From Candidatus Omnitrophota bacterium (lineage in GTDB: Bacteria; Omnitrophota; Omnitrophia; Omnitrophales; Aquincolibacteriaceae): a DNA stretch of 64,000 bases. The stretch covers positions 65,238 through 129,237 of the forward strand of contig JBAYVF010000001.1 in assembly GCA_041674705.1 (NCBI GenBank), given 5' to 3'. Both the position numbers and the translations under genes were made by a program. Under the pieces are notes generated by a model, which ran no database searches, was not told where the DNA came from, and was given only the letters and a program-made list of their open reading frames with translations. Positions 1-64,000 of the stretch are shown piece by piece. Every line of letters starts with the position of its first letter. The first letter of the stretch is position 1.

Positions 1-80
1 ACAGATTTTTAAATTTTTTGAAATAAGGAACTCTTTTTAAAACTTCGCCTAGAGGGGCTTCACCAGGGACGGCAATCCTG

Positions 81-110
81 CCGCGGGTTCGAAAGAACCC
101 GCGGTTTTTT
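81..110 (+). terminator. Rho-independent terminator of an upstream, off-window transcription unit
   Basis: GC-rich hairpin ccgcgggttc-gaaa-gaacccgcgg (81-104) followed directly by TTTTTT (105-110). Confidence 0.7.
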
Positions 111-178
111 GATCCCTAAGGGTGTTTCTTGCCGGGGTTCGGGCGGGAAATGCCGGATAAATAAAAAAAGGTAAAAGT

Positions 179-207
179 TTGACACCCTGAGGGGTTTTTG
201 CTATACT
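179..207 (+). promoter_or_regulatory. sigma70-type promoter of rplM-rpsI
   Basis: TTGACA (179-184), 17-nt spacer, TATACT (202-207). An A-rich tract lies upstream. The site is about 87 nt upstream of the rplM ATG. Confidence 0.6.
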
Positions 208-293
208 CCGCGGACTTTTCAATACACTTTGAGTCGCAAGAAGGTTTCTCGCCTTTCCGACTACCTGTTCCAAACTAAACAGAAAAGACAACA

Positions 294-722
294 ATGAAGA
301 CTTTTATCCCTACTGAAAAAGACATTGCGCGGAAGACTTATCTGATCGACGCCGACGGGAAGACTCTCGGACGGATGTCCACCAAGATCGCGTCCCTTTT
401 GATCGGCAAAGGCAAGACCTGCTTTCAGCCGGACAAACTCACCGGGGATCAAGTCATCGTGATCAACGCGAAAAAGGTCCACGTAACGGGGAACAAGAAG
501 GAAGACAAGATCTACACCCATTACACTGGTTTTTCGAGCGGTTTGAAGACCTATACCTATGAACAGCTCATGGAAAAGAACCCGGCCGAGATCATCATGA
601 GGGCCGTCAAGCGCATGCTTCCGAAGAACCGGATCGGCGATGTAATGCTCAAGAGACTCCGCGTTTATCCCGGCGTTGAACACCGGAATAAATCGCAACA
701 ACCCATTAAGATCGAGGTTTAA
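294..722 (+). CDS. rplM: 50S ribosomal protein L13
   Basis: 142-aa ORF whose N-terminal region (YLIDADGKTLGRMSTKIASLLIGK...) is typical of bacterial L13. It sits immediately upstream of S9, the conserved L13-S9 arrangement. Confidence 0.95.
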   Translation: MKTFIPTEKDIARKTYLIDADGKTLGRMSTKIASLLIGKGKTCFQPDKLTGDQVIVINAKKVHVTGNKKEDKIYTHYTGFSSGLKTYTYEQLMEKNPAEIIMRAVKRMLPKNRIGDVMLKRLRVYPGVEHRNKSQQPIKIEV

Positions 723-727
723 TCCGT

Positions 728-1126
728 ATGACCGCTCCCGCAACACTGATGTATGCCACAGGACGCCGTAAAACTGCCATTGCTCGCGTATGGGTTTTCC
801 CGGGTCAAAAAGGTTTTATCGTCAACGGGCAGGATTCCGCAAAATATCTGAAACGCGCGAACCTCCAGATGCTTGTGGAGCAGCCTCTCAAATCCGCAAA
901 TCTTCTCGGGCAGGTGCGTGTTCGCGCCCGCGTCCAGGGCGGCGGAGTCGCAGGCCAGGCTGGCGCGATCCAACTCGGGATCGCTCGTGCGATCGTTGGG
1001 CTGAACCCCGAAATGCGCGTCACGATGCGCAAGGGCGGTTTCATGACCCGCGACCCCAGAGAAAAAGAAAGAAAGAAACCGGGTCGTAAAGGCGCTCGCA
1101 GAAGCTTCCAGTTCACCAAGCGTTAA
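728..1126 (+). CDS. rpsI: 30S ribosomal protein S9
   Basis: 132-aa ORF containing ATGRRKTAIARV and the basic C-terminus PGRKGARRSFQFTKR, both characteristic of S9. Confidence 0.95.
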   Translation: MTAPATLMYATGRRKTAIARVWVFPGQKGFIVNGQDSAKYLKRANLQMLVEQPLKSANLLGQVRVRARVQGGGVAGQAGAIQLGIARAIVGLNPEMRVTMRKGGFMTRDPREKERKKPGRKGARRSFQFTKR

Positions 1127-1289
1127 TGCGGCCCGTCATTCTCGGGCTGTTTTTCCTCGCGCTCGTTTTTATCCTGTCCGGTTGCCAGGGATTCATGGAC
1201 GATTACAATTGCAATCCGGTAGGCGGGATGCCGTTAAGTTCGAATCAATAATCGCGAGGGGCGCCTTTCTATCCAAGAGATCAGGAGCC

Positions 1290-3770
1290 ATGAAAAAAAA
1301 ACAGGCGTTTCTGCTCGCGGCCGTTCTTTTCCTCGTTTTTTTTATCGCAGCCCTCTGGTTTCAAACCCATCGTCTTCTTCCCTCCGCAAAACTTCATGAA
1401 TTTCTGATCCAAAAAGTCCAGGCCCTCACCGAAGGCACTCTCAAATACCAGAACGCCCGTGTCGGTTATTTTCCCCAGCCGAAGATCGTTTTTGAAAACG
1501 CGCAATTGACCTTTTCAGATCACCCGCTTGTGGTGGAAGCGGAAAAGATCCAATTTGATTTTAATATCCTGCCCCTTCTTTTCGGACACGTGGAGCCCGC
1601 GGCTTTTTATGTGCAATCCGGAAAAGCGGAAGCTTCCTTCCCGGGCCTGGATTTTTTAAATCCGGTGCGTTTCGAAAATTTCTCGCTTCAGGTCGGGGCC
1701 GTTGGCCCGAAGATCCCTATCCCGTTCCGTTTTACTTCGGCCATGGCCGGAAAACCGGACGCGCTTGTGATCAAAGGGAACGTGGTGCTGGATTCTGTCG
1801 AAGAGTGGAACTGGGAGAAGGCGAGCGGGTCGATGGTGGTGGAACTCAAAGAGCTTTCGCTGGCGGGCGCCCGGGGGTTTGGCCCGGAACCGAAACGGGC
1901 TTTTTCTTTTAAGGGAGGCCAGATCGATACCTCCGTTGCGATCAAAAAAAAGGCAAAAGAGGCTTTCCTTGAATTGACGGCGACCGGGACCGGGAAGGGG
2001 CTTACGTATGAAGTGCCCCAGGAAAATGCCGGGGCTGCGGTGCCCGCGCTTGACGCGGAGTGGAATGTGTCGGCCGCGTGGAACAATGACACGGCGGAAC
2101 TCAAGCTTCACAAAGGGCTCGTGAAACTTCCCTTTGGCGCGATCGAAACCAACGGGAGCATGAAACTCAATACCGGAGAGATCAGCGGCATGCACGTGGC
2201 GGGTTCGAACATGGCGCTTGAAGATCTTCTGAAATATTGGCCGGGACTTGAAAAGGCGCTTCCTTTTCAAATCGGATTTTCCGGGCCCGGGAAGTGGGTT
2301 CTTTCGATGGAAGGCACGCTGGACCATCTTTCACTCCATTTTGGCTGGGACCTTGCCGAGGCGCTTCTTTCTTACGGGCAATATTTCACAAAACCCAAAG
2401 GCGTTCCGCTGGACCTGGATTTCGATCTCTTGCTTCAAAAAGGCGCCATGCTCGGCGGCGATTTTGCGGTGAAATTCAAGGAATTGAGCATGAAGGGGAA
2501 CCTGAAGGATCTGGACCTGAAGACCGGGGCGGGACAGCTCAATCTGATCACGAATAAATTTTCCATTATCGGGTGGGAACAATACATTCCCGCGCTTCAG
2601 GGTTACAAGCTCGAGGGAGATGCCAAGTTGATGGCGAATTGGAAAGGGGACCTTCGCAAGCTGGAGACCGCCGAACACATTTTTAATATTTCATTCGATA
2701 AGGCCTCCTGGACGATCCCCGACGGTCCGGGGTTCCGGAACGCCACACTTTCTCTGGATTACGGTCCGCTCATGCTGGAAGGCCGGCAAATGCAGTTTGA
2801 GATCGGCGGCGCCCGGGTCGTGGCCGATCTGAAGATCTCAGGATTTCCCGAAAGGCCGGAGATCGTCGTGAAAGCCTCTACGGGAGAATTAAAACCTTTG
2901 GAAGTTTGGCAGGCGGTCGCGAGTCTTTTAAAGCGTAAGGACGACGCTGCCGGGATGAGCGCCTACGCCACCGCAAAAGAATTTATTCAGAGGATCTTTC
3001 CCGAGGAGCAGATCCTTAAGAATGTCTCGGTCGATGTCCTCTACCAGAAAGATGTGTGGAATGTGCCGGCCCTTCAATTTGAAAGCTACGGCGGGAAAGC
3101 GGATCTTAAAGGAAAACTGGATCTAAGCGGCAAAGAGACGCAATACGGCCTCGAAGGCGAGTTCCAGGGCGTGGACCTTGGGCTTTTCCTGAACCGGAAG
3201 AACGCGGCCGAGAAAGTCCTTGAGGGAACCCTTCATCTTAAAGGTTCGGTGAAGGGGACCGGATGGGGACCGGAGACCTGGAGTAAATCCTTGGCGGGGC
3301 AAGGTGAGTGGACGCTCACGAACGGGAAGTTCCTGACTTTTGATCCCAAAGACGCTCTTTCGATGATCGAGCCTTTCAAGGACCTTGGGGCGATCCGGTC
3401 CACGCTCAAGGATTTTGACTCAATGAATTTCGCGTGGAAGATCTCGGAAGGCAAAGTCGCGACCGACAATCTGCTCGTCAAGAGCAAGGACTACGTTATG
3501 GACGGGGAGGGAACGCTCGGGTTTGACGGGCTCGCGAATTTCCGGATGGATGTGTTCTTGTCGAGCGAAATGGCGGAGAAATTATTGCCGGATATGGCCA
3601 AACCTTTTAAGAAAAACCCGGAAGCCCATCTGGGGCCTATCCCAACGCTGTTTTCCGGCTCCCTGCTTGCCCCTGAAGTAAAACCTGATCCCGCTCAGGC
3701 TGAAAAATTGAAAGAAAAGATCCGTAAAGGCAAGGTGAAGGATCTTCTTTGCGAGCTCGTGACGGAATAA
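1290..3770 (+). CDS. AsmA-family / large membrane-anchored periplasmic protein
   Basis: The ORF track starts at 1182. The ATG at 1290 (MKKKQAFLLAAVLFLVFFIAALW) has an AGGAG upstream and gives an N-terminal TM anchor. The long beta-rich body and C-terminal region (GEGTLGFDGLANFRMDVFLS) resemble AsmA-like proteins. Confidence 0.5.
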   Translation: MKKKQAFLLAAVLFLVFFIAALWFQTHRLLPSAKLHEFLIQKVQALTEGTLKYQNARVGYFPQPKIVFENAQLTFSDHPLVVEAEKIQFDFNILPLLFGHVEPAAFYVQSGKAEASFPGLDFLNPVRFENFSLQVGAVGPKIPIPFRFTSAMAGKPDALVIKGNVVLDSVEEWNWEKASGSMVVELKELSLAGARGFGPEPKRAFSFKGGQIDTSVAIKKKAKEAFLELTATGTGKGLTYEVPQENAGAAVPALDAEWNVSAAWNNDTAELKLHKGLVKLPFGAIETNGSMKLNTGEISGMHVAGSNMALEDLLKYWPGLEKALPFQIGFSGPGKWVLSMEGTLDHLSLHFGWDLAEALLSYGQYFTKPKGVPLDLDFDLLLQKGAMLGGDFAVKFKELSMKGNLKDLDLKTGAGQLNLITNKFSIIGWEQYIPALQGYKLEGDAKLMANWKGDLRKLETAEHIFNISFDKASWTIPDGPGFRNATLSLDYGPLMLEGRQMQFEIGGARVVADLKISGFPERPEIVVKASTGELKPLEVWQAVASLLKRKDDAAGMSAYATAKEFIQRIFPEEQILKNVSVDVLYQKDVWNVPALQFESYGGKADLKGKLDLSGKETQYGLEGEFQGVDLGLFLNRKNAAEKVLEGTLHLKGSVKGTGWGPETWSKSLAGQGEWTLTNGKFLTFDPKDALSMIEPFKDLGAIRSTLKDFDSMNFAWKISEGKVATDNLLVKSKDYVMDGEGTLGFDGLANFRMDVFLSSEMAEKLLPDMAKPFKKNPEAHLGPIPTLFSGSLLAPEVKPDPAQAEKLKEKIRKGKVKDLLCELVTE

Positions 3771-3794
3771 TGAAAATAAAGTAGCCTGTCCCCT

Positions 3795-4595
3795 TTATTT
3801 TGACGCGCGTCGCCGGCCCCGGCTGCGCGATTTTTCTTTTTTGAATTCTTTCCTCAGACGTACGATCAAAGCTCTCGCCGCCAAGACCTCGGATTCTCGT
3901 TTGATCTTGTGAAGGGCCGAGGCTTTCCGTTTTCCCCCCGCCGAAACCGTGGTCTTGACGCCTTTTTCGGAGAAGGCGTGCGTGTATTCGGGGAGTTTCT
4001 GCCATTTTTTCAAGGTCATCTCCTGAAGCGTGCTTTTGGGATTCGGGTCAAGGCGGAAAAGAAGCTTGGGATCGAAGTATTTTTTGAAGTGTTTCAGGAT
4101 GAACGCCTCGACCTTGACGTGGCCTTGATCAAAATAGACCGCGGCAAAAAGCGCCTCGAGCGCGTCGGTCAGCAATTTAGCCTTGAGGAAGTCCTTGAAA
4201 TTCTGGCGAAGGTTTTTGCTGATCAAAAGGACCTGGTGGAGCTTCATGGTTTGCGCGATGCGGCTCAGGATCTTTTGGGACACGAGGATCGAACGAAGTT
4301 TTGAGAGCATGCCTTCGTCGGCTTCGGGGAATTTTTCGAATAATTTCTGGCAAATGACTTCGTTTAAGATGGAATCTCCGAGGAACTCCAGCCGGTCAAA
4401 ATCCTCGAGCCCCTTCGTGATGCGGAAGTTCTCGTTCCGGAAGGAAGGGTGCGTTAAGGCCGCGCGGTAGACCGTCAGGGATCTTACCGGGAATCCAAGG
4501 ACTTTACGCAAAGAGGCCTTGCTGTGAGGATCTTTGGGGGATATTGGCTTTGGCATGTGCGTACCATAGTCATATTTTGCCATAAAATCAATCAC
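3795..4595 (-). CDS. rnc: Ribonuclease III
   Basis: Contains the RNase III signature FDRLEFLGDSILN, a catalytic-domain acidic residue region (DALEALFAAVYFD) and a C-terminal dsRBD-like segment. The start is uncertain (Met at 4595, 4583 or 4556). The protein has a basic C-terminal tail. Confidence 0.85.
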   Translation of the reverse strand: MIDFMAKYDYGTHMPKPISPKDPHSKASLRKVLGFPVRSLTVYRAALTHPSFRNENFRITKGLEDFDRLEFLGDSILNEVICQKLFEKFPEADEGMLSKLRSILVSQKILSRIAQTMKLHQVLLISKNLRQNFKDFLKAKLLTDALEALFAAVYFDQGHVKVEAFILKHFKKYFDPKLLFRLDPNPKSTLQEMTLKKWQKLPEYTHAFSEKGVKTTVSAGGKRKASALHKIKRESEVLAARALIVRLRKEFKKEKSRSRGRRRASK

Positions 4596-4622
4596 TATTT
4601 GGTGTTACGGCTATTAGGGGCT

Positions 4623-4689
4623 AAGGTGTACGGCGTACGGAGTACGGCTAGAAAGATTCCGCTTGGCGCCGTACGCCTTACACCGTACG
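4623..4689. repeat. Word-hairpin element (GTACGG family) between divergent rnc and argC
   Basis: Left arm aaggtgtacggcgtacggagtacgg and right arm cgccgtacgccttacaccgtacg are imperfectly complementary. Both arms are made of tandem GTACGGnG / CnCCGTAC words. Confidence 0.8.
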
Positions 4690-4707
4690 AATTCGTAACT
4701 TCTTAAA

Positions 4708-4736
4708 TTGACAAAGGATAGAGCCATTTCTATAAT
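4708..4736 (+). promoter_or_regulatory. Consensus sigma70 promoter of the arg operon
   Basis: TTGACA (4708-4713), exactly 17 nt, TATAAT (4731-4736). This supports the argC start at 4786 rather than the ORF-track start at 4708. Confidence 0.75.
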
Positions 4737-4785
4737 ACCGAACTCATCGGTTTATAACGTCCTTAAAGGAGAAAAAGACACTCAA

Positions 4786-5892
4786 ATGTTGAATTGTGCG
4801 GTTCTTGGCGCCACGGGGTATACCGGAGCCGAACTCACGAAGCTGCTTCTGGCCCATCCCCACGTCCGGGTCACCCTCTTGACCACCCGGCAGGAAAAAC
4901 CCATTGCCCTTCGCGAAGTCCTGCCGTCGGTCGCAAAAGATATGACTCTCGAGATCACGCCCTACTCCTTCGATCAGGTGAAGAAAAAGGCGGATGTGGT
5001 CTTTTTGTGCCTGCCTCACACCGAGGCGATGACCGCGGCCGAACAGCTTCTCGGAGCCGGCAAGGTGGTGATCGATCTTTCCGCGGATTTTCGCCTGAGA
5101 GATAAAAAGATCTATGAAAAATGGTATGGGGTAAATCACGTCGCGCCCCAGTATCTTTCCAAGGCCGTGTATGGGCTTTGCGAAGTGAATAAGGAAAAGA
5201 TCAAAAAAGCGGATCTGATCGCGAACCCCGGCTGCTATCCCACAGGGCCGTCCTTGGCGCTGATCCCTTTGTTGAAGAAAAAACTGATCGACCCCAGGTC
5301 CATCATCATCAATGCGGCTTCGGGTGTGAGCGGCGCCGGGAAAAAGCTTGTGACGGCGACTCATTTTTGCGAGGCGGCCGAGAATTACAGCGCCTATAAG
5401 GTGAATAAGCATCAGCATATCCCCGAGATCGAACAGACGCTTTCGGAGGCGGCCGGAAAACCCGTCAAGATCACATTTGTGCCGCACTTATTGCCCGTGA
5501 ACCGGGGTATTCTTGCGACGATCTATGTCGAAGCGACGGGAAAAGCGACGGTCCCAATACCAATCAATCGGAGCAAAGCGGAGATTGGGGTCGTCCCCGT
5601 CAACCATTTAGGAAATAAAGTCAAGACGGGGACGGAATCTCTGATCCGGAAGACTCTGGAAACGGCTTACGCCAAGGCGCCGTTCGTCAGGATCAAGCCC
5701 GCGGGACAATACCCGTGCCTGAAGGATGTGCAGCACACGAATTTTTGCGATGTGGGTGTGAGTGTCAATGAGGAAACCGGTCGGGTCGTGATCATCACCG
5801 CGATCGATAATCTCGTCAAAGGCGCGGCCGGCCAGGCGGTGCAGAACATGAACCTCCGGTTCGGTTTTCCGGAAGAAGCGGGGCTTTTGTAA
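4786..5892 (+). CDS. argC: N-acetyl-gamma-glutamyl-phosphate reductase
   Basis: MLNCAVLGATGYTGAEL Rossmann N-terminus, the active-site region NPGCYPTG, and a C-terminal DNLVKGAAGQAVQNMN. The gene carries an extra roughly 28-aa segment (see repeat 5547-5635). Confidence 0.9.
   Translation: MLNCAVLGATGYTGAELTKLLLAHPHVRVTLLTTRQEKPIALREVLPSVAKDMTLEITPYSFDQVKKKADVVFLCLPHTEAMTAAEQLLGAGKVVIDLSADFRLRDKKIYEKWYGVNHVAPQYLSKAVYGLCEVNKEKIKKADLIANPGCYPTGPSLALIPLLKKKLIDPRSIIINAASGVSGAGKKLVTATHFCEAAENYSAYKVNKHQHIPEIEQTLSEAAGKPVKITFVPHLLPVNRGILATIYVEATGKATVPIPINRSKAEIGVVPVNHLGNKVKTGTESLIRKTLETAYAKAPFVRIKPAGQYPCLKDVQHTNFCDVGVSVNEETGRVVIITAIDNLVKGAAGQAVQNMNLRFGFPEEAGLL
5547..5635. repeat. In-frame palindromic insertion inside argC
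   Basis: Two adjacent hairpins. The first is cccaat/ccaatc ... gattgggg (5553-5590). The second is a perfect 9-nt inverted repeat GTCCCCGTC (5593-5601) / GACGGGGAC (5625-5633). Together they encode TVPIPINRSKAEIGVVPVNHLGNKVKTG, which I do not recall in ArgC proteins. Confidence 0.6.
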
Positions 5893-5893
5893 T

Positions 5894-7114
5894 ATGAAGA
5901 AACCTTTTTGGAAAAAAGAGAAGAACGGTTCGGTGACCACGCCGAAGGGTTTTGTGGCCGGGGGCATTCACGCCGGGATCAAAAAGAAAAAGAAAAAATA
6001 CGACGTCTCCCTGACTTATTCCAAAACACCGTGCGTTGCCGCCGGGACTTTTACCACCAATCGCGCGAAGGCGTGGCCGGTGATCTATTCGATGAAAGCC
6101 ATTCACGCCTCGAAGCATCACGCGATCCTCGGGCCGAGCGGGAACGCCAACTGCCTGAACGGTCCGATCGGCAAGAAAGCGGTCGATGAGCTGACATGGG
6201 AAGCGGCGAAATGCCTGGACGTTCTGCCTCAGGAGATCCTGCTCGCGCAGACGGGGATCATCGGGGTTCCTTTCCCGATCACCTGCGTGAAACGGGCGAT
6301 GCCAAAACTTGTGAAGCGTCTTTCTGAAACCGGCGGCCACGGCGCGGCCAAAGGGATCCTGACGACCGATCTTTCCAGTAAAGAGATCGCGCTCTCGGTG
6401 GAACTGGGAGGAAAAAAAGTCACGATCGCGGCATGCGCGAAGGGCGCCGGGATGGTGCATCCCAATATGGCGACCATGCTTTGCTTTATCACGACCGATT
6501 GCGCGATCACGAAATCGCTTCTCCGGCGGGCGGTGCGCCACGCGGCGGATGATACGTTCAACCAGATGGCGATCGACAATGACATGAGCACGAACGATAT
6601 GGTGCTTTGCCTCGCGAACGGGGAAGCGGGAAATCCTCCGATCCAGAAGATCGGCAAGGATTACTGGATGTTCCGGGAAACCCTGGAAGAAGTCATGCGC
6701 TATATTGCCCACGAAATGGTGACGGACGGCGAGGGCGTGACGCATGTATGCCGGCTCCGGCTCTCGGGCGCGAAGACGCCTACGGACGCCGAACGGGCCG
6801 CGCGGCAGATCGCCAACTCCATGCTTTTCAAGACCATGCTTGCGGGATCGAACCCGAACTGGGGTCGCATCGCGGCCGCGGTCGGCGCCAGCGGCGTGGA
6901 TTTCAATCCCAACCATCTGAGCATCTGGTTCGGGGACGCGCAAGTGGTCAACCTGGGAAGATTGCGGGTCTTGAATCTTCCGAAGGCGCGGCGCATTCTG
7001 CAGAAAAAAGAATACACGATCGATGTCGTGATCGGAAAGGGCCGCGGGCGGGCGGAGTTCATCACCTGCGATCTCACGACGAAGTACGTGTTGATCAACG
7101 CTGCATACTCCTAA
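5894..7114 (+). CDS. argJ: Bifunctional ornithine acetyltransferase / N-acetylglutamate synthase
   Basis: 406-aa ORF containing the ArgJ autoproteolysis region PNMATMLCFITTDC. Located in the arg operon, 1 nt after the argC stop. Confidence 0.9.
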   Translation: MKKPFWKKEKNGSVTTPKGFVAGGIHAGIKKKKKKYDVSLTYSKTPCVAAGTFTTNRAKAWPVIYSMKAIHASKHHAILGPSGNANCLNGPIGKKAVDELTWEAAKCLDVLPQEILLAQTGIIGVPFPITCVKRAMPKLVKRLSETGGHGAAKGILTTDLSSKEIALSVELGGKKVTIAACAKGAGMVHPNMATMLCFITTDCAITKSLLRRAVRHAADDTFNQMAIDNDMSTNDMVLCLANGEAGNPPIQKIGKDYWMFRETLEEVMRYIAHEMVTDGEGVTHVCRLRLSGAKTPTDAERAARQIANSMLFKTMLAGSNPNWGRIAAAVGASGVDFNPNHLSIWFGDAQVVNLGRLRVLNLPKARRILQKKEYTIDVVIGKGRGRAEFITCDLTTKYVLINAAYS

Positions 7115-7122
7115 AAAAGGAA

Positions 7123-7191
7123 AGAGCGGATAGCGTAGAGCGTATAGGAAAAAAGTTTTTTCTAAACGCCGAACGCTCCACCCTCTACGCT
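7123..7191. repeat. Word-hairpin element (AGCGTAGAGCG family), argJ|argB junction
   Basis: agagcggatagcgtagagcgtatagg ... taaacgccgaacgctccaccctctacgct. The arms are imperfectly complementary and the loop is A/T-rich. Confidence 0.75.
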
Positions 7192-7197
7192 AAAAAA

Positions 7198-8052
7198 ATG
7201 AAAGAATACATCGAAAAAGCGCAGGCCCTGGTCGAGGCGCTTCCTTACATCCAGAAATTCCGCGGTAAAGAGATCCTGATCAAGTACGGTGGCGCGGCCC
7301 TGACCTATCAGGAAGTCCGTGACATGGTGCTCCAGGACCTTGTCTTCATGAGCTATGTCGGGATCCGGCCCATTCTCATTCACGGCGGCGGAAAATTCAT
7401 CACCGATGCCATGAAGAAAAAAGGCGTCCAGAGCCAGTTCGTGAACGGACTCCGCGTGACGGACAAGGCGACGATCGAGGTCGTCAACGAAACCCTGGCC
7501 GAGCTCAACAAGAGCATTGTCCATGATATCGAACGCCTCGGCGGCTCCGCGGTCGGACTCTCCGGGTACGATGCCGAGATCCTGAACGTGGTGAAACACA
7601 CCGAGAACGGCGACGTAGGTTTTGTCGGCGATGTGTCTTCCGTGAATACGGTGCTTCTCAAGGAACTCACGGAGTTCGGAAGGATCCCGGTGATCTTTCC
7701 GGTGGGAAAAGGTCCGGACGGTGAAATGTATAACGTGAACGCGGACGAGGCGGCGGCCAATATCGCGGCCGCCATGCACGTGCCGAAATTCATGGTACTT
7801 ACCAACGTCAAAGGGATCCTCCGGGACCCCGCCCATGAAGAGACGCTGATCCCTTCGCTTCGCGTGAGCGAGACGCAGCAACTGATCGATCAGAAGATCA
7901 TCACGGGGGGCATGATCCCTAAGGTGAAGGCCTGTATCGACGCGCTTCAAGGCGGCGTCCAAAAAGCGCATATCATCGATGGCCGGATCACACACGCCCT
8001 TTTGCTCGAAATTTTTACCGATCAAGGGATCGGAACGGAGATAACGCTCTAG
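7198..8052 (+). CDS. argB: Acetylglutamate kinase
   Basis: The true start is the ATG at 7198 (MKEYIEKAQALVEALPYIQKFRGKEILIKYGGAAL). The upstream extension in the ORF track (from 6607) overlaps argJ. Amino-acid-kinase motifs (HGGG, NVNAD) are present. Confidence 0.9.
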   Translation: MKEYIEKAQALVEALPYIQKFRGKEILIKYGGAALTYQEVRDMVLQDLVFMSYVGIRPILIHGGGKFITDAMKKKGVQSQFVNGLRVTDKATIEVVNETLAELNKSIVHDIERLGGSAVGLSGYDAEILNVVKHTENGDVGFVGDVSSVNTVLLKELTEFGRIPVIFPVGKGPDGEMYNVNADEAAANIAAAMHVPKFMVLTNVKGILRDPAHEETLIPSLRVSETQQLIDQKIITGGMIPKVKACIDALQGGVQKAHIIDGRITHALLLEIFTDQGIGTEITL

Positions 8053-8116
8053 CGGATAGCGCAGAGCGTGGAGAGAATAGAAAAAACTCTACGCTAAACG
8101 CTCCCCGCTGTACGCT
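8051..8116. repeat. Word-hairpin element (AGCGCAGAGCG family), argB|argD junction
   Basis: agcggatagcgcagagcgtggagag ... ctctacgctaaacgctccccgctgtacgct. Same word family as 7123-7191. Confidence 0.75.
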
Positions 8117-8123
8117 AAAAATT

Positions 8124-9317
8124 ATGAAAACAGCCGACGTTCAAAAATTGTACGAACAATACGTGATGCCGACCTACACCCGGGTGCCGGTGTGCCTGGT
8201 CAAAGGGAAAGGCACGCGTGTCTGGGACCTTGAAGGAAAAGAGTATCTCGATTTCTTCCCCGGCTGGGCGGTTTCCGGGATCGGCCACTGCCATCCGGTC
8301 GTGGTGAACGCGATCAAGGAGCAGGCGAAAAAGATCCTCCATATCTCGAATAATTTTTTTAATATCAAGCAGGCCGAGCTCGCGAAGACCATTTCCGAGG
8401 CGTCTTTTCCGTCGCGCGTGTTTTTCTGTAATAGCGGCGCCGAGGCGAACGAAGGCGCGATCAAATTCGCCAAAAAGTACGGGAACGAGACCGGACGCTT
8501 TGAGATCATCACCATGAAGAATTCTTTTCACGGGAGAACGCTTGCCGCGATGAGAGCCACGGGACAGGAGAAATTCCACCAGGGTTTTCAGCCGCTCATG
8601 GAAAAATTCCTCCACGCGGATTTCAACGACCTGGAGTCGGTCAAAAAACTTGTGACCGACAAAACGATCGCGATCATGCTGGAGCCGATCCAGGGAGAAG
8701 GCGGGGTCTCCGTGGCGACCCAGGAGTTTCTCCGGGGCCTGCGGAAGCTTTGCGATGAAAAAGACATGCTTCTCATCCTGGATGAAGTGCAGACCGGCGT
8801 GGGCCGCACGGGAAAAATGTTCGCGTACCAGCATTACGATCTCGAACCGGATATCATGACGCTCGCCAAGACCTTGGGCGGCGGAGTTCCGATCGGAGCT
8901 TTTGTCGTGAACCGGAAGATCAAAAAAGAAGTGTTGACCACCGGCATGCACGGCTCAACTTTCGGCGGGAACCCGCTTGTGTGCGCGGCGAGCCTCGCGG
9001 TCTTCAAGGCGATCAAAAAAGAAAAGTTGCTCACGAACACGATTCGCATGGGAGAACTTCTCGAACAGGAATTCCAGAAGCTCAAAGCAAAATATCCCGT
9101 GATCGAAAGCACGCGGGGCATTGGGCTCATGCGGGGCCTGAAGCTCAAGGAGCCCTCCGCGCCTTACGCGGATGAAGCGCGCGCTCAAGGGTTTCTTATC
9201 AACGCGACGCAAGGCGATATCCTGAGGATCATGCCTCCGATGACGGTTTCAGTTAAAGAGATCAAACTCGGTATGAAGATTTTAGACCGTGTGTTCGCGA
9301 AATTAATGAAGAAATAA
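8124..9317 (+). CDS. argD: Acetylornithine aminotransferase (class III PLP aminotransferase)
   Basis: 397-aa ORF with NSGAEANEGAIKFA, LILDEVQTGVGRTGKMFA and TLAKTLGGGVPIGA (PLP-lysine region). Arg operon context. Confidence 0.9.
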   Translation: MKTADVQKLYEQYVMPTYTRVPVCLVKGKGTRVWDLEGKEYLDFFPGWAVSGIGHCHPVVVNAIKEQAKKILHISNNFFNIKQAELAKTISEASFPSRVFFCNSGAEANEGAIKFAKKYGNETGRFEIITMKNSFHGRTLAAMRATGQEKFHQGFQPLMEKFLHADFNDLESVKKLVTDKTIAIMLEPIQGEGGVSVATQEFLRGLRKLCDEKDMLLILDEVQTGVGRTGKMFAYQHYDLEPDIMTLAKTLGGGVPIGAFVVNRKIKKEVLTTGMHGSTFGGNPLVCAASLAVFKAIKKEKLLTNTIRMGELLEQEFQKLKAKYPVIESTRGIGLMRGLKLKEPSAPYADEARAQGFLINATQGDILRIMPPMTVSVKEIKLGMKILDRVFAKLMKK

Positions 9318-9323
9318 ATGTAT

Positions 9324-9384
9324 GTCATTCCCGCGAAGGCGGGAATCCAGAAGTGGATCCCCGATAGAAGCATTCGGGGATGAC
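9324..9384. repeat. GTCAT...ATGAC nested palindromic element, copy 1
   Basis: gtcattcccgcgaaggcgggaatccagaagtggatccccgatagaagcattcggggatgac. It has terminal inverted repeats plus two internal hairpins. Located at the argD|argF junction. Confidence 0.85.
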
Positions 9385-9404
9385 GTGATGAAAAGGGGTT
9401 ATGC

Positions 9405-10334
9405 ATGTTCAAATCATTGATTTCCATTAACGACCTCAGCACCGAAGAGATCCGGAAGATCATGGAGCTCGCGGCCAAGGTCAAGGCCCGGCCGCAGGAA
9501 GTCCGGGACGCGCTTGAAGGCCACATCTTCGGTTTTATTTTCGAGAAGCCCTCGACCCGGACTTGGGTCTCGTTTCAGGCCGGTATTTATTCGATGGGCG
9601 GTGGCGCCATTTATCTGGGTCCCGAGGATATCAAACTCGGCGTCCGGGAAGAAGTGCGGGACGTGGCGCGCGTCTTGTCGCGTTACCTTTCGGGCGTGGT
9701 TATGCGGACCTTCTCGCATTGGACCATCACCGAATTCCAGGATTATTTTGAAAAACCCGTGATCAACGGCTTAAGCGACCTCGAACATCCGTGCCAGGCG
9801 CTGGCCGATTACATGACACTTTATGAAAAGATCCCGGCGGAGAAAGATCCGGTGCTCGCGTTCGTGGGGGACGGCAATAACGTCCTGCATTCCCTGATGC
9901 TTGTCGCCGCGAAACTCGGCGCGAAGATCCGGTACGCGACGCCCAAAAAATATCAGCCCAAGCCGAAGCTTCTTGCGCTGGCCCGGCAGATCGCCAAAAA
10001 AACCGGCGCGGTGATCGAAGGTTTTCTCGACCCCGTGGAAGCCGTGAAGGGCGCGGATGCGGTCTACACGGATGTGTGGGTCAGCATGGGCGAAGAAGCC
10101 ATGCGGCAAAAAAAGCTCAAGGACTTTAAAGGCATGCAGGTCAACAAGGCGCTCCTCGCGCACGCGAAAAAAGACGCGCTTGTGATGCATTGCCTGCCGG
10201 CGCACCGGGGTGAAGAGATCACCAATGACGTGATGGAAAGTAAAAACTGCGTCGTGTTCGACGAGGCCGAGAACCGGCTCCATATTCAGAAAGCCATTTT
10301 ACTTTATCTGTTTAACCAAGGAGCAATTCAATAG
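9405..10334 (+). CDS. argF: Ornithine carbamoyltransferase
   Basis: Carbamoyl-phosphate binding motif FEKPSTRTWVSF, plus HCLPAHRGEEI. 309 aa. Confidence 0.92.
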   Translation: MFKSLISINDLSTEEIRKIMELAAKVKARPQEVRDALEGHIFGFIFEKPSTRTWVSFQAGIYSMGGGAIYLGPEDIKLGVREEVRDVARVLSRYLSGVVMRTFSHWTITEFQDYFEKPVINGLSDLEHPCQALADYMTLYEKIPAEKDPVLAFVGDGNNVLHSLMLVAAKLGAKIRYATPKKYQPKPKLLALARQIAKKTGAVIEGFLDPVEAVKGADAVYTDVWVSMGEEAMRQKKLKDFKGMQVNKALLAHAKKDALVMHCLPAHRGEEITNDVMESKNCVVFDEAENRLHIQKAILLYLFNQGAIQ

Positions 10335-10335
10335 A

Positions 10336-10470
10336 CAATTACCAATAACCAAGAAACAAATACCAAACAAGAACCAATTTCCAAAATTCAAGTCTCAAAC
10401 GGGTTGTTGTTTGATTATTGGAATTTGATCATTGTTTGGTTATTGCATCTTGATTATTGGTTATTTAATT
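10336..10470. repeat. Long AT-rich word hairpin (CCAATAACC / TTGGTTATTGG family), copy 1
   Basis: The left arm is caattaccaataaccaagaaacaaataccaaacaagaaccaatttccaaaattcaag. The right arm is an imperfect complement that ends cttgattattggttattt. Located at the argF|argG junction. Confidence 0.75.
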
Positions 10471-10506
10471 CGACGCGTTTCAAGTCTAAGAAGAAGGAAT
10501 ATTATT

Positions 10507-11697
10507 ATGAAAAAGGTAGTGCTTGCATACTCAGGGGGTCTGGATACCTCGTGCGCGGTGAAATGGCTCGGGGAACAGCACGAGCTTGAGGTGATCTGTT
10601 TCTGCGCGTTCATCGGCGAAGTAAAGGACAAAGCCCCGCTCATCAAAAGGGCCAAGGCCGCTGGCGCGATCAAGACCTATATCGTGGACCTTAAAAAAGA
10701 ATTCGCCCGGGATTACATTATGCCGGCGCTTTGGGCGCACGCGCGCTACGAAGGCAAGTACCCGCTCGCGACCGCGCTCGGCCGGCCGCTCATCGCAAAG
10801 CATCTTGTGGAAGTCGCTCAAAAAGAAGGCGCGGAATTTGTGTCGCATGGTTGCACCGGTAAAGGGAACGACCAGGTGCGGCTCGAAGTCGGCGTTCGAA
10901 CGCTCGACGCGGGCCTCAAGATCATCGCGCCTTTAAGGGAATGGGAATTCAAGACGCGCGAGGAAGAGATCGAATACGCGAAGGAAAAAAATATTCCGAT
11001 CGACGTGACGAAAAAAAGCATTTATTCCATCGATAAGAACATCTGGGGCATTGCAATCGAAGCCGGGATCCTGGAAGATCCCATGGTCGAACCTCCGGAA
11101 GGCGCGTATGTCATGACCTGCGCCCCGGGAAAAGCGCCCAAGAAACCGCGTTACATTGATATCGTTTTTGAAAAAGGCGTGCCGGTCAAATTGAACGGTG
11201 TCCGGATGCCCTTGGTCGAGCTGATCGAGAAACTGAACCAGGTCGCGGGCCAGTACGGCGTCGGACGGTTTGACATGATCGAGAACCGGCTTGTGGGGAT
11301 CAAGAGCCGCGAGGTGTACGAAGCGCCGGCCGCGGATGTGCTCCTGAAAGCCCACGAAGAACTCGAAGGGTTTGTCATGGACCGTGAATTCCTCCATTAC
11401 AAGAGACTGCTCACCGAGAAATACGCGGAGCTCGTTTATTTCGGGCTTTGGTTCTCGCCCCTCAAAAAATCGCTCGACGCGTTCTTCGCGTCCAACCAGG
11501 CGCGCGTGACAGGGAAGGTCAGGATCAAACTCGACCGGGGCCACGCGATCTGTGTCGGCCGCGAATCGAAGTATGCTCTCTATAAAGAAAAACTCGCCAC
11601 GTACTCCAAGGGCGATCTGTTCGACCGGAAAGCCGCGACCGGATTCATGAAGATCTGGGGCTTGCCGTACGAGGGAATGTATCAGCGGAAGGCGTAA
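10507..11697 (+). CDS. argG: Argininosuccinate synthase
   Basis: Start at MKKVVLAYSGGLDTS (the ATP pyrophosphatase SGGxDTS motif). The ORF-track start at 10432 lies inside the hairpin repeat. Confidence 0.92.
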   Translation: MKKVVLAYSGGLDTSCAVKWLGEQHELEVICFCAFIGEVKDKAPLIKRAKAAGAIKTYIVDLKKEFARDYIMPALWAHARYEGKYPLATALGRPLIAKHLVEVAQKEGAEFVSHGCTGKGNDQVRLEVGVRTLDAGLKIIAPLREWEFKTREEEIEYAKEKNIPIDVTKKSIYSIDKNIWGIAIEAGILEDPMVEPPEGAYVMTCAPGKAPKKPRYIDIVFEKGVPVKLNGVRMPLVELIEKLNQVAGQYGVGRFDMIENRLVGIKSREVYEAPAADVLLKAHEELEGFVMDREFLHYKRLLTEKYAELVYFGLWFSPLKKSLDAFFASNQARVTGKVRIKLDRGHAICVGRESKYALYKEKLATYSKGDLFDRKAATGFMKIWGLPYEGMYQRKA

Positions 11698-11747
11698 AGG
11701 CGTACGGCGTAACGCGAAGCCTTTTCGCCGTACTCCGTACACCGTAC
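11691..11747. repeat. Word-hairpin element (GTACGG family), argG|argH junction
   Basis: A core perfect stem GTACGGCG / CGCCGTAC is flanked by more imperfectly paired GTACGG-type words. The element overlaps the argG stop codon. Confidence 0.75.
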
Positions 11748-11764
11748 AAAGGATGGTGATTGTT

Positions 11765-13141
11765 ATGGCAAAGAAATTATGGGGCGGAAGATTCAAAAAG
11801 GATATGCATCCGGCGCTCAAGTGTTTCAGCTATTCGCTTGAGACGGACAAGGAACTTTTTGACGCCGAGATCTGTGTGAACGCTGCCTACGCGAAAATGC
11901 TCGCGAAAGTGGGGCTGATCACCACGGCGGAATCGAAAGCCATTTTACGCGGCCTCAAGTCCGTGGCCCGGGCCTTAAAAGGCCAGGACCTCGCGGCGTA
12001 CGCGGACAAGTACGAAGATGTCCACACGCTGATCCAGATGGAACTCGAGAAAAAAGCGGGCGCCGTGGCCAAGAAGATCCACACCGGCCGGAGCCGGAAC
12101 GACCTGGTCATCACCTCGACCCGCATTTACCTCCGTGAAAAGACCGCGGAGATCTGGGTCGGGATCAAAAAACTTCAAAAGGCGCTCGTAACCGCGGCCG
12201 ACAAAGCGAACGGTCTGATGATCCCCGGGATGACGCATCTAAGGAAAGCCCAGCCCGTGCTTCTGGCGCATCATTTACTGGCCTATGTCGAAATGCTCGA
12301 GGAAGACAATGCCCGGCTCGCGGATTCGATGAAAAGGATCAACATTTTGCCGCTCGGTTCCGCGGCCCTCGCGGGTTCCGCGCTTCCGCTCGACCAGAAA
12401 TTCCTCGCCAGGGAACTGGGGTTCTCCGGGATCGCCAAAAACAGCATGGCCGCGGTAAGCGACCGGGGCTCTCTGGCGGAATTTCTCTCCGTGCTTTCCA
12501 TTCTGTGGGCGCATCTCTCCAGGCTTTCGGAGGATTTCATTCTTTGGAATTCCGAGGCGTTCGGTTATGTAGAACTCGACGACGCGTTCGCGACCGGTTC
12601 GAGTCTTATGCCGCAAAAGAAAAACCCGGACGTGTTTGAACTCGTGCGGGGAAGGGCCGGTGTGATCTTCGGTTATCTCCAGGCCATTCTGACCGTGCAA
12701 AAAGGTCTGCCGCTTTCTTATAACCGCGATCTTCAGGAAGACAAGCCCGGCGTGTTCGATGCCGTAAAAAAGACCGCGACCGCGCTCGAGCTTCTGGCGC
12801 TGGCCGTGGGTTCGGCGACCTGGCACAAGAAGGCGCTTTTGAAATCCCTCGACGACGACAGCCTTTTCGCGACCGACATTCTGGAATATCTCGTGCAGAA
12901 AAAAGTCCCCTTCACTGAGGCCCATGAACTTGTGGGACGGACGGTGCGCCACGCGATCGAAACCGAAAAGCGGCTTCGCGAGTGGACGGTCCAGGAGTGG
13001 CAGAAATTCTCGCCCAAGTTCGGCGCGGACATCCATGATCTTTTTTGCGCGTTAGAATCCGTGAAAGGCAAAAAAACGATCGGAAGTACGCATCCCGTGC
13101 GGGTGAAGCAAGCCATCGCGGAGTGGAAAAAAAACTTGTGA
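11765..13141 (+). CDS. argH: Argininosuccinate lyase
   Basis: MAKKLWGGRF N-terminus, the fumarate-lyase signature region GSSLMPQKKNPD, and TGRSRNDLV. Confidence 0.92.
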   Translation: MAKKLWGGRFKKDMHPALKCFSYSLETDKELFDAEICVNAAYAKMLAKVGLITTAESKAILRGLKSVARALKGQDLAAYADKYEDVHTLIQMELEKKAGAVAKKIHTGRSRNDLVITSTRIYLREKTAEIWVGIKKLQKALVTAADKANGLMIPGMTHLRKAQPVLLAHHLLAYVEMLEEDNARLADSMKRINILPLGSAALAGSALPLDQKFLARELGFSGIAKNSMAAVSDRGSLAEFLSVLSILWAHLSRLSEDFILWNSEAFGYVELDDAFATGSSLMPQKKNPDVFELVRGRAGVIFGYLQAILTVQKGLPLSYNRDLQEDKPGVFDAVKKTATALELLALAVGSATWHKKALLKSLDDDSLFATDILEYLVQKKVPFTEAHELVGRTVRHAIETEKRLREWTVQEWQKFSPKFGADIHDLFCALESVKGKKTIGSTHPVRVKQAIAEWKKNL

Positions 13142-13150
13142 GGTGCCAAG

Positions 13151-14428
13151 ATGCCCAGGACTGATTTCCACGAAGAGAAGATGCACGATTTCTATTATAA
13201 GAAGGGCGAGCTTTATTGTGACAAGGCCCGCATCGCGAAGATCCTGAAAAAAACCGGCACCCCCGCTTATATCTACAGCCACAAGACCTTCGTCGAACAT
13301 CTCGCCAAGCTCCAGAAGGCGTTCCGCGCCGCGAAGCCCTTGATCTGCTATTCCGTCAAGGCCAACTCGAACCTCGCGGTGCTCCGCGCGCTCGTCAAAA
13401 AAGGCGCCGGCCTCGATATCGTTTCAGGCGGCGAACTTTTCCGCGCGAAGAAAGCGAAGTGCCTCGGGAAAAAGATCGTTTACGCCGGCGTGGGGAAGAC
13501 GGCCGAAGAGATCCGCGCCGCGATCAAGGCGCGCATCCTTCTTTTCAATGTCGAATCCATTCCGGAGCTCGAGCAGATCAACGCGATCGCCAAAAAGATG
13601 CGCAAGAAAGTGAACGTGTCGCTCCGGATCAACCCCAATGTCGATCCTCACACGCACGAATACATCACGACCGGCAAGGCCGAGACCAAGTTCGGCATCG
13701 ATTTCGAGAAAGCCCGGGAAATATTCCTGGGCTCGAAGCGTTTCACGAACGCGCTTGTGTGCGGCGTGCATGTGCACATCGGTTCCCAGATCGAGACCGG
13801 CGACCCGTTCGTCGAGGCGTTCCAGAAGATCGTGGAATTCATCGCCGAGCTCGAAGAAAGCGGCATCAAGATCAAGTTCCTGAACCTGGGCGGCGGCCTG
13901 GGAGCGATCTATAGTGACGAGAACCCGCAGACCGCGGAGGCATTCGCCAGGAAGATCCTCCCGATCTTCAAAAAACGGAAATTCCAGCTGATCTTTGAGC
14001 CGGGGCGTTTTATCGCGGCCAATAGCGGCATTCTCGCGACCCGGGTGATCTATGTGAAAGAGACCGACGTGAAGAAATTCGCGATCGTGGATGCCGGCAT
14101 GAACGATTTTATCCGGCCTGCTTTTTATAACGCGTTCCACCACATCTGGCCCGTCGTGAAAAATGAAAAAGCGCACGGATGGATCTACGACGTCGTGGGT
14201 CCGATCTGCGAGAGCGGGGATTTTTTCGCGAAAGACCGCGAGCTTCTCGAAATGCGCGCCGGCGATGCCCTGGCTATTATGACCACCGGCGCCTACGGCT
14301 TCACCATGGCCTCCAACTACAATTCCCGTCCCCGCGCCTGCGAGGTGATGGTCAAAGGCACCACCTTCAAAGTCGTCCGCAAACGCGAAACCTACCAGGA
14401 CCTCATTAAGGGCGAACGGACCGCGTAA
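13151..14428 (+). CDS. lysA: Diaminopimelate decarboxylase
   Basis: Group IV PLP decarboxylase with YSVKANSNLAVL (PLP lysine), HIGSQ, LGGGLG and GPICESGD. It ends the arg operon. The start may be the internal Met 10 codons downstream. Confidence 0.88.
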   Translation: MPRTDFHEEKMHDFYYKKGELYCDKARIAKILKKTGTPAYIYSHKTFVEHLAKLQKAFRAAKPLICYSVKANSNLAVLRALVKKGAGLDIVSGGELFRAKKAKCLGKKIVYAGVGKTAEEIRAAIKARILLFNVESIPELEQINAIAKKMRKKVNVSLRINPNVDPHTHEYITTGKAETKFGIDFEKAREIFLGSKRFTNALVCGVHVHIGSQIETGDPFVEAFQKIVEFIAELEESGIKIKFLNLGGGLGAIYSDENPQTAEAFARKILPIFKKRKFQLIFEPGRFIAANSGILATRVIYVKETDVKKFAIVDAGMNDFIRPAFYNAFHHIWPVVKNEKAHGWIYDVVGPICESGDFFAKDRELLEMRAGDALAIMTTGAYGFTMASNYNSRPRACEVMVKGTTFKVVRKRETYQDLIKGERTA

Positions 14429-14470
14429 CACACCATTTCAACTGTGCGAGCTGGAATCGGTTCGCGGATT

Positions 14471-14668
14471 TTATCCGATCCATTTCTTCGCGACACACTC
14501 AGCAGGCGGGCGGCTTTCTATCTCGGCAAGGCGGTCGAGGGCTTTACGGATTTTTTTTCCAGCACGGGGGAATAGCTTCCGGCGCGCTTTCTTACGAAAC
14601 TGAAGACGACGGTATTTTTGTTCTTCCTGATTGAACTGCTCGATCAACTCATCGTTCCGTTCTAACAT
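14471..14668 (-). CDS. Small basic hypothetical protein
   Basis: 65-aa ORF directly downstream of, and co-directional with, the RhuM/Doc gene. No recognisable motif. Confidence 0.3.
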   Translation of the reverse strand: MLERNDELIEQFNQEEQKYRRLQFRKKARRKLFPRAGKKIRKALDRLAEIESRPPAECVAKKWIG

Positions 14669-14685
14669 TCGCCCGCTCCTTATCT

Positions 14686-15660
14686 CTAAACCAGAAGGTT
14701 CAGGATCACCTTGATCATGGAGTCTTTTTCAGGGGGACGGCTTGCCGCGATCATCAGGGTAAGAGCTACGAGAGCGGTATCGTCGATACGCTTGCTCCCG
14801 TCTTTCCGGGTCAAAAGGCCGTTCTCTTCAAGGAAACAAATAAAAACCGCCGCCGCAATACGCTTATTGCCGTCGACAAAGCTGTGATTTTTGGTGACAA
14901 AATACAGCAGGTGAGCCGCCTTCTCCTGAACGGTCGAATAAAGCTCCTTTTTCCCGAAGGTCTGGTAAACGGTGCCGATGGAGCTTTTAAATCCCTGATC
15001 CCTCTCTTGGCCCATCAAGGCAGAACCCCCGAATTTGCGTTTTAAGCTCTCAATGATCTCGCGGGCCCTTTCATAGGTGAGCCGGTATTTTTCCTTTCGC
15101 GAGCCGGGAGGGACGCGAAGACGTTCGTGGTCAAAATCATCCAGAACGTCCAATGCGCGGGCATACTCCGCGATGACGCGGGCGATCCCCCGAGTTTCAA
15201 CCGAAAGTTCTTCGATCTGGAAAACGTTACCGACCAAGGCGACGGCTTTTTGCAGCTCGCGATATTTGATCTGGTCTGTTTTTAAGCGCTTGTCGTTGAT
15301 CGTGTAGCCGTCCACGAGGTGTTTCTTAAGAACGTTTGTGGCCCAGATGCGGAAACGAGTAGCTTTCGCAGAATTGACCCGATAGCCAACCGAAATGATC
15401 GCATCCAGATTGTAAAACCTGGTTTTATAAACTTTTCCGTCTCTGGCAGTATGTTCCAAAATGGAACATACTGAACGCTTGTCTAATTCATTAGAGCTAA
15501 AGATATTAGATAAATGCTTGGTCATTGCCGGTCTTTGCGTCCCAAATAGGGAAGCCATCTGCTCCTGAGTGAGCCATACCGTATCTCTTTCAAGACGGAC
15601 CTCGATACGGTCTTTATATAAAACGATGTTGCCTTGTTGAATTGCAGTCTGTTCTCTCAT
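14686..15660 (-). CDS. RhuM-family protein with C-terminal Doc-type Fic domain (putative toxin)
   Basis: The N-terminal half (WLTQEQMASLFGTQRPAMTKHLSNIF ... YNLDAIISVGYRVNSAKATRFRIWAT) is typical of RhuM. The C-terminus carries HSFVDGNKRIAAA, the Doc variant of the Fic motif (HxFxDGNKR). Confidence 0.75.
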   Translation of the reverse strand: MREQTAIQQGNIVLYKDRIEVRLERDTVWLTQEQMASLFGTQRPAMTKHLSNIFSSNELDKRSVCSILEHTARDGKVYKTRFYNLDAIISVGYRVNSAKATRFRIWATNVLKKHLVDGYTINDKRLKTDQIKYRELQKAVALVGNVFQIEELSVETRGIARVIAEYARALDVLDDFDHERLRVPPGSRKEKYRLTYERAREIIESLKRKFGGSALMGQERDQGFKSSIGTVYQTFGKKELYSTVQEKAAHLLYFVTKNHSFVDGNKRIAAAVFICFLEENGLLTRKDGSKRIDDTALVALTLMIAASRPPEKDSMIKVILNLLV

Positions 15661-15665
15661 AAGGA

Positions 15666-15890
15666 TTAGGCCTTTTTTTGTTTTTTGGAGACTTTGCGGC
15701 TGATCTTGCGGGCCTCGTACAGGGTCTCCGGCTCGCTGATCTTGCTGGAGGCCATCATCTGGTTCATCCTGTCCATGAGCAGGGTCTTTTGAAAAATAGC
15801 TTGTCTCGCGACTTCGGACCAGTTGATCTCCTTAAAACGGTCCATCTTCGCTTTCAGTTCTACCGGTATCGAAAGTGTCATGTTGGGCAT
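15666..15890 (-). CDS. Putative ribbon-helix-helix-like antitoxin
   Basis: 74 aa starting at MPNMTLSIPVELKAKMDRF. AGGAG lies 6 nt upstream of this ATG. The gene ends 5 nt before the Doc-type gene, giving the classical antitoxin-toxin order. Confidence 0.5.
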   Translation of the reverse strand: MPNMTLSIPVELKAKMDRFKEINWSEVARQAIFQKTLLMDRMNQMMASSKISEPETLYEARKISRKVSKKQKKA

Positions 15891-16030
15891 AATTTTCTCC
15901 TTTTTCTGATATAAGTATACTATGTGGATGCACATAATACAAGTAAATAGCCAATAGCCTACAGATCTTAGTCTCCAGCTATAAGCTCTGGGCTATATGC
16001 GAGAGGCCTTTTCTGGTAAAATTCCTCTCG

Positions 16031-17035
16031 ATGGCGAACGCACCCGTTTCTTCCGTTTATAAAGAGCTTGTCACCGAGATCGCCACGCTTTACGAAGGCG
16101 CCAGAAGAGCTCTTGTAGAAGCTTATTGGAAAATAGGCCAGAGGATCGTCCAGGTCGAACAGCAAGGCGCGATCAAAGCTGCCTACGGCGCCGGCCTCCT
16201 TTCAAAGCTCTCCCAGGATCTCGCCAAACAATGCGGTCAGGGTTTTTCCGAATCGAATCTGCGGCGCATGCGGCAATTTTACCTGGCCCATCCAAAACAA
16301 CCGCCGGCGGTTGAATTAAGCTGGACCCAATACGCCGAACTTCTGCCGATCGGGGACGCGGTTAAGCGAGAGCGGTTTGTTCAGAAGGCTATCCGGGAGG
16401 AGCTGGATGGAAAAACCCTTCGCAGGCTCGTTCACGCCGAACTGGTCCGGGAGCAAGTAGCTCAAAACCTTGAAAAACGGGACTCGGGACTAGGGACTCG
16501 TATAACGAGCAACGAATCACGAGGGGCGAGTCCCGAGGAACAAGTCCCGGATCTTTTGGCAGAGCCCAAAGACCTCACGCTCCGCACGTACCGGAAAGGG
16601 GAAGTCTCGTCCGTTCCCGGCCACACGCTTGATTGCGGGTTTTATGTTTACCGGGAAGTCACAAAGACCCAATATGAAAGCGTCACGGTCACAGACAAAC
16701 CCTCGTATGCTTACGAAGCCACGGTGGAACGCGTGATCGATGGCGACACGCTCTGGGCCGTGATCGACATAGGCTTCGGTACCCAGGTCCGCGAAAAACT
16801 CCGACTCCGGGGGATCGATTGCCCCGAACTCGGCAGTCCGGAGGGAGAAAAAGCAAAACGATTTGTTACAGGCCTTTTACCCGCTGGCTCTAAGATCCTC
16901 CTCAAAACCACCCGGTCGGATGATAAATATGGCCGCTATGTTGCTGACGTATACTACACGGATAAAGACGATAGGCAGCGATACCTGAATAACCTGCTTC
17001 TTGAGGCTGGATTAGCTGTTCGCATGTACGAATAG
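16031..17035 (+). CDS. DUF1016_N (YhcG N-terminal) domain fused to a staphylococcal-nuclease-like (SNase) domain
   Basis: The N-terminus (LVEAYWKIGQRIV ... YGAGLLSKLSQDLAKQCGQGFSESNLRRMRQFY) matches the YhcG/DUF1016 N-domain pattern. The C-terminus (VIDGDTLWAVID ... LRLRGIDCPE ... DKYGRYVADVY) matches the thermonuclease pattern. Confidence 0.65.
   Translation: MANAPVSSVYKELVTEIATLYEGARRALVEAYWKIGQRIVQVEQQGAIKAAYGAGLLSKLSQDLAKQCGQGFSESNLRRMRQFYLAHPKQPPAVELSWTQYAELLPIGDAVKRERFVQKAIREELDGKTLRRLVHAELVREQVAQNLEKRDSGLGTRITSNESRGASPEEQVPDLLAEPKDLTLRTYRKGEVSSVPGHTLDCGFYVYREVTKTQYESVTVTDKPSYAYEATVERVIDGDTLWAVIDIGFGTQVREKLRLRGIDCPELGSPEGEKAKRFVTGLLPAGSKILLKTTRSDDKYGRYVADVYYTDKDDRQRYLNNLLLEAGLAVRMYE
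16479..16550. repeat. Word hairpin (GGGACTC family) embedded in-frame between the two domains
   Basis: gggactcgggactagggactcg ... cgagtcccgaggaacaagtcccgg. It has the same architecture as the intergenic word hairpins and encodes DSGLGTRITSNESRGASPEEQVP. Confidence 0.7.
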
Positions 17036-17097
17036 CCTTACAATTAAATATAAAAAAACCTTACAACTACCTTGCCAGGCAATTTTCTGGATGCCGT

Positions 17098-17400
17098 GTG
17101 ATCGATGGCGACACGCTCTGGGCCGTGATCGACATAGGCTTCGGCACCCAGGTCCGCGAAAAGCTCCGCCTCCGGGGCCTCGACACCCCCGAACTTGGCA
17201 GTCCGGAGGGAGAAAAAGCAAAACGATTTGTTATAGGCCTTTTACCCGCTGGCTCTAAGATCCTCCTCAAGACCACTCGGTCGGATGATAAATATGGCCG
17301 CTATGTTGCTGACGTATACTACACGGATAAAGACGGCAAGGAACAATACCTCAATAACCTTCTGCTTCAAGAAGGCCTTGCGGTTTTAGTCAGCTCGTAG
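17098..17400 (+). CDS. Truncated tandem duplicate of the SNase module (possibly a gene remnant)
   Basis: About 300 nt nearly identical to 16735-17035. GTG start, and it lacks the residues preceding VIDGDT. It keeps RLRGLDTPE (canonical D-T-P-E), whereas the upstream copy has IDCPE. Confidence 0.45.
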   Translation: MIDGDTLWAVIDIGFGTQVREKLRLRGLDTPELGSPEGEKAKRFVIGLLPAGSKILLKTTRSDDKYGRYVADVYYTDKDGKEQYLNNLLLQEGLAVLVSS

Positions 17401-17504
17401 GACGTAGCCCCAGGATTCACCCCCGGAATCAATCCATTCAAATTTGTAACATGTTTAAAACAAACAACTTGCGACAAAAATACAACTAAAAGTATGTAAA
17501 ATAC

Positions 17505-17533
17505 TTGAAAATACAACTTTTAAGGTGTATTAT
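17505..17533 (+). promoter_or_regulatory. Putative sigma70 promoter of the HTH gene / island operon
   Basis: TTGAAA (17505-17510), 17-nt spacer, TATTAT (17528-17533), within an AT-rich tract. Confidence 0.4.
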
Positions 17534-17598
17534 TGGGGCATGAAGAGAGAGTCTGTAAAAGAGATCGATATACTGATGAAGGAGGTCTCGGGTTAGTT

Positions 17599-18210
17599 AT
17601 GGGAAGTTCCTGGCTCTGGAATGTCAATAAAACGGAAGAAGAAGCGAAGCGGATCCTCGCGGACCCCACGGATGAGCGTTTCGTCCATTATGCGGCGCTA
17701 CTGCTTTCGCGGCATTCAGGCCTGCCCAAGGAGATATTCAGTGAATATCTCAGCAAGGAACATTTCTGCCGTCGCTGGCTTGAGATCAAAAGGAAGATGC
17801 GCAAGGACGACTGGAACGACCAGCGCATTCCGTTCTGGGACGAGATCTACAAACGTCTGATCGTGGATTTCAAAAAGAAAGGGATCGTATTCCGGAGTCC
17901 TAAAAAGGAAGCCCTGAAAAATCCAGGCTTGGAAAAGATGGCGGCGGATATCCGTTCGAGACGTAAAGCCGCCCAATTGACCCAGACCGAGCTCGCGAAA
18001 AAAATGGGGGTTAAGCAGCAGTTCATTGCCAAGATCGAGAGCGGGACCCAGAATTTGTCGCCGCGGACCCTCGAGAAGATCAAAAAGATATTCGGGCTTT
18101 CTTTGTTTGGATCTGCGGCAGGGGCGCGTGATATTTCAGCCCGCCCTGTCTCAGAGACCGTTACGATATTGCATCCTTTAGAACCCGGCATGCGGACCGA
18201 GAGCAAGTAA
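17599..18210 (+). CDS. XRE-family helix-turn-helix protein with uncharacterised N-terminal domain
   Basis: HTH segment IRSRRKAAQLTQTELAKKMGVKQQFIAKIESGTQNLSPRTLEKIKKIF. The start is set at the ATG at 17599 (AGGAGG upstream), because the ORF-track TTG at 17533 overlaps the -10 box. Confidence 0.65.
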   Translation: MGSSWLWNVNKTEEEAKRILADPTDERFVHYAALLLSRHSGLPKEIFSEYLSKEHFCRRWLEIKRKMRKDDWNDQRIPFWDEIYKRLIVDFKKKGIVFRSPKKEALKNPGLEKMAADIRSRRKAAQLTQTELAKKMGVKQQFIAKIESGTQNLSPRTLEKIKKIFGLSLFGSAAGARDISARPVSETVTILHPLEPGMRTESK

Positions 18211-18341
18211 AACCCGGCGCAATATTGAACTGTAACAGACTATTGAAAATCGAAGCGGACAGAAGCGAAACCGGGTCTTTGTTTTCAAAGAGTATCTGAA
18301 TTTGTTTTGAGAAATAGAAGCAGTGTACGGGACCGTATCGT

Positions 18342-18368
18342 GTGAGCCCAAAGTAGCCGTTCCCACGG
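18342..18368. repeat. Island junction motif, copy A
   Basis: gtgagcccaaagtagccgttcccacgg. Near-identical to part of copy B. Lies about 80 nt upstream of the 18447 ORF. Confidence 0.6.
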
Positions 18369-18446
18369 CAGCGAAGCAGCGCTGTGGTGTACCCGGTACC
18401 ATTCAACAAGCTGAGAGGCTTTACGAGTTAAAGCAGAGGAAAGATT

Positions 18447-19412
18447 ATGGCAAAAATTGATGATTATAAGAAAATACTTCAGCGGCAACAGGAGCGGATA
18501 GAAGATGTAAAAAAGAAACCGAGATTTTCCCCAGATTTTAAGAAATGGCGCAGAGATACCGAAGTGGCCATTGAAAAAATATTCGGGGAAGAGACCCGAA
18601 ATATAAAAGATTTTAGGCAAGTAGGATATAGCCGCGTCGTTTCTTCAATGTATACTACGGAAGCAGAATACGATGAGGCCTTTTTAAAGGGATTGGATAG
18701 CGCGTCTGCAATTTTGCAATCTTTGATTGATGAACTTGCTGACTATGGTCTCAAAGAAATATCTAAAAGTGTTTCTAATTCTCCTGGGAAAGGCGTGAAT
18801 AGGCCAATACTGGAAAGTCATTTAAAGAGCATTACTCTAAGGCAGTTGCTCGAAATGCTACCTCGTCTTAGCCTTGGAGCAATAATATTGTTACTGGGAA
18901 TAATAGCATTTATTTTTGGGGCCGGATACAAAACGCATAGCGCTGTTATTTCTTTATCATTGAAGAATACGCCTAAGGAAATTGGCGCATCACGGCAAAT
19001 GGACCCAAATTTTCAGAGACCTTTAGAATCAATTAATGAGTTTAAAAAAGAAACCTCTCCGAATCGAGATAAAAGCAGAAATGCCCTCATGCTCAAGAGT
19101 TTAGTCAATGAAAGTGGTGAGATTTCCAAAAAGGGAAGAGGTGTTTTTGAAAGTTATGAGGCTTGGAGAGAAAAAACATTTACAGTATTGAAGAGCATCG
19201 ATGCCGAAGAGGCCAGCCATTTTTTTGAGGTGACAAAATTCAATGAAAAATATAACGACAGCATGCCATTCGTTATTAGAGAGCATTTAAAAGATGGGGA
19301 CGCTATAAAATTAATGGGAAAAGGCAACGCGGTTTTGTCCGGTTTGATTTTAGCTGCCGATGGTGAGACGGTACTTGGTATCTCGGGGGCACGTAAGGTG
19401 AGCCAAAGGTAG
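18447..19412 (+). CDS. Hypothetical protein with a central transmembrane helix
   Basis: 321 aa, with AGAGGAAAG upstream. The hydrophobic segment LSLGAIILLLGIIAFIFGAGY separates two soluble domains. I recognise no family. Confidence 0.5.
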   Translation: MAKIDDYKKILQRQQERIEDVKKKPRFSPDFKKWRRDTEVAIEKIFGEETRNIKDFRQVGYSRVVSSMYTTEAEYDEAFLKGLDSASAILQSLIDELADYGLKEISKSVSNSPGKGVNRPILESHLKSITLRQLLEMLPRLSLGAIILLLGIIAFIFGAGYKTHSAVISLSLKNTPKEIGASRQMDPNFQRPLESINEFKKETSPNRDKSRNALMLKSLVNESGEISKKGRGVFESYEAWREKTFTVLKSIDAEEASHFFEVTKFNEKYNDSMPFVIREHLKDGDAIKLMGKGNAVLSGLILAADGETVLGISGARKVSQR

Positions 19413-19424
19413 CCGTTCTCACGG
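19376..19424. repeat. Island junction motif, copy B (composite)
   Basis: tggtatctcggggg (shared with copy C) followed by gtgagccaaaggtagccgttctcacgg (shared with copy A). It overlaps the last codons and the stop of the 18447 ORF. Confidence 0.6.
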
Positions 19425-19466
19425 TATCCATTATCTTTCGACTTTATCGAACAAATAAAGGCTTTT

Positions 19467-20699
19467 ATGAAAAATCCAAAAAGTTTTGAGACGGCTTGCG
19501 GAGATTATTCTGTTGTCTCTGTGATTGGGGAAGGCGGGGCCGGGCGTGTTTTTTTGGTTCGAGATCATAGTGGCAAGGAAATGGCCCTCAAATGTCTTTA
19601 TCCAGAACTGATAACGACGGAAAGGCGAAAAAGATTCAAAAATGAAATTGATTTTTGTCAAAGAGAGTGCCATGAAAATTTAATTCGAGTTATTGATTCT
19701 GGATTAATGATTTGCGCCGATGGAAAGACTCCTTTTTACGTCATGCCATTTTTCCCAATGACCCTTCGTGCATTAATAGAGAAGCGGATACCTTCTGATA
19801 AGGTGTTGCCGATTTTTAATCAAATTTTAAATGGAGTGGAGGCTGCTCATCTCCTCGGAGTCACTCATAGAGATCTTAAGCCTGAAAATATTCTGTATGA
19901 TCCTAACCGAGATTTGATAGTCGTTGCTGATTTTGGCATTGCTCATTTCGAAGAGGATGTTCTTGCTACCACAGTGGAAACACAGCCTGCTTCGAAAATG
20001 GCAAATTTTTCTTATGCAGCACCCGAACAACGCAGCAAGGGAAGCAATGTGGATCTCCGAGTTGACATCTATGCGCTTGGGCTTATTCTCAATGAAATGT
20101 TTACGACAAAGGTGCCGCATGGAACGGGATATCAGAAAATCGAAACCGTTGCCCCAAGTTATACATATTTAGACTCATTGATTGAGATCATGATTCAACA
20201 ATCTCCCGGTGCTCGCCCCTCAAATATCGAAGATATTAAGAAGGGGTTAATTGGACGAAAGAATTCGTTCGTAGTGCTGCAACATCTCGACGCCAAAAAG
20301 CACGAAGTCGTGCTAGCCAGCACACCGCAACAATTTACTCCCATAAAACTGAAAGGAGTTGATTGGAGCAAAGGGATGCTTTTGTTTGAGTTAGATCAGG
20401 TCCCTCCCAGGAAATGGATCGAGCTATTTCAGAATCCGTCCGGCTATAGTGCGATATATGGGTACGGGCCTTCGGCAATTGGATTTCAGAAAAACACAGC
20501 GATGATACGCATTGAAGAACGATTAGCCCAACAGATTGTAAATCACTTTAAGGAATATTTGAATTCAGCCAATCGAGAGTACCAGAAGCACCTTTCTACC
20601 GAAGCAGCGCAGCGAGAATTAGAGCAACGCCGCCAACTTGAACAGGAAATAGCGGAAGCCGAAACAAGAGGGCGGATTTTGAAAAATGTGAAGATCTAA
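19467..20699 (+). CDS. Hanks-type serine/threonine protein kinase with uncharacterised C-terminal domain
   Basis: Glycine loop IGEGGAGRVF, ALK lysine, catalytic loop HRDLKPENIL, DFGIA, and the APE region (YAAPEQ). The C-terminal ~140 aa and the coiled-coil tail are unassigned. Confidence 0.85.
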   Translation: MKNPKSFETACGDYSVVSVIGEGGAGRVFLVRDHSGKEMALKCLYPELITTERRKRFKNEIDFCQRECHENLIRVIDSGLMICADGKTPFYVMPFFPMTLRALIEKRIPSDKVLPIFNQILNGVEAAHLLGVTHRDLKPENILYDPNRDLIVVADFGIAHFEEDVLATTVETQPASKMANFSYAAPEQRSKGSNVDLRVDIYALGLILNEMFTTKVPHGTGYQKIETVAPSYTYLDSLIEIMIQQSPGARPSNIEDIKKGLIGRKNSFVVLQHLDAKKHEVVLASTPQQFTPIKLKGVDWSKGMLLFELDQVPPRKWIELFQNPSGYSAIYGYGPSAIGFQKNTAMIRIEERLAQQIVNHFKEYLNSANREYQKHLSTEAAQRELEQRRQLEQEIAEAETRGRILKNVKI

Positions 20700-20729
20700 C
20701 ATGTATCGACAGTGTCGATAGGTGACACC

Positions 20730-20759
20730 TGGTATCTCGGGGACAGGTTCGTGAAAGCG
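20730..20759. repeat. Island junction motif, copy C
   Basis: tggtatctcggggacaggttcgtgaaagcg, lying 11 nt upstream of the 20770 start. Preceded by the palindrome tatcgaca-g-tgtcgata (20704-20720). Confidence 0.6.
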
Positions 20760-20769
20760 AGAGAGCAAT

Positions 20770-21480
20770 ATGGATAAAGTTTGGGTGGAGCTATTTTTCT
20801 CTTCGTTGTGCGTTTCACTAAAAAATGCACCCATTTGGTTTCTCTCCGCAATTCTTAAGCCTGCCTATGACGCAATTATTGCGCCTAAGGAGGTTTTTTG
20901 GACAGCAATGTCAACAATTGGAACCCTCTTTCTCGCGGTAGTTGCTTTATGGAAAGAAAATATGCATCGTCAGCCAGAATTAGTTCTTGAACCGGAAAAT
21001 ATGGAAGGTGTAAGTGCCCCGTTGCGAGCGCCAAGCGGGCAAATGATAGCTTCATGTTATTACCACCTCCGCGTCAAAAACCTAAAGCCGAAGGTGCTAG
21101 CTAAAAATGTTCGTATTCTTGTTAAACAAGTTCAGCTTACGAATCCTGGTGCTGTTCGAGAATTACACCCGCCCCGTCAATTGACATGGGCGCCTGCAGA
21201 GTTGGGTGAATTAGCTCCAAGTTTTTCTCGCGAAAGGACAGTGGATCTGATTTGCGTAACAAGAACAAATGCTCAAGTAGTTCTGGTTAGCGCAGCGTTT
21301 TCAGGTGAGCACATTATTGATTGGGGGAGAGACGCTACAATTTTATTGGAGGTGGTTGCTGATAATTTCTCAAAACCAAGATTTTATAGACTAATATGCA
21401 AATGGCTTGCGCCCAGACCTCCTGCAACTTTTGATGTAAATCCGCGAAATTGCTTAAGTTTAGAGTTAACATCAGCGTAA
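20770..21480 (+). CDS. Hypothetical membrane-anchored protein
   Basis: 236 aa with two N-terminal hydrophobic segments (VELFFSSLCVSL..., AMSTIGTLFLAVVALW) followed by a beta-rich soluble domain. No family recognised. Confidence 0.45.
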   Translation: MDKVWVELFFSSLCVSLKNAPIWFLSAILKPAYDAIIAPKEVFWTAMSTIGTLFLAVVALWKENMHRQPELVLEPENMEGVSAPLRAPSGQMIASCYYHLRVKNLKPKVLAKNVRILVKQVQLTNPGAVRELHPPRQLTWAPAELGELAPSFSRERTVDLICVTRTNAQVVLVSAAFSGEHIIDWGRDATILLEVVADNFSKPRFYRLICKWLAPRPPATFDVNPRNCLSLELTSA

Positions 21481-21542
21481 TAGCGCGATGTAGACAGCGC
21501 GAATGAACGAATGATTTAAATAGAGGCAATGCCGATTTTCTC

Positions 21543-22892
21543 ATGAATACTTCCAAGATTATTTACGCGAAAGGGCTGAAGTGCTTTTTAAAAAAACGCA
21601 CCGGAAAGAATTTTGACGAAATGCAGCAGTTGTTAGGATTTCTTAGAGATACGTTGCCTCATGCTCAATTTAGCAAGTGGAAAAGGAAATCATCTGATGA
21701 AGAGGCTGGAGCAAACCTGAAAGGCGGGAGCGACAATAAGCAAATTAATATCAGGGTGAGATTTGATGATGCGTGGCTATTAATGGCTACCCTAACTAAG
21801 GGGAGAGCTTTTGGGGTTTATGAGAGACAATATATAAATGTTGCGGTGCAGCAAATAAGCCTGACGATTAAGAGCTTATCAAACGCTGCATCGACTTTAT
21901 TTGTAAGTGACGTCTCAAGAATTTACGATTTAATCACTTCTGAATTCCTTAAAATCTTAACAAAAATTCCACAAGTAAATTATCTAGAAATATTGAATTT
22001 TTATAAAGATTTAGCGCAACAATCTTATGAATCAAACGCGATATCTTACGGCATTATTGTAACCGAAAAGCTAGCTAGGAAAAAGAAAGCGGCGATTTTC
22101 CCAAAAGATATTATGGGAGAGAAAAGGTTTCAATCAATCACGGATGGGTACAGCACGGTTCTATACATAGACAGTATTGGCAAAATCGTGCGCTTAGCAG
22201 GGCTCAAACAAAAGAAGGAAACAAGAGAAAGAGAGCATTTTTGTCCGCTCTGGCTCATGCCTCTTGCGAGCATGTGTGATCACGACAGAGAATTGGGGAT
22301 CGCGCTTTCTAGGAATGGCGCAATATTAATAACTTGGCGCGGAAATTTAATAATGTCCAATCGAGCAAGCAAGTGGACTTTGTGGAACCACGATGAAAAC
22401 GTTGAAATAATAAAAGAGAATTTGGCAGCGCAAGGGACAAAGCCAAAAGATCTGGGTAGGATGGCCGCGAGGCTTTATCGAGTAGCTTTGGATATTGCAT
22501 TCAAGAGAAGCGGAGGTTTGTTTGTTGTGTTGAGAACAAGAGGAAATATTTCCCAGTTGGTCTCTTATCCAGAACAATTGCTTGGGAAAAGACGAACCAA
22601 AGGCGACCTGGCTTTAGGCGAATGGCTCCACGAAAAAACCATAGTTGGAATTGAAAGAGAAACCCTTTCTGATTTGGCAGCATTAGATGGCGCGGTTGTT
22701 TGTGCGAGGAACGGGAAAATTTTAGCATATGGGTCAGTGCTTAAGATTCCGAGGAAAACAGGTCTTGGCAAAATAGAGGGATCAAGATCTCGAGCTGCGC
22801 ATTCAGCAAGTTACTTCGGACTCAGCATTAAGATATCCTCTGATGGCGAGATAAAGGTGTCGAGACGAGGAAAGGCGTGTTTGATTGTATAA
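21543..22892 (+). CDS. Protein with a C-terminal diadenylate-cyclase-like (DisA_N/CdaA-like) domain
   Basis: The C-terminal ~130 aa align by eye to CdaA. RSGGLFVVL corresponds to KIGALIVI. LDGAVVCARNGKILAYG corresponds to LHDGAVIMKNNEIAAA. GSRSRAAHSAS corresponds to GTRHRAAVGIS. IKISSDGEIKV corresponds to IIVSEETGGVSV. The N-terminal ~300 aa are unassigned. Confidence 0.5.
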   Translation: MNTSKIIYAKGLKCFLKKRTGKNFDEMQQLLGFLRDTLPHAQFSKWKRKSSDEEAGANLKGGSDNKQINIRVRFDDAWLLMATLTKGRAFGVYERQYINVAVQQISLTIKSLSNAASTLFVSDVSRIYDLITSEFLKILTKIPQVNYLEILNFYKDLAQQSYESNAISYGIIVTEKLARKKKAAIFPKDIMGEKRFQSITDGYSTVLYIDSIGKIVRLAGLKQKKETREREHFCPLWLMPLASMCDHDRELGIALSRNGAILITWRGNLIMSNRASKWTLWNHDENVEIIKENLAAQGTKPKDLGRMAARLYRVALDIAFKRSGGLFVVLRTRGNISQLVSYPEQLLGKRRTKGDLALGEWLHEKTIVGIERETLSDLAALDGAVVCARNGKILAYGSVLKIPRKTGLGKIEGSRSRAAHSASYFGLSIKISSDGEIKVSRRGKACLIV

Positions 22893-22902
22893 AAACGTTG
22901 TT

Positions 22903-22926
22903 GGGTAGCCTGGCTCGTGAAAGTAG
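22903..22926. repeat. Island junction motif, copy D (degenerate)
   Basis: gggtagcctggctcgtgaaagtag. It shares GTAGCC with copies A and B, and CGTGAAAG with copies C and E. Confidence 0.45.
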
Positions 22927-22953
22927 TTTCAAATTATCTTTTAAGGAGGACGC

Positions 22954-23262
22954 ATGAATTTGCAAGAATTTGTGAAAGATGTATTAGTGAGCCTTGATAA
23001 AGGTGTGAATGAAGCTCGGACAGAAATGAGCCGTGATATTCACTTTACTTATAGCCAGGATCAGCGAACCGTTGAGTTCGATATAGCGGTATCCGTAGAA
23101 GAAACTAATTTGCAAAGTGGTAAAGCGGGAATTCGTGTGTTGCAATTTGCTGAAGGCGGAGGGGAGCTAGGTAAAGAGAACAAGAATGCCAGTATTAGCA
23201 GAATTCGATTTGGTGTTAATATTGACATCTTGACGAAGCAAGAAAGCAACCGTCGGCATTGA
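22954..23262 (+). CDS. Small protein resembling the trypco2 (trypsin-co-occurring 2) adaptor domain
   Basis: 102 aa with AAGGAGG upstream. The pattern is an N-terminal helix, then VEFDIAVSVEE...GKAGIRVLQFAEGGGELG...SRIRFGVNI. This is like the helix plus beta-meander pattern I recall for trypco2 proteins. Confidence 0.4.
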   Translation: MNLQEFVKDVLVSLDKGVNEARTEMSRDIHFTYSQDQRTVEFDIAVSVEETNLQSGKAGIRVLQFAEGGGELGKENKNASISRIRFGVNIDILTKQESNRRH

Positions 23263-23270
23263 TAAAAAAT

Positions 23271-23289
23271 GGGCAGGTTTGTGAAAGCG
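23271..23289. repeat. Island junction motif, copy E
   Basis: gggcaggtttgtgaaagcg, lying 11 nt upstream of the 23300 start. It matches the 3' half of copy C. Confidence 0.55.
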
Positions 23290-23299
23290 GGTTGAATTT

Positions 23300-23647
23300 A
23301 TGAGTGAGATAAAAGCGCTGACGGAAAAGATCAAGAAGTTTCGGGATGAGCGGGACTGGATGCAGTTCCACAATCACAAGGACGTAGCCTTGTCCCTGGT
23401 CCTGGAGGCCGCGGAGGTGCTTGAGCACTTCCAGTGGAAGAAGCCCGGGGAAGTCGAAGCCCATGGGAAAGCCTGTAAGGATGAGATCGCCGATGAGCTT
23501 GCCGATGTAGCGATGTACCTGTTTGAATTGGCCGACAACCTTGGCATTGATCTCGCTAAAGCCATCGACGTCAAACTCGCCAAGAACGCCGCCAAATACC
23601 CCATCGCAAAAGCCAAAGGCAAACATACCAAGTACGACAAACTATAA
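23300..23647 (+). CDS. All-alpha MazG-like NTP pyrophosphohydrolase (DCTPP1 / RS21-C6-like)
   Basis: FRDERDWMQFHNHKDVALSLVLEAAEVLEHFQWK ... EIADELADVAMYLFELADNLGIDL ... KNAAKYP closely follows the RS21-C6/DCTPP1 core pattern (ERDWxQFH ... E..EL.E.FQWK ... EL.DV..YL). Confidence 0.75.
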   Translation: MSEIKALTEKIKKFRDERDWMQFHNHKDVALSLVLEAAEVLEHFQWKKPGEVEAHGKACKDEIADELADVAMYLFELADNLGIDLAKAIDVKLAKNAAKYPIAKAKGKHTKYDKL

Positions 23648-23683
23648 GTAAATGTACCGGCTATGTCGGTTTTTGAATACAAT

Positions 23684-23715
23684 GGCCATCGGCATTCGAT
23701 GGCCTTTTTATTTTT
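23684..23715 (+). terminator. Rho-independent terminator closing the six-gene operon
   Basis: Stem ggccatcg / cgatggcc with a 5-nt loop, followed by tttttatttttg. Confidence 0.75.
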
Positions 23716-23833
23716 GTTGGCTACAATAATGACAGAATTGGGTCGAAATGCATGGGGGATTTGCGATTTGTCCAGGGTCTATGCGAATTTTCAACACTAT
23801 CTTTTTAAATAAAGCAGTAAGAGGGAAAACGCC

Positions 23834-24814
23834 ATGAAATTAACTTTCATCGATCTCTTTGCAGGCATAGGCGGATTTAGATCCGCATTAGAAAGTTTTG
23901 GAGCGAAATGTGTTTTCAGCTCGGAATGGGATAAATACGCTGCAAAGACATACAAAGAAAACTTCGGCGAAGAGCCCGCGGGGGACATTACCAAGATTAA
24001 AGCGGAAAACATGCCTAAGCACAATATTCTCTGCGGGGGATTCCCCTGTCAAGCATTTAGCATATCTGGAAAACAGCACGGTTTTAGCGATGCGAGAGGG
24101 ACGCTTTTTTTTGACGTGGCTCGCATAGCTGATTTTCATAAGCCAGAAGTTCTTTTTTTAGAAAATGTAAAAAACCTGGTTAAACATGACGATGGGAAAA
24201 CGCTCAAGACCATATACCGTATTTTAGACGAGATTGGATATGATGTTTTTCACGATGTTTTGAACGCCAGTTATTTTGGCGTACCACAGAAGCGAGAAAG
24301 GGTCTATTTTGTTTGCTTCCGGAAAAATTTAAAAATCAAAAACTTCGAATTCCCAAAGCCTACTTATACTTTAGTTAGTTTAAAAGATATTGCGGAGCCA
24401 GAGGCGGCAACCAAAGATTTCCATCTTTTGCGCGACGATATCAAGCTTGCTAAAAAAGCAATCTCCCAAAGGATGTTGCTCAACCCAAATCCTTGCCGTC
24501 CGATCAGGGTTGGCATAATTAACAAAGGTGGCCAGGGGGAGAGGATATATTCTGAAGAGGGGCACGCTATAACATTGTCGGCTTATGGTGGCGGGGCGGC
24601 TGGAAAAACAGGAGCCTATTTGATAAACGGGCATATTCGTCAACTAACGCCAAGGGAATGCTTAAGAGTTCTTGGTTTCCAAGAGGCATTCCATTTTCCA
24701 AAGGGCACAACAACTCATCAAGCATACAAGCAGTGTGGGAATAGCGTGGTCGTCCCAGTAATAAAAAAAATCTTTGGAAAGGTGCAAGCCGTATTAGAAA
24801 AATCATCTTTATGA
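23834..24814 (+). CDS. dcm: DNA (cytosine-5)-methyltransferase
   Basis: Motif I DLFAGIGGF, motif IV GGFPCQAFS, motif VI ENV, QKRERV, and motif X QCGNSV. Confidence 0.92.
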   Translation: MKLTFIDLFAGIGGFRSALESFGAKCVFSSEWDKYAAKTYKENFGEEPAGDITKIKAENMPKHNILCGGFPCQAFSISGKQHGFSDARGTLFFDVARIADFHKPEVLFLENVKNLVKHDDGKTLKTIYRILDEIGYDVFHDVLNASYFGVPQKRERVYFVCFRKNLKIKNFEFPKPTYTLVSLKDIAEPEAATKDFHLLRDDIKLAKKAISQRMLLNPNPCRPIRVGIINKGGQGERIYSEEGHAITLSAYGGGAAGKTGAYLINGHIRQLTPRECLRVLGFQEAFHFPKGTTTHQAYKQCGNSVVVPVIKKIFGKVQAVLEKSSL

Positions 24815-24836
24815 GCTATGGGAAAAAAGGAGCTAC

Positions 24837-25595
24837 ATGTCGAAAAAACAGGATCTAATTTCCTTAGGTTCGAGGACGGCAAGAAATGGTTTTCGAAACG
24901 AAGATGATATTGTCAAAAAATTTCACAGCTGGAAAAGCGATGCCGATTCTCAAACATGGCTAGTTATTATGGGGTATGCGTTAAAGCAAATTGAGAAGGT
25001 GGAAGCGTGTAAGTTGCATGGATTCAAGACGGACGTTCAGATAAAAATTACAATTTACATGAAAGAGGGCGTGGCAGCGGAGAACCTTTCAATAAAACTT
25101 GTTAGTAACCCTGCGGGGTTTAATCAGGTGGATAAGCGATGGGTGGATCAATATGCTCTCTTGTGGGATATTCCGCCCGAGGTCATCGAAGCCCTAAAGC
25201 TTTTTACCGGAGAAATCGCGCCTCTCCCCGGGAGACAGCTTCGAGATGGTCGAAGAATGTTTTTTGATGAATTGGATGCTGAGGCTCAGAGGAAAGTCGT
25301 TTCTTTTTTTACGCAAAACAAAATATTAGTTGTTTCAGATATACTTAGGGGGCGTGGGCCTTTTTCAGCTGGGTGGATGCTGGTTGCATTAAAGGCTGAT
25401 AGCAAAAGTAAATGGGAATTAAAATCGATAAATCAGGCTATGAACGTTTTCGCCGCTGGAGATGTCGAGATTTCGCCTCGAGGTAGTTTAAAAATTGGCA
25501 AGATTGGTATGCAGCGAAAAGGAGGCGACGGGGGGCGGAGAACAGCTCAAATGTTGCAGTTTAAGATAAATCCCGTTGAGCTTTTTGGTGATTAA
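24837..25595 (+). CDS. Type II restriction endonuclease, MspI/HinP1I-like (specificity possibly CCGG, unverified)
   Basis: Sits between the m5C methyltransferase and vsr. FKTDVQIKITIY...LSIKLV resembles the MspI catalytic KTD-x17/18-(N/S)IK arrangement, and MLQFK near the C-terminus resembles the MspI C-terminus as I recall it. Confidence 0.55.
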   Translation: MSKKQDLISLGSRTARNGFRNEDDIVKKFHSWKSDADSQTWLVIMGYALKQIEKVEACKLHGFKTDVQIKITIYMKEGVAAENLSIKLVSNPAGFNQVDKRWVDQYALLWDIPPEVIEALKLFTGEIAPLPGRQLRDGRRMFFDELDAEAQRKVVSFFTQNKILVVSDILRGRGPFSAGWMLVALKADSKSKWELKSINQAMNVFAAGDVEISPRGSLKIGKIGMQRKGGDGGRRTAQMLQFKINPVELFGD

Positions 25596-25597
25596 AT

Positions 25598-26026
25598 ATG
25601 TCTGATGTTGTGAGCGAGAAAAAGAGAAGCGAAATAATGCGCGCTGTTAAAAGCCGTGGCACGAAATTAGAGGTTGGCTTTGGACGCAAGCTTCGGGAAA
25701 TTGGAATTAAGTTCAGAAGGAATGTAAAAAGTTGTTTTGGGAAACCTGATTTTGCGAATAAAAAAAACAAAATGGCAATTTTTATCGACTCATGTTTTTG
25801 GCATGGCTGTCGTTTCCATTGCAGAATGCCAAAGTCTCATGCTCGTTATTGGAATCAAAAAATAGAGAGAAACAAGGAGCGTGACAGACAAGTTGTCGAA
25901 TGGTATCAGCGGCACGAGTGGCATTTATTTCGTTTTTGGGAACATAGTTTGAAAGTCGATGTGGACAAATGTCTTTCGAAAATTAAAAAAAACATGAAAA
26001 CAAAGTTAGTTTTAAAAGATATCTAG
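25598..26026 (+). CDS. vsr: Very-short-patch repair endonuclease
   Basis: SEIMRAVKSRGTKLE, GKPDFANKKNKMAIFIDSCFWHGC and RYWNQKIERNKERD are typical Vsr motifs. Starts 2 nt after the endonuclease stop. Confidence 0.9.
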   Translation: MSDVVSEKKRSEIMRAVKSRGTKLEVGFGRKLREIGIKFRRNVKSCFGKPDFANKKNKMAIFIDSCFWHGCRFHCRMPKSHARYWNQKIERNKERDRQVVEWYQRHEWHLFRFWEHSLKVDVDKCLSKIKKNMKTKLVLKDI

Positions 26027-26048
26027 CGAAACGGTGCCGGGCATAAAA

Positions 26049-26126
26049 GGGACAGGTTAAAACGGCTTTCTTTTGTTGGTTTTTGCTATATTCACTTTTG
26101 ATTAACCGAGCCGTTAATAGTGTCCC
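26049..26126. repeat. Inverted repeat at the right end of the AT-rich block (junction-motif-like, copy F)
   Basis: gggacaggttaaaacggc (26049-26066) and gccgttaatagtgtccc (26110-26126) are imperfectly complementary. The left arm resembles copy C (ggggacaggttcgtgaaagcg). Confidence 0.55.
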
Positions 26127-26129
26127 ATT

Positions 26130-26218
26130 ACAGACTGTAGACCAAAGACTGCAGACGGCAGACTATAGCTCTTAGCTTATAGCCTACAGCCAACAGCCCG
26201 CAGACAGCAGCCCGCAGT
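26130..26218. repeat. Word-repeat element (CAGAC/CTACAG family)
   Basis: cagactgtagaccaaagactgcagacggcagactatagc ... gcttatagcctacagccaacagcccgcagacagcagcccgcag. Related in word content to 52373-52445. Confidence 0.6.
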
Positions 26219-26339
26219 GGAACAGCCGACAAATCACAACCACTCAACACCGGGGCAGACTTCGTACGGAGCCATCGCAAAGCTCCGACGGAGCAGTCCC
26301 GGATCGTAAAAATCCGGGGCAACCCCGGGGAGGCAAGAC

Positions 26340-27194
26340 ATGGAAGACCGCACCGAAAGCAATCTCACTCCTAATTCCAATCCATTTATCACAAAGGAGA
26401 TTGGGACCACCCCCGCCGGCCATTCCGGAAATGAAAACAAAGACGGGGGAGGGCTCAATTTCCTCAAAAACACTCAGATCATCATCCTCGGGCTTTGTAT
26501 CGCCGGGGCCACGATCGGGGCCAGTCTCATTTTTTCGAAGGGCTTTTTGTCCGTCACAAAATTCATGCGGGAGCAGATCACGGTGACGGGGTCGGCGCAG
26601 AAGAATATCAAAAGTGATTATGCGGTATGGATCGGGACTTTCGCGAGGCGCGAGATCCTGATGGCGGACGCTTACAAGAAGCTCGGAGAGGATCTGGGAA
26701 AGGTTCAAAAATATCTGACGGGGCAAGGGATCCCCGGACAGGACATCCTCATCAACCAGATCGAGACGGAAACAGTTTATAAGAAGAACGAGAAGGGCAA
26801 CGACACGAACACGATCGAAGGGTATCGTCTGAAGCAGTTCGTGGAACTTCGCTCGAATGATGTCGATAAGATCGCCCGGATCTCCCGGGAAGCTACGGAT
26901 CTGATCAACGAGGGGATCGAATTCTACTCCGGGAGCCCCGAGTATTCCTACACCAAGCTGGATGAGCTGAAGGTGGAGATGCTTGCCAAGGCCACCGAGA
27001 ACGCAAAGCTCCGGGCGGACAACATGGTTAAAGCTACGGGCAACAAGATCGGATTCATGCGCTCGGCCAAGATGGGTGTGTTTCAGATCACGCCGGTCAA
27101 TTCCACCGAGATCTCCGATTGGGGCGTGAACGACACAAGCTCGCTTGAGAAAAAAGTTACCGCCGTCGTCAACGCCAGTTTTTCCATCGAGTAG
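26340..27194 (+). CDS. SIMPL-domain (DUF541-like) protein
   Basis: 284 aa with an N-terminal TM segment. The C-terminal half (AKATENAKLRADNMVKATGNKIGFMRSAKMGVFQITP) resembles SIMPL/BP26-type proteins. Confidence 0.5.
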   Translation: MEDRTESNLTPNSNPFITKEIGTTPAGHSGNENKDGGGLNFLKNTQIIILGLCIAGATIGASLIFSKGFLSVTKFMREQITVTGSAQKNIKSDYAVWIGTFARREILMADAYKKLGEDLGKVQKYLTGQGIPGQDILINQIETETVYKKNEKGNDTNTIEGYRLKQFVELRSNDVDKIARISREATDLINEGIEFYSGSPEYSYTKLDELKVEMLAKATENAKLRADNMVKATGNKIGFMRSAKMGVFQITPVNSTEISDWGVNDTSSLEKKVTAVVNASFSIE

Positions 27195-27230
27195 AGCGGC
27201 GCTTAAAACCGTTTTTAAAAGGGGGGTCCC

Positions 27231-27593
27231 GTGCGTAAAAAACCGGCTATCTTCATAATCATTTTCATTTTGATGGCGCTACTTGTTGGCAGTATCTGGT
27301 TCGCAATGAATCTCATCGCGTATAACAAATGCTGGGAAGGATTGTCGCCGGCGGTCAGAGACGAATGGGAGAGCACGGGCGAATCGGGAAGTAACCCTTT
27401 TTTCGATTTTATGAAACGAGGTTTCGGTTCGGGATGCCCCACAGGATTGGAAGCGCTTCAAGAACCCGAAACTTCCATTCAAGAGCTACGGGACGCTGTG
27501 CAGCAACTGGAGAAAAAGAACGACCTGATGCAGGCTGAAATAGATGACATTAAAAGCAACATAAAAAAAGCAGGACCATCCCAAGAGACATGA
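27231..27593 (+). CDS. Hypothetical membrane-anchored coiled-coil protein
   Basis: GTG start, then MRKKPAIFIIIFILMALLVGSIWF as a TM anchor, and a C-terminal heptad-like segment. Confidence 0.4.
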   Translation: MRKKPAIFIIIFILMALLVGSIWFAMNLIAYNKCWEGLSPAVRDEWESTGESGSNPFFDFMKRGFGSGCPTGLEALQEPETSIQELRDAVQQLEKKNDLMQAEIDDIKSNIKKAGPSQET

Positions 27594-27674
27594 GTAGAAT
27601 GGCGCCTGATTACCGGGGGGATCCTCCAAAAAATATTGGCGGACAGGCAGGCTGATCAACAAAAGGAGGGGAAC

Positions 27675-27863
27675 ATGCAGAAAACGGCATTGAATGTTTC
27701 GGGCATCATTTTCCTGGCGGTGGCGTTGCTCCATGCCTGGAGGTATCTGATGAAAGTGCCGGTGACGTTTGGCGCGACCCAGATCCCCTTGGAGCTCAGC
27801 TTTGTCGGCGCTGTGGCAGCCTTTCTCCTCGCCCTCTGGATGTTCTCCACCGCGCGGGCCTAG
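27675..27863 (+). CDS. Small two-TM membrane protein
   Basis: MQKTALNVSGIIFLAVALLHAW ... LSFVGAVAAFLLALWMF, with GGAGGGGA upstream of the ATG at 27675. Confidence 0.4.
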   Translation: MQKTALNVSGIIFLAVALLHAWRYLMKVPVTFGATQIPLELSFVGAVAAFLLALWMFSTARA

Positions 27864-27901
27864 ACGATACCCTAGACGATACCTAGACGATAGGTTATAC
27901 T
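27861..27901 (+). promoter_or_regulatory. Three direct CTAGACGATA repeats overlapping a putative promoter of the Fic gene
   Basis: tagacgataccc / tagacgatacc / tagacgatagg in tandem. TAGACG (27873-27878), 17 nt, TATACT (27896-27901). The ATG at 27908 is only 6 nt after the -10 box. Confidence 0.35.
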
Positions 27902-27907
27902 TCTTCT

Positions 27908-28912
27908 ATGGAGACACCCTGTTACAGGATCACGAATCGCCTTTTGACTCTTCTGGAGAAGATCGCGGCCCTTGCTTCCCGGATATCCGAAAGCCGTCTT
28001 AAACTCCCGGTCTGTCTTCATCTCGAACGGGAAGCGATCCGGAGGAACGCGCATTCCTCCACTTCGATCGAGGGGAACGAGCTCTCTTTAGGGCAGGTTG
28101 CGGATTTGAGTGAAAGAAAATCGGTCCAGGCCGACTCCCGCCAAAAGCGCGAGGTCGTTAATTACCTCAAGGCGCTCCGGTGGGTGATCCGTCAGAGCAG
28201 GAAGCCTCTGGATGAGAAAAAACTTTTGCGTCTTCATGTCCTGATCACAGAGGGATTGCTGGATAAGGCCAAGGCCGGACATTATAAGGTCAAACAAAAT
28301 TATGTTGTGAACGGCCGCGGGCGGGTGGTTTACACGCCGCAGACTCCCGCGGTGACGCCCCGATTCATGCGAAATCTCCTCGAGTGGACTAGAAAAAGCG
28401 GGACGGTCCATCCCGTGATCGTCAGCGCTATCTTCCATCACCGGCTTGTTTCGATCCATCCCTTCTCGGACGGGAACGGCCGCGTGGCGCGTGCCGGAGC
28501 GCAATGGATCCTTTACCAGCGGGGTTTTGACCCGGGACATTTTTACGCGCTGGACGATTTTTACGCGAAAGACCGGGACCGTTATTACGAGAAGATCCAG
28601 CAGGCGCGGGAACTCGACAATGATCTGACCTATTGGATCGAATATGTCGCCGAGGGGCTTCTGGCCGCTTGTGAAGATGTCTATGAACGGATCCGGGCCC
28701 TGTCGCGTTCCGTAAAGGAAAAGATCACAGTCACGCCGAAGCAGGAGTCTCTGCTTAAGCTGTTGCGCGGGCAGGGGGGGCTTGGATCAGCGGAACTGGG
28801 CCGGAAGCTCAAGATCAATCGCGCAAGGGTTCATCAGCTGACCGCGCCGCTTGTGAAAGCAGGGATCCTAAAACAGGAGGGCCGCGCCCGGGCCGTGCGG
28901 TATTATCTTTAG
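27908..28912 (+). CDS. Fic-family protein (AMPylase-type motif) with C-terminal winged-helix
   Basis: Canonical HPFSDGNGRVARA motif. The C-terminus (LLKLLRGQGGLGSAELGRKLKINRARVHQLTAPLVKAGILKQEG) looks like a wHTH. Confidence 0.85.
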   Translation: METPCYRITNRLLTLLEKIAALASRISESRLKLPVCLHLEREAIRRNAHSSTSIEGNELSLGQVADLSERKSVQADSRQKREVVNYLKALRWVIRQSRKPLDEKKLLRLHVLITEGLLDKAKAGHYKVKQNYVVNGRGRVVYTPQTPAVTPRFMRNLLEWTRKSGTVHPVIVSAIFHHRLVSIHPFSDGNGRVARAGAQWILYQRGFDPGHFYALDDFYAKDRDRYYEKIQQARELDNDLTYWIEYVAEGLLAACEDVYERIRALSRSVKEKITVTPKQESLLKLLRGQGGLGSAELGRKLKINRARVHQLTAPLVKAGILKQEGRARAVRYYL

Positions 28913-28999
28913 GGAAGGGGAAACCCGTTTTCGGGTAGAATAGAAAAGTAGCGTTCGAGCGATATTTTCAAAGAGCATCATCAATCTTAAGGAGGAGAA

Positions 29000-29782
29000 A
29001 TGCCTATTACACAAGGGTTGATCTTGTATGTGCCGACATGGATCCTGGGGGCGCTTGTGGTCGGGGGCGTGGCGCTGCTTTCGGTCGCGGGGTTGTTCGT
29101 AGTGCGTCCTTTTCTTCCTCATCACACCAAGTTGAGGGCGCATCACGATGTCGCAGGCCCGATCCTCGGGGTCATGGGGGTGCTTTATGCCGTTCTTTTG
29201 GCTTTTGTGATGGTGAACGTGTGGCAGAACATGGACAGGACCAAGGCCAATGTGGAAACCGAAGCCAATTATTTGGCGGATATTTTCCGGGATTCCGAGG
29301 CCTTCACGCCTGAGTTCAGGCAGCCGGTGGCGAAGCTGGTGAACGAATACAGGCAGGCGGTCATTGATGAAGAGTGGAAAACCATGGCCAAGGGGAAAAT
29401 GAGCCCGAAGGTTGAATCGGTCATGAACAGGATCTGGGGGCTTTACACCGCCTATGAGCCCAAGAGCCCGAAGGAGCAGTCCTTTTTTGATGAATCGGTG
29501 CGGAAACTGAATTCCTTCCGCGAGCTGAGACGCCAGCGGTTGATGGATTCGCAGGCCGGTCTTCATCCTCTTTTGTGGTTCGTTCTGATCGCCGGAATGG
29601 TCACCACCATTTCGCTGACGTTCCTTTTCGGGATGGAGGATCTGAAGGCCCATATCGTGATGATCGCCCTTCTCGCCATGAGCATTGCGCTCATCCTCTT
29701 TACGATCATGCTGCTTGATTTTCCGTTCACCGGGGATATTTCCATATCTTCCGAACCGTTCAGGCAACTGATCCTGAGCTGA
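29000..29782 (+). CDS. DUF4239-like integral membrane protein
   Basis: 260 aa with an N-terminal TM pair, a central soluble helical region and a C-terminal TM pair. The layout is as I recall for DUF4239. Confidence 0.4.
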   Translation: MPITQGLILYVPTWILGALVVGGVALLSVAGLFVVRPFLPHHTKLRAHHDVAGPILGVMGVLYAVLLAFVMVNVWQNMDRTKANVETEANYLADIFRDSEAFTPEFRQPVAKLVNEYRQAVIDEEWKTMAKGKMSPKVESVMNRIWGLYTAYEPKSPKEQSFFDESVRKLNSFRELRRQRLMDSQAGLHPLLWFVLIAGMVTTISLTFLFGMEDLKAHIVMIALLAMSIALILFTIMLLDFPFTGDISISSEPFRQLILS

Positions 29783-29834
29783 CGCGACAGGGACCGGGGA
29801 CTGTCCGGGAACGATCCAATTTAAGGAGGCACTT

Positions 29835-30548
29835 GTGAAGGCGCGGCATTTCAGGAATGTTTTTTTTGCGATAGGCATGATCGGGGCTGTGGTGTTGGCC
29901 GGCCCGGGGTTCGCGCAGGAAGGAACTCAAGGGACCCCGGAGGAGGCGCTTGCGCGGCTCAAGGAAGGGAATGCCCGGTTCGTGGCCATGAAAATGGAAC
30001 ATCCCGACCAAAATGCTTCGAGGCGGGAAGAGTCCGCGACGAACGGGCAGAAGCCTTTCGCGATCGTTCTCAGCTGCGCGGATTCGCGGGTGCCGGTGGA
30101 AATGGTCTTTGACCAGGGGATCGGAGATATTTTTGTGGTGCGGGTCGCGGGGAACGTCGCCGTAGACAGCAGTGTGATCGGTTCTCTGGAGTACGCGGCC
30201 GGTCATTTGCGCGCGCCACTGCTCGTGATCCTGGGACACACGCAATGCGGGGCGGTCGGGGCCGCGGTTTCGGGGGAGAAGATCGAAGGAAGCCTTGGCG
30301 ATATCCTGGAACAGTTCAAGCCGGTCGTGAAGGAAGTGAAGCTGGTGTCTCCGGAGCTTCAGGGCGGGGCGCTCGTGGACGAGGTGGCGAAACAGAACGC
30401 GTTCCAGGTGGAGCGGGACCTCCGGGCTGAAAGTGAAACGATCCGGAACCTGGACACTCAAGGGGCGCTTAAGATCGTCCCCGCGGTCTACAACATCAAG
30501 ACCGGCCAGGTGCACTGGCTTCTTGAAGAGAATGATGGTAAGCAGTAA
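29835..30548 (+). CDS. Beta-class carbonic anhydrase, secreted
   Basis: GTG start with AAGGAGG 5 nt upstream and a signal peptide. Zinc ligand motifs SCADSRVP and GHTQCGAV are present. Confidence 0.85.
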   Translation: MKARHFRNVFFAIGMIGAVVLAGPGFAQEGTQGTPEEALARLKEGNARFVAMKMEHPDQNASRREESATNGQKPFAIVLSCADSRVPVEMVFDQGIGDIFVVRVAGNVAVDSSVIGSLEYAAGHLRAPLLVILGHTQCGAVGAAVSGEKIEGSLGDILEQFKPVVKEVKLVSPELQGGALVDEVAKQNAFQVERDLRAESETIRNLDTQGALKIVPAVYNIKTGQVHWLLEENDGKQ

Positions 30549-30775
30549 GTAGTGGCAGGCAGTATGTGGCAGGTGGCATGACGTAAGTTTCCAGCCCCCC
30601 GATCTTTCCAGTAAGAAAAATATCCGGGCATCCCCTTTTCTTGACATTCCTTTTAAATCAATTATTATATTTACATAAATAAATACTATGCGCGTAAACT
30701 ATAGTTGACATCGAGGGGTTTTATGGGTTACAGTCATATCGGGAAGCAGAGAGCTCCGGCTCGGGGAATCTGCAG

Positions 30776-31099
30776 ATGATCCGCGAGATCCTCCATTATC
30801 AATTACCGGAGGGGCGCGAACCATTTTCAGAATGGCAACATTCTTTAAAGGACAAGAGGACGCGTGCAAGGATCCTGGCGAGGCTCGAGCGGGTGATCGC
30901 GGGTAATTTTGGCGATATGAAACTTGTCCATACGGGCATTTGGGAACTACGGTTTCATTTCGGTCCGGGATACCGTATTTATTTTGGATTGGACGGAACA
31001 GTGCTTGTGATTCTGTTATGCGGCGGTGATAAATCAACGCAGGATTCTGACATCAAACGGGCTCGCGAATATTGGGCCGATTATATGAGGCGAAAATGA
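30776..31099 (+). CDS. Addiction-module killer protein (RelE/HigB-like toxin)
   Basis: 107 aa. PFSEWQHSLKDKRTRARILARLERV ... GIWELRFHFGPGYRIYF is typical of the COG3657 killer family. It overlaps the next gene by 4 nt (ATGA). Confidence 0.8.
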   Translation: MIREILHYQLPEGREPFSEWQHSLKDKRTRARILARLERVIAGNFGDMKLVHTGIWELRFHFGPGYRIYFGLDGTVLVILLCGGDKSTQDSDIKRAREYWADYMRRK

Positions 31100-31401
31100 A
31101 AAAAGTTCCTCCCGCAGTCAGTCATCACGATTGGTTGATCAAAGAGCTCAGATCAGACCCGGAGTTGGCCTCGGAATATCTGAACGCCGCGTTGGAGGCG
31201 GGGGACAAGAAGGCGTTCCTGATGGCGCTCCGGAACGTGATCGAGGCGCGCGGGGGGATGACCCGGTTCGCCAAGGCAAGCAAGATCAACCGTGTAAGCC
31301 TTTACAAGATGCTTTCCGGCAACGGAAACCCCGGATTTCTTAATATTCTGGTATTGCTCCAGCATGCCGGGATCCGCTTTCAGGTGTTTCCTAAAAAATA
31401 A
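31096..31401 (+). CDS. Addiction-module antidote protein (HigA-like, HTH)
   Basis: DPELASEYLNAALEAGDKKAFLMALRNVIEARGGMTRFAKASKINRVSLYKMLSGNGNP is typical of the COG3636 antidote family. Confidence 0.8.
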   Translation: MKKVPPAVSHHDWLIKELRSDPELASEYLNAALEAGDKKAFLMALRNVIEARGGMTRFAKASKINRVSLYKMLSGNGNPGFLNILVLLQHAGIRFQVFPKK

Positions 31402-31582
31402 ACGCGTGCGCCGGACCGTCCTCCGGCAAGCCCCCCTTTCAAGCCATGAGGTTGAAACCGGTTCCCCGGGCAGTTTTTTCCAATGGTAGTTGTTGAAGGG
31501 GGAAATGTTTTGTTGTAGTATTCGACCTCGTTTCGCAAGGGCCGAGAGAATCCACTTTTTATACAGAGGAATGTTCCCAAAA

Positions 31583-33091
31583 ATGAGCTCATTTAAATAC
31601 CCGAAAGTGAAAGTCCAGATCCCGAAGACCAAGGTGAAGTTCGCGGGCAAGGTCCTGATCCTTGGCTGCGGCGGCGTGTCGCAGTGCACGGTGCCGCTGG
31701 TCCTGCGCCATTTTGCGATGCCGGCCAAGAACATCACGATCATGGATTTCGCGGACAACCGTGCGCGCGTCAAGGATGCCCTCAAAAAAGGCGTGCGTTA
31801 TGTGTTCGACCGGGTGACCGAGGCCAATTATAAGAAACTTTTCGCGAAATACGTCGGCTCCGGCGATATGATCATCGACCTCGCGTGGAATATCGATTGC
31901 TGGGAGATCCTCGACTGGTGCCGGACGAATAACGTTCTCTATGTGAATACCTCGGTCGAGGAATGGGACCCTTACGGCGACGAAAAACGCACCGACCCGA
32001 CCCAATACACGCTTTATGCCCGCCATATGAAACTCCGCAAGCTTATGGAGGATAAGTGGGGGAACAAAAAAGGCGCGACTTCGATCGTGGACCACGGCGC
32101 GAACCCCGGGCTTGTGTCGCATTTTACGAAAAAGGCCCTGATCGATATCGCCAAAAAGATCCTCAAGGAAAAACCCTCCGACCCGCGCGCGAAAGATCTC
32201 GCAAAATATCTCACGGAAAAGAATTTCCCGAAGCTCGCGCAGGTGACCGGGACGAAGGTCATTCATATCAGCGAGCGCGACACGCAGATCACCGACAAAC
32301 CGAAGCAAGTGAATGAATTCGTGAACACCTGGTCGATCGAAGGATTCTATGAAGAAGGCGTGGCGCCCGCCGAAATGGGATGGGGGACTCACGAAAGAAC
32401 GCTTCCCCGGGACGGCTATGAACACAAGTCGGGGCCGAAAAACCAGATCTGCCTCGGGACGCTCGGCATGAACACGTTCGTCCGGTCCTGGGTGCCGTGC
32501 GGTGAGATCAACGGCATGGTGATCCGCCACGGCGAAGCGTACAGTCTCTCCGACCGGCTGACGGTGTGGGAGAACGGGCAGGCCGTTTACCGTCCGACCG
32601 TCCATTACGCGTATTGCCCTTCGGATTCCGCGGTTCTTTCAATGCAAGAGCTCCGGATGCGTCAGTACAAGATGCAGGAAAAGCAGCGTATCCTGGCCGA
32701 CGATATTATCGACGGCCGCGACGAGCTCGGCGTGCTGCTCATGGGACACGATTTCAAGTCCTGGTGGTGCGGCAGTCTTCTCGATATTCACACGACGCGG
32801 AAACTGGTGGCGCACCAGCAAGCGACGACTTTGCAGGTGGCGGTCTCGGTCGTGGGCGCGGCGCTCTGGATGATCCAGCATCCCCAGGAAGGGTTCCTGC
32901 TTCCCGACGATATCGACCACGAGTTCATCCTGAAATTCGCGACGCCCTACCTTGTTCCGTTCGTGTCGATCCCTTCGGACTGGACGCCGCTTCAAAACCT
33001 GAACAAAAAATACCTGAAGTTCGGGGCCGAGGCCCCGAAAGAAGAAGATCTGTGGCAGTTCAACTCGTTCCTCGTGGACGACCGGGTATAA
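31583..33091 (+). CDS. hss: Homospermidine synthase
   Basis: Strong similarity by eye to bacterial HSS. Shared features include the Rossmann region KVLILGCGGVSQCTVPLVLRHF, GANPGLVSHF, ISERDTQ, NTWSIEGFYEEG, AVYRPTVHYAY and ELGVLLMGH. Start chosen at 31583, with AGAGGA 12 nt upstream. Confidence 0.8.
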   Translation: MSSFKYPKVKVQIPKTKVKFAGKVLILGCGGVSQCTVPLVLRHFAMPAKNITIMDFADNRARVKDALKKGVRYVFDRVTEANYKKLFAKYVGSGDMIIDLAWNIDCWEILDWCRTNNVLYVNTSVEEWDPYGDEKRTDPTQYTLYARHMKLRKLMEDKWGNKKGATSIVDHGANPGLVSHFTKKALIDIAKKILKEKPSDPRAKDLAKYLTEKNFPKLAQVTGTKVIHISERDTQITDKPKQVNEFVNTWSIEGFYEEGVAPAEMGWGTHERTLPRDGYEHKSGPKNQICLGTLGMNTFVRSWVPCGEINGMVIRHGEAYSLSDRLTVWENGQAVYRPTVHYAYCPSDSAVLSMQELRMRQYKMQEKQRILADDIIDGRDELGVLLMGHDFKSWWCGSLLDIHTTRKLVAHQQATTLQVAVSVVGAALWMIQHPQEGFLLPDDIDHEFILKFATPYLVPFVSIPSDWTPLQNLNKKYLKFGAEAPKEEDLWQFNSFLVDDRV

Positions 33092-33149
33092 CTTGAGCCC
33101 CACCTTTTCCATGTCGATTGAATCGTATTTCTTTGATAATAAAGAAATT

Positions 33150-33220
33150 GTCATCCCCGAAAGTTTTTATCGGGGATCCATCTTTCTTCCGGATTCCCGC
33201 TTAAAGCACGCGGGAATGAC
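33150..33220. repeat. GTCAT...ATGAC nested palindromic element, copy 2 (inverted module order)
   Basis: gtcatccccgaaagtttttatcggggatcc...ggattcccgcttaaagcacgcgggaatgac. Confidence 0.85.
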
Positions 33221-33251
33221 AAAAATGAAAAACTCAAGAGCCTAACTTCTG

Positions 33252-34436
33252 ATGAAACAACCGCTGTTGATGAATGGGAACGGAAGCGCGCCCGCGTTGC
33301 TCAAGCCCAAGCCGGTGGAGATCTCCGGGGCTGAGAATCTTATCCGGACCATGCTCAAGAAGCATAAAACCCCGTTCATGCTGATCCGCAAAAGCGTGCT
33401 CGAAAAACAATTCACCCGTTTCAAAAAAGCTTTTCCGCAGGTCACGCCTTACTACGCCATCAAGGCGAATCCGAACCCCAAGATCGTAAAGACCTTCGCG
33501 GAACTTGGCGCCAGTTTTGATGTCGCGAGCGCGGCGGAAATGAAATCGGTTTTGAAGCATGGCGTCTCCCCGGGCCGTATCATTTTCGCCAATACCATCA
33601 AATCCAAGGAAGACCTCGCGACCGCCCGCCGCCGGCGCGTGCGTCTCATGACCTTCGATAACGAAGCCGAACTTTACAAGATCGCGGAAAATTTCCCCAA
33701 GGCGCATGTGATCGTTCGAATCAAAGTGGCGAACCGGGGGAGTGTCGTGCAGCTCTCGCTTAAATTCGGCGCGGAGCCGGACCAGGCCTTTTATCTTTTG
33801 CGGAAAGCAAAGAGCCTCGGATTGGTACCGAAGGGCGTGAGTTTTCATGTCGGGTCGCAATCCACGAACGTGGAAAATTACCTGCAGGCGCTTGAGCTTA
33901 CGGCCAATATTTTCCGGGAAGCGAAAGAGAACGATATGCCGCTTAAGATCGTCGATATCGGCGGCGGGTTCCCGATCCAGCATTTCGAGAACGAGATCGG
34001 CATTAATTTCGAGCGCATGGCGGCCGAGATCCGCAAGCAGATGAAAGCGCTTTTTTCAAAACAGGTCGAGTTTATCGCCGAGCCGGGGCGTTTTTTCGCG
34101 GGGCCGGCGGGGATCCTTGTGACGCAGGTGATCGGACGCGCGTTCCGGGATAACCAGAATTTCTATTACTTGAATGACGGTGTTTACCAGGATTTTTCCG
34201 GGATGGTCTTTGACCACTGCAAGTACGAGTTCAAGACCTTGCGGCGCGGGACCAAATACAAGAGCACGCTGGCCGGGCCTACGTGCGATTCCTTTGATAT
34301 TCTTTCCAATAATGAAGAGCTCCCCGAGCTTTATGCCGGCGATGTGGTTTACGCGAAGAATATCGGCGCTTATTCCTCCGCCAGCGCCGTTCCCAATTTC
34401 AACGGATTCGAACCTGCCCGAATTATATTAGTATAA
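33252..34436 (+). CDS. Ornithine (or lysine/arginine) decarboxylase, group IV PLP enzyme
   Basis: PYYAIKANPNP (PLP lysine), HVGSQ, DIGGGF and GPTCDSFD. Eukaryote-type ODC fold. Adjacent to hss. Confidence 0.75.
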   Translation: MKQPLLMNGNGSAPALLKPKPVEISGAENLIRTMLKKHKTPFMLIRKSVLEKQFTRFKKAFPQVTPYYAIKANPNPKIVKTFAELGASFDVASAAEMKSVLKHGVSPGRIIFANTIKSKEDLATARRRRVRLMTFDNEAELYKIAENFPKAHVIVRIKVANRGSVVQLSLKFGAEPDQAFYLLRKAKSLGLVPKGVSFHVGSQSTNVENYLQALELTANIFREAKENDMPLKIVDIGGGFPIQHFENEIGINFERMAAEIRKQMKALFSKQVEFIAEPGRFFAGPAGILVTQVIGRAFRDNQNFYYLNDGVYQDFSGMVFDHCKYEFKTLRRGTKYKSTLAGPTCDSFDILSNNEELPELYAGDVVYAKNIGAYSSASAVPNFNGFEPARIILV

Positions 34437-34448
34437 TTCGAGCGAGGC

Positions 34449-34510
34449 GGAAGGCGTACGGTGTACGGCGGAAAAATAGCTGCTCTGCGCCGTACACCTT
34501 TACTCCGTAC
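34449..34510. repeat. Word-hairpin element (GTACGG family)
   Basis: ggaaggcgtacggtgtacggcg ... gcgccgtacacctttactccgtac. Confidence 0.75.
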
Positions 34511-34588
34511 TAGCCGCCTACAGGCGGATTTGATACAATACGCCCGCCTAAATTCAAGTCCTTCAATCACTTATACTGGCTTTTGTTT

Positions 34589-34650
34589 GTCATTCCCGCG
34601 AAAGCGGGAATCCAGAGAATGGATCCCCGACAGAAGCATTCGGGGATGAC
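34589..34650. repeat. GTCAT...ATGAC nested palindromic element, copy 3
   Basis: gtcattcccgcgaaagcgggaatccagagaatggatccccgacagaagcattcggggatgac. It ends at the dapF ORF-track start. Confidence 0.85.
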
Positions 34651-34668
34651 ATGGGGAGCAAGGAAAAA

Positions 34669-35481
34669 ATGAAAACCTCTATTCCTTTCTACAAAATGGT
34701 CGCTTCGGGGAACGATTTCGTGGTGGTGGACAACCGCCGCGGGGCCGTGAAAGACGCGGTTGCGTTCACCCGGGAAGTCTGCCGTCCGCATCTGGGCGCG
34801 GGGGCGGACGGGGTCCTGCTTTTTGAGAACTCCAAAAAAGCGAATTTCAGGATGCGTATCATCAATTCAGACGGGTCGGAGGCGGCGGCGTGCGGGAACG
34901 GGTTCCGTTGCATTGCGCTCTACGCCCATGAAATTTTGAAATATTCTTCGCGGATGAACTTCGAGTCCGGATCGGGGCTGATCGAAGCGGAAGTCGGGCA
35001 GAAGAACAACATTAAAGTTCAATTGACCAAGCCACGCGTTTTTGAAATGGACGGTGTTCTGGAGTTGCGGAAGCAGAAGATCCGCTACGCATTTCTTGAT
35101 ACCGGGGTGCCGCATGTGGTGATCTTTGTCGAAGGCCTCGAAAAGGCCGAAGTTCTTGAGACCGGGAAGGCGATCCGGGAGCACGCGCGTTTCCAGCCGT
35201 TCGGCACGAACGTGAATTTCGTCGAAGTCAAAGGCAAAAAAGAGATCGCGGTGCGGACCTATGAGCGCGGCGTGGAAAACGAAACTTTGGCGTGCGGCAC
35301 AGGCTCCACGGCCTCGGCGGTCGTGAGCGTGCTCAAGGGCCATGTTCAGTCGCCTGTGAGCGTCGTGACCCAGGGCGGCGAGAAACTCCGGATCGATATG
35401 CAAAAAAAAGGTAACGAGATCACCAAAGTATTTTTGGAAGGCAAAGCCCAATTCGTTTACAAAGGGGACTATTTCGGCTGA
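34669..35481 (+). CDS. dapF: Diaminopimelate epimerase
   Basis: FYKMVASGNDFVVVD N-terminus with catalytic cysteines in ACGNGFRC and LACGTGSTA. The start is either 34669 or 34651. Confidence 0.88.
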   Translation: MKTSIPFYKMVASGNDFVVVDNRRGAVKDAVAFTREVCRPHLGAGADGVLLFENSKKANFRMRIINSDGSEAAACGNGFRCIALYAHEILKYSSRMNFESGSGLIEAEVGQKNNIKVQLTKPRVFEMDGVLELRKQKIRYAFLDTGVPHVVIFVEGLEKAEVLETGKAIREHARFQPFGTNVNFVEVKGKKEIAVRTYERGVENETLACGTGSTASAVVSVLKGHVQSPVSVVTQGGEKLRIDMQKKGNEITKVFLEGKAQFVYKGDYFG

Positions 35482-35491
35482 AGCCGAAATA

Positions 35492-35608
35492 AAACATCAA
35501 GATCCAAGATGCAATAAACAAACAAGCACCAATCGCCAAAAAACAATCAAGGCTTGGTGATTGAATATTGGAATTTGTTTGGATCTTGTTTCTTGGTTAT
35601 TGGTGATT
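35492..35608. repeat. Long AT-rich word hairpin (CCAATAACC / TTGGTTATTGG family), copy 2
   Basis: The right arm ...ggatcttgtttcttggttattggtgatt is nearly identical to the reverse complement of the left arm of copy 1 (10336-10470). It is preceded by the palindrome atttcggc-tga-gccgaaat (35471-35490), which spans the dapF stop. Confidence 0.7.
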
Positions 35609-35652
35609 AAAATTCGAAAATAACGCAGTTAAGGATTTGTGAGGGATTATTT

Positions 35653-36540
35653 ATGAGCAAGAAAAAGTCTGTTTTTGAAGGTTCGATGGTCGCGCTGGTC
35701 ACACCGTTCCGTAACGGGAAGGTGGACGAGAAGGCGCTCAGAGGGTTGCTGGATTTTCATCTCAAGGAAGGCACGGACGTGATCGTTCCTTGCGGCACCA
35801 CCGGCGAATCCGCCACCATGTCGCACCAGGAGCACCGCGATACGATGACCTTTGTGGTGGAATATATCAACCACCGGATTCCCGTGATCTGCGGCTGCGG
35901 GTCGAATAATACGACCGAGGCCCTCGGCCTCGTGCAGCACGCCAAAAAGATCAAGGCCGATGGTGTGTTGGTCGTGACGCCTTATTACAACAAGCCGACG
36001 CAGGAAGGTCTTTACCGTCATTACGAGTATCTGGCCCGCCATGCGGACATTCCGATGGTGCTTTATAACGTCCCGGGCCGCACAGGCGTTTCTATCGCTC
36101 CCGAGACTGTAGCGAGACTTTCGAAGATCGATACCATTGTCGCGATCAAAGAAGCAAGCGGCAGCATGGACCAGGCGGATCAGATCATGCAGCTTTGCGA
36201 CTTGCCGCTTCTTTCGGGCGAGGATTCTCTCAATTTCCCCTTGATCGCGATTGGAGCGCGGGGCGTGATCTCGGTGGTTGCGAATATCGTCCCGAAACTT
36301 GTGAAGGGGTTGGTGACCGCGGCGCTTGCCGGGAACATGGAAGAGGCGTGTTCGATCCACAAGACGCTTTACCCGATCTCCAAAACGGTTTTCATCGAAA
36401 CAAACCCGATCCCCGTCAAAACGGCGCTCGGGATGATGGGCAAGATCAAGCCGGAACTCCGCATGCCGCTTTGTGAGATGCGTCCGGAGAATGAGAAAAA
36501 GCTCGTGGAAGTCCTTAAAAAACTGGGGGTTGTGAAATGA
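35653..36540 (+). CDS. dapA: 4-hydroxy-tetrahydrodipicolinate synthase
   Basis: GSMVALVTPF, GTTGESATMS, YNVPGRTG and the active-site IKEASG. Confidence 0.92.
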   Translation: MSKKKSVFEGSMVALVTPFRNGKVDEKALRGLLDFHLKEGTDVIVPCGTTGESATMSHQEHRDTMTFVVEYINHRIPVICGCGSNNTTEALGLVQHAKKIKADGVLVVTPYYNKPTQEGLYRHYEYLARHADIPMVLYNVPGRTGVSIAPETVARLSKIDTIVAIKEASGSMDQADQIMQLCDLPLLSGEDSLNFPLIAIGARGVISVVANIVPKLVKGLVTAALAGNMEEACSIHKTLYPISKTVFIETNPIPVKTALGMMGKIKPELRMPLCEMRPENEKKLVEVLKKLGVVK

Positions 36541-37340
36541 TCAGACTTGTGATGGCGGGCGCCTCGGGACGGATGGGGAAGACGATTCTTCAGCTGGCAA
36601 GCCAGGACAAGGCCTTCAAGATCGTGGGCGGTCTGGAGCAGCGCGGGCATGAGAGTCTGGGCCAGGATCTTGGGCCGGTCATCGGTGGCGATCTGATGGG
36701 TGTGAAAGTGACACAAGACGCGACGGCCGCTCTTAAGAACGCCGACGTTCTGATCGATTTCAGCCATTTTTCGGCGCTTCCGGAAAATCTCAAGGCGGCC
36801 GTGAAAACTCACACCGCCTATGTGATCGGGACCACCGGGATCCCGGCGGCGACACTCAAGCAAATTCAGATCGCTTCTCGCAAGATCCCGATCGTGCAAT
36901 CCCCGAATATGAGCGTGGGGGTGAACCTGCTTTTCCGGCTGGCGGCACTCGCCGGGAAAGTTCTGGACGAGAGCTATGATCTTGAGATCATGGAGGTCCA
37001 TCACCGGATGAAAAAAGACGCTCCGAGCGGGACCGCGCTGAAGCTTCTGGAGATCCTTCTTGAGGCCCGCGGCCGGGATATGAAAAAAGATGTGGTGTAC
37101 GGCCGCGCCGGGGAGACCGGGGCCCGTGAAAAAGGCAAGATCGGGGTGCTTGCGCTCCGGGGCGGGGACGTTGTCGGGGACCATACAGTTTCCTTCTTCG
37201 GAGACGGGGAACGGATCGAATTGGTCCATAAGGCTTCCTCACGGGAGGCTTTCGCCCGCGGCGCTCTTTTGGCCGCAAAATTCCTTGCGAAAAAGAAGCA
37301 GGGTCTTTATCATATGCAACATGTGCTGGGCATGGCCTAG
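36537..37340 (+). CDS. dapB: 4-hydroxy-tetrahydrodipicolinate reductase
   Basis: GASGRMG Rossmann N-terminus and EVHHRMKKDAPSGTA. Overlaps dapA by 4 nt (ATGA). Confidence 0.92.
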   Translation: MIRLVMAGASGRMGKTILQLASQDKAFKIVGGLEQRGHESLGQDLGPVIGGDLMGVKVTQDATAALKNADVLIDFSHFSALPENLKAAVKTHTAYVIGTTGIPAATLKQIQIASRKIPIVQSPNMSVGVNLLFRLAALAGKVLDESYDLEIMEVHHRMKKDAPSGTALKLLEILLEARGRDMKKDVVYGRAGETGAREKGKIGVLALRGGDVVGDHTVSFFGDGERIELVHKASSREAFARGALLAAKFLAKKKQGLYHMQHVLGMA

Positions 37341-37402
37341 CCAAGAGGTCCTTTCCCTAAGTTTTTCAATGCGTTATAACAAAAAGAAAAAACTTATCGG
37401 CG

Positions 37403-39109
37403 ATGAGAATTAAAAACTTTTTAATATTCTTCATCGCCCTTTTTCTGTCCGCGGCCTTCCCCTTATTGTCCCAGGAAAACACCCCGTCCGTTGAAGTGAA
37501 GCCTGCCGATTCCGCAAGTGAGGTCAAGCCTGTCGCGAATCCTGTCGCGGAAGTAAAGCCCGCGGTGAGTATGGCCACGGAGGCAAAACCCGCGATCGTT
37601 CCAGCTGTCGAAAAAAAACCTGCCCCGGCTTCCGTGCTGCCTGCCAAGCCTGCCGTGAACCTTTTTGCCGAACATTTTTATGCTCCGGCCCCGCAAAAGC
37701 TTGATCATAAAGTAAACGAGGTCCGCGGCTTTCCCGTCCTTAAGAACCATTCCCGCGAGCAGGACGCCGAATTTTTCATTGTGACAGATTTCGGAGGCGG
37801 CACTGTGAAGTCCCGTCCTCTTTCCGGGCTCAAAGACATGAAAGCCATCGACGATTACATCAAAAAGAACCTCAAGACCGCTAACTTCGAAGGGGTTGAG
37901 ATTCGCCAGCTTTCTATCCCGAACACGAAGGGTCAGGTCACGGAACTTTATTGGGTCGGGGAGCGGGCGTTCGTGTCAGCTCAAGAAGCGATGACCGCGA
38001 TCATTGCCAGCAAGACAAACGTGGAGTTACAGGGTGGTAATTTTGCCGAAGCCGTTCGGGCTGCACCGATCTATATCCCCGAGGCGGAAAAACCCGTTGA
38101 GGTGAAAACGCCCGCACAATTCCAGAAAGAAGAAGAGCTAATTCTCAAGTTTACCGACCAGTTGGGCATCGGGGAGAAAATGTACGGGGTCCTCCAGGGA
38201 GCGCCGTGCGGTACACCGATCACCTGGCAGTCCTTTGGCGAAACCAGCTGGCGCATGACCAATCTTGCTTCGAACCATTTTGACACGCAGGTGGGTTACT
38301 GGACCAATCGCCTCGTTTTCAGCGGTATCCGTTTTCCTCTGCATAACATCGATCCTTTCATTGAAGAAACGGTTTCCTTGCAATCCGATTCTGCGGATTA
38401 CGCCAGCAATTTACAGCTTTTCGCGGGTTTGGAATGGCGGCCGCTGGCGCGCAATCCCTGGCTTTTGAATTTTCAACCGTTCGGAGGGATTCCCATCCTG
38501 GAGTGGATGCGCAATTACCGTTTCTACATCAAGTACGGCAATCTTTATAACATAAAAGACAATATTACTAACAGCCGGGACTCCGATCTTATTTGGGGTG
38601 TTCAGTGTTACTACGAATGGGGTACGGAATTGCCGCCGTTGGATCAAGGTCGGCCCGAAAAGTTCACGGATTATCTCCGTCAGTATGTCTGGGGCGAATA
38701 TTTCGGAAATTACTACGTTTCAAAAACCGGTTTCAGTTCCGAAAAAAGCTTCAACGCCTTCATTGCGAATTCCACGATCACCCTGGGCATCAAGCTCCCC
38801 GGCATCCCGATCCCGCATAACTACATCAATGACGAGATCATCCTCATGCCGTACATGCGTTTCGAGCATGTCAATAACGCCTCTTTTTCGTTCTGGTATC
38901 AGAATCAGTACTTTATGGCGGCCGGAGTACGCTGGATGCCCTTCATGGCCTACAAGTGGAAAGAGAATGAGTGGCTTTCCAAGACCGCGGTCTTTGTGGA
39001 GTATGACGGTATCGGCGGCGCGCAGCGCGTCAAACAAAATGGTGAGCCCGCCCTGGTCCCTAATTACGACCTTCGCGCCGGCGTCAAGTTTTCGAGCCGC
39101 CGGTTTTAA
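37403..39109 (+). CDS. Secreted protein, probable outer-membrane beta-barrel
   Basis: Signal peptide (FLIFFIALFLSAAFPLLSQ), an (E/A)VKPA low-complexity repeat region, aromatic-rich alternating strands, and a C-terminal ...GVKFSSRRF ending in Phe. Confidence 0.5.
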   Translation: MRIKNFLIFFIALFLSAAFPLLSQENTPSVEVKPADSASEVKPVANPVAEVKPAVSMATEAKPAIVPAVEKKPAPASVLPAKPAVNLFAEHFYAPAPQKLDHKVNEVRGFPVLKNHSREQDAEFFIVTDFGGGTVKSRPLSGLKDMKAIDDYIKKNLKTANFEGVEIRQLSIPNTKGQVTELYWVGERAFVSAQEAMTAIIASKTNVELQGGNFAEAVRAAPIYIPEAEKPVEVKTPAQFQKEEELILKFTDQLGIGEKMYGVLQGAPCGTPITWQSFGETSWRMTNLASNHFDTQVGYWTNRLVFSGIRFPLHNIDPFIEETVSLQSDSADYASNLQLFAGLEWRPLARNPWLLNFQPFGGIPILEWMRNYRFYIKYGNLYNIKDNITNSRDSDLIWGVQCYYEWGTELPPLDQGRPEKFTDYLRQYVWGEYFGNYYVSKTGFSSEKSFNAFIANSTITLGIKLPGIPIPHNYINDEIILMPYMRFEHVNNASFSFWYQNQYFMAAGVRWMPFMAYKWKENEWLSKTAVFVEYDGIGGAQRVKQNGEPALVPNYDLRAGVKFSSRRF

Positions 39110-39128
39110 TCAAAATCCCAGGAATCTC

Positions 39129-42100
39129 ATGAACGTGCAATCCTCAAAAAAACAAAAAAGCAGCGGAAGAAAGAAAACCCTCCTTCCGCTTGTTTGTTTC
39201 CTCGTCTGTCTCATGAGCTTGAATGTGCCGTTTGCCTTCGCGAACATTCTTGGGAATTCTAATTTTGGCACAGCATTGGGAAATGGATCGGAAAACAACT
39301 GGCAGCAGAACTTTGATAATCCTTGCACCGGAGCTGATCCCGCGGGATGGCCTGCCGCATGCGTTTTTTTGCCGGATCTTTGGAGTAATGCCACCCTTAT
39401 TGGCAACGGCTATGCAGCCTCGTCCGGAACCCAAGCGCTTCATTTGAAGGCGTACTATCAGGATATTGGATTTTACAGGAATTCTTACACTTTTCAGGCC
39501 AATAACAATGTGAAGGCCGGGGATCTGGTCACTTTTTCAGCCAAAGCGCAAACCGATATTAAAGCCACAGAGACTGTCGGCGGTTCTATCGCGATCGAAT
39601 TCAAGGATGAATCGGATGTCAAGATTTCTGAAAAAGTCACGAGCGGAATTAAAATAAATACGGCTCCTTTGAATACATGGACGACCTTTACGGCTCAGGA
39701 AGTAGCGCCGGCCGGGACAAAAAAGGTTGTATTTGTTCTTAAGGCCGATGGAATCTCCGGAGGTTCCGCAACTTACGGCAATATCGTTTTTAGTGAGACG
39801 AACGCGGAAGTCAATCCCGCGAAACTGGTCGTCTCGGCTTCGAAAAAAAATGTGGCGCCGGGCGATGCCGTGGGGATCAATGCCCATTTTACCAATGCTT
39901 CCGGGAACACCTTAACGGGCGTTGAGCTGAGGGCCACGATCCCGCATGGTTTTGACTATACCGCCAAGTCGATACGCGTGAATGGCACCAAGGCTACTTA
40001 CCGGGAAGGGTCCTTGATCATTCCGATCGGAACGATGACACCGGGGGAGGTGTTTAATACGAGTTTTGTCATGCTTGTAACGAGTGGCGTTCAGCTCGGG
40101 CATGAATATTCCATGGAATTTACCATTGTGGGAAGTAGCGACCTCTCGGAAACAGCGAGCGTGAAGTTTCTGGTCCAGGGCGATCCGGTTTTCGAGCAGG
40201 GGACGATCATCGGAAAAGTTTTTAACGATATCAACCAGAACACCATCCAGGATAAAGGGGAAGAAGGCGTTCCCTGGGTGCGACTTTACACCGAAGAAGG
40301 GATCGGGATCGTGACCGACGAAAACGGTCTCTATCACATTCCGGGCGTGACTCCTGGCCGGCACGTGGTGAAGATCGACGGACACAGCCTGCCCGACGGA
40401 ACAAAGTTTATCACGGAAGAAGCCTATCTTGTGAAGACCACAGCGGGGATCATGAACAAGGCGAATTTCGCGGTGCTTTTACCGCCCTCCGGGATCCCTG
40501 AGAATTTCCAGAAAGATCTGACCGTGATGGTCACCCAAGGAGTGGATGTTTCGCGGCCGACTCTGGATGTTCAGATATCTCCGGATGTCGTGAAACTCGG
40601 GGTCGGAGTTCTTGAGAAAGAGCCGGTGTTCACGTTCGACAATAACTACGGGAAATTTATCAAAAAATGGACCGTGGAAGTCCGGGACGAAATAGGCCAG
40701 CCGGTGTGGACCGGCTACGGGATCGGACAGCCGCCTCCGGAAGTCACCTGGTCCGGGATCGCAGAGTCAGGTCTTTTGATCAAGCCCGGCATGTATTCTT
40801 ATCAGCTGAAGGTCCGTGATTCAAAGAACCGGGAAGACTGGACACCTCTCAAATTTTTTGAGGTTATGACGAAGCTCAATCCGAAGGGGAAATCGAACTA
40901 CCATCCCGAGGTCCCGCCGGTCGGCGATTTCAATCTTATGAAGGACGGCCAGCGAAGCATTCCTCTTACCGCAAAACCCGTCGTTCGTGTTCAGGGGAAA
41001 ACGCAGTCCAAAAACAAGATCGAGATCAACGGTACGCCTGTGACGGTTGACGGGACGAGCGGCATGTTCCAGAAGGAATTCTTTGTGGAACCGGGGGAAT
41101 ATAGTGTGGCGATCTCGGCAACGACGCCGGAAGGTGAGACCACGAGTTTCACAAAAAAGATCAAGGTGAAGGACAGCACGTTCTTTATGGTGGCTTTGGG
41201 CGAGGAACAGTTGGGCACCAATTGGGCGAGTGGCGATATGGAGTCTGCGGAGTCAGAAGTTTACCGCGACGGGTTTCGCCAGGACGGGCGCGTGTCTTTC
41301 TTTTTAAAAGGTAAGCTCAAGGGCAAGTTCCTCGTGAAGGCCAAATACGATTCCTCTGACCGGCGATCCGCGCTTTTCACGAATCTTAACCCGAACGATT
41401 ATTACCCGATCTATGGCGATAACTCGACACGCGATTATCAGGCGCAGGAAACCACCCAGCAGCTTTTCGTCTTAGTCGAGATGGACCGTTCTTATGCTCA
41501 ATGGGGAAGTTTCAAGACCGAGTTCACGGATACGGAGCTTGCCACGTACAATCGGACGCTCTCGGGGCTCAAGGTCAACTTTGATACGGTTTCGAGTACG
41601 GTCTACGGCGATCCCAAACGCGGGTTCAAGGTTTTTTATGCGGAATCCGATCACCGGGCAGATCACAACGAACTTTATGCTACCGGCGGTTCGCTTTTCT
41701 ACACGCGTAACCGCAATATCATAGAAGGCAGCGAAAAGATCCGCGTCGAGATTCGCGATAAGATTCAGAATATGACGGTCGCCAGCTATGACCTTCAGGA
41801 AGGCGTTGATTATGAGATCATTTATGAGGAAGGGCGCATTTTTCTTTCCCGGCCGCTTTCTTCCGTGGCCGCGTCGGACACCTTGACTTCGACCGATATT
41901 TTGGACGGCAGTCCGGTGTATTTGATCGTCGATTATGAATATGATCCCAATTCTTCGGAGGCCTCAGTCCCGAATGAGGGCATACGGGCCTACACCTGGG
42001 TGGGCGATCACTTGAGGGTGGGCGCGACGGGGGTGACGGAAAAACGCGTGGGTTCGGATTATGACATGGTCGGTGTGGATGGCATGCTAAAATTCGGGCG

Positions 42101-43811
42101 CAATACGAAGCTTACGGCGGAATATTCCCGGACGATCGGCCAACAAATGGAAACTTCGTTCTCGGCTGACGGCGGGATCAGCTATACGGATTTGGACCCC
42201 CTGGTTGGAAGACATACACGGCCCCAGAACGATGCTTATCTCATTCGAGGTTCTTCGGAGCCTGTGAAAGGTTTGGAAACGACGGGCTATGTCCAGGGTG
42301 TCAATCCGAGTTTTTCGGATGGTTATATGCGCGACCAGGAAGGATTGGAAAAGTATGGCGTCGCCGCACGGTACAAGTTTACGGACAGCCTGGCTATCCG
42401 GTATCGTTTCGATCACAATGCGGTTCTCAGTCAGTTGATGCCGCTGGATGAGACGGGCCTCTACGCTCCGTTCCAGGCGCTTGAGACCCAAACTGCGCAG
42501 GTTGTTTACGATGACGGGCAATATCTTGCGGAACTGGAATATCAGAACCGCAACCTGGACGAGGTCCCGATAGAGAACGAAAATCCGAGCATTGAGAACC
42601 AGATCCCTTTCAAAAACGGTGTGACGGGTAAGTTGGGCTACCACATTAACGAGCGTCTGCTCCCGTACATCAAAGTTCAGACCGCGATCGCCGGAAAGAA
42701 TGATCATCAATTCGGCGGTGGCGTGCGTTATGAGGTCCTGAATAATCTTTTCGCTTATCTGGAAGAGATGGTGGGGCCTCTTGGAGATTCGACCTATTTC
42801 GGGTTTGAACGCCAGCATGGGAACGGCGCCCGTAGTTACGCAAACATCCGCTCCCTCGATCGCGGGATCGGGGATAAAACACTTGCCACCGCTATTGGAA
42901 ATTCATTCTCGCTTACCGAAAAATCGCGCATGTATTCCGAACGCGAATATTCTTCTTATCAAGGCAGCGACGGCTACGTAGACATCCTGGGTTACGAGGG
43001 AAAAGCGGGAGATCACTGGGATTACGGGGCCAAGTACGAGCGTCGGCGCATGACGCTCACGAAAAACAGCAACTTTAACACGGGTGGCGTGAGTCTCGCC
43101 TATGCGAGCGGGAAGAAACTCCGGGCACGAACTTATTGGGAATTGCGCCGCAATCAAGATGCGCCGAAGATGGGTCAGATCGTCACGCGCAACTCTTTCA
43201 ATTATCAGCTCACCGAAGACCTGGGCTTTCTTTCTTATTTTAATTATGGAGATACCCGTCAGTACGATCCGAATAACACCCCAGCGACCTTCGTCGAGTG
43301 CAGCACCGGCTTTGCTTACCGTCCCATCAAAAACGACAAGCTGAATTTACTGGGGCGCTACACGTACCTCAAGGATATCGGGGCCGACCAACAATACGAT
43401 AATTCTTATTACAACGGTTTTCAGTTCGATCAGTCGGCCCACATTCTTGCGACGGATATCGCTTATGACCTGAATCGCTATTTCGGCCTGGTCGAGAAAT
43501 TGGCTTTCAAGCGTTCTTCGGTCCACACTTCGGTGGGCGACACGGTTTCGGTCAATAGCTTCCTGACGGCCAATCGCATCAATTTCCATGTGACGCGCAA
43601 ATGGGACCTGGCCCTGGAATACCGGATCCTGATGCAAACGTATGCCCTGGATACTTTTAAGCAGGGGGCTTTGGTCGAAATTGACCGTGAATTTTATGAA
43701 TACGTGCGGCTCGGAGTGGGGTATAATTTCACCGACTTCAGCGACGACTTGCGTGACACGAATAATTTCAAGAGTAACGGACCGTTCGTGCGTATGACCG
43801 GAAAATTTTAA
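39129..43811 (+). CDS. Very large surface protein with CARDB/DUF11-like and SdrD-B/Cna-B-like modules plus a C-terminal ~800-aa putative beta-barrel
   Basis: The true start is the ATG at 39129 (MNVQSSKKQKSSGRKKTLLPLVCFLVCLMSLNVPFAFA signal peptide). The ORF-track extension from 38598 overlaps the upstream gene. IIGKVFNDINQNTIQDKGEEGVPWVRLYTEEGIGIVTDENGLYHIPGVTPG is an SdrD-B-like module. The C-terminus FVRMTGKF ends in Phe. Confidence 0.55.
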   Translation: MNVQSSKKQKSSGRKKTLLPLVCFLVCLMSLNVPFAFANILGNSNFGTALGNGSENNWQQNFDNPCTGADPAGWPAACVFLPDLWSNATLIGNGYAASSGTQALHLKAYYQDIGFYRNSYTFQANNNVKAGDLVTFSAKAQTDIKATETVGGSIAIEFKDESDVKISEKVTSGIKINTAPLNTWTTFTAQEVAPAGTKKVVFVLKADGISGGSATYGNIVFSETNAEVNPAKLVVSASKKNVAPGDAVGINAHFTNASGNTLTGVELRATIPHGFDYTAKSIRVNGTKATYREGSLIIPIGTMTPGEVFNTSFVMLVTSGVQLGHEYSMEFTIVGSSDLSETASVKFLVQGDPVFEQGTIIGKVFNDINQNTIQDKGEEGVPWVRLYTEEGIGIVTDENGLYHIPGVTPGRHVVKIDGHSLPDGTKFITEEAYLVKTTAGIMNKANFAVLLPPSGIPENFQKDLTVMVTQGVDVSRPTLDVQISPDVVKLGVGVLEKEPVFTFDNNYGKFIKKWTVEVRDEIGQPVWTGYGIGQPPPEVTWSGIAESGLLIKPGMYSYQLKVRDSKNREDWTPLKFFEVMTKLNPKGKSNYHPEVPPVGDFNLMKDGQRSIPLTAKPVVRVQGKTQSKNKIEINGTPVTVDGTSGMFQKEFFVEPGEYSVAISATTPEGETTSFTKKIKVKDSTFFMVALGEEQLGTNWASGDMESAESEVYRDGFRQDGRVSFFLKGKLKGKFLVKAKYDSSDRRSALFTNLNPNDYYPIYGDNSTRDYQAQETTQQLFVLVEMDRSYAQWGSFKTEFTDTELATYNRTLSGLKVNFDTVSSTVYGDPKRGFKVFYAESDHRADHNELYATGGSLFYTRNRNIIEGSEKIRVEIRDKIQNMTVASYDLQEGVDYEIIYEEGRIFLSRPLSSVAASDTLTSTDILDGSPVYLIVDYEYDPNSSEASVPNEGIRAYTWVGDHLRVGATGVTEKRVGSDYDMVGVDGMLKFGRNTKLTAEYSRTIGQQMETSFSADGGISYTDLDPLVGRHTRPQNDAYLIRGSSEPVKGLETTGYVQGVNPSFSDGYMRDQEGLEKYGVAARYKFTDSLAIRYRFDHNAVLSQLMPLDETGLYAPFQALETQTAQVVYDDGQYLAELEYQNRNLDEVPIENENPSIENQIPFKNGVTGKLGYHINERLLPYIKVQTAIAGKNDHQFGGGVRYEVLNNLFAYLEEMVGPLGDSTYFGFERQHGNGARSYANIRSLDRGIGDKTLATAIGNSFSLTEKSRMYSEREYSSYQGSDGYVDILGYEGKAGDHWDYGAKYERRRMTLTKNSNFNTGGVSLAYASGKKLRARTYWELRRNQDAPKMGQIVTRNSFNYQLTEDLGFLSYFNYGDTRQYDPNNTPATFVECSTGFAYRPIKNDKLNLLGRYTYLKDIGADQQYDNSYYNGFQFDQSAHILATDIAYDLNRYFGLVEKLAFKRSSVHTSVGDTVSVNSFLTANRINFHVTRKWDLALEYRILMQTYALDTFKQGALVEIDREFYEYVRLGVGYNFTDFSDDLRDTNNFKSNGPFVRMTGKF

Positions 43812-43830
43812 GAATTTCATAATAAACTTT

Positions 43831-43892
43831 GTCATCCCCGCGAAAGCGGGGATCCAGTGAGTGGATTCCCGATAAAAACATTCTGGAATGAC
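43831..43892. repeat. GTCAT...ATGAC nested palindromic element, copy 4
   Basis: gtcatccccgcgaaagcggggatccagtgagtggattcccgataaaaacattctggaatgac. Confidence 0.8.
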
Positions 43893-43933
43893 AACTTGTT
43901 AGAGGTTTTGATCCTCTGGCGAATAAATGGGAG

Positions 43934-44344
43934 ATGCTTATGAAGAATATTTTGACCGCGATGCTTGTCCTCATCCTGGGTCTCGGGTTGGCCGGATGCA
44001 ATACCGTCGGGAAAGTCCTTCCGATCAATGATGAGGTGCTCGTCTACAAACTCCCGTATGACCTGACCTATCTCCGGACGATGGAAGCGATCGATGACAA
44101 GGGCGCTTGGCAGCTTGAGGAGACCGATAAGGAAAAAGGCATCATTACCGTGCGGGACACGAATTATAGCCGTCTTGATGACTCGGATCTGAGGGTCATC
44201 ACCTTCGTGGTCAAGCGCGTGGATCGCGGGACCACATCCGTGTCCATCGACCCCAAGAGTCAAAAGGTCTGTGGCGGTAAAGAGCTTCTGAAAGCCATTA
44301 GCGAAGCTTTAGGCCGCGAGATCAAGCCCGATTCTCCATCCTAA
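43934..44344 (+). CDS. Lipoprotein, function unknown
   Basis: Lipobox LGLAGC after a hydrophobic signal sequence. 136 aa. The last five codons lie inside repeat 44327-44496. Confidence 0.6.
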   Translation: MLMKNILTAMLVLILGLGLAGCNTVGKVLPINDEVLVYKLPYDLTYLRTMEAIDDKGAWQLEETDKEKGIITVRDTNYSRLDDSDLRVITFVVKRVDRGTTSVSIDPKSQKVCGGKELLKAISEALGREIKPDSPS

Positions 44345-44496
44345 ATGAAAGGTTAATGGGGCTAGTCCTGGCCACCTTTCAGGAAAAAAATAGTCCCAAT
44401 ACTATTCAATTTCCACCGTGTGGAAATTGGGGCAATCCTGACTAACCATGATGAAAAAGAAAATGAAAGTCAGGATAGAGGCCAGGGCAAGCCCTG
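44327..44496. repeat. ~170-nt structured repeat (PHSPSK-element), copy 1, spanning the lipoprotein 3' end and the uvrA 5' end
   Basis: Aligns along its full length with 45226-45398. Contains the internal palindromes caatttccac...gtggaaattg and tcctgac...gtcagga. Bracketed by the direct repeat CAAGCCC (44323-44329 and 44488-44494). Confidence 0.8.
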
Positions 44497-47400
44497 ATCC
44501 GCCCTTGGATGCGATCCGTCTTCGTGGGGTTAAAACCCACAACTTAAAAAGTCTCGATCTCGAACTCCCGCACCGGAAACTTTATTGTATTACGGGTGTT
44601 TCCGGTTCCGGAAAGTCCTCCCTTGCTTTCGACACGCTTTACGCGGAAGGTCAGCGCCGCTACATTGAATCCGTTTCTGCCTACGCGCGTCAGTTTCTCG
44701 AGCGAATGGCCAAACCCGACCTGGAATCCGCCTCCGGCATTCCTCCCGCCCTGGCCATTCAGGCGAAAAATACGATCACGAATGCCCGCTCGACCGTCGG
44801 AACCCAAACCGAGATCAATGACCATCTGAGGGTGCTCTTTGCGCGGGCGGGCCGTCTCAGGTGTCCGGCATGCCAGACCCAGGTTGAAAAATACGATCCC
44901 TCCGGCGCGGCGGCGCATCTCATCAAAAAGTTTCCAAGCCAGGAAGCTCGTGTTGTTTTTCAGGTGGTGTTCGGGAAAAAGAGCCCGAAATATCTGCGTG
45001 AGAACCTGGAAGAACTCGAGCGGCAAGGTTTCAGCGGATTCTTCCACGGTGGCGCATGGCTTGACGCGGCCGCGCTTGCCAAAAAAAAGGCCGTTTTAAA
45101 AGAGGTTCTCGTGAGCGTGGATCTTTTGAAGATCAGCGAGTCCAATAAAGAACGGCTCACGGATTCTCTGGAGCAGGCGTTCCGTTTGGGGCGCGGGGAA
45201 GCTCAGGCGTGGGTGGCGGACAAGTCCCATTCTCCATCAAAAAAATTAGAGGTCAATGGGGCTAGTCCTGGCAACCTTTCAGGAAAAGAAAATGGTCCCA
45301 ATACTATTCAATTTCCACAGGGTGGAAATTGGGGCAATCCTGACTACCGTAATGGAAAAGAAAAAAAAAGTCAGGATGGAGGCCAGGGCAAAGTCCTGAA
45401 ATTTTCAGAAAAATCCCGCTGCGCTTCGTGCGGAAAGTCCTTTCCGGAACCATCGCCGAATCTTTTTTCTTTTAACAGCCCGCTCGGTGCGTGCCCGGCC
45501 TGCCAGGGATTCGGTCGTGTTATCACCGTCGATTGGGATCTCGTCGTTCCGGACGGCGCCAAGTCGATCAAGGACGGGGCCATCGAGCCCTGGACCAAGG
45601 CCAGCACCCGCTGGGAGCAGGGACAGTTTCTCGATTTTTGCCAGCGCAAACGCATCCCGATCCGGATGCCCTGGAAGAAACTCAAGCCCCAGGTCCGGAA
45701 ATGGATCCTTGAGGGTTATCCCGGAGACGATTTTGTCAGTGTCCGGGAATTTTTTGAATACATGAACAAAAGAACTTACAAGATGCACGTGAGGATCTTC
45801 CTTAACCGTTATCGCCGTTACGCGCCCTGTGAAACTTGCCATATGACGCGTCTGAAAACAGAGGCCCTCGACTTTCGTCTCGGACGGGAGCCTCAAGCTC
45901 CCGCCGAAGACGCATCGAATGAACAACATTCGATGCTGAGCCAGGGCAAGAACATCGCCCAGGTTCAGGCCCTGAGCATCCAGGATCTTTTGAAATTTCT
46001 TGAGACGCTCGAACTTACCCCGGAAGAAAAAGAAAAGGTGGGGCCGGTTCAGACGGAGCTTCTCAATCGCACGCGATTCTTAAAAGACGTCGGGCTCGGA
46101 TACCTGACGCTCGACCGTATGTCCCGCACGCTTTCAGGCGGGGAGGTCGAGCGTATCCATCTGGCGAGTTCTCTGGGCTCCGCTTTGGTCGACACGCTTT
46201 ATGTGCTGGATGAACCCTCGATCGGGCTTCATGAGCGCGACAATCAGATGCTGATCGCGCTCCTCCGGAAGCTTCGCGATCTCGGGAATACCGTCGTGGT
46301 CGTCGAACATGACCGGACCATGATCGGCGCTGCGGATTGTGTGATCGATCTGGGGCCTGCGGGAGGCGCCAAAGGCGGTGAGCTTATTTTTCAGGGAAGC
46401 GTCGATGAGCTCAAGAAATGTCCGGGTTCTGTGACGGGTGAGTACTTATCGGGGAAGCGTATTCTGGAGCGTCATGGGGCAAGTTCGTCCGTAGTTTTTC
46501 AATCTGTCATCCCCGAACGCTTTAATCGGGGATCCAGACTGGATTCCCGCTTTCGCGGGAATGACAAGCCTCTCAACCATGCATCGAACCATGTAATGCG
46601 TGCGGTTCGAAATAAGAGAAAAATCACGGTCCAGGGCGCGAAAGCGCACAATCTTAAAAGCATCAACGTGGAGATCCCGCTCGGGAAATTCACGGTCCTG
46701 ACGGGCGTCTCCGGTTCCGGAAAAAGCACGTTTCTTTATGAGATCCTCTACAACCATTTTTTGAAATTCAAAGGCCGTCCGGTATCGCAGGAGGAGCTCG
46801 GAACCGTGGAAAAGCTCCGCGGGTTCGAGCCTCTGGCGGAGATGGTGCTGATCGACCAGTCGCCTTTGGGCCGTTCGCCCCGCTCCAACCCGGCGACTTA
46901 TATGAAGGCGTTTGAAGATATCCGGAAGATCTTTGCGGCGACGCCTGAGGCCCGGCGCGAAGGATTCGACGCAGGTCATTTTTCTTTCAACGTCGAAAAA
47001 GGGCGTTGTCCGGTCTGCGAGGGCGATGGCGCTGTAAAAGTCGAGATGCATTTTCTTGCGGATATTTTCGTGCCGTGCGAAGAATGTCACGGGAAGCGTT
47101 TCAAGCCCGAAGTCCTCGAGATCCGGTATCAGGGCAAGCCCCATTCTCCTTCAAAAGAATCAAAGGTTAATGGGGCTAGTCCTGGCAACCTTTCAGAAAA
47201 AGAAAATGGAGGCCAGGGCAAGAATATTGATGAAGTGCTCAATATGACCGTAGACGAAGTTCTGGATTTTCTGCCGGCGAATAAAGGGCTTTTCGAGAAG
47301 CTCGCCATCTTGCAGAAGATCGGCCTGGGGTATCTCCGGCTTGGGCAGCCGACACTGACACTTTCAGGCGGAGAAGCCCAGCGTCTGAAGCTCGCCTTCG

Positions 47401-47705
47401 AACTTTCCCAGGGAAGTTCCAGCCCATCCTTGTATCTCTTGGATGAACCGACGACCGGGCTTCACGAAGATGATGTGCGGCATCTTATCCGGGCCTTTGA
47501 GGAACTTCTGGATCGCGGGCATTCGCTCCTTGTGATCGAGCATCATTTGGGTTTGATAGGGCTCGCGGACCATGTGATCGACCTGGGGCCCGAAGGTGGC
47601 GATCAGGGCGGGGAAGTGATGTATCAAGGGAATATTCCGGGTTTGATGGCGTGTGAGCGCTCCTATACGGGGAGGTATCTGAAGAAATATCTCGAAAAGG
47701 AGTAA
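44448..47705 (+). CDS. uvrA: Excinuclease ABC subunit A, carrying three in-frame repeat insertions
   Basis: THNLKSLDLELP, GVSGSGKSSLAFDTLYAEGQRRY, both ABC signature/Walker sets and the zinc-finger cysteines are all present. The ATG at 44448 lies inside a repeat. TTG at 44505 would give M-DAIRLRGVKTHNLK, the canonical UvrA N-terminus. Confidence 0.9.
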   Translation: MMKKKMKVRIEARASPDPPLDAIRLRGVKTHNLKSLDLELPHRKLYCITGVSGSGKSSLAFDTLYAEGQRRYIESVSAYARQFLERMAKPDLESASGIPPALAIQAKNTITNARSTVGTQTEINDHLRVLFARAGRLRCPACQTQVEKYDPSGAAAHLIKKFPSQEARVVFQVVFGKKSPKYLRENLEELERQGFSGFFHGGAWLDAAALAKKKAVLKEVLVSVDLLKISESNKERLTDSLEQAFRLGRGEAQAWVADKSHSPSKKLEVNGASPGNLSGKENGPNTIQFPQGGNWGNPDYRNGKEKKSQDGGQGKVLKFSEKSRCASCGKSFPEPSPNLFSFNSPLGACPACQGFGRVITVDWDLVVPDGAKSIKDGAIEPWTKASTRWEQGQFLDFCQRKRIPIRMPWKKLKPQVRKWILEGYPGDDFVSVREFFEYMNKRTYKMHVRIFLNRYRRYAPCETCHMTRLKTEALDFRLGREPQAPAEDASNEQHSMLSQGKNIAQVQALSIQDLLKFLETLELTPEEKEKVGPVQTELLNRTRFLKDVGLGYLTLDRMSRTLSGGEVERIHLASSLGSALVDTLYVLDEPSIGLHERDNQMLIALLRKLRDLGNTVVVVEHDRTMIGAADCVIDLGPAGGAKGGELIFQGSVDELKKCPGSVTGEYLSGKRILERHGASSSVVFQSVIPERFNRGSRLDSRFRGNDKPLNHASNHVMRAVRNKRKITVQGAKAHNLKSINVEIPLGKFTVLTGVSGSGKSTFLYEILYNHFLKFKGRPVSQEELGTVEKLRGFEPLAEMVLIDQSPLGRSPRSNPATYMKAFEDIRKIFAATPEARREGFDAGHFSFNVEKGRCPVCEGDGAVKVEMHFLADIFVPCEECHGKRFKPEVLEIRYQGKPHSPSKESKVNGASPGNLSEKENGGQGKNIDEVLNMTVDEVLDFLPANKGLFEKLAILQKIGLGYLRLGQPTLTLSGGEAQRLKLAFELSQGSSSPSLYLLDEPTTGLHEDDVRHLIRAFEELLDRGHSLLVIEHHLGLIGLADHVIDLGPEGGDQGGEVMYQGNIPGLMACERSYTGRYLKKYLEKE
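45226..45398. repeat. PHSPSK-element, copy 2, in-frame inside uvrA
   Basis: Encodes SHSPSKKLEVNGASPGNLSGKENGPNTIQFPQGGNWGNPDYRNGKEKKSQDGGQGKV, located just before the ...FSEKSRCASCG zinc-finger region. Bracketed by AAGTCC (45222-45227 and 45391-45396). Confidence 0.85.
46506..46565. repeat. GTCAT...ATGAC nested palindromic element, copy 5, in-frame inside uvrA
   Basis: 60 nt: gtcatccccgaacgctttaatcggggatccagactggattcccgctttcgcgggaatgac. Translated as VIPERFNRGSRLDSRFRGND in the linker between the two UvrA halves. Confidence 0.85.
47139..47222. repeat. PHSPSK-element, copy 3 (short form), in-frame inside uvrA
   Basis: 84 nt encoding PHSPSKESKVNGASPGNLSEKENGGQGK, inserted within the conserved YxGK|NIDEVLxMT segment. 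It lacks the 84-nt inner module of copy 2 (45296-45379). Flanked by the 9-nt direct repeat CAGGGCAAG (47130-47138 and 47214-47222). Confidence 0.85.
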
Positions 47706-47770
47706 GGAGTACGGTGTACGGCGTCACGCCTTGCGAGATTTTCGCCGTACGCCGTACACCTTCCGCTGTA
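47703..47770. repeat. Word-hairpin element (GTACGG family)
   Basis: aaggagtacggtgtacggcg ... cgccgtacgccgtacaccttccgctgtac. It forms a stem of at least 15 bp with one G-U pair and overlaps the uvrA stop. Confidence 0.8.
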
Positions 47771-47806
47771 CTAGCGTTTTCCAGCTTCATCAGGTATCCT
47801 CTGTAC

Positions 47807-48277
47807 ATGAACAGAAACGTGTTGTTTTTCATCTTTTTGAGCGTACTCGCCGGTCTCAATGTAGGATCGATCCGGAGGTCGGAGGATCCTGTCCGGGACA
47901 CTCAGACCAATCCGATCCTTTACGAGCAGAAGAAGGAAGAGGAAAAGGACGGGAAAAAGGGGCCGCTTTTGTACCATGTCAAAAACTCTCCCCGGGAAAC
48001 CTTTTTTATAGACCCTCCGTATGAAAAAGCAAAAAAGACAGTAGCAGAAGAAATCATGACCGAAAAGGCTCCCTCCTCCGCGGATACTGCAGGATGGTGG
48101 GAAGAGCCGGCCACGGCACCCCAAACGGAAGCGTTTGTTGAAACGGTTCCCCAATCCTTGCCAGAGTCTTTGCCTGAAGCAGAACAGGCCCAGAACCCTG
48201 AAGTTGCGGCGCAGTCCACTTCCGCGCCGGAGGCTGAAAAAGCCCCCTCCGGTAAAGGGAATGATTATTGGTGGTAA
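47807..48277 (+). CDS. Secreted low-complexity (Glu/Pro/Ala-rich) hypothetical protein
   Basis: Start at MNRNVLFFIFLSVLAGLNVGS (signal peptide). The ORF-track start at 47714 lies in the hairpin repeat. Confidence 0.45.
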   Translation: MNRNVLFFIFLSVLAGLNVGSIRRSEDPVRDTQTNPILYEQKKEEEKDGKKGPLLYHVKNSPRETFFIDPPYEKAKKTVAEEIMTEKAPSSADTAGWWEEPATAPQTEAFVETVPQSLPESLPEAEQAQNPEVAAQSTSAPEAEKAPSGKGNDYWW

Positions 48278-48278
48278 T

Positions 48279-48366
48279 GGGGACAGGCTGATTTTAAAAC
48301 AAAGGGGTCAGGCACCATTTTATAAAATCCAAAATGGAGCCAGACCCCGAAAATCTGCCTGTCCCC
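48279..48366. repeat. Nested palindrome built on GGGGACAGGC
   Basis: The outer stem is ggggacaggctgatttt / aaaatctgcctgtcccc. The inner stem is ggggtcaggcaccatttt / aaaatggagccagacccc. It starts 2 nt after the upstream stop codon. Confidence 0.8.
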
Positions 48367-48493
48367 TTTCTCAAGAGAATGGGTTTTCTGCCGAAACTCT
48401 ATCAGGTGTTTTTTTAGTGATAAAACGGGTATAATTTGTGCTGTTCTTCGGGGGTGCTCCCCATTAACCTCTCCTTAAAAAAGGCGGTTTTTT

Positions 48494-50149
48494 ATGAATA
48501 AATGGCGTCGCTGGAAATTATTCCTGATGGATCACTGGGTGAAGGCTGCCATCATTTTTGCGGCGGTGATTCTTGTGGTCGCGTCGATCTGGGGCATGGC
48601 CTCCCTTGAAAGTTATTACCGGAACATCACTCTCGCCCAATTGCCGCTTCAGATCCTTATGGTCATCATCAATTCGGTGATCTTTGTGTACATGTACATG
48701 ATGGTCTTCCAGAGCGGATTCTCGAAGATGGGGAAGAAAACCATCAAGTCCAACGACGTCAATATCAAGTTCTCGGACGTGATCGGGATCGATGAGGCCA
48801 AGGACGAATGCTGGGAAGTGGTGCAATTGATCAAAGACCATGCGCGACTCAAGAAGATCGGCGGGAGGATCTTGCGCGGGATCTTGATGATGGGACCTCC
48901 GGGATGCGGGAAAACCTATCTGGCCAAAGCCATCGCGACCGAGGCCGGGCTTCCATTTTTATCGATGGCGGCGAGTGAATTTAACGAGATCTTTGTGGGG
49001 GTGGGCGCGAGCCGCGTACGCCAGCTTTTTAAGAAAGCCCAGCGCCTTGCCTATGGCTTTGGCGGCTGCATCGTTTTTATCGACGAACTGGATGCGATGG
49101 GGTCACGCCGGACTTTCAGTCAGTTTGGAAGCGGCGAAGGCAACACCACCCAGAACCAGTTGCTGGTGGCGATGGACGGATTGAGTGATAAAGCCGAGAA
49201 CATCATCGTGATCGGCGCGACGAATGCCGGAGAGGAAATTTTAGACCCCGCGCTTCTTCGTCCGGGCCGTTTTGACCGCAAGGTGTATATCAAGAAGCCG
49301 AGTCTCGAAGGCCGGGAATCGCTTTTCCGCTATTATCTGAGCAAGGTGAAATATGAAGCGGGGATCGATTGCAAGCGCCTCGCGCGCAAGGCGGTCGATA
49401 AATCGCCGGCGGATATCGAAAATATCGTCAAGGAATCAGCGCTCATCGCCACACGTAATAAAAAAGATGTGGTGGGATTGCGTGATATTTCCGAAGCGAT
49501 CGAGCGTATCGAGCTTGGCATGAAGCAAAAGCTTACGATTAATGCCCGTGAGCGCGAGATGACCGCTTATCACGAAACCGGGCATTTGATCACGACCTAT
49601 CTGTCGCATCCTCGTGATGATGTGTTCAAGGCTTCGATCATTCCAAGAAAATCTTCTCTGGGCGTGGTCCATCCCACGTCGATCGAAGAGTGGCACGGCC
49701 GGGATCGTGAAACCTTGTTCGCCGATATCAAGATCTGTCTGGCGGGGTATGTGGCCGAGAAGATCAAGTTCAACACGACGACGACCGGAGTGACTTCTGA
49801 TTTTAAACAAGCGATGCATCTCGCTCATTTCATGGTGTGGGTGCTTGGTATGGGGCCTTCCGGCTTGATCGGGGATTACACGATCTATAAGGACGGCAAT
49901 GCCATTCTCCTCTCTGAGGATGTGAAGTTGCGCCTCAACCAGGATGTGGACAAGGTCCTCCAGGCGTGCATGGGCGAAGTCGAAACGCTTCTCCGGAAGG
50001 AAAAAGATCTCTTCGAGCGTTTTGCGCATGAGCTTCTGACCAAACAAGAACTCGACTATGATGAGATCGAAGCTGTCTTTGCGGAATACGGCAAGGTCAA
50101 TCCTCGGCGGGCCTTTTTGACGCAGGGCACGGAACCGCCGAAGGTTTAA
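48494..50149 (+). CDS. ftsH: ATP-dependent zinc metalloprotease FtsH-like (short N-terminal region)
   Basis: Two N-terminal TM segments, Walker A GPPGCGKTYLAKA, Walker B IVFIDELD, the SRH region, and the HEXXH zinc site YHETGHLI. Confidence 0.85.
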   Translation: MNKWRRWKLFLMDHWVKAAIIFAAVILVVASIWGMASLESYYRNITLAQLPLQILMVIINSVIFVYMYMMVFQSGFSKMGKKTIKSNDVNIKFSDVIGIDEAKDECWEVVQLIKDHARLKKIGGRILRGILMMGPPGCGKTYLAKAIATEAGLPFLSMAASEFNEIFVGVGASRVRQLFKKAQRLAYGFGGCIVFIDELDAMGSRRTFSQFGSGEGNTTQNQLLVAMDGLSDKAENIIVIGATNAGEEILDPALLRPGRFDRKVYIKKPSLEGRESLFRYYLSKVKYEAGIDCKRLARKAVDKSPADIENIVKESALIATRNKKDVVGLRDISEAIERIELGMKQKLTINAREREMTAYHETGHLITTYLSHPRDDVFKASIIPRKSSLGVVHPTSIEEWHGRDRETLFADIKICLAGYVAEKIKFNTTTTGVTSDFKQAMHLAHFMVWVLGMGPSGLIGDYTIYKDGNAILLSEDVKLRLNQDVDKVLQACMGEVETLLRKEKDLFERFAHELLTKQELDYDEIEAVFAEYGKVNPRRAFLTQGTEPPKV

Positions 50150-50153
50150 GACT

Positions 50154-51563
50154 TTGGATCTGTACGCGATTTCAAAAAAGGGGACAGGCTGGTTTTTAGG
50201 GAAAACCAGCCTGTCCCCTTTGTTTTTTCTGGCGCTTTGTCTTCTTCTATCAAGCTGCGGGTCCGCGACCTATCCGGAAGCCCGTTGCAAAGCAGCTCTT
50301 CAGGAGATCGCCCTCAAGGAATACAACATCCCTCACATCGAAGTCGAATTCGTCGGAACAACGCTCGGAGTATTCCTGCCTCTCGATCAACTTTTTTCGG
50401 CCGACCTTAAAGAGGCCTTGATGAGCGGAAAAGTGACGGATATGGAGAGCCTTTTTCAGCCGACGGAGGAGGCCATCGACAAAGTCGAAGATATTCTTTT
50501 TTCCATGTCGCGGGTCATGCTGAGCACCGACAAGAAGTTCGAGTTTTATTATTTGCAGGCCACCGATGTCGAAAAAAGCGGTATGGATCTGACCTTTATT
50601 GGTCAGATCGATGATCTCAAGCGGGTGCGGTTCTGGGACATCCCGCGCAGTGAATACCGAAAACGCATTATCCATGATCTTCGGATGAACCGGGCTGCGG
50701 TTTGGCACCGGTCCGTGCGGCATTTTTTCAAGGATCTGAATGAAGCCGTCGTGAGTGATGTCCAAAGCCGTTATTTCCCTAACACTTCTCAGGCCAAATG
50801 GGCTCAGGAATTCTTTTTTACGGACGCCGGAGGTTCGGTCGTGCCGCGGGGTCGCGCCGAGTGGACGGTGCTCGACCTGAAAAGCATTCCGATCCAGGAC
50901 AATGACATCGTGGTCTATGCCAAGGCCCAAGTCGCCCCCAAGGACCCAGGGGATACCGGTTTCAAATCGAAGGTGATGGAGTATTTATTCCAGATCTCCA
51001 CCGTGGACGATACGGAAAAAATACGCCGGATCATTCCGATGGCCTATCTGGACGACAAGACCGCGACGCCGGGCTTCACATTCACCCGTGATATGGTCGC
51101 CAGGAGTCTTCCCAATTGGGAAACAGAGTTCAAGACGCCGGACCTTACGATGGGGGATTTTCTTGCGCGTCAGTTTACGCGCCGGTTTCAGGCAACCGCG
51201 GCGGAAGATGAGCGGATCGCCAACACCTTCGCCAACGTCAAGCTCGTGGTCCGTTTTGAACCCCAGCCGGAACGGTGCTTTCTTTTCAACGCCGTTGCTC
51301 CGTTGAAAAATCCAAAAGAAGAAGCTTATGCCCCGGGCCGGGGGCTTCATGAGGACGTTCTGTATTTTTGGGATCGTGTGGCCCGGGAATTTGTGGAGGT
51401 ATTGCGAAGTTATAGTTTTCAGGATTATAAGTTTTTGAAGTTTCAATTGTCCCAGGGGGGGAAGACGCTGACCTGGACCGTCACGAGTGAAGACCTCGAG
51501 CTTTTTCGCCGCCACAAAAAATCCCTGAAGGACATCCTCACGCTCTCTCCCGACAACGCCTGA
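50154..51563 (+). CDS. Putative lipoprotein, function unknown (start uncertain)
   Basis: Lipobox-like LLLSSCGS. The ORF-track TTG start at 50154 places the ftsH terminator hairpin inside the first 25 codons. The alternative TTG at 50220 gives a very short signal peptide. Confidence 0.45.
   Translation: MDLYAISKKGTGWFLGKTSLSPLFFLALCLLLSSCGSATYPEARCKAALQEIALKEYNIPHIEVEFVGTTLGVFLPLDQLFSADLKEALMSGKVTDMESLFQPTEEAIDKVEDILFSMSRVMLSTDKKFEFYYLQATDVEKSGMDLTFIGQIDDLKRVRFWDIPRSEYRKRIIHDLRMNRAAVWHRSVRHFFKDLNEAVVSDVQSRYFPNTSQAKWAQEFFFTDAGGSVVPRGRAEWTVLDLKSIPIQDNDIVVYAKAQVAPKDPGDTGFKSKVMEYLFQISTVDDTEKIRRIIPMAYLDDKTATPGFTFTRDMVARSLPNWETEFKTPDLTMGDFLARQFTRRFQATAAEDERIANTFANVKLVVRFEPQPERCFLFNAVAPLKNPKEEAYAPGRGLHEDVLYFWDRVAREFVEVLRSYSFQDYKFLKFQLSQGGKTLTWTVTSEDLELFRRHKKSLKDILTLSPDNA
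50180..50228 (+). terminator. Strong Rho-independent terminator after ftsH (GGGGACAGGC hairpin)
   Basis: ggggacaggctggttttt-aggg-aaaaccagcctgtcccc followed by tttgtttttt. An A-run upstream makes it potentially bidirectional. Confidence 0.75.
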
Positions 51564-51783
51564 GCTTTTCCCGGGCCTTAGTTTTGCTTTACCGCACTTC
51601 GCGCGGTGGTATAATAACGCCCTGTTTCGGAAGCAAGTTCCCCTTGCTCCTGTTCCGACGGCATCTTTTTTAATTCCCGGAGGCTTGCCCCGTTAGAGTT
51701 TATGAACGGGAAATAAAGCGTTTGAGGGAATGGATTTTAGTAGTGATGCACTATCAAAAAACTTCAAAACTCTCGGGGTGGAT

Positions 51784-52371
51784 ATGGCAGAATTTAAAGG
51801 AAGCAAAACGGCTGAAAACCTCATGAAATCTTTCGCGGGCGAGTCCCAGGCGAGGATGCGCTATACCTATTACTCCAAAGTCGCCCTGAAGGAAGGCTAT
51901 CGCCAGATCTCTAATATCTTTTCAGAGACTGCGGAAAATGAGCGTGAACACGCCAAGCTTTTCTATGCTCATCTGATCAAGCATGGCCTGAATGAAAATC
52001 CTGTTACGATCAACGCGACTTATCCTGTGGCGCTCGGGGATACCCTTCATAATCTCAAATATGCCGCCGCCGGAGAGACGGAAGAATGGACGGATCTTTA
52101 TCCGTCGTTCGGCGCTGTGGCCGATCAGGAAGGTTTTTCGGATGTCGCGAGGACTTTCAAGCACGTGGCGGGAGTTGAGAAGCGCCACGCGGAGCGCTAC
52201 AACAAGCTCCACAATGCCCTGGAACAGCACAAACTTTTTGTGAAGGACGGGAAGGTCTATTGGAAATGCCTTGAGTGCGGGTATATCGTCGAGGCCTCCA
52301 AAGCGCCGGAGCGTTGCCCGGTCTGCGATCATCCGCAGGGCAATTTTGAGATCTGGATCGAAAATTATTAA
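51784..52371 (+). CDS. rbr: Rubrerythrin
   Basis: Start at MAEFKGSKTAENLMKSFAGESQARMRYTYY. Contains a ferritin-like diiron domain (E..EH pairs) and a C-terminal rubredoxin-like CLECG...CPVCDHP. An extended -10 (TGgTATAAT, 51607-51615) lies upstream. Confidence 0.9.
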   Translation: MAEFKGSKTAENLMKSFAGESQARMRYTYYSKVALKEGYRQISNIFSETAENEREHAKLFYAHLIKHGLNENPVTINATYPVALGDTLHNLKYAAAGETEEWTDLYPSFGAVADQEGFSDVARTFKHVAGVEKRHAERYNKLHNALEQHKLFVKDGKVYWKCLECGYIVEASKAPERCPVCDHPQGNFEIWIENY

Positions 52372-52372
52372 T

Positions 52373-52445
52373 AACAGACTACAGACAACAGACTACAGAC
52401 CGAAGCAAAAGCTTTTAGTCTGTGGTCTCTCGTCTCATGTCTCAT
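52373..52445. repeat. Word-hairpin element (CAGACTACAGAC family)
   Basis: aacagactacagacaacagactacagac ... gtctgtggtctctcgtctcatgtctcat. Confidence 0.75.
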
Positions 52446-52450
52446 AAAAG

Positions 52451-52470
52451 CCTGCCTGCCGGCAGGCAGG
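52451..52470. promoter_or_regulatory. Perfect 20-nt palindrome abutting the fba ribosome-binding site
   Basis: cctgcctgcc|ggcaggcagg followed by gagaaaataaATG. The 3' arm provides the G-rich part of the likely RBS (GGGAG). Confidence 0.4.
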
Positions 52471-52480
52471 GAGAAAATAA

Positions 52481-53488
52481 ATGATCTCGTACAAGCAGCT
52501 CGGTTTTTCCAATACGCGCGAAATGTTCCAGAAGGCTTTCAAGGGCGGTTATGCGGTTCCGGCTTACAACTTCAACAACATGGAACAGATCCAGGCGATC
52601 GTTGTGGCGTGCGTGGAAACGCAGTCGCCGGTGATCCTTCAGGTCTCAAGCGGCGCGCGTAAATATGCCAACCAGATCCTCTTGCAGTACATGGGCCAGG
52701 GCGCGGTCGAAATGATGAAAGCCTATGCCAAGGAAAAAGGCCTCAAGCCGGTTCCGATGGCGCTCCATCTCGACCATGGCGATACCTTTGAGCTCGCGAA
52801 ATCCTGCATTGAGTCCGGTTTTTCCTCCGTCATGATCGATGGATCGCACCATCCGTTCGAAAAAAACATCGAACTGACCCGGCAAGTGGTGGAATTCGCG
52901 CACAAGAACGATGTGACGGTTGAAGGGGAGCTCGGCGTGCTGGCGGGGATCGAAGATGAAGTGAGCGCGGAACATTCGACCTACACGGACCCGAAAGACG
53001 TCGTCAAATTCGTCAAAGAGACGAATGTGGATTCGCTGGCGATCTCGATCGGGACTTCGCACGGCGCGAACAAATTCAAGCCGGCCCAGTGTACGCGGAA
53101 TGCTGAAGGGATTTTGATCCCGCCCCCGCTTCGCTTTGATATCCTGAAAGAGATCGAGCAGAAGATCCCGGGTTTTCCGATCGTCCTTCACGGGGCGTCG
53201 TCCGTTCCCGTCGAAGCGGTCAAGATCATCAACGAAAATGGCGGCGCTCTTAAGGATTCCGTCGGGATCCCGGAAGAACAGCTTCGTCAAGCGGCCAAAT
53301 CCGCCGTGTGTAAGGTCAATATTGATTCCGACGGCCGTTTATGGATGACCGCCGCGATCCGGAAGACTTTTAAGGAAAAACCCGCGGAATTTGATCCGCG
53401 CAAGTATTTGGGCCCCGCGCGTGACGCGCTGGTTGCGATGTACAAGCACAAAAATGAGCAGGTGTTAGGCTCTGCAGGAAAAGCTTAA
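52481..53488 (+). CDS. fba: Class II fructose-bisphosphate aldolase
   Basis: AVPAYNFNNMEQ, LHLDHG, MIDGSH, EGELG and SIGTSHG motifs are present. Confidence 0.9.
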   Translation: MISYKQLGFSNTREMFQKAFKGGYAVPAYNFNNMEQIQAIVVACVETQSPVILQVSSGARKYANQILLQYMGQGAVEMMKAYAKEKGLKPVPMALHLDHGDTFELAKSCIESGFSSVMIDGSHHPFEKNIELTRQVVEFAHKNDVTVEGELGVLAGIEDEVSAEHSTYTDPKDVVKFVKETNVDSLAISIGTSHGANKFKPAQCTRNAEGILIPPPLRFDILKEIEQKIPGFPIVLHGASSVPVEAVKIINENGGALKDSVGIPEEQLRQAAKSAVCKVNIDSDGRLWMTAAIRKTFKEKPAEFDPRKYLGPARDALVAMYKHKNEQVLGSAGKA

Positions 53489-53490
53489 AA

Positions 53491-53563
53491 ACAGTACGGT
53501 GTACGGAGTACGGGGTATGGAGTGAAAGCTTTTGCTCCGTACGCCGTACTCCTTACTCGGTAC
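53491..53563. repeat. Word-hairpin element (GTACGG family)
   Basis: acagtacggtgtacggagtacggggtatggag ... ctccgtacgccgtactccttactcggtac. Confidence 0.75.
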
Positions 53564-53584
53564 CCTAAGGGGGAGGAGATTGTT

Positions 53585-53956
53585 ATGAAAAAAATATTGT
53601 TGGCGGTGGTGGTATTGTCGCTTTTGGTCTCGATCCCGGCATTTGCGGAAGAAGCAAAAAAAGAAGAAATGCCAGGGATGTCCATGGATAAGCCCATGGG
53701 GATGCCCATGCAGGGCATGGGGAAAATGTGCTGCGCTATGATGGGGAAAGCACAAATGGTCGCGACCGATGAAGGGGGCGTGATCGTGCTCGCCGGGCCG
53801 AAGCTCATGAAATATGATGCGGACCTGAATCTCGTCAAGGAAGTTGAGGTCAAAATGCCGATGCCGATGGGCGGCAAACAGTGCCCGATGATGGGGAAGA
53901 TGATGGACAAGGGCGCTGCTCCGGCTGCCGCAGAGTCCGAAGAGAAGACCGCTTAA
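53585..53956 (+). CDS. Methionine-rich periplasmic protein (possible Cu(I)/metal binding)
   Basis: Signal peptide MKKILLAVVVLSLLVSIPAFA, then MPGMSMDKPMGMPMQGMGKMCCAMMGK and MPMPMGGKQCPMMGKMM clusters. GGGGGAGGAG lies upstream of the ATG at 53585. Confidence 0.5.
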   Translation: MKKILLAVVVLSLLVSIPAFAEEAKKEEMPGMSMDKPMGMPMQGMGKMCCAMMGKAQMVATDEGGVIVLAGPKLMKYDADLNLVKEVEVKMPMPMGGKQCPMMGKMMDKGAAPAAAESEEKTA

Positions 53957-53978
53957 CAAACCCAAGAAAGGTCTTTTT

Positions 53979-55208
53979 ATGAAAAAAAAGATCAGCCTCC
54001 TTGTTTTGCTGTGCCTTGTCTTTTCCCAGACGCTTTCTTTCGGAGCGATCACGATGCAGGATCTTCGGCTCCCGAAGGATTTCTATCCGTCAAAATCACC
54101 CAATGTTAAGATCGTTTCCGTTCAGGAGAACGCCCAGTATCCCGGTTTTCTGACGTTTACGGTCACCTCGCCCCAAGGGAGCTCGATCATTCACGGGTTG
54201 ACCAATCTCAAAAAATTTCTCCATGAAGTCGACGTGCTCGCGCAGCTCAATGCGAGTGAGGATACGGGGAGCGGGATCGCGGATGGCGCGGTCGATTCGA
54301 TCAAGGACACCGGGACCGGGCTCAAGAATCTGGCGGTCCATCCCGTGGATTCTGTGTCGGGGATCGGGAAGGGGATCGGGAAATTGGGCGGGAAGATCGG
54401 CGGCGCTTTCCGGAAAAAAGAACCGGGGGAAAAAGGAGACGGTTTTTTAAGTTCCACCAAGCGGGATCTTGCCGAAAAACTCGGCGTGGACGTCTACAGC
54501 CGGAATGTCGCGCTTCAAGCCAAACTTGAATCGATGGCTAAGGCGAATATGGGAGGGCGGGGCATTGTCGCGGTCGCGACTTTTCTTGTTCCCGTGGGTT
54601 TGATCGCCGGCGCGGTCATGACCGTAAGCAATATCAATAACGCCGCGGACGAATTGGTCAATGACAGCGATCGTGGGGATCTTTTTAAGATGAATCAAAA
54701 GGCGCTTTTAGGTTTGGGGTTTCCCCAGGACAAAGTCACCCGGTTCCTGAACCACCCCTATTACACGCCGCGTGAAATCACCTATTTCCGTTTCTATCTC
54801 GAAAAGCTCAGGCGTGTTCAGGGTTTTGAAGCGCTTCTGGACGCAGGTCTCGCGGCGATTTCGGAGATCTCGGCAGACAAGATCCTTCACGAAGCGCAGA
54901 TCGCCGCGGATTCCGTCGGGGGCACGCCCCGGGCGATGAAGCTGGTTTTGATCCCCGAAGGGATCATTCTGGCGAATGAGGACAAAGTCGCTCTGGTCAC
55001 GGCCTATGATTTTCTGGACAATTCTGTTCTCGGAAGCCGGATCACCGACAAAGCCATCAGTTTCCGTCAATCCCTAAGTAAAAGATCCGCGGAGATCTGG
55101 AACGGTGGGGCGGTCACGTCAGGATTCGGCGGGGCCATCCTCATGAAGGGTATCAAGGTTCAGCGCATGTGCCTTTTTGAATCGGCCGGTAAGTCCGTCG
55201 AGATTTGA
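53979..55208 (+). CDS. Secreted hypothetical protein
   Basis: 409 aa with a signal peptide (LLVLLCLVFSQTLSFGA). No motif recognised. Confidence 0.4.
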   Translation: MKKKISLLVLLCLVFSQTLSFGAITMQDLRLPKDFYPSKSPNVKIVSVQENAQYPGFLTFTVTSPQGSSIIHGLTNLKKFLHEVDVLAQLNASEDTGSGIADGAVDSIKDTGTGLKNLAVHPVDSVSGIGKGIGKLGGKIGGAFRKKEPGEKGDGFLSSTKRDLAEKLGVDVYSRNVALQAKLESMAKANMGGRGIVAVATFLVPVGLIAGAVMTVSNINNAADELVNDSDRGDLFKMNQKALLGLGFPQDKVTRFLNHPYYTPREITYFRFYLEKLRRVQGFEALLDAGLAAISEISADKILHEAQIAADSVGGTPRAMKLVLIPEGIILANEDKVALVTAYDFLDNSVLGSRITDKAISFRQSLSKRSAEIWNGGAVTSGFGGAILMKGIKVQRMCLFESAGKSVEI

Positions 55209-55233
55209 TCGAAGCTTTAAAGGTTCTTTCTTC

Positions 55234-55299
55234 ATGAAAAAAAAGCCGCTTTGCCTTGTCACCGGAGGTGCCGGTTTTATAGGGGCGAACCAGATTTAA
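55234..55299 (+). pseudogene. 21-codon remnant of an NAD-dependent epimerase/dehydratase
   Basis: MKKKPLCLVTGGAGFIGANQI followed by a stop. This is the Rossmann GxxGxxG N-terminus of SDR-type sugar epimerases/dehydratases, truncated. Confidence 0.5.
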
Positions 55300-55347
55300 G
55301 ACCCGGTCTTAAAACGGTGAAAAAGTTTTATCAATGGAGGCTTTTCC

Positions 55348-55935
55348 ATGAAACATCTGATCGTTTACGCTCATCCGAATACCGCCAGTTTTAATCATGC
55401 CATCAAAGAAACTTTGGTTCGCGTCTTGAGAGAAAAAGGGCAGGACGTCCGCGTGCGCGACCTTTACGCCCTGCATTTTGATCCGGTCTTGAAGGCCGAC
55501 GATTTTCAGACCTTTCTCGCAGGGAAGATCCCCGGCGATATCGCGATCGAGCAGGATCATGTCCGCTGGGCCGATCAGATCACATTTCTCTATCCCGTCT
55601 GGTGGGGACGGATGCCGTCCATTCTCGGGGGATATATCGACCGCGTGCTCAGCAAGGGTTTTGCGTACGACTATACTCCGACCGGACCTGTGGGGCTCAT
55701 CCCCGGGAAAAAGGTCTACATTTTCAGCACGATGGGCGCGCCGCTCGCGTTCGCCGAATCTTCTGGCGGGATCAAGAGCATGGAACAGATCATCGACAAT
55801 GAAACATTCCGTTTTTGTGGCATGGAAGTGGTCGGCCATAAATATTTCGGGTCGGTGCCGACCGTGACGGACGAAGACCGGAAAAAAATGCTCGAAGAAG
55901 TCGCTTCCATTTCGGCCTCTTGGCCGGTTAAGTAG
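55348..55935 (+). CDS. Flavodoxin-like fold NAD(P)H dehydrogenase (quinone)
   Basis: MKHLIVYAHPNTASFNHAI N-terminus and YPVWWGRMPSILGGYIDRV, typical of the NQO1/KefF-like family. Confidence 0.75.
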   Translation: MKHLIVYAHPNTASFNHAIKETLVRVLREKGQDVRVRDLYALHFDPVLKADDFQTFLAGKIPGDIAIEQDHVRWADQITFLYPVWWGRMPSILGGYIDRVLSKGFAYDYTPTGPVGLIPGKKVYIFSTMGAPLAFAESSGGIKSMEQIIDNETFRFCGMEVVGHKYFGSVPTVTDEDRKKMLEEVASISASWPVK

Positions 55936-55944
55936 GCATTTTCC

Positions 55945-57720
55945 ATGGCCCCGTCTTTTGCCGGCTCCTTCAAGATCTCCGGGAAAAAGGTTTTCATCCG
56001 GTTAAAAAACCAGGTCTGTGATTCTTCCGAAGAGTTGCTCCGTAGCGATCTCTGCCATGAGGTTATCCGGCATGCTGTCGCGGCGCTTGAACGGCGCAAA
56101 TCATTCCTCTTAAAAGTTTTCGGCTCCAAGGAAGTTAATGAGGCTAATATCCAGCTTCTAATCCAGACGCTTGAGTTCCTGGAGAAGATGCCGGTCGACC
56201 TCGTCGGCCGCGTCGTCCCGGGGTCCGAGGATTTTCTTCGCGACAAGAACGTCCTCAATGATTTTGTCGAATATCTTTACAATTACTGGCGCAGTTTCGA
56301 CCGTTTCATTATCTGCGATTCCGAGGGCGAAAAATACGACAAGCGGCCCTTTCGCACGTTCAATGACACGATCGAGGATCTGACCGATCTTGTCCGCCGG
56401 ACCTACCGCGAGATCCAGGAGAATATCACCGGCAAGCATCCACGCATCTACCGCCAGGTAGCTGCGGGCGCTGAGATGGCCGCGATCGTTTGTCCCGTCC
56501 GGGTGCCGTACCCCGGCGGCCTTTATGAGAAATTGAACCAAGTCCCGGTGATCCGTCAGGTGCTTTTTTACCCGCCGCTTGTGCTGAACCAGCTCAACAA
56601 TACGCGCGAAGGAAAATTCGAAAAAGTTCAGGAAAATCCTCTCGGTCGTTTTGACCTGAATCGCGATGAATGGCTTTGCTACCCGGTCAAGGCGGGGGAT
56701 CTTCTGATCCCGGTTTATTTTAAAGAAAAATTCTTTGAGATGGGCCTGTCGCTTTGCAACCTTTTTGAGCTTGCCTCCGATGAAGATCTCAAACGTCAAC
56801 CGGACGCGGTTTTTGTTTACGGCGCTCCGGAGAACTCCCTCGAATGGCCGGGCGTTTTCCCGACTGTTTTTTTTGATGATGAAAAGAACAACTTATTGAT
56901 CGGAGCCGTTCCGGAATCCGACCGGTTCGGATATTTCGGGTATCTTAAAAAAATGATCCTGACGCTGCACAACATCAAGCGCATCAAGACCGGCCGCATG
57001 CCGTTCCACGGCGCTTTCATGAAAATCTACCTGAAAGGCAAAAAGCCCGCCACGCTTCTTTTGATCGGGGATACCGGCGCCGGAAAATCGGAAACCCTCG
57101 AAGCGATGCGGGGTTTTGGGGCCGAAGAGATCCAGGATGTGCTGGTGATCGCGGACGATATGGGGTCTTTGGAGCTTAAAGCGGACGGGAGCGTGGTCGG
57201 GTACGGAACGGAGACAGGCGCGTTTCTCCGGCTCGATGACCTGAAGCCAGGTTATGCGCTCGGACAGATCGATCGCGCCATTATCATGAGCCCGGCAAAG
57301 GTGAATGCCAGGATCGCGTTGCCGATCACGACCTACGCGAACATCACCCGGCCCCATGCGGTGGATTTCGTGCTTTACGCGAATAATTATGAAGATATCG
57401 ACGACGATCATCCCACCATCGAATCGTTTAAAACCCCGGAAGAAGCGCTCAAGGTTTTTCGCGAGGGGACGGTGATGAGCAAAGGAACTACGAAAACCAC
57501 CGGACTTGTGCACACCTATTTTTCAAACGTCTTTGGCCCCGTTCAGTACAAAACCGAACATGACGCGCTCGCCAAAAAATTCTTTGAGGCTTTTTTCAAA
57601 AAAGCCCTTTTTGTCGGGCAGATGCGTACGCGCCTCGGCGTGCCAGGCTGGGAGCAAAAAGGGCCGGAAGCCTCCGCGCTTGAGCTTCTGAACCTGATCC
57701 GCTCCGACACCCGGTATTGA
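55945..57720 (+). CDS. Protein with an HPr-kinase/PEPCK-type P-loop domain
   Basis: LLLIGDTGAGKSETLEAMRGFGAEEIQDVLVIADDMG resembles the HprK motif GDSGxGKSE...LVADD. The rest of the 591-aa protein is unassigned. Confidence 0.4.
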   Translation: MAPSFAGSFKISGKKVFIRLKNQVCDSSEELLRSDLCHEVIRHAVAALERRKSFLLKVFGSKEVNEANIQLLIQTLEFLEKMPVDLVGRVVPGSEDFLRDKNVLNDFVEYLYNYWRSFDRFIICDSEGEKYDKRPFRTFNDTIEDLTDLVRRTYREIQENITGKHPRIYRQVAAGAEMAAIVCPVRVPYPGGLYEKLNQVPVIRQVLFYPPLVLNQLNNTREGKFEKVQENPLGRFDLNRDEWLCYPVKAGDLLIPVYFKEKFFEMGLSLCNLFELASDEDLKRQPDAVFVYGAPENSLEWPGVFPTVFFDDEKNNLLIGAVPESDRFGYFGYLKKMILTLHNIKRIKTGRMPFHGAFMKIYLKGKKPATLLLIGDTGAGKSETLEAMRGFGAEEIQDVLVIADDMGSLELKADGSVVGYGTETGAFLRLDDLKPGYALGQIDRAIIMSPAKVNARIALPITTYANITRPHAVDFVLYANNYEDIDDDHPTIESFKTPEEALKVFREGTVMSKGTTKTTGLVHTYFSNVFGPVQYKTEHDALAKKFFEAFFKKALFVGQMRTRLGVPGWEQKGPEASALELLNLIRSDTRY

Positions 57721-57760
57721 TTTCCCGAGGTGTTCGTTCGGCCCCATTTTCTCCTGCGTG

Positions 57761-57769
57761 TGATATAAT
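57761..57769 (+). promoter_or_regulatory. Extended -10 promoter element upstream of the GH57 gene
   Basis: TGaTATAAT, lying 55 nt upstream of the ATG. No clear -35. Confidence 0.35.
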
Positions 57770-57823
57770 CCGTCGATAAATTTTCAGGCCTCTTTTAACC
57801 TCCTCAAGAGGGAATGCTTTCTT

Positions 57824-60316
57824 ATGGCCAAAGAAGTTTGCATCTGCCTTCACGGGCATTTTTATCAGCCTCCGCGCGAAAATCCATGGATCGAAGAGAT
57901 CGAACAACAGGATAGCGCCGCGCCTTTTCACGATTGGAACGAGCGCATTCATTTCGAGTGCTATCATCCCAATTCCCGCGCCCGTGCCCTGGACGCCAAG
58001 GGCAAGATCGTTGAGATCGTGAACAATTTCGAAAGAACCAGCTTCAATTTCGGGCCCACGCTCCTTTCCTGGCTTGAGGCCAAACATCCCGACACCTACC
58101 GGAGCATCCTTCACGCGGACCGGGCGAGTTGCGAGGCCCGGCGCGGTCACGGCAACGCTATCGCCCAGGTTTACAACCACATGATCATGCCGCTCGCCAA
58201 TCTTCGCGACAAGAAGACTCAGGTGCGCTGGGGGATCGAGGATTTCCGTTCCCGGTTTGACCGTATGCCCGAGAGCATCTGGCTTCCTGAGACCGCGTGC
58301 AACGAAGAGACGCTCGAAGTTCTGGTGGCGGAGAAGATCAAATTCATCATTTTGTCGCCGCATCAAGCCCGGGCCGTCCGGCCGCTCGAGGGCGGCGCGT
58401 GGCAGGAAGTGACGGGGGGGCGCATCGATCCCAAGGAACCGTACCGCTATTTTTTGAAGAACAACCCTTCTCTTTTCATCGATATCTTTTTTTATGACGG
58501 ACCGATCTCCAAGGCTGTCGGGTTCGACAATCTTCTTTTCGATGCGAAACTTTTTATGCATCGCCTCAAGAGCGCGGTCGTGGACCATGAGCGCTCTCAA
58601 CTGATCCATATTGCCACCGACGGAGAAACGTACGGCCATCACAAAGCCTATGGGGACCGCGTGCTCGCCTATCTGACCTATATGGAAATTCCGCGACACG
58701 GATACCGGATGGTCAATTACGGGGAATATCTCGAGGAGAATCCGCCGCGCCAGGAGGTGCGGTTGATCGAAGGAGAGAATAACGAAGGGACTTCCTGGAG
58801 TTGCGGGCACGGGGTCGCGCGGTGGAAAGACCACTGCGGCTGCCGGGGCGATGGGCCTGCCAGCTGGACCCAGCATTGGCGCAAGCCCCTCCGCTGGGCG
58901 CTTGACTGGTTGCGGGATGAGTTGTCGCAGGTCTATGAAAAGGAAGGCGGCAAATACCTGAAGGATGTTTGGGCCGCCCGCGACGATTATATTCATGTGG
59001 TCCTTCAGCGAACCCCCGAAGTCCTTCATGAGTTCTTTGACCGTCAGGCCGTGCGGGAGCTTTCCAAAGAAGAGATCACGACGAGCCTCAAGCTTCTGGA
59101 AATGCAGCGCAATCTCATGCTGATGTATACCAGTTGCGGTTGGTTCTTCTCCGAGATCTCAGGCCTCGAAACCATCCAGATCCTGCAATATGCGTCCCGG
59201 GCGATCCATCTTGCGCGGGAGGTGAGCGGTATCAATTTTGAGCGTGATTTTCTCGAGCATCTTGCTCTTGCAAAAAGCAATATTGAATCCGTGAAGGACG
59301 GCCAGGGAGTTTATGAGAAATTTGTAAGGCCGGCGCTTGCCACGCTTCACCATGTGGTGAGCTATTACGCCATCGGTTCCATTTTCGAGAATTTTTATGC
59401 GCCGGATCCCAAAACGGACATCGTCAAGATCTTCAATTTCGATCTTCATGTCCAGCACCAGCGAAAAGAATTTTTCGGCACGGTCACCATGAATTTTGGC
59501 CGCGTGCGTATCGTTTCACAGACCACGTTGGAAGAGAAGGACCTGGTTTTCGTAGTGATCCAGATCGGTTTTTATGATTTCCGGTGCTCTGTAAAACCCT
59601 TCGTGAATGAGGAGGAGTTCGACAAGCTTGAAAAGGAGCTTTTTGAGGCCCTTTACCAGCTTCCGATCCTCGATCTCTCCAAAAAGATCGACGCGCATTT
59701 TGGCGAGACCTATTATGCCCTCAAAGACCTCCGGCTCGGGGACCGCGCGAAGATCATCAGCATCTTGACGCATGAGACGATCGCAAAGGTCAGTAATTTT
59801 TACGAGCATATCTACGAAGAGAACCTGCGTATGAACGAGATCTATCGCTCGATCAACGTGCCGATCCCGGTGGAGTTCCGCTACGCGGCCGAACACACCC
59901 TGAGCAAGCGTATGCTGGAAGCGGTGAAGGATTGGGGGGAACGGGGTTTCCCGGCCAAGCGAACGCTTTCCATTTACCGGATCATGGATTCTGCGAAGTC
60001 GTTGGATGTCCACATCCGCAAAGAACCGATCGCGCAATATTTAAGCGAGGAGCTCTGCAAGGGTCTCAGGGAGTTTATCGCGGGGCTCGACCCCGAGATT
60101 CTGCAAAGGCTTCTTTCTATCGTTCGTCTCGCCAAAAAGATCGAAGTCTTTCTGGATCGTCGCGAGGCCCAGGACGATCTTTTTGCTTTGTTCCGATCCT
60201 GGAAGGGAAGCCCCCAGGCCATTCCCAATGTCATCCGGGAAGAGGAAGCCCATCTCCATCAGCTTATGGACGAGCTCGATCTCTCCGCCGATAAGCTCAA
60301 AAAGATCCTCTCTTAA
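57824..60316 (+). CDS. Glycoside hydrolase family 57 protein with long C-terminal (DUF3536-like) extension
   Basis: N-terminus CICLHGHFYQPPRENPW and the WLPETAC and TDGETYGHH regions are typical of GH57. Confidence 0.8.
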   Translation: MAKEVCICLHGHFYQPPRENPWIEEIEQQDSAAPFHDWNERIHFECYHPNSRARALDAKGKIVEIVNNFERTSFNFGPTLLSWLEAKHPDTYRSILHADRASCEARRGHGNAIAQVYNHMIMPLANLRDKKTQVRWGIEDFRSRFDRMPESIWLPETACNEETLEVLVAEKIKFIILSPHQARAVRPLEGGAWQEVTGGRIDPKEPYRYFLKNNPSLFIDIFFYDGPISKAVGFDNLLFDAKLFMHRLKSAVVDHERSQLIHIATDGETYGHHKAYGDRVLAYLTYMEIPRHGYRMVNYGEYLEENPPRQEVRLIEGENNEGTSWSCGHGVARWKDHCGCRGDGPASWTQHWRKPLRWALDWLRDELSQVYEKEGGKYLKDVWAARDDYIHVVLQRTPEVLHEFFDRQAVRELSKEEITTSLKLLEMQRNLMLMYTSCGWFFSEISGLETIQILQYASRAIHLAREVSGINFERDFLEHLALAKSNIESVKDGQGVYEKFVRPALATLHHVVSYYAIGSIFENFYAPDPKTDIVKIFNFDLHVQHQRKEFFGTVTMNFGRVRIVSQTTLEEKDLVFVVIQIGFYDFRCSVKPFVNEEEFDKLEKELFEALYQLPILDLSKKIDAHFGETYYALKDLRLGDRAKIISILTHETIAKVSNFYEHIYEENLRMNEIYRSINVPIPVEFRYAAEHTLSKRMLEAVKDWGERGFPAKRTLSIYRIMDSAKSLDVHIRKEPIAQYLSEELCKGLREFIAGLDPEILQRLLSIVRLAKKIEVFLDRREAQDDLFALFRSWKGSPQAIPNVIREEEAHLHQLMDELDLSADKLKKILS

Positions 60317-60418
60317 AACAGTACTTGGTACATCGCATTTAGTACATAGCCAGCCGTTATGCTTTTCCAAGCACCAGGCACGATGTACCATATACTAAGT
60401 ACTATGTACTGCTTTTTT
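60317..60418 (+). terminator. Word hairpin (GTAC/AGTAC family) with T-run, likely terminator of the GH57 gene
   Basis: aacagtacttggtacatcgcatttagtacatag ... gatgtaccatatactaagtactatgtactg followed by cttttttg. Confidence 0.55.
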
Positions 60419-60533
60419 GCTTGCCTCATGGGCTTTCTCTGAATAAGATAACCAATCTTTGTTTCTACAGAATAGGTCCTATAATCCCTGCCGGGGTTTG
60501 ATCTTATAGCCAAACATCAATCGAAAGGAATCA

Positions 60534-62621
60534 ATGTCCATGAGTACTGCGAATGCTGAAAAAAGGGCTTTAATGAGCACGCTTCCGGGGGACGATGTCC
60601 GCCAGATCATGTGGCGTTTTTCCGATCGCTATGATCTTCAGATGGTGATCCAGTCCACCCGTGCGGTCGCGCGCAGCGTGGTCGCTCGTATGGTGGCCGA
60701 CAAACAGCGCCATACGCATGAATGGACCAAGGAAAAGCAGGAAATGCTCAAATCTTTTGACGAAGCGGGCATTACCGCGGCTTTTATGGAGCCGGAACAG
60801 GGCGGCTACATTGCCGGTCCGAAGAATTTGGTGCTGGCCATGATCGCGTTCGAACTTTGCTGGGTGGATGCCGGCGCCGCGACGGCAAGTCTTGCCAATA
60901 ATCTTGCGCTCGAGCCGATCCATGAAAAAGGCACTCCCGAACAGAAAATGAAATATATGGGCGGTTGCGTGCCCCCGAAACCGGGAGAGAACCGGAAGAT
61001 CATCCGCGGTTCTTTCGCGCTCACCGAACCCCTTCCTTATGTCGGCGTGGACGCCGGGATGCTTTCCGGGAAGATCCGTATCGCGGAATGGAAGGAAGGC
61101 CAGGAGCCGATGATCCAGGTCGAAAAACGCGGCCGTTTTATCACGAACATGGGCTACGCGAATTTCGTGACCGCCTCGGTCGATACCGATGACCCGCGTA
61201 TCAAATCCAGCTGCATGATCATTCTTGAAGAAGGCGATGAAGGCCTTTATGACCGCGGTGCCCCGACCCTGAAGCTGGTGCACCAGCTTTCCAGCACGCA
61301 CGATCCGATCTTTAATCTGAAGGTCCCGGCCAGCCGCATCATCGGCGGGTACACGATCAAGGATGGCGTGATCATTCCGAATTTCAATAACAGCGAAGTG
61401 ATCGAAGCGGTATTCCGTCGCACGCGCGTGACGGTCGGGATCATGACCACCGCGAAGCTCCTTTCCGCGATCGAGCCGGTGATCCGCTATCAACGCACGC
61501 GTTTCCGCGGCGGAGGCTCGGTGACTGCCGGAACGCCTCGCTACGATCTTGGTATCCAGCAAAAAGAGGATCCTTGTCATCGATTGGTTGATGTCTGGGC
61601 GACCGGTGAAGCGGGTGCCGCGCTCGGGTTCGAAGGGTCCCGTATTTTTGATGTCTTCGATGTGTTGGAGCACAAGAAAAACGAGCTTTTCAACGCGCAG
61701 GGGATCAAAGGCGCCCGCGCTCAGATGAAGGCTTTCATGGAACCGCGCAAAAAGGCGCTAGAGTATATTGAGCTTATGGCTCAGCCTGAAGCGAAGCGTG
61801 ACGCAAAACGCGTGGCGGAACTTGAAGGGGATCTGCTCGTTCAGTATCTCGTGAAGGAATCACTCGCCGATGTGTATTGCCCGGCCGGAAAACTCTGGAA
61901 CACGGGCTACGGCGCGACGATGATGCGCGAAGCCGTGAGTTTGATGGGCGGCTACGGGATCACGGAAGATTGCCCGGGATTCCTCACGCAGAAATGGTCG
62001 GATGCCCAGCTCGAAGCGACGTATGAAGGGCCCGAATGTGTGCAGCGTCTCCAGATGAGCCGTACGATGGAAAATGATCTTTTCCTCGCTCAGTTTAAGA
62101 ACTGGATCAAGGACCTGCGCGGGATCGCGAAGCGCAAACCAGAAATGGGCGCTGAAGTCCTCGCCAACGCGATGGACCTTTGGCTCTGGTCGCTTGTTTT
62201 TCTGCAAGCGAACAAGGATGCGAATGGGAAGACGCTCTATGGCGGCCAGCGCCAGGGCGTGATGTTTCCGATGGCGGATGCGCTTGCGTGGATCCTCGGC
62301 GCTCGCCAGCTCATTATGGATACGCTTGAGCTTGAGACCAAGGGGCCGGAAAATCCGACGCTCGCCGAAGGTTTACCGGGCGTTCTGAATTTCTATACGG
62401 ACCTCTCGGGCGTTCAGGCGGCTCGTACTGCCGGGGAAGTCGGTAAAATTTGCGCCGAGTTGGTTTATGGATATCAGTCGGCGGCGACGGCTCTCAAGCC
62501 ATTCGCGGAATTGCGCGCGAAGACGGACGCGAGCCTCGTCGGTATTCGTTTTTCCAAGGATCGCGCCGCGGAAGCCGTGGCTCAGGTCATGATCCCGGAA
62601 GCGCTCGATTATCCACTCTAA
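60534..62621 (+). CDS. Large acyl-CoA dehydrogenase family protein
   Basis: 695 aa. The overall ACAD-like layout includes FALTEP and a C-terminal helical domain. Followed by ETF-QO. Confidence 0.55.
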   Translation: MSMSTANAEKRALMSTLPGDDVRQIMWRFSDRYDLQMVIQSTRAVARSVVARMVADKQRHTHEWTKEKQEMLKSFDEAGITAAFMEPEQGGYIAGPKNLVLAMIAFELCWVDAGAATASLANNLALEPIHEKGTPEQKMKYMGGCVPPKPGENRKIIRGSFALTEPLPYVGVDAGMLSGKIRIAEWKEGQEPMIQVEKRGRFITNMGYANFVTASVDTDDPRIKSSCMIILEEGDEGLYDRGAPTLKLVHQLSSTHDPIFNLKVPASRIIGGYTIKDGVIIPNFNNSEVIEAVFRRTRVTVGIMTTAKLLSAIEPVIRYQRTRFRGGGSVTAGTPRYDLGIQQKEDPCHRLVDVWATGEAGAALGFEGSRIFDVFDVLEHKKNELFNAQGIKGARAQMKAFMEPRKKALEYIELMAQPEAKRDAKRVAELEGDLLVQYLVKESLADVYCPAGKLWNTGYGATMMREAVSLMGGYGITEDCPGFLTQKWSDAQLEATYEGPECVQRLQMSRTMENDLFLAQFKNWIKDLRGIAKRKPEMGAEVLANAMDLWLWSLVFLQANKDANGKTLYGGQRQGVMFPMADALAWILGARQLIMDTLELETKGPENPTLAEGLPGVLNFYTDLSGVQAARTAGEVGKICAELVYGYQSAATALKPFAELRAKTDASLVGIRFSKDRAAEAVAQVMIPEALDYPL

Positions 62622-62624
62622 AAC

Positions 62625-62696
62625 GCCGCAAGTCACAAGGCCACAAAGCCACATGACGGAAAACCTTCGTGTGGCATGTGGCATGTGCCGTGTGGC
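62625..62696. repeat. Word-hairpin element (GCCACA / TGTGGC family)
   Basis: gccgcaagtcacaaggccacaaagccacatgac ... gtgtggcatgtggcatgtgccgtgtggc. Confidence 0.75.
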
Positions 62697-62716
62697 CATA
62701 ATCTTTGGGTGCTAAA

Positions 62717-64000
62717 ATGACCACTGATCGCCAGAAGATGGAAGTCGATGTTGTTTGCGTGGGGTTTGGGCCTGCCACGGCAGGTTTTTTGAATGCCCTG
62801 ACCCAAGCCATGCAGCAGGATCCTACCGCCGAGCATTTTCAAAGCAAGGCGATGCCGGGCATGCCGCTTCAGGTGATCTGCTACGAACGAGCCGATGATA
62901 TCGGTTTTGGCGTTTCGGGGATCGTGACCGAGGCGAAGGGAATCAAAGCCGCATTTACCGCCGAAGAGCTTTCGCAAGTCCCGATGGCGCACCCGGTGAA
63001 GCATGAAGAAGTCTATTATCTTCTCGATCCCGTGGGCGCGAGCCGCCGTTCCTGGGTCCTCAAGATCGTTGATCGGCTTTTCCGCACTTTTGGTTTTATC
63101 CTTCCTTGGTACAAAGATCAGGCGTTCCAGCTTCCTTTCATTCCTCCTTTCATGGCCAAACATGGTGGTTGGGTGCTTTCGATGGGCCAGTTCACGCAGT
63201 GGCTGGGATCGAACCTCATGGGTTCCGGCCTTGTGCAAGTGTGGCCCGGGATGCCGGTGAAGGAACCTCTTTTTGATTCTAATCGTGTGGTGGGCGTGAG
63301 ACTCGCCGACCAAGGTGTTGAAAAATCCGGAAAGCCCACGGGCGCCTTCATGCCCGGTATGGATATCCACGCAGGGCTCACGGTCGTGGGCGATGGTCCT
63401 TACGGCCCTGTGGGACAAAGTTTGGATACGAAGCTTGGGCTCCCTGAAGGCAATCACCAGCGGGAATGGGCGCTTGGCATGAAAGCCGTGGTGGAACTGC
63501 CTGAAAATACCATGCTCGAGCCGGGGACGGTCCTTCATACGTTCGGTTTTCCTGAGCCGGAGATCTTCGGCTTTCTTTATGTGTATCCCAATCGCATGGC
63601 GTCCGTCGGAATTTTTGTTCCATCCTGGCTGGACAATCCGATGCGCTCAGCCTACCGTTACCTTCAGCACTGGATGCAGCATCCCAAGCTTTGGAAGCAT
63701 CTTCAGGGCGCGACCTTGAAATCCTGGGGTGGCAAGAGCCTTCAGGAAGCCGGCATGCGCGGCGAGCCTTTCATTGTGGGGGATGGTTTTGCGCGGATCG
63801 GCGAAGGTTCCGGGAGCACGAACATGCTCAAGGGCTCGGGAGTCGACGAGGCCTGGACCACAGGGGTTCAGCTTGCCGAGGGTATGATCCAACTGCTTAA
63901 GGAAAAGAAACCTTTTACTAAAGAAAATCTGGAAGCGACCTATTTAAAAACCCGCCGTGCGAGCTGGGTCGAGAAAGACAACAAGATCGCGAAAAAAGCG
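62717..64000 (+). CDS. Electron-transfer flavoprotein:ubiquinone oxidoreductase-like FAD protein (3' end off-window)
   Basis: Not in the ORF track because there is no stop within the window. My own translation from ATG 62717 is open to 64000. It reads MTTDRQKMEVDVVCVGFGPATAG (FAD Rossmann) ... VVGDGPYGPVGQ ... FGFPEPEIFGFLYVYPNRMASVGIFVPSWLDNP, which is ETF-QO-like. Confidence 0.65.
   Translation, partial: MTTDRQKMEVDVVCVGFGPATAGFLNALTQAMQQDPTAEHFQSKAMPGMPLQVICYERADDIGFGVSGIVTEAKGIKAAFTAEELSQVPMAHPVKHEEVYYLLDPVGASRRSWVLKIVDRLFRTFGFILPWYKDQAFQLPFIPPFMAKHGGWVLSMGQFTQWLGSNLMGSGLVQVWPGMPVKEPLFDSNRVVGVRLADQGVEKSGKPTGAFMPGMDIHAGLTVVGDGPYGPVGQSLDTKLGLPEGNHQREWALGMKAVVELPENTMLEPGTVLHTFGFPEPEIFGFLYVYPNRMASVGIFVPSWLDNPMRSAYRYLQHWMQHPKLWKHLQGATLKSWGGKSLQEAGMRGEPFIVGDGFARIGEGSGSTNMLKGSGVDEAWTTGVQLAEGMIQLLKEKKPFTKENLEATYLKTRRASWVEKDNKIAKKA

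Follow-up and report, generated by a model that had tools for sequence, protein, structure and literature searches.

Hairpins built from seven-base words in a Candidatus Omnitrophota genome resemble dispersed palindromic repeats

Do the long hairpins that recur at gene junctions of a Candidatus Omnitrophota genome serve as signals in mRNA, or are they repeat DNA copied from place to place? The initial annotation of a 64,000-nt stretch of this genome (hereafter the window) described at least twelve elements with one architecture and proposed that they act as RNase III or stability “punctuation” in long operons. We compared the window with 21 related genomes at the arg locus and surveyed hairpins over 385 kb (the window plus the 21 related loci). 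The annotation was confirmed in part: the hairpin architecture exists and far exceeds chance expectation, and the hairpins are dispersed palindromic repeat copies whose arms are built as runs of 7-base words. They have more the look of DNA that copies and spreads than of a code dedicated to RNA processing.

A single class of heptamer hairpins

The window contains ~15 long hairpins, each arm consisting of two to five degenerate tandem 7-nt words, and they form a single architectural class. Every word family and coordinate previously listed was recovered, along with three further elements (10329-10465, 35495-35605 and a weak one at 15950-16000). Twelve of the 14 hairpins tested had fold z scores between -4.2 and -7.0, folding that none of 200 shuffles matched, and at the sites listed earlier Tandem Repeats Finder detected period-7 arrays in each of the two arms. 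Among periods 3 to 12, only 6 and 7 were clearly in excess over shuffles with more than one array (6 arrays versus 0.75 expected and 17 versus 1.15, respectively); the word length, given earlier as 6-9 nt, is essentially always 7 nt. The GTACGGNGTACGG pattern, with at most one mismatch, matched the window 16 times (0.06 expected), and a lag-7 self-match of at least 0.45 on both arms was found in 35 of 2907 MFE hairpins across the 385 kb, versus ~4.5 expected if the arms are assumed independent. More than ten unrelated words coexist within the window, and in GTACGGN the 6-nt core is conserved and the seventh base is free. The statement that almost every operon junction carries such an element was too broad, as ~15 of 55 junctions do (15 of the 40 gaps of at least 30 nt), and a low-GC island at 18-26 kb (42% GC), presumably recently acquired DNA, contains no heptamer hairpin.

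GTACGG copies occupy six sites. They lie between the divergent rnc and argC genes, ahead of the argC promoter (4618-4689; inverted repeat I9, period-7 array, z -4.53), at the argG-argH junction (11691-11753), immediately 3' of a decarboxylase gene's stop codon (34444-34512; z -5.26), over the uvrA stop codon (47694-47772; I4, z -4.71), 3' of fba with four units per arm (53491-53565; I2, z -6.97) and, as a GTACnnn variant, 3' of a GH57-family gene (60320-60414; I14, period-7 array at 60383-60410, z -4.39). The argG-argH element, whose left arm extends into the 3' end of argG, has the GTACGGn words that had been assigned to it but folds weakly (z -1.74); its core, GGCGT[CA]ACGCGA...TTTTCGCCGTAC, is common to 47694-47772 and to an element at 14922 in the related locus L011.

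Other words build the remaining elements. AGAGCGn/ATAGCGT words fill the argJ-argB junction (7122-7186; z -4.18) with an element that aligns with TAGGGT-family elements of L001, L013, L015 and L022, and TAGCGn words fill argB-argD (8048-8117; z -4.81), where the argB stop codon TAG is part of the first word. A long AT-rich hairpin of CCAAnAA-type words fills argF-argG (10329-10465; I1, z -5.84, arms ~55 nt and 78% complementary) and has a paralogue 3' of dapF (35495-35605; z -4.59). A divergent spacer carries a weak hairpin of TAGCCnn words (15950-16000; lag-7 self-match 0.50 and 0.62, dG -14.6), a CAGACnA-word hairpin lies 3' of a rubrerythrin gene (52370-52447; period 7, 3.9 copies, 90% matches, z -6.80), and a GCCACAn/TGTGGCn-word hairpin lies between acyl-CoA dehydrogenase-like and ETF-QO-like genes (62625-62697; z -5.53). 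At 26130-26218 the repeat words are present as described, but they form mainly a direct array of ~11 heptamers, CAGACnn then CAGCCnn, flanking a small central hairpin (periods 7 and 14); the + strand hairpin is not significant (z -0.42), and folding is confined to the - strand, which reaches a dG of -44.4 using 11 G-U pairs.

The arg-lysA unit begins at a sigma-70-type promoter on the + strand (TTGACA-17-TATAAT, 4708-4736, 12/12 matches), around which ~45 nt are kept in all relatives, and ends beyond lysA at a terminator-like hairpin that has a T-run (14445-14466, + strand). Four heptamer hairpins are very probably transcribed because they lie between these two features. Together with a different repeat at argD-argF, they account for the five of seven arg junctions described as structured. 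Canonical terminators were called at 80-105, 1128-1150, 14445-14466 and 50177-50221; no heptamer hairpin was called terminator-like, in agreement with the earlier view that these elements, which have no T-run, are not classical terminators.

Occupancy, co-variation and copying

In the 21 genomes, orthologous arg junctions are overlaps or 5-6-nt gaps, or else hold 50-180 nt of element. Occupancy is variable: argJ-argB is filled in 6 of 20 genomes, argB-argD in 10 of 21, argG-argH in 9 of 17 and argF-argG in 1 of 21; at this last junction the genes overlap in 18 of 21 relatives. At argB-argD there are at least seven unrelated fillings, and an overlapping TTATGA in L004, L007, L010 and L011; in other species the words at argG-argH are TAGGGT, CAGAGAA, CATGAGC or GAGTTGG. 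Orthologous copies of the rnc/argC hairpin are present only in L001, L005 and L011, plus a decayed one in L022; of 17 related spacers examined, only ~5 have a hairpin next to rnc, so that the element is not a conserved rnc leader. Word family is discordant with the species tree: L013, the nearest relative of the window (95% amino-acid identity), has TAGGGT at three junctions that in the window hold AGCG or GTACGG words, and the more distant L014 shares AGCG with the window. Both junction copies inside one genome carry that genome's diagnostic bases. Fourfold-site identity is 53-64% for the closer relatives, indicating deep neutral divergence, and patchy occupancy therefore speaks less strongly for rapid turnover than one might at first suppose.

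Comparison between genomes, which the initial annotation had suggested as a check, showed that the arms do co-vary. In the TAG[G/C]GT family a G-to-C change in the left arm is matched by C-to-G in the right; the column pair 31-64 is GC in five sequences, CG in three and broken in none, and double changes occur in 6 of 20 pairs. Unit number differs between orthologues, and units are homogenised within an arm (GCG x3 versus GGG x3), which fits slippage.

Near-identical copies with unrelated flanks show that copying has been recent. L038 holds two sharp-bordered copies, separated by 522 nt, with 95% identity, loop included, and L075 holds three 100% identical GGGACTC-hairpin modules of 97-134 nt in one reading frame of a 4179-aa ORF, again with unrelated flanks. 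The AT-rich paralogues of the window (10320 and 35482) are 78% identical over ~140 nt. Copies at non-orthologous sites of different species reach 87-89% identity (L005 argG-argH with L011 rnc-argC; L001 argJ-argB with L013 argB-argD). Palindromes of several word blocks are nested in one another at L014 argJ-argB, L071 3922-4127 and L089 3179-3338, suggesting that elements insert into the centres of hairpins or grow from the inside out. Pirellulales-like (Planctomycetota) contigs also contain GTACGG hairpins, which are nested in multi-word blocks; the PilC/GspF of one GTACGG-carrying contig is 69-73% identical to matches named Pirellulales, Thermoguttaceae or Rhodopirellula.

The GGGACTn-word element at 16474-16537 (I6 and I10, z -4.22) had been placed at an operon junction; it lies instead inside a DUF1016_N + SNase gene (16031-17035), in-frame in a linker, and the ORF is open throughout. 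Homologues of this gene occur with and without a 45-57-nt insert. Between the window and P0001, the arms of the in-gene copy are identical at 54 of 56 positions and the loop at 10 of 17, versus 49% at fourfold sites and 65% in the rest of the gene (p = 3e-4), which points to constraint or ongoing homogenisation of the stems, not to neutral decay of a dead insertion. Identical nucleotide words are read in different frames among homologous genes, and conservation therefore acts at the nucleotide level. Because GGTCCCGGAAGAA, the sequence at the empty site, is homologous to the right arm, GAGTCCCGAGGAA, the left arm could be a locally templated inverted copy and not imported.

RNA signal, local by-product or mobile palindrome

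With moderate confidence, we favor the explanation that the hairpins are copies of non-coding dispersed palindromic families like REP, MITE and Rickettsia palindromic elements, with unit number shifting by 7-nt slippage, and that they are the architectural equivalent of cyanobacterial STRR hairpins. One arm is a short array of a degenerate 7-nt word and the other the complementary array; copying would happen at the DNA level, most likely through an enzyme acting on single-stranded DNA hairpins and encoded elsewhere, or through recombination. Landing places would be those that a compact genome tolerates, namely zero-length stop/start junctions in operons, promoter spacers and in-frame gene linkers. 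Once settled, an element would gain or lose 7- or 14-nt units by replication slippage and, because all units share one core, would still pair in shifted registers, in line with the annotation's point that tandem words permit several. Some force would maintain complementarity of the arms, and the long imperfect duplexes in mRNA would be a by-product, whether or not the cell makes use of it. Copying, filled and empty sites, tree discordance, strand symmetry, slippage, nesting, the hairpin-free island and the occurrence in two phyla all count toward this explanation, which we hold at no more than even strength.

No transposase was found in the window or in the hairpin-dense contig L038, a crude tblastn with IS608 TnpA and RAYT queries gave no matches in 1.12 Mb of genome fragments, and no consistent target-site duplication was found. 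With these searches negative for a transposase and with stems better conserved than loops, some constraint is left unexplained. The missing transposase and duplication, the conserved stems and the empty-site homology are counted against a mobile palindrome, and transposition leaves the 7-nt unit size unaccounted for.

Several features would suit the model first proposed, in which the hairpins are selected cis-acting mRNA signals (RNase III sites, 3' stabilisers or translation uncouplers) that tune cistron expression: four hairpins within one transcription unit, none terminator-like; imperfect duplexes of 20-30 bp, a length that RNase III accepts; co-varying arms; and stems better conserved than loops. 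The repeated refilling of argG-argH and argB-argD by different families could mean selection for some hairpin, and a role in stabilising transcripts or coupling translation has been put forward, though not tested, for cyanobacterial STRR hairpins (PMC2670836). The sense strand, however, showed neither a folding advantage nor G-U enrichment in either of two data sets (better folding in 18 of 34, G-U pairs 57 versus 75, p = 0.90; sense versus antisense 31 versus 32 of 63, p = 0.72). Elements occur in all junction types, divergent promoter spacers included (22 divergent versus 16 convergent contexts), as well as in-frame within ORFs; an overlapping stop/start suffices at the same junctions in at least half of the related genomes; the hairpin adjoining rnc is not conserved; and many unrelated words per genome sit poorly with a single sequence-specific reader. 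The structural description stands, and strand symmetry, patchy occupancy and contexts lend the punctuation role no support; on comparative sequence data that role is neither refuted nor supported. RNase III may still cut the transcribed duplexes incidentally, but we regard selected RNA signals as a rather unlikely general explanation.

Strand symmetry would also be expected if the elements were an immobile local by-product of 7-nt slippage and inverted template-switch copying (quasi-palindrome correction), which would yield complementarity without selection. In many bacteria, heptamers are cited as the most frequent class of long simple repeats, with slippage proposed (Mrazek 2007, as summarised in PMC4679880), unit number varies between orthologues, the in-gene word matches pre-existing local sequence, and the long arms of L014 have balanced, symmetric irregularities. 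Such a process cannot account for one word at six loci in 64 kb, for multi-copy elements that are identical down to their loops yet have unrelated flanks, or for one word in two phyla; moreover, arm-to-arm copying would make the N of GTACGGN complementary between arms, and it is only weakly so (39% versus 29% expected). We consider a purely local origin unlikely. Least probable, in our view, is that the host uses the elements in DNA as sites of binding or structure, for example for a nucleoid, topoisomerase or replication factor, with the 7-bp words as recognition units, a role of the kind proposed for some REP/BIME clusters. Strand symmetry, the conserved 6-nt core with its free seventh base, the sharing of that core by two phyla and the greater conservation of stems would suit such sites; more than ten unrelated words in one window, patchy occupancy of orthologous sites and the failure to find a candidate protein would not.

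Relation to known repeat families

In cyanobacteria, STRR arrays reportedly also lengthen the P12 helix of RNase P RNA, and heptamer arrays are reported to harbour SDR elements, which are small and mobile. STRR consist of 7-bp tandem units, are hairpin-capable and lie between co-transcribed genes, and their function is unknown (PMC2670836). The Omnitrophota elements are likewise 7-bp tandem units forming hairpins between genes, but they occur in different phyla (Omnitrophota and Pirellulales-like contigs), heptamer arrays belong to palindromes in essentially every case, several word families are found together and nested, and some copies lie in-frame in ORFs. The words differ as well: neither the STRR words searched for nor TAACTGA occurs in tandem in the window. 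REP/REPIN elements are not known to leave target-site duplications. REP/BIME and REPIN are imperfect short extragenic palindromes with many copies, often at gene 3' ends in operons, that evolve as within-genome families (PMC3116915). In contrast to these proteobacterial elements and their RAYT transposases, the present elements have arms of tandem heptamers, the genome fragments searched yielded no RAYT gene, a GTAG-like start is limited to some words (e.g., GTAGGGT and GTAGTGG), and elements are frequent in divergent spacers.

Rickettsia palindromic elements (RPE) insert in-frame in protein genes and add a peptide segment (PMC10969869), and the element at 16474-16537 and the three modules of the giant L075 ORF resemble them and intragenic MITEs. 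RPE, however, are ~150 bp, encode a conserved peptide and lack heptamer periodicity, whereas conservation here is at the nucleotide level across frames. MITEs in operons, such as Chunjie of Geobacter and Correia of Neisseria, are non-autonomous long hairpins with presence/absence polymorphism that leave the operon unbroken (PMC10969869); the present elements are much smaller (60-140 nt), with no terminal inverted repeats separate from the palindrome and no consistent TA or other target duplication. Long heptamer simple-sequence repeats and the TAACTGA direct repeats of Beggiatoaceae, Cyanobacteria and Bacteroidetes share the 7-nt unit, the intergenic location and the scatter among phyla, are often near start codons and are suspected of horizontal spread (PMC4679880), but they are direct arrays (169 direct sets versus 1 indirect) with no predicted structure, whereas in the present elements an array is always followed by its complement. 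Intrinsic terminators and RNase III substrates are similar as GC-containing stem-loops in transcripts, but the present hairpins differ from terminators in lying inside operons without a T-run. Together, these comparisons place in Omnitrophota a type of element that has long been known from cyanobacteria.

Heptamer palindromes in the window

The arg operon of the window, argC-argJ-argB-argD-argF-argG-argH-lysA (4786-14428, plus strand), is syntenic in 21 loci of the clade, and the ArgF it encodes is 94-98% identical to that of ~17 Omnitrophota MAG species. The unit has a perfect TTGACA-17-TATAAT promoter (4708-4736) and is closed by a hairpin with a T-run (14445-14466). On its left lies rnc (3795-4595, minus strand), preceded in gene order by an AsmA-like gene; uvrA, an FtsH-like gene, dapF/A/B, rubrerythrin and fba are among the other genes of the window.

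All of the hairpins cited in the initial annotation are present, built on a unit of 7 nt. Of the periods from 3 to 12, only 6 and 7 had more than one array and stood clearly above shuffles (17 period-7 arrays in the window versus 1.15 in shuffles, and 6 period-6 arrays versus 0.75), and TRF calls a period of 7 in each of the two arms. The word GTACGGNGTACGG, allowing one mismatch at most, occurs 16 times in the window where 0.06 occurrences are expected. Twelve of the 14 window hairpins that were folded have z scores of -4.2 to -7.0. The two others are 11691 (z -1.7) and 26130, mostly a direct array in which pairing is confined to the minus strand, via G-U pairs. Each window hairpin has 19-48 predicted pairs, arranged as 6-bp helices broken at the seventh position. 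Mismatches are frequent there because complementarity of the two arms is weak at the seventh (spacer) base (39% versus 29% expected), too weak to serve as proof of arm-to-arm copying. Since generic hairpins abound at 52% GC, a first sliding-window screen by MFE alone was useless, and lag-7 arm periodicity was used as the discriminator: both arms are periodic in 35 of 2907 MFE hairpins (385 kb, window plus relatives), versus ~4.5 expected. Virtually all genuine heptamer arrays form one half of a palindrome.

A census of the 55 junctions in the window counts ~15 elements, with the low-GC island at 18-26 kb free of them, so the proposal that almost every operon junction carries such a hairpin was too strong. 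Two narrower claims held up. Five of the seven arg junctions are indeed structured, four by heptamer hairpins and argD-argF by a different repeat, and the hairpins are not classical terminators, as no heptamer hairpin is among the terminator-like calls, which fall elsewhere on canonical terminators (80-105, 14445-14466 and 50177-50221). We therefore reject intrinsic (Rho-independent) termination, there being no T-run after heptamer hairpins; the idea that the words act as three-frame translation stoppers also fails, since at least one frame is free of stops in most elements. No Rfam family matched at gathering score anywhere in the window, and the tRNA search likewise returned nothing.

Several other features of the window are distinct from these elements. 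The island itself (18000-26100) is 42-44% GC versus ~52% for the genome, ends in a vsr gene (Vsr mismatch endonuclease) and is probably recently acquired DNA; the first heptamer array after it (26130) begins just past its end. An unrelated tandem repeat at 27859-27892 (CCTAGACGATAC, 11-12-nt unit, 2.9 copies, 95% matches) lies just 5' of a Fic-domain gene. A second dispersed repeat of ~65 nt, GTCATTCCCGCGAAGGCGGGAATCCAG...GGATCCCCGAnAGAAGCATTCGGGGATGAC, consists of two small hairpins with GTCAT[TC]CCCG inverted ends. One window copy (9325-9398) fills argD-argF, the other (34585-34651) abuts the dapF start, and three relatives (L003, L011 and L014) carry it at argD-argF; its first hairpin resembles the neisserial dRS3/NIME repeat ATTCCCNNNNNNNNGGGAAT. 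A third hairpin family, GGGGACAGGC.../...GCCTGTCCCC (variant GGGGACAGTCCC), is found at 48276-48369 and 50174-50224, the latter copy having A- and T-runs and the look of a bidirectional terminator. It also occurs in operon junctions (argJ-argB and argH-lysA of L011) and in the argC 5' UTR of some relatives (L007, L010, L013 and L015), not of others.

Filled and empty sites

Each arg junction exists in two states among the relatives: empty, or filled with a hairpin of 50-180 nt that takes up the whole spacer. The empty forms are TTATGA at argB-argD, an overlap at argF-argG and 5-6 nt at argJ-argB. Heptamer hairpins occupy argJ-argB in 6 of 20 loci, argB-argD in 10 of 21, argG-argH in 9 of 17 and argF-argG in 1 of 21. 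The element can supply the stop codon from its first word (the TAG of TAGGGnn or TAGCGnn), and its 3' end at these junctions reads ...ACGCTAAAAAA(T)ATG. The ArgG tail KRKA is encoded by GCGTAAG-type words, which replace the C-terminus, and so element sequence is recruited as the last codons and stop of argG; this C-terminus changes with the adjoining element (window 11660-11700 and relatives), ending in GMYKRKA, GMYKN, GMGE or others.

The words at argG-argH are mutually unrelated between species (GTACGG, TAGGGT, CAGAGAA, CATGAGC and GAGTTGG), and the distribution of word families departs from the species tree. The closest relative, L013, has TAGGGT at sites that carry AGCG or GTACGG in the window, and AGCG is common to the window and the more distant L014. 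Two junction copies within one genome share diagnostic bases of that genome. Element turnover need not be fast, since the compared species are old at neutral sites (fourfold-site identity of 53-64% between the window and its closer relatives). A hairpin lies beside rnc in only ~5 of the 17 related spacers read, which rules out a conserved autoregulatory rnc leader; the adjoining argC promoter is conserved in all. The sequence around that promoter, GTAACTTCTTAAATTGACAAAGGATAGAGCCATTTCTATAATACC (window 4690-4740), is almost invariant in all related loci, in species whose fourfold sites are 33-64% identical to those of the window; it goes beyond a promoter and may contain an ArgR-type operator as well. 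A structured argC-argJ spacer of ~80 nt (GTACCGC...GCGGTAC, then ACTGCTAAnCC...GGAGAGCAGT), which is not heptamer-based, is conserved in many relatives, distant ones included (L002 at 6590-6668, L010, L013, L014, L018 and L020), and could be a genuine regulatory RNA; the window, with a gap of 1 nt, does not have it.

Filled and empty states are seen in coding sequence too. A real DUF1016_N + SNase gene, which has 539 homologues, contains the 16474-16537 hairpin in its linker; in the homologues the segment is either absent (P0005 and P0008) or represented by 45-57 extra nt. GGGACTC/GAGTCCC words are present in the extra segment of five of the nine genes read, and they differ in arrangement and reading frame between homologues, indicating conservation at the nucleotide rather than the peptide level. 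The right arm has its homologue in GGTCCCGGAAGAA, the sequence of the empty site. Between the window and the homologue P0001, the arms are identical at 54 of 56 positions and the loop at 10 of 17 (p = 3e-4), compared with 65% identity for the gene outside the hairpin and 49% at fourfold sites there. The stems are under constraint or continuing renewal, and simple selfish decay does not explain this. A 100-aa ORF downstream of the gene (17098-17400, within the 16031-17400 region) repeats part of the SNase region, 16755-16875 being nearly the same as 17117-17192. Neighbors of the homologues in the loci retrieved encode Fic, AbiEii, DNA methylase, DUF6036 or AAA_14/DUF4143 proteins, which suggests a defense or toxin-antitoxin neighborhood.

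Proposed copying and slippage, and alternative explanations

Several loci give evidence of copying. L038 has five heptamer hairpins in 4.5 kb, two of which are 95% identical, loop included, with sharp borders and unrelated flanks. L075 contains three 100% identical modules of 97-134 nt, with unrelated flanks, in one frame of a giant ORF (6-12545, at least 4179 aa), where they encode QGLGTSSSGLVNAKDPIESLGASYESHAEGR; a direct repeat, CGCTCCGAGGTGCGGG, flanks copies 2 and 3, not copy 1. The paralogous window elements at 10320 and 35482 are 78% identical, and identity rises to 87-89% between copies that different species carry at non-orthologous sites. No consistent target-site duplication was seen in comparisons of filled with empty junctions or at the two L038 copies. 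Neither the window nor 1.12 Mb of loci yielded a cognate RAYT (Y1 HUH transposase) gene by Pfam/NCBIfam on selected ORFs or by tblastn; IS608 TnpA and E. coli RAYT queries gave no credible match, and the weak match in L083 spans a hairpin between ORFs resembling, by eye, an LmbE-type deacetylase and NagB. NCBIfam/Pfam found no transposase among the window ORFs examined or in hairpin-dense L038, and the IMG/VR viral contigs contain no GTACGG or TAGGGT hairpins.

A single family alignment takes in eight elements, drawn from two junctions and six genomes. In it RNAalifold finds double changes in 6 of 20 pairs, and where the left words switch between G and C the right words switch with them (GC in five, CG in three, broken in none). 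Covariation of the arms between genomes, which the initial annotation had named as a check, is thus found, and on this alignment pairing between the arms is maintained. The three left units are homogenized within each genome (GCG three times or GGG three times) and unit number differs between orthologous elements, a pattern that slippage produces. The best-supported explanation, to which we give about even odds, is that these elements are a dispersed palindromic repeat family, copied between sites and remodeled by 7-nt slippage. The palindrome would be copied from site to site, placed elements would then be remodeled by slippage, and the RNA hairpin would be a by-product.

Alternatively, the hairpins could be selected as RNA punctuation of operons, the role in RNase III processing or stability originally proposed for them. 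With 19-48 predicted pairs, the window hairpins resemble the RNA duplex of about two helical turns of an RNase III site, their transcription being deduced from operon context. However, a selected sense transcript should outfold its antisense and tolerate G-U over A-C, and neither is seen: the plus strand is favored in 18 of 34 hairpins (G-U 57 versus 75, p = 0.90), and a larger set covering both gene orientations gives 31 versus 32 of 63 (p = 0.72). The comparative proxies for an RNase III effect on transcripts, sense-strand bias and conservation, are negative. Junction contexts are co-directional in 63 cases, divergent in 22 and convergent in 16; the hairpin starts -19 to +14 nt from the upstream stop in 41 of the 63 co-directional cases, a trivial consequence of spacers near zero. 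We regard RNA punctuation as unlikely. Purely local slippage with template switching, for which the homology of the right arm at 16474-16537 to empty-site GGTCCCGGAAGAA leaves room as local templating, is rather unlikely, and the notion that the palindromes are host DNA-binding sites seems improbable.

Relation to known repeats and wider distribution

The words CCCCAGT, TTGGTCA and CAACAGT are the canonical ones of cyanobacterial STRR sequences; they never occur in tandem in the window, whose host is an omnitrophotan and not a cyanobacterium. STRRs of filamentous cyanobacteria are hairpin-capable 7-bp repeats, found between hupS and hupL and elsewhere, with no agreed origin or function, although stabilization or translational coupling has been suggested (PMC2670836). 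The window elements, four of them in the arg operon, share with STRRs the tandem 7-nt unit and the hairpin between repeats and their complement. Among long simple repeats, heptamers are the most frequent class in many bacteria, with slippage proposed as the cause, and TAACTGA direct repeats are scattered across three phyla (PMC4679880). REPINs form families that evolve inside a genome together with RAYTs (PMC3116915), and the window elements too are short imperfect palindromes, dispersed in many copies as within-genome families. GTAG, conserved at the foot of REP hairpins, lies inside some words here (GTAGGGT, GTAGCGT and GTAGTGG) and is absent from GTACGG, CAGACTA, GGGACTC, GCCACA and the AT-rich family. 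Unlike MITEs, heptamer elements do not show terminal inverted repeats with target-site duplication. RPEs insert in frame into genes, and Chunjie lies inside an operon (PMC10969869); 16474-16537, with its empty homologues, and the three L075 copies are comparable in-frame palindromes. Architecturally, then, the elements correspond to STRRs; their population behavior matches that of REPINs, and the copies inside genes match RPEs.

Scanning metagenomes for GTACGG hairpins gave 76 loci, whose GC contents range from 0.40 to 0.76. Three Pirellulales-like contigs of 65-68% GC contain palindromes of 160-200 nt (L071 3922-4127, L089 3179-3338 and L040 13568-13725) whose arms are symmetric nested blocks of several heptamer families, in the order GGAGnCA, GATGAGG, GTAGTGG and then a central GTACGGA, mirrored on the other arm, with GTACGG innermost. 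Because the PilC/GspF of L071 is 69-73% identical to matches named Pirellulales, Thermoguttaceae or Rhodopirellula, the architecture, and even the GTACGG word, also occurs in Planctomycetota. It is conceivable, if doubtful, that heptamer-array palindromes are one self-propagating class common to Omnitrophota and Planctomycetota and architecturally that of cyanobacterial STRRs, with an undescribed mechanism and actively maintained stems. Such propagation might involve a DNA-hairpin-targeting enzyme that inserts new palindromes into hairpin centers and stop/start overlaps, or template switching in which copying of a word array generates its complement.

Hairpins of 7-bp repeats are no cyanobacterial oddity, as the same architecture is found in uncultured Omnitrophota and Pirellulales-like contigs. 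The elements have changed ArgG C-termini, supplied the argB stop, inserted peptide segments in proteins and broken translationally coupled junctions, and they will confuse gene callers and assemblers for lineages known only from MAGs. The analysis also finds clean filled and empty sites, both in operons and within one conserved gene, as well as recent copies that are identical and blocks of different words nested in each other, and the Omnitrophota and Pirellulales-like copies let models of copying, slippage and selection be told apart. If heptamer-array palindromes do form a self-propagating class, this material could settle what STRR-type repeats are, its useful parts being the sites in conserved genes that are filled or empty, the nesting of word blocks and the in-frame copies that are identical.

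Follow-up and report, generated by a model that had tools for sequence, protein, structure and literature searches.

Short repeats at the gene junctions of an Omnitrophota anti-phage island as possible footprints of stepwise insertion

Why do similar short sequences recur where one gene of an anti-phage island gives way to the next in an uncultured bacterium of the Omnitrophota? An earlier note on this DNA had described six copies (A to F) of one motif of 20–50 nt, with a common control element, processing sites and the scars or sites of cassette-wise assembly as the explanations offered. For every one of the six, and for an inverted partner of F, position and sequence proved exact. Instead of a single motif, however, we find three distinct short blocks, X, Y and Z, with two copies each in the window (the whole 64-kb stretch analysed). 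We put the chances at about even that these repeats were left behind when DNA was inserted stepwise, or recombined, into the leader of a MazG-like gene and that they form no shared functional element.

Three repeat blocks between genes of foreign composition

Five AT-rich, co-oriented genes, g1 to g5 (18,447–23,262, + strand; GC3 0.34–0.40), are bracketed by two genes of host-like composition, an HTH gene upstream (GC3 0.65) and the MazG-like gene (23,300–23,647, + strand; GC3 0.69). The first, g1, carries a PDC-S35-like N-terminal domain followed by a hydrophobic stretch that, by eye, is a putative membrane segment; g2 is a PD-T4-6-like Ser/Thr kinase, and g3, g4 and g5 are without predicted function. 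Genes g1 to g6 all lie on the + strand, with spacers of 37–70 nt, and are mostly single-ORF units, as in the layout of integron cassettes. The sole convincing terminator of the island (23,684–23,704) stands 3′ of the MazG-like gene. A second AT-rich block (23,834–26,026, + strand; GC3 0.39–0.41) encodes a C5 DNA methyltransferase, an R.HinP1I-family endonuclease and Vsr. Independent assemblies (ENA, Logan) carry the identical locus, which is therefore no assembly artefact.

All copies lie on the + strand. Copy A, the first copy of Z (18,342–18,368; GTGAGCCCAAAGTAGCCGTTCCCACGG), is located in the spacer between the HTH gene and g1, 79 nt 5′ of the g1 ATG. Copy B is composed of X, AAG and Z: its left part, the first copy of X (19,373–19,394; ACTTGGTATCTCGGGGGCACGT), falls within the final codons of g1, and its right part, the second copy of Z (19,398–19,424), spans the g1 stop codon (TAG, 19,410–19,412), an overlap already seen in the earlier note, and stands 42–43 nt from the kinase ATG. 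In copy C, the second copy of X (20,727–20,748; ACCTGGTATCTCGGGGACAGGT), here non-coding and 27 nt past the kinase stop codon, overlaps by 9 nt (GGGACAGGT) with the first copy of Y (20,740–20,759; GGGACAGGTTCGTGAAAGCG). The second copy of Y begins copy E (23,271–23,299; GGGCAGGTTTGTGAAAGCGGGTTGAATTT), which continues into the remainder of the native 5′ leader of the MazG-like gene. Z is thus placed 5′ of both g1 and the kinase (A, B), X brackets the kinase (B, C), and Y brackets g3–g5 (C, E). Read in the g1 frame, a C-like X+Y would stop at the TGA in GTGAAAG, 15 nt before the next ATG; such an end of g1 is an ordinary tight operon junction.

Which of these similarities hold statistically? For a family-wise test, the 10 island junctions (45 same-strand pairs) were dinucleotide-shuffled 500 times. 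The top scores of 39, 29 and 28 were reached in 0, 0.4% and 0% of shuffles, and the fourth and fifth (23 and 22) lay within the null. The pairs that survive are A and B-right (24/27 identical; junction-pair z = 10.5; two matches of the common pattern in the window versus 0.00 expected from shuffles), B-left and C-left (19/22; z = 5.7), and C-right and E at 23,271–23,289 (17/19 plus one gap; z = 5.2); all of them link consecutive junctions on the same strand, and within B and C they abut or overlap. Copies D and F therefore lack statistical support. D (22,903–22,926, + strand) is Y-like, with TCGTGAAAG common to C, and F (26,049–26,066, + strand), flanked by the Vsr stop codon and a conserved element that precedes the SIMPL gene, has GGGACAGGTT in common with C; both are within chance. 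Of the six copies once described, A, B, C and E hence withstand the shuffled controls as real repeats, and D and F do not.

Selection by eye could go further, leaving A and B as the only real local duplication and the rest as coincidence in AT/G-rich spacers. Besides the failure of D and F, this is favoured by the 13-mer common to B and C, which is unremarkable on its own (2 found in the window versus 1.48 expected), and by the scoring: under permissive gap scoring no junction pair is family-wise significant, under stringent scoring three are. On the scale of the whole window we estimate that matches like those of B with C and of C with E would occur a few times by chance; their significance depends on the junction-restricted test, and homology extensions beyond the block cores are each non-significant (p = 0.03–0.6). 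We nevertheless consider coincidence distinctly improbable. With stringent scoring, no more than 0.4% of shuffles attain the score of either the second or the third best junction pair, the matches are arranged as just described, and the edges of Y coincide with independent homology breakpoints in relatives.

Block Y and the leader of the MazG-like gene

Y belongs to the MazG-like gene as its native 5′ leader. This leader is conserved in the related metagenome contig L023 (24/29 by our own count) and partly in L013, and a profile built from the relatives only has E as its top match in the window (E = 0.022) and C as its third (E = 3.6), the latter rank counting in favour of coincidence. By eye, the left edge of Y coincides in C versus E and in E versus L023, and its right edge in C versus E is 2 nt from the start of homology between the window and L012, whose MazG-like gene is the closest orthologue (95% identity) and is without Y. 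What lies to the left of Y and the MazG-like gene is unrelated: in L023 and L013 it is a truncated fragment of a methyltransferase and another gene. Linkage of the MazG-like gene to an HTH homologue recurs in L013, with three different genes in between. Apart from chance matches inside coding sequence, the L023 MazG-like leader is the sole occurrence of Y in 1.83 Mb of related loci. Within the window, X, Y and Z are confined to the island: the remaining ~56 kb, including the other gene starts, hold no further copy.

Might the repeats have a function in cis? Y would then help to start translation or act as a leader, reused for both g3 and the MazG-like gene, and Z would be a protein-binding or RNA element 5′ of g1 and the kinase. 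We rate this as unlikely. In its favour, C and E, already noted for their closeness to start codons, both end exactly 10 nt before the ATG despite unrelated 10-nt spacers, with equal spacing in L023 and L013; GAAAGCGGGT resembles the extended Shine-Dalgarno sequence (GAAAGGAGGT) expected from the 16S rRNA 3′ end, which in this organism may differ; and Z has GTGAG...CTCAC termini. This fixed distance is confined to C, E, L023 and L013, however: A stands 79, B 43 and D 28 nt from the respective start codon, D with a separate AAGGAGG. Other gene starts in the window are free of copies, the closest MazG-like orthologue lacks Y, and the conserved, operator-like region 5′ of the HTH gene is unrelated to Z. 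Rfam gave no match in the window at gathering score and none at the junctions even at E ≤ 5. The cgu-GAAA-gcg hairpin reported for C and E comprises only 3–4 bp, and no junction beats its shuffled folds (z from −1.8 to +0.9). As for covariation, among 2–4 copies C-G in C becomes U.G in E, and the stem is broken in L013 (CAU...GCG). The absence of Rfam matches and of better-than-shuffle folds, the variable start distances and the restriction of Y to one further leader together speak against the common post-transcriptional or translational control element suggested previously. The further suggestion that the copies might be processing sites finds no support here.

The right edge of the island invites another explanation. 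The inverted partner of F (26,107–26,126) turned out to be a piece of the conserved SIMPL-upstream element (26,085–26,127, + strand; GCTATATT...CCGTTAATAGTGTCCCA), which is present in related Omnitrophota genomes too and is a native flank outside the island. Four related species have a pair of tRNA-Ser genes immediately 5′ of this element, and 13/14 positions of a stretch of copy E agree with the tRNA-Ser(GCU) variable arm (uncorrected p < 0.003), as if the copies were decayed tRNA-Ser 3′ remnants from tandem island integration. Direct repeats at successive foreign-block junctions are also what the locus has in common with tandem tRNA islands and their att repeats. Yet, unlike such islands, the window is without a tRNA gene, and a Pfam scan of its 36 larger ORFs found no integrase. 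A, B, C, D and F have no significant tRNA match, the best matches of E fall in two tRNAs and in a different part of each, and no tRNA-like Rfam family matches the junctions even at E ≤ 5. We regard a tRNA origin as largely refuted and extremely unlikely.

Proposed stepwise insertion and its alternatives

Assembly scars, one of the options in the earlier note, are what we favour: the junctions are mosaic with coinciding homology breakpoints, imperfect direct repeats surround AT-rich DNA between host-like genes, and the right-hand Y copy runs into the conserved leader of the resident MazG-like gene. How recombination proceeded, and in which order, we infer as follows. Ancestrally, a host-like HTH gene would have been linked to the host-like MazG-like gene, the latter preceded by a short leader that contained Y (GGGRCAGGTTYGTGAAAGCG), then 10 nt, then the ATG. 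Foreign AT-rich defence genes would have been spliced in directly 5′ of the MazG-like gene in several steps, each duplicating the short sequence at the insertion point and so leaving the insert flanked by an imperfect direct repeat. With Y on both sides of g3–g5, X on both sides of the kinase and Z 5′ of g1 as well as of the kinase, B (X+Z) and C (X+Y) would be chimeric joints. The Y copy 5′ of g3 probably also supplies the g3 ribosome-binding region, in which case the identical 10-nt spacing of C and E would follow; alternatively, this spacing could reflect a selected function.

Since the X and Z pairs interleave, simple nested target-site duplications are ruled out, and the pattern would require recombination between units with common ends. 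Candidate routes are the head-to-tail stacking of two Z-gene-X units, single-crossover integration of a circle at a short homologous stretch, or, between strains whose slot holds different genes, homology-facilitated illegitimate recombination. Campbell-type (single-crossover) integration and homology-facilitated illegitimate recombination are known to leave an insert flanked by short direct repeats without a dedicated recombinase. Here, in contrast, the homology is very short (19–27 nt) and the repeats are interleaved, which implies donors that had both ends in common beforehand. Against stepwise insertion, a single genome provides just two copies of each block, intermediate arrangements did not turn up, and no donor or unit with the matching ends that the interleaved X and Z need was observed.

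Transposon or MITE insertion was considered and rejected. Such elements are recognised by inverted repeats at their termini and by short target-site duplications of one set length (2–15 bp); by eye, the block ends here have no inverted repeats, and the repeats are 19–27 nt long, of three lengths and interleaved.

Is a dedicated recombinase at work instead? In an integron-like cassette system, itself no integron, a trans-acting recombinase would cut a core of ~9–10 nt (GGGRCAGGT), and circular single-gene cassettes would enter the leftmost site, yielding A = v.core.Z, B = x.core.Z, C = x.core.Y and E = y.core.Y. By this reasoning, three successive insertions at one site exactly recreate the interleaved mosaic. 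The homology breakpoints cluster at the core, F has the core exactly at the right edge of the island, and the defence genes are co-oriented, mostly single and tightly spaced, with no terminator before 23,684. As in integron arrays, then, tightly packed units of foreign composition carry defence cargo, and the junctions are left/right chimeras around a short core, explicable by repeated insertion at the upstream end. Still, we find this system doubtful. No integrase, transposase or other recombinase domain was detected by Pfam in the 36 larger ORFs, a set that takes in the island with its flanks and the greater part of the remaining 64-kb window, although integron cassette arrays do include attC clusters without an integrase. 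For attC sites we looked for R″ (RYYYAAC) and R′ (GTTRRRY) cores 40–150 nt apart with complementary inner arms: the two cores never occur together on one strand of a junction, and in a crude ungapped scan no window pair reaches 13/20 arm complementarity. Thus, unlike in integrons, there is no IntI, no R″/R′ pair and no imperfect palindrome of 50–150 nt; the repeats measure 19–27 nt with two copies each, and nothing comparable was seen in relatives. The core is weak in A, and F is non-significant. The 1.83 Mb of related genomes contain no other arrays or copies, the Z pattern has no match in viral and genome collections, and homologues of g3 and of the kinase (58–69% identity) have unrelated flanks without X, Y or Z ends: homologues of the flanked genes come without the blocks. 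The most specific version of the cassette system strikes us as more improbable still: a non-attC, integrase-distant Omnitrophota system in which anti-phage cassettes of one gene each would pile up at a ~10-nt core (GGGRCAGGT) of the MazG-like leader, with X.core.Z as a cassette-borne attachment site of ~50 nt and the recombinase encoded elsewhere in the genome.

Possible recurrent acquisition points

For the stepwise insertion that we prefer, sequential-displacement arrays, such as the orphan immunity genes behind type VI secretion effector loci of Vibrio cholerae, offer a parallel: there, recombination with a conserved neighbour as anchor brings in new modules and moves the older genes further downstream, and short duplicates of parts of the anchor stay at the junctions. 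They differ in that the duplicated pieces here are a 5′ leader and the last codons of a gene, with no large gene fragment, and in that there is no population series of single steps. A duplicated SNase gene 3′ end of 291 nt does sit just upstream.

If true, the locus is a small, unusually legible record of gene-by-gene defence-island growth in a poorly studied uncultured phylum, with a short duplicated joint remaining from every acquisition and a resident leader reused for a newcomer. It reveals no new regulatory RNA, and a new recombination system only if the doubtful cassette reading is right. The interval from the HTH to the MazG-like gene and the nearby SNase gene 3′ end would be recurrent acquisition points in this lineage, and thus a concrete place to seek new defence genes. 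Related loci carry further junction scars of this broad type, in the form of remnants of the SNase gene 3′ end.

Repeat blocks at the island junctions

What are the sequences that recur between the genes of this island? They lie on a contig of an uncultured Candidatus Omnitrophota bacterium, as NCBI labels its proteins, in a low-GC stretch (GC 0.37–0.45 versus about 0.55 around it in the window) amid arginine, lysine, and diaminopimelate biosynthesis genes, and the locus is the same base for base in independent assemblies. On the plus strand, a nuclease-domain DUF1016_N-SNase gene of host-like composition (16031–17035) and a gene for an XRE-type helix-turn-helix protein (HTH; 17599–18210) are followed by six co-oriented genes: g1 (18447–19412), whose N-terminal domain is like PDC-S35; g2 (19467–20699), encoding a PD-T4-6-like Ser/Thr kinase; g3 (20770–21480), g4 (21543–22892), and g5 (22954–23262), with no function assigned; and g6, the MazG-like gene (23300–23647), right behind which lies the sole convincing terminator (23684–23704). 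Next come, on the same strand, genes for a C5 DNA methyltransferase (M; 23834–24814), an R.HinP1I-family endonuclease (R; 24837–25595), and the mismatch endonuclease Vsr (25598–26026), and then SIMPL (26340–27194), the first gene downstream of the island.

The earlier note had described a single motif in six copies (A, 18342–18368; B, 19376–19424; C, 20730–20759; D, 22903–22926; E, 23271–23289; F, 26049–26066), all of which proved correct in sequence and position. When the junction regions were aligned pairwise and scored against shuffles, A and B were identical at 24 of 27 nt (z = 10.5), B and C at 19 of 22 nt (z = 5.7), and C and E matched over 19–20 nt (z = 5.2), each pair on the same strand. 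In a family-wise test with 500 dinucleotide shuffles of ten island junctions, the top three scores (39, 29, and 28) were reached by 0, 0.4, and 0% of the shuffled sets; those ranked fourth and fifth (23 and 22) were ordinary, leaving D and F unsupported. Window-wide, the A/B and the C/E block patterns were each counted twice versus 0.00 expected, while the 13-mer common to B and C is unremarkable alone (2 versus 1.48 expected). What stands of the earlier claim is thus a set of three repeat pairs among A, B, C, and E, made of three blocks instead of one motif; D and F fall within the null, and the inverted partner ascribed to F belongs to a conserved element upstream of SIMPL, that is, to the flank.

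Might the pattern be mostly chance? D and F would agree with this, as would a permissive-gap version of the family-wise test, in which no pair was significant; lengthening A–B, B–C, and D–E past their cores gave p = 0.03–0.6. The stringent test and the abutting geometry of the blocks disagree, however, and we regard chance as a quite improbable explanation for most of the pattern.

Block Z (GTGAGCCmAArGTAGCCGTTCyCACGG) is found in copies A and B, block X (ACyTGGTATCTCGGGGrCAsGT) in B and C, and block Y (GGG(A)CAGGTTyGTGAAAGCG) in C and E, two copies of each in the window. Copy B reads X, 3 nt, Z; in copy C, X and Y share 9 nt (GGGACAGGT). X forms the final codons of g1 in copy B and the g1 stop codon falls within Z, bearing out the remark that this copy overlaps the end of the preceding gene. 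In copy C, X is non-coding, 27 nt past the kinase stop; read in the g1 frame, its X and Y would stop at the TGA within GTGAAAG, 15 nt ahead of the next ATG, which is a normal tight operon junction. A small ORF spanning copy A (18323–18460) was dismissed, as B has no counterpart.

Block Y and the MazG-like gene

Among 80 metagenome loci fetched for their MazG-like relatives, L023 (86% protein identity) carries GGGCGGGTTTGTGAAAGCGGATTAAAACT in the 29 nt ahead of its MazG-like start, identical to copy E at 24 of 29 positions by our count and with the same 10-nt spacing. Homology between the window and L023 ends exactly at GGG, and farther upstream L023 holds a truncated methyltransferase fragment. 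L013 (93%) retains ATGAAAGCGGGTTAAAACA of the leader and L022 a weak version; L012 (95%) is without Y, its homology to the window beginning, as read by eye, only at TTGAA, 2 nt beyond the end of the C–E similarity. A leader profile built from the relatives only and run against the 64-kb window ranked copy E top (E = 0.022) and copy C third (E = 3.6), with D in the noise. Together, the relatives' leaders, the breakpoints, and the profile hit on copy E identify Y as the resident leader of the MazG-like gene; its edges are sharp, and homology breaks off at them repeatedly.

Composition sets the MazG-like gene apart from its neighbours. GC3 is 0.58–0.78 in the surrounding host genes (lysA, SIMPL, and other flank genes), 0.65 in HTH, and 0.69 in the MazG-like gene, against 0.34–0.40 in g1–g5 and 0.39–0.41 in M, R, and Vsr; a host-like MazG-like gene is therefore flanked by two AT-rich blocks. 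L013 likewise links its MazG-like gene to an HTH homologue (46% identity), with three different genes in between, as would be expected of a variable slot. Using SIMPL as synteny anchor, an empty site was not recovered, because close SIMPL orthologues have differing neighbourhoods.

In eight fetched loci (L027, L028, L034, L040, L041, L043, L047, and L055), MazG-like family genes adjoin a Vsr gene, and seven of the eight also have a C5 cytosine methyltransferase. Given this repeated vicinity, the MazG-like gene may functionally belong with the methyltransferase/Vsr module that follows it in the window (23300–26026 together). DCTPP1 is a MazG-like enzyme known to clear 5-methyl-dCTP, and by analogy one could conjecture that the window protein does the same.

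Control element or trace of assembly

A common control element was one of the options initially proposed, and the spacing of copies C and E to their start codons would fit selection for a function in cis. However, copy-to-start distances vary (79 nt for A, 43 for B, 10 for C, 28 for D, and 10 for E), no junction matched Rfam at gathering score or at E ≤ 5, and none of seven folded junctions beat its own shuffles in stability; the proposed GAAA hairpin has only 3–4 pairs. The copies thus belong to no known RNA family and are not evidently structured RNAs. Elsewhere in the window there are no more copies of X, Y, or Z, and the exact pattern of Z had 0 matches in viral_contigs and genome_contigs; that of Y had one viral match in the public collections, taken as chance because it lies within a coding region. 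Fuzzy scans of 1.83 Mb of related loci returned Y solely as the L023 leader, besides coding-region chance matches in L032 and L149. Varied distances, no extra copies in the window, and this single occurrence of Y mean that the copies are not a general signal. Homologues of g3 (L003–L005) and of the kinase (L010, L172, and L180; 58–69% identity) have flanks unrelated to the blocks, which thus do not appear to travel with the genes they flank. With paired attC cores at the junctions, a mobility gene among the 36 larger ORFs scanned, and a tRNA in the window likewise not found, we consider a selected cis function unlikely.

The evidence favours the alternative of scars from cassette-wise assembly. 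Specifically, we give an even chance to the repeats being footprints of stepwise assembly, in which foreign genes entered immediately upstream of the MazG-like gene, each event leaving a short imperfect direct repeat of local sequence. Y would thereby have come to flank g3–g5 on both sides and X the kinase on both sides, with Z preceding both g1 and the kinase. Since the X and Z pairs are interleaved (Z...X Z...X), nested target-site duplications are excluded as explanation; rather, units Z-g1-X and Z-kinase-X would have had both ends in common and been joined head to tail. Possible routes are integration of a circle through a single crossover, the action of a site-specific enzyme, and unequal or homology-facilitated illegitimate recombination between strains that held different genes in the same slot; the sequence of events is inferred, as is any enzyme behind it. 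The Y copy ahead of g3 probably doubles as the ribosome-binding region of g3, which would account for the equal 10-nt spacing.

Could an integron-like system have cut within the GGGRCAGGT core? Three insertions neatly reproduce the mosaic, and homology breakpoints cluster at the core. Yet we found no recombinase, attC features, other arrays, or conserved cassette ends: a Pfam scan detected recombinase, integrase, or transposase domains in 0 of 36 larger ORFs, and a scan for attC-like sites (R''/R' cores plus arm pairing) returned nothing, the island junctions differing from attC sites in lacking paired cores. Such a system is thus unlikely, and a literature search on Omnitrophota integrons or comparable junction repeats found nothing directly relevant. 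If assembled stepwise, the locus is a readable instance of an already known type of process in a phylum that has received little study, and no new regulatory element.

Elements and genes along the island

The last 291 nt of the SNase gene (16730–17020) are duplicated 365 nt downstream (17095–17385, plus strand; 90% identity), yielding a free-standing 100-aa fragment ORF (17098–17400). The duplicate looks like a 3′ gene end that was displaced when DNA recombined or integrated there. In L023, a ~200-nt tandem repeat begins within the final SNase codons (8811–9160), and L013 has two short SNase C-terminal remnants among other genes (~6740–6810 and ~8030–8090), upstream of its MazG-like gene; the window, L023, and L043 each have SNase linked to a MazG-like gene. 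Recombination seems to have occurred repeatedly at the SNase 3′ end in this lineage. Immediately past the SNase stop codon, the window reads TTACAATTAAATATAAAAAAACCTTACAACTA (17037–17070), and a like arrangement, GTTTACAAT repeats around an A-run, occurs twice beside the L013 remnants (6880–6925, p = 0.007 against the window sequence; 7960–8005, read by eye). It could be a candidate attachment or binding site.

A 40-nt stretch upstream of HTH (17475–17525; AATACAACTAAAAGTATGTAAAATACTTGAAAATACAACT, containing a direct repeat of AAAATACAACT) recurs in L013 (5315–5365) at 90% identity, even though the HTH proteins share only 46%. This stretch, which the best promoter-like site (TTGAAA-17-TATTAT, 17505–17533) overlaps, is unrelated to block Z and is probably the regulator's own promoter/operator. 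Compared with the sequences that follow SNase in L023 and L013, the HTH/g1 spacer showed no significant similarity.

The SIMPL-upstream element (GCTATATT...CCGTTAATAnTGkCCCA) is present in many related Omnitrophota genomes. Together with the run of CAGAC/ACAGCC-type short repeats behind it (26128–26210) and a conserved GGGGCAAyCCCGrGGAGGCAAG just ahead of the SIMPL ATG, it forms a region (26085–26335) common to L092–L107. Directly upstream of this element, four species carry a pair of tRNA-Ser genes (GGA and GCU), and copy E resembles a tRNA-Ser variable arm at 13 of 14 positions, as if the copies were tRNA-Ser remnants. But a tRNA/tmRNA scan found none in the window and E alone matches, ambiguously; we set this origin aside as highly improbable. 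The spacers upstream of SNase (15947–15997) and SIMPL (26160–26200) have TAGCC..ATAGCCTACAG in common in direct and TATAGC...GCTTATAGC in inverted orientation. These could be promoter-region repeats specific to the lineage, or they could mark where the variable region ends on either side.

As to the genes, homologues of g1 cover its first ~30–40% only, a domain elsewhere fused to PNP_UDP, DpnII/MboI-type nuclease, TIR, or PF10137 domains; the pattern resembles that of a sensor domain whose effectors can be swapped. No full-length homologue was found, leaving the unique C-terminal part of g1, in which a hydrophobic stretch was taken by eye for a membrane segment, without comparison partner. g3 and g4 had no match in Pfam, PADLOC, or NCBIfam, nor g4 any matching chain in the PDB sequence set; g5 matched Trypco2 (PF19631) weakly and below threshold (E = 0.013; 16 bits versus a 24-bit cut-off). 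Between lysA and SNase, on the left border of the variable region, the minus strand (14471–15935) encodes a putative toxin–antitoxin-like module made up of a RhuM/Fic-domain gene, a small RHH-type gene, and a 65-aa ORF; a second Fic gene lies at 27908–28912.

Follow-up and report, generated by a model that had tools for sequence, protein, structure and literature searches.

The uvrA locus of this Omnitrophota genome raises the question of why a structured repeat should occur three times at or within one DNA-repair gene, and whether the repeat is a mobile insertion or a part of the gene itself. The window analysed here is the whole stretch of 64,000 nucleotides that contains the locus, and it comes from an Omnitrophota contig of metagenomic origin. 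The three copies claimed in the initial annotation are all present, with coordinates essentially as claimed, and the 28-nt core of the repeat is found 3 times in the window, where 100 shuffles give an expectation of 0. The claim that the long form consists of the short form plus an inner module also holds, the module measuring 84 nt in copy 2 (45296-45379) and 85 nt in copy 1 (44394-44478), and the inverted repeats described for this module were found. The copies are repeated, inserted relative to orthologues, constrained in frame and length, nested, covarying in their hairpins, and matched between target and element end. As a whole, these observations are best explained by a non-autonomous mobile DNA family of Omnitrophota resembling the Rickettsia palindromic elements (RPE), and this is probably what the copies are. 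The features at the locus are as follows.

43934-44344, + strand: lipoprotein-like gene upstream of uvrA; its last codons and stop are now derived from copy 1
44327-44491, + strand: copy 1, long form, 165 nt (outer 5' part 44327-44393, inner module 44394-44478, outer 3' end 44479-44491)
44505-47705, + strand: uvrA host gene, with probable ancestral start TTG 44505
45225-45392, + strand: copy 2, long form, 168 nt, in frame in uvrA (outer part 45225-45295 plus 45380-45392); by orthologue comparison at UvrA site A, between WVA(D/G)K and VLKFSEK; AlphaFold pLDDT <50 at residues 240-294
45296-45379, + strand: inner 84-nt module of copy 2, with two hairpins, homologous to the outer element
47139-47222, + strand: copy 3, short form, 84 nt or 28 codons, in frame in uvrA at site D, between YQGK and NIDEV

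Copy 1 was inserted after GAGATCAAG, in the final codons of the lipoprotein gene, whose new C-terminus (KPDSPS) and following TAA stop are copy 1 sequence. The ATG at 44448, where gene callers start the uvrA ORF, lies within this copy, and the ORF from this ATG reads the 3' part of copy 1 in a different frame, as had been noticed earlier. The orthologous site is empty in two related loci, L040 and L044; in L040 it reads GAGATCAAG followed directly by TCCTGA, then 7 nt, then TTG. The ancestral start of uvrA is probably TTG 44505, and copy 1 would thus really be inserted in the last codons of the lipoprotein gene. Copies 2 and 3 lie in frame in the uvrA ORF.

The basic unit would comprise about 84 nt (28 codons) in two stem-loops. 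All inverted repeats are internal and form hairpins; terminal inverted repeats are absent, and neither terminus (YCCCATTC.. at one end, ..CCAGGGCAAG at the other) is the other one inverted. The short form folds as two hairpins (z = -4.8), with z = -4.7 for the long form. Compensatory changes were found in 6 of 8 pairs of hairpin B and in 3 of 6 pairs of the inner stem of hairpin A, with 93.9% of cells paired; shuffles gave 87.6% (0/500), and sliding the partners gave 30-51%. The counts of G:T versus A:C (19 versus 14, one fixed T:G pair excluded) do not decide the functional strand of the hairpins. Every copy in the window is on the + strand, and the GC skew of this strand is positive along its whole length. 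The inner module, which is homologous to the outer element but diverged from it, sits in copy 2 in the A-rich loop of hairpin B, after AAAATGG, and ends in ..GGATGG. The earlier suggestion of a nested element has proved right: the module is variably present or absent at orthologous sites, occupies two different places in the outer unit, and has stand-alone relatives in the ArgC and SIMPL genes of the window.

5549-5634, + strand: stand-alone diverged superfamily member of the inner-module type in ArgC; in-frame insertion read in a different frame (VPIPINRSKAEIGVVPVNHLGNKVKTG)
26368-26452, + strand: stand-alone diverged superfamily member in the N-terminal part of a SIMPL/DUF541 ORF

The ArgC segment is likewise an insertion relative to orthologues, and a GACGG repeat is present in its flank and at the element's 3' end. 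Nesting of inner units in outer units would build composites of 168 nt and longer.

Comparison with other UvrA proteins distinguishes insertions from ancestral domains. The solved structures 2r6f, 3pih, 9gxk and 3zqj align on either side of the segments, without the segments themselves, and most Omnitrophota UvrA orthologues (72-95% identity) also lack them. The possibility, raised in the initial annotation, that UvrAs of unrelated bacteria share the segments as ancestral domain parts has thus been examined, and the insertion reading survives. In related MAGs the element is found at five UvrA sites (N, A, B, C and D), with patchy occupancy even between close relatives. For example, the UvrAs of P0002 and P0011 are 95% identical, sites A and D are filled in P0002 only, and P0011 has exact empty junctions at both. 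Some copies are common to several related species at the same site, which could speak for segments that belong to UvrA itself, whether by ancestry or in one lineage, or that arose as an artefact of assembly. This reading is barely credible, since the segments are missing with exact junctions from the solved UvrAs and most orthologues, identical DNA occurs in unrelated genes and in an intergenic region, and the element has been recovered from independent NCBI, ENA and JGI assemblies; both variants were rejected. Decayed copies are also known (L044, L042 and L015). In the mobile-family reading, the hairpins and the short flanking direct repeats would permit precise loss, which would in turn produce the patchy distribution among close relatives.

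The repeat had been described as mobile-looking, and occurrence elsewhere in the genome was the natural check. Copies do occur in other host genes of related MAGs and metagenomes, with diverged relatives in two other genes of the window, and the insertion reading survives this check too. The subfamily is low-copy and concentrated in uvrA, not spread across the 64-kb window. There were 13 true matches among 185,579 species genomes, and metagenomes yielded 15 true loci carrying 16 copies. At least 12 other host genes were found in related MAGs and metagenomes, with an apparent excess of DNA-repair genes in a set whose loci were sampled around seeds and whose hosts are long genes. Beyond UvrA, the hosts include PolA, AddB (two species), a Ski2-like helicase, XerD, GltX, UbiD, CMD, LspA, RnfC-like and ferredoxin-domain proteins. 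Of 1.84 billion cluster representatives scanned by HMMER with a 31-aa peptide, only 3 matched (P0121-P0123), which is no census because representatives at 50% identity rarely contain the insert. Word-indexed protein search is unsuited to the 57-aa insert peptide, and its blank outcome reflects a limit of the tool, not absence. No Rfam match was obtained at gathering thresholds, and E <= 10 gave chance-level matches only. Plasmid and phage collections gave no match, and among viral contigs the outer 17-mer had one chance match (L019) without the surrounding element, while the inner-module pattern had none.

Reading frame and length separate the copies inside genes from those beyond a stop codon. 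Coding copies retrieved by the DNA pattern search measure 84, 96 or 168 nt, are sense-oriented, use a single hydrophilic frame, and are all open in the host frame with a length divisible by three. By contrast, the six copies running past the lipoprotein stop measure 82, 82, 82, 165, 166 and 167 nt owing to indels. This is what read-through translation predicts, whereas removal of the segments would make frame unnecessary, and the contrast lends indirect support to the putative translation of the inserts within their host proteins. A strong sense-strand bias was seen among the copies. In the AlphaFold model of UvrA, the inserted stretches form long coil with pLDDT <50 (residues 240-294, 658-703 and 879-903, the last being copy 3) between folded blocks, with no secondary structure predicted for the inserts. 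They are thus predicted to be disordered loops at positions compatible with the UvrA fold. Within genes, the survivors would be those copies that keep the frame and encode a hydrophilic disordered peptide (a K, then at the boundary S or P and HSPSKELKVNGASPGNLSGKENGGQGK), and translation would turn them into loops at the surface of UvrA and of other host proteins. A peptide to be expected from a translated insert is VNGASPGNLSEK.

It is very unlikely that the segments are instead removed after transcription, as small intron-like sequences, or skipped by ribosome hopping between AAG..AAG, with native UvrA being made. Identical codons do flank each insert, the first hairpin takes in the last bases of the 5' flanking codon, and nucleotide conservation is unexpectedly high. 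Yet the coding copies from the pattern search are without exception open and 84, 96 or 168 nt long, and indels are carried by the copies beyond a stop; no stop directly follows the putative take-off codon, Rfam holds no intron or ribozyme match, and an intein or a group I or II intron would need more space than the units offer. The bypass elements of T4 gene 60 and the mitochondrial byps offer a comparison, in that matched AAG codons are present here, but the gap has neither a stop nor a closed frame. An intein or a group I or II intron was rejected as a candidate (units of 28 or 56 codons, no Rfam match beyond chance at E <= 10), as was ribosome hopping (coding copies open, length a multiple of three).

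The sequences beside the copies indicate where new units go. The direct repeats reported earlier (CAAGCCC, AAGTCC and CAGGGCAAG) are all present, with CAGGGCAAG on each flank of copy 3, but the last 4-10 nt are the element's own conserved 3' end and not simply a duplicated target. Overall, the direct repeats measure 3-10 nt, one of each pair is the conserved end of the element, and the variable bases covary. The bases directly 5' of a copy agree with the element's 3' end for 3-10 nt, and by our own count for at least 6 nt at 9 of 14 independent sites. In the outer subfamily, CAAG is present in the flank and at the element end at all independent sites but one (CATG). The inner subfamily targets ATRG/CTAG, a motif unlike the tetranucleotides of the IS91 type. 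Flank and element end nearly always share their variable base (ATGG..ATGG or ATAG..ATAG), with 12 concordant modules versus 1 discordant, by our count, among those verified on DNA; CATG..CATG and GACAAG..GACAAG are further concordant pairs. Such concordance has the look of mismatch correction or of a true duplication of a few bases, and HUH cleavage does not predict it. Within uvrA, two perfect matches of 9-10 nt are found at the paralogous QGK/NI(A/D)EV sites B and D. A new unit would be copied in directly 3' of a short motif matching its own 3' terminus, this motif being (CAGG)GCAAG in the outer subfamily and (A/C)T(A/G)G in the inner subfamily. Because the inner-subfamily motif equals its own 3' end, an inner unit would land in the AAAATRG loop of an outer unit or after its CTAG.

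The same observations could reflect spread without any transposase, by microhomology-mediated template switching during replication, although this is the less likely account. A nascent strand ending in ..GGCAAG (or ..ATRG) would switch to the identical motif before an existing copy, copy the hairpin unit up to its identical 3' end and re-anneal at the original site, and reverse slippage would delete the unit precisely. Such a process accommodates a target equal to the element's 3' end over a variable 3-10 nt, the clustering of copies in one gene with the perfect 9-10-nt matches at sites B and D, the precise empty sites in close relatives, and the lack of a transposase in the window Pfam listing and the 378-kb scan; correction of the re-annealed end to the template would also produce the concordance of the variable base. 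However, the copies occur in many unlinked genes of different species, the sense-strand bias is strong, and the architecture and compensatory stem changes are kept across diverged subfamilies, which is typical of ends recognised by an enzyme.

Within the mobile-family reading, the element may have moved as single-stranded hairpin DNA. Mobilisation in trans by an enzyme recognising such hairpins, of the HUH type (IS91, IS200/IS605 or RAYT kind), is conceivable, and we give it somewhat less than an even chance. No transposase is among the top 25 Pfam families listed for the window ORFs, and a crude scan of 378 kb of DNA gave no HUH motif of a Y1 or Y2 transposase or RAYT. One locus (L016) with a 5' half-copy and a 3' half-copy 3.4 kb apart was considered as an autonomous parent and rejected, as the enclosed ORFs, identified by eye from their translations, are a histidine kinase and a glycogen-synthase-like ORF and not a transposon.

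Elements derived from IS200/IS605 have hairpin ends recognised in single-stranded form, insert 3' of a short motif without classical duplication and show strand bias. The present units are alike in that each end has a hairpin, a specific short motif lies directly 5' of the insertion and the strands are unequally used, with no Y1 transposase in the scanned DNA. REPs are extragenic sequences of 20-40 nt with a GTAG or CGTC head, arranged as inverted pairs, and REPINs are vertically inherited and conserved in place. Unlike the REP/REPIN-RAYT system, the units here are mostly intragenic, 84 nt long, with two unlike hairpins and no GTAG head, and no RAYT was found in the 378 kb. GTAG-tagged REPs have been described (PMC3733652). 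For IS801 of the IS91 family, CAAG has been documented as a target, with the same tetranucleotide at the left end of the element, no inverted repeats, a GC-rich stem-loop, and miniature derivatives mobilised in trans (PMC3189936). The outer subfamily resembles it in lacking terminal inverted repeats and in having a CAAG-type tetranucleotide both beside the insertion and at the far end of the element; both also have a GC-rich stem-loop close to one end, and short derivatives mobilised in trans are an IS801 feature. The differences are the size of the units (84 nt, compared to IS801 fragments of 229-679 nt), the absence of an HUH-Y2 transposase from the Pfam listing and the scan, the ATRG/CTAG target of the inner subfamily, and the covariation of flank and element end. 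Classical MITEs (Correia, ERIC, BOX and Nezha) are small non-autonomous repeats that sometimes form in-frame fusions (PMC10969869), and in both respects the Omnitrophota family is similar. It lacks the terminal inverted repeats of MITEs, which derive from DDE insertion sequences, and probably also their fixed-length target duplications.

Between orthologous copies, identity is 86-98% overall and 82-100% at third codon positions, versus 46-78% at third positions in the flanks; the estimate is partly inflated, as copies were selected by an exact 18-mer, and the excess persists in pairs found via the host protein. Conservation above that of flanking synonymous sites was unexpected. The copies group by site and not by genome. 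Variability is highest at codon position 1 (0.133, compared to 0.065 and 0.058 at the others), and the constraint is therefore not on the peptide. Clustering by site and high conservation are not predicted for a purely selfish passenger. It is worth considering, as an improbable reading, that the host retains the elements because they function in cis and are not passive selfish inserts. The hairpin pair could, for example, be an RNA or DNA site recognised by a protein, either as a post-transcriptional tag common to genes of repair and replication or, as in REPIN-RAYT systems, as the substrate of a RAYT-like enzyme that has been domesticated. Besides the conservation, the grouping by site and a constraint on nucleotides and stems, this reading is favoured by UvrA, PolA, AddB, a helicase and XerD being among about 17 hosts, and by N-site copies giving uvrA an in-frame ATG. 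Each insert is nevertheless missing from most close orthologues with exact empty sites, the copies in L044, L042 and L015 have decayed, Rfam has no match, the host list may mirror gene length and the neighbourhoods sampled, and selection by exact 18-mer accounts for some of the conservation. In its strongest form, to which we attach a similarly low probability, the units would be conserved nucleotide-level modules in coding sequence, for instance a sense-strand hairpin pair that a dedicated protein or RNA recognises and that marks uvrA, polA, addB, xerD and further genes for common control, or a vertically inherited partnership of the REPIN-RAYT kind inside genes. If so, the way units insert beside a copy of their own 3' terminus and reproduce its variable base would stem from a copy-in mechanism not described so far.

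For the non-autonomous mobile family preferred here, the closest precedent is that of the RPE, palindromic repeats that lie in frame in genes (Ogata et al., 2000, 2002, via PMC10969869). The comparison drawn in the initial annotation stands as an analogy of behaviour, that is, an in-frame palindromic repeat in a fold-compatible position, but not as family membership. Both are short palindromic repeats found in frame in unrelated housekeeping genes at fold-compatible positions, the RPE being read within the protein, and both have several related subfamilies, decayed copies and no known transposase. The Omnitrophota unit differs in its length (84 nt versus about 100-150 bp) and in its unrelated phylum, and is likened by behaviour, not sequence. 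In addition, its units nest at defined motifs and adjoin a motif matching their own 3' end, uvrA is hit at five sites, and orthologous copies are more conserved than neighbouring synonymous sites. In-frame protein-coding palindromes have so far been treated as a peculiarity of Rickettsia, and here they occur in free-living or epibiotic bacteria of a candidate phylum. The rules are also sharper and more testable: the unit has a fixed length of 28 codons and nests in its own kind at defined motifs, the target copies the unit's own 3' end, and loss is precise. The family offers a tractable case for the movement of hairpin repeats without inverted repeats, for the gain of new disordered loops by proteins, and for why some copies stay constant longer than the surrounding synonymous sites. 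In metagenome annotation, such inserts mislead start-codon calls, inflate protein lengths and split protein clusters. Of the five sites hit in the repair gene uvrA, two are paralogous motifs of its duplicated ATPase halves. The uvrA gene of the window also has two more hairpin insertions unrelated to these repeats. Terminal inverted repeats are present in the unrelated 63-nt element at 46505-46567.

The best-supported reading of the three repeats at or inside uvrA is a putative non-autonomous mobile repeat with behaviour like that of the Rickettsia palindromic elements, the comparison system for in-frame palindromic repeats (PMC10969869). Such an element would enter housekeeping genes in frame and be read as disordered loops, and related subfamilies would expand and then decay. 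The initial annotation had proposed this likeness, and it is supported by copies that lie in frame, are absent from most orthologues and recur in other genes. Literature searches turned up no account of elements of this kind from Omnitrophota. The family is new, and so is the phylum for it; the kind of element is already known. Distinctive are the fixed 84-nt unit, the self-nesting, a target resembling the end of the element itself, a gene with five sites and conservation in place. The same annotation had described two long copies and one short copy differing by an inner module, and both the copies and the difference are borne out.

Family members and adjoining genes in the window
5549-5634, + strand, stand-alone relative in ArgC, an insertion against solved ArgC structures, in a different reading frame
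26368-26452, + strand, stand-alone relative in a SIMPL-family ORF
43934-44344, lipoprotein-like gene
44327-44491, + strand, copy 1, long form (165 nt), inner module at 44394-44478
44448-47705, uvrA, called ORF (1085 aa)
45225-45392, + strand, copy 2, long form (168 nt), in uvrA, inner module at 45296-45379
47139-47222, + strand, copy 3, short form (84 nt), in uvrA

The window belongs to a 122-kb metagenome contig in ENA, and another record annotates its UvrA as Candidatus Omnitrophota. A 28-nt core occurs three times in the 64 kb and in none of 100 shuffles. Both long copies consist of the short form plus the inner module, which occurs nowhere else in the window. The short form folds into two hairpins (z = -4.8), hairpin A (AGCCCCATT..AATGGGGCT) and hairpin B (GTCCTGGC..A-rich loop..GCCAGGGC), and in the long form (z = -4.7) the inner module contributes two extra hairpins within the loop of hairpin B.

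The repeats are insertions and not ancestral parts of UvrA, as had been claimed from the sequence. The alignment with solved UvrA structures is interrupted precisely at the repeats, and nothing in 2r6f or 9gxk corresponds to query residues 253-311 (copy 2) or 898-922 (copy 3). In Bacillus UvrA, YKGK runs uninterrupted into NIAEVL; the window equivalent is YQGK-[28 aa]-NIDEVL. The majority of 49 aligned Omnitrophota orthologues, of native length ~920 aa, lack each segment, with exact junctions. An AlphaFold model based on this alignment predicts long coil stretches with pLDDT <50 at 240-294, 658-703 and 879-903, corresponding to copy 2, an unrelated insert and copy 3, respectively. Copy 1 was inserted 3' of ..GAGATCAAG, within the final codons of the lipoprotein gene. 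Because orthologous empty sites in related DNA (loci L040 and L044) carry GAGATCAAG followed directly by TCCTGA and then, 7 nt on, the uvrA TTG start, the ancestral start in the window is probably TTG 44505. The called start, ATG 44448, falls within the inner module of copy 1. The lipoprotein stop 7 nt 5' of TTG in the empty sites suggests translational coupling, which the insertion would have broken. In short copies upstream of uvrA in L018, L028 and L013, the element provides an in-frame ATG (GGTTAATGGGGCTAG), at which gene callers begin uvrA, giving MGLVLATFQEKKMEARASPDPP-LDAI...

Protein-level comparison, with the DNA also inspected, distinguishes five UvrA insertion sites.

UvrA insertion sites
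Site N, upstream of the gene
Site A, between WVAGK and VLKFSEK
Site B, between LIQGK and NIAEV
Site C, in the inter-half linker
Site D, between YQGK and NIDEV

Filled sites are scattered patchily over the UvrA tree; in two UvrAs that are 95% identical (P0002 and P0011), sites A and D are filled in P0002 only. In the orthologue P0012, empty site D carries RDR before NIDEV, where QGK is otherwise invariant, possibly the footprint of an imprecise loss. The repeat also occurs elsewhere than in uvrA. Scanning one genome per species for an exact 18-mer yielded 13 true copies, in every case in Omnitrophota MAGs, and a metagenome scan a further 15 true loci (16 copies). Further hosts include PolA, AddB (in two species, one AddB with two inserts), a Ski2-like helicase, XerD, GltX, UbiD, a CMD-family protein, LspA, RnfC-like and ferredoxin-domain proteins, an HTH regulator and an MGS-like protein; the copy in L002 lies between genes. 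One metagenome contig (L024) holds four family members less than 6 kb apart on a common strand (7301-7386, 8716-8802, 9533-9615 and 13082-13249), in an RnfC-like gene, an unnamed ORF, an intergenic stretch and PolA, so insertion clustering extends beyond uvrA. A DNA pattern search found coding copies of 84, 96 or 168 nt, all sense-oriented and read in a single frame after ..K as (S/P)HSPSKELKVNGASPGNLSGKENGGQGK. The best available evidence that these copies are translated is the contrast of their lengths with those of six copies extending beyond the lipoprotein stop (82, 82, 82, 165, 166 and 167 nt), which argues for translation.

The suspected nesting is confirmed by inner modules present or absent at orthologous sites and in two positions, and by stand-alone relatives. 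The inner-module profile also retrieves outer units, each unit is 84 nt, and both share the plan YCCCAWT..hairpin A..AWTGGGGC-N-TCCTGRC..A-rich loop..GYCAGG..RG; judged from these sequences, the inner module and the outer element are related. At site N, L018 has the short form and the window, L020 and L037 the long one; at site A, the short form occurs in L005, L013 and L030 and the long form in the window and L034; at the UbiD site, L009 and L014 carry the short form and L004 the long. In L040, L009 and L039 the module lies after GCTAG rather than AAAATRG. In L039 both positions are occupied, and hairpin A of the outer element contains a perfect palindrome of 21 nt, CCTGCCTGCCGGACAGGCAGG (peptide LPAGQAG), a third nesting level seen in several copies (L039 ~3205-3225 and ~1828-1848; P0003 site A). 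Diverged stand-alone relatives occur in other genes, two of them within the window. Across 21 units, compensatory changes affect 6/8 pairs of hairpin B and 3/6 pairs of the hairpin A inner stem; paired cells amount to 93.9% vs 87.6% in shuffles (0/500 reach the observed value) and fall to 30-51% with partners slid.

The element has no terminal inverted repeats. A classical MITE was rejected because inverted termini are absent and a fixed duplication appears to be lacking; an intron, intein or bypass element was also rejected. Each outer copy lies 3' of ..CAAG (one exception, CATG), and its own end is ..CCAGGGCAAG. The 5' flank is identical to this end over 4-10 nt, and over at least 6 nt at 9/14 independent sites by our count. 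At UvrA sites B and D, the paralogous positions between QGK and NI(A/D)EV in the two ATPase halves, the match is 9-10 nt, which partly explains the frequent insertion into uvrA. Inner units lie 3' of ..TRG and end in ..GGATRG, and stand-alone relatives show the flank/end pairs GACGG/GACGG, GGCGG/GGCGG and ATGG/ATGG. The variable base nearly always agrees between flank and end (inner module, 12 concordant vs 1 discordant, L037, by our count); the L039 composite has one A..A and one G..G module, and CATG..CATG in L017 and GACAAG..GACAAG in L026 and L029 agree likewise.

Two models of movement may be considered. Hairpin units could be mobilised as single-stranded DNA by an HUH-type enzyme acting in trans. 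The IS91 family lacks inverted repeats, has its target tetranucleotide (CAAG among those documented) at its own left end, carries a GC-rich stem-loop and has miniature derivatives mobile in trans (PMC3189936); the outer element likewise lacks inverted repeats and lies at CAAG. No transposase is among the top 25 Pfam families listed for window ORFs, and a crude HUH-motif scan of 378 kb of related DNA found none. All family members in the window lie on the + strand, as expected from lagging-strand-template insertion, an orientation confounded with gene direction. With 46/54 called ORFs on the + strand and a GC skew that stays positive throughout (1-64000), the contig probably belongs to a single replichore whose leading strand is the + strand. 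Alternatively, template switching at microhomology between target and element end would account for why the variable base is copied and why losses are precise.

Orthologous copies are 89-98% identical vs 46-78% at flanking third codon positions (240 nt each side). In three pairs found via the host protein, not the 18-mer, the element is 86-93% identical, and its third positions 82-93% vs 50-67% for flanking third positions. Variability in outer copies peaks at codon position 1 (0.133 vs 0.065 and 0.058), so the peptide is not the conserved feature. Copies group by site, not genome, a pattern that favours inheritance in place; decayed copies are found in L042, L044 and L015. If the insert were merely passive in its disordered loop, such conservation would not be predicted. 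Possible causes are a role for the hairpins, upkeep by a partner enzyme, by analogy with REPIN-RAYT systems, or a spread more recent than the flanks imply.

Other hairpin-forming segments are also present. An unrelated 63-nt repeat has terminal inverted repeats of 11 nt (TGTCATCCCCG / CGGGAATGACA) around two internal hairpins. Of its four copies, three lie between genes; the fourth is in frame in the UvrA inter-half linker (..VIPERFNRGSRLDSRFRGNDK..) and is found among orthologues only in the window and P0001.

Copies of the 63-nt repeat
~9300-9365, minus strand
~34565-34630, minus strand
~43810-43872, minus strand
46505-46567

A 60-nt uvrA segment at 45879-45938 (LGREPQAPAEDASNEQHSML), immediately upstream of site B, is confined to the eight closest orthologues, forms two perfect hairpins (z = -7.7) and is single-copy in the window; it may be an additional hairpin insertion of a different kind. 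The window also encodes arginine and lysine biosynthesis, a HinP1I-type restriction enzyme with a C5 methylase and, just upstream, a 1737-aa SdrD_B-like ORF.
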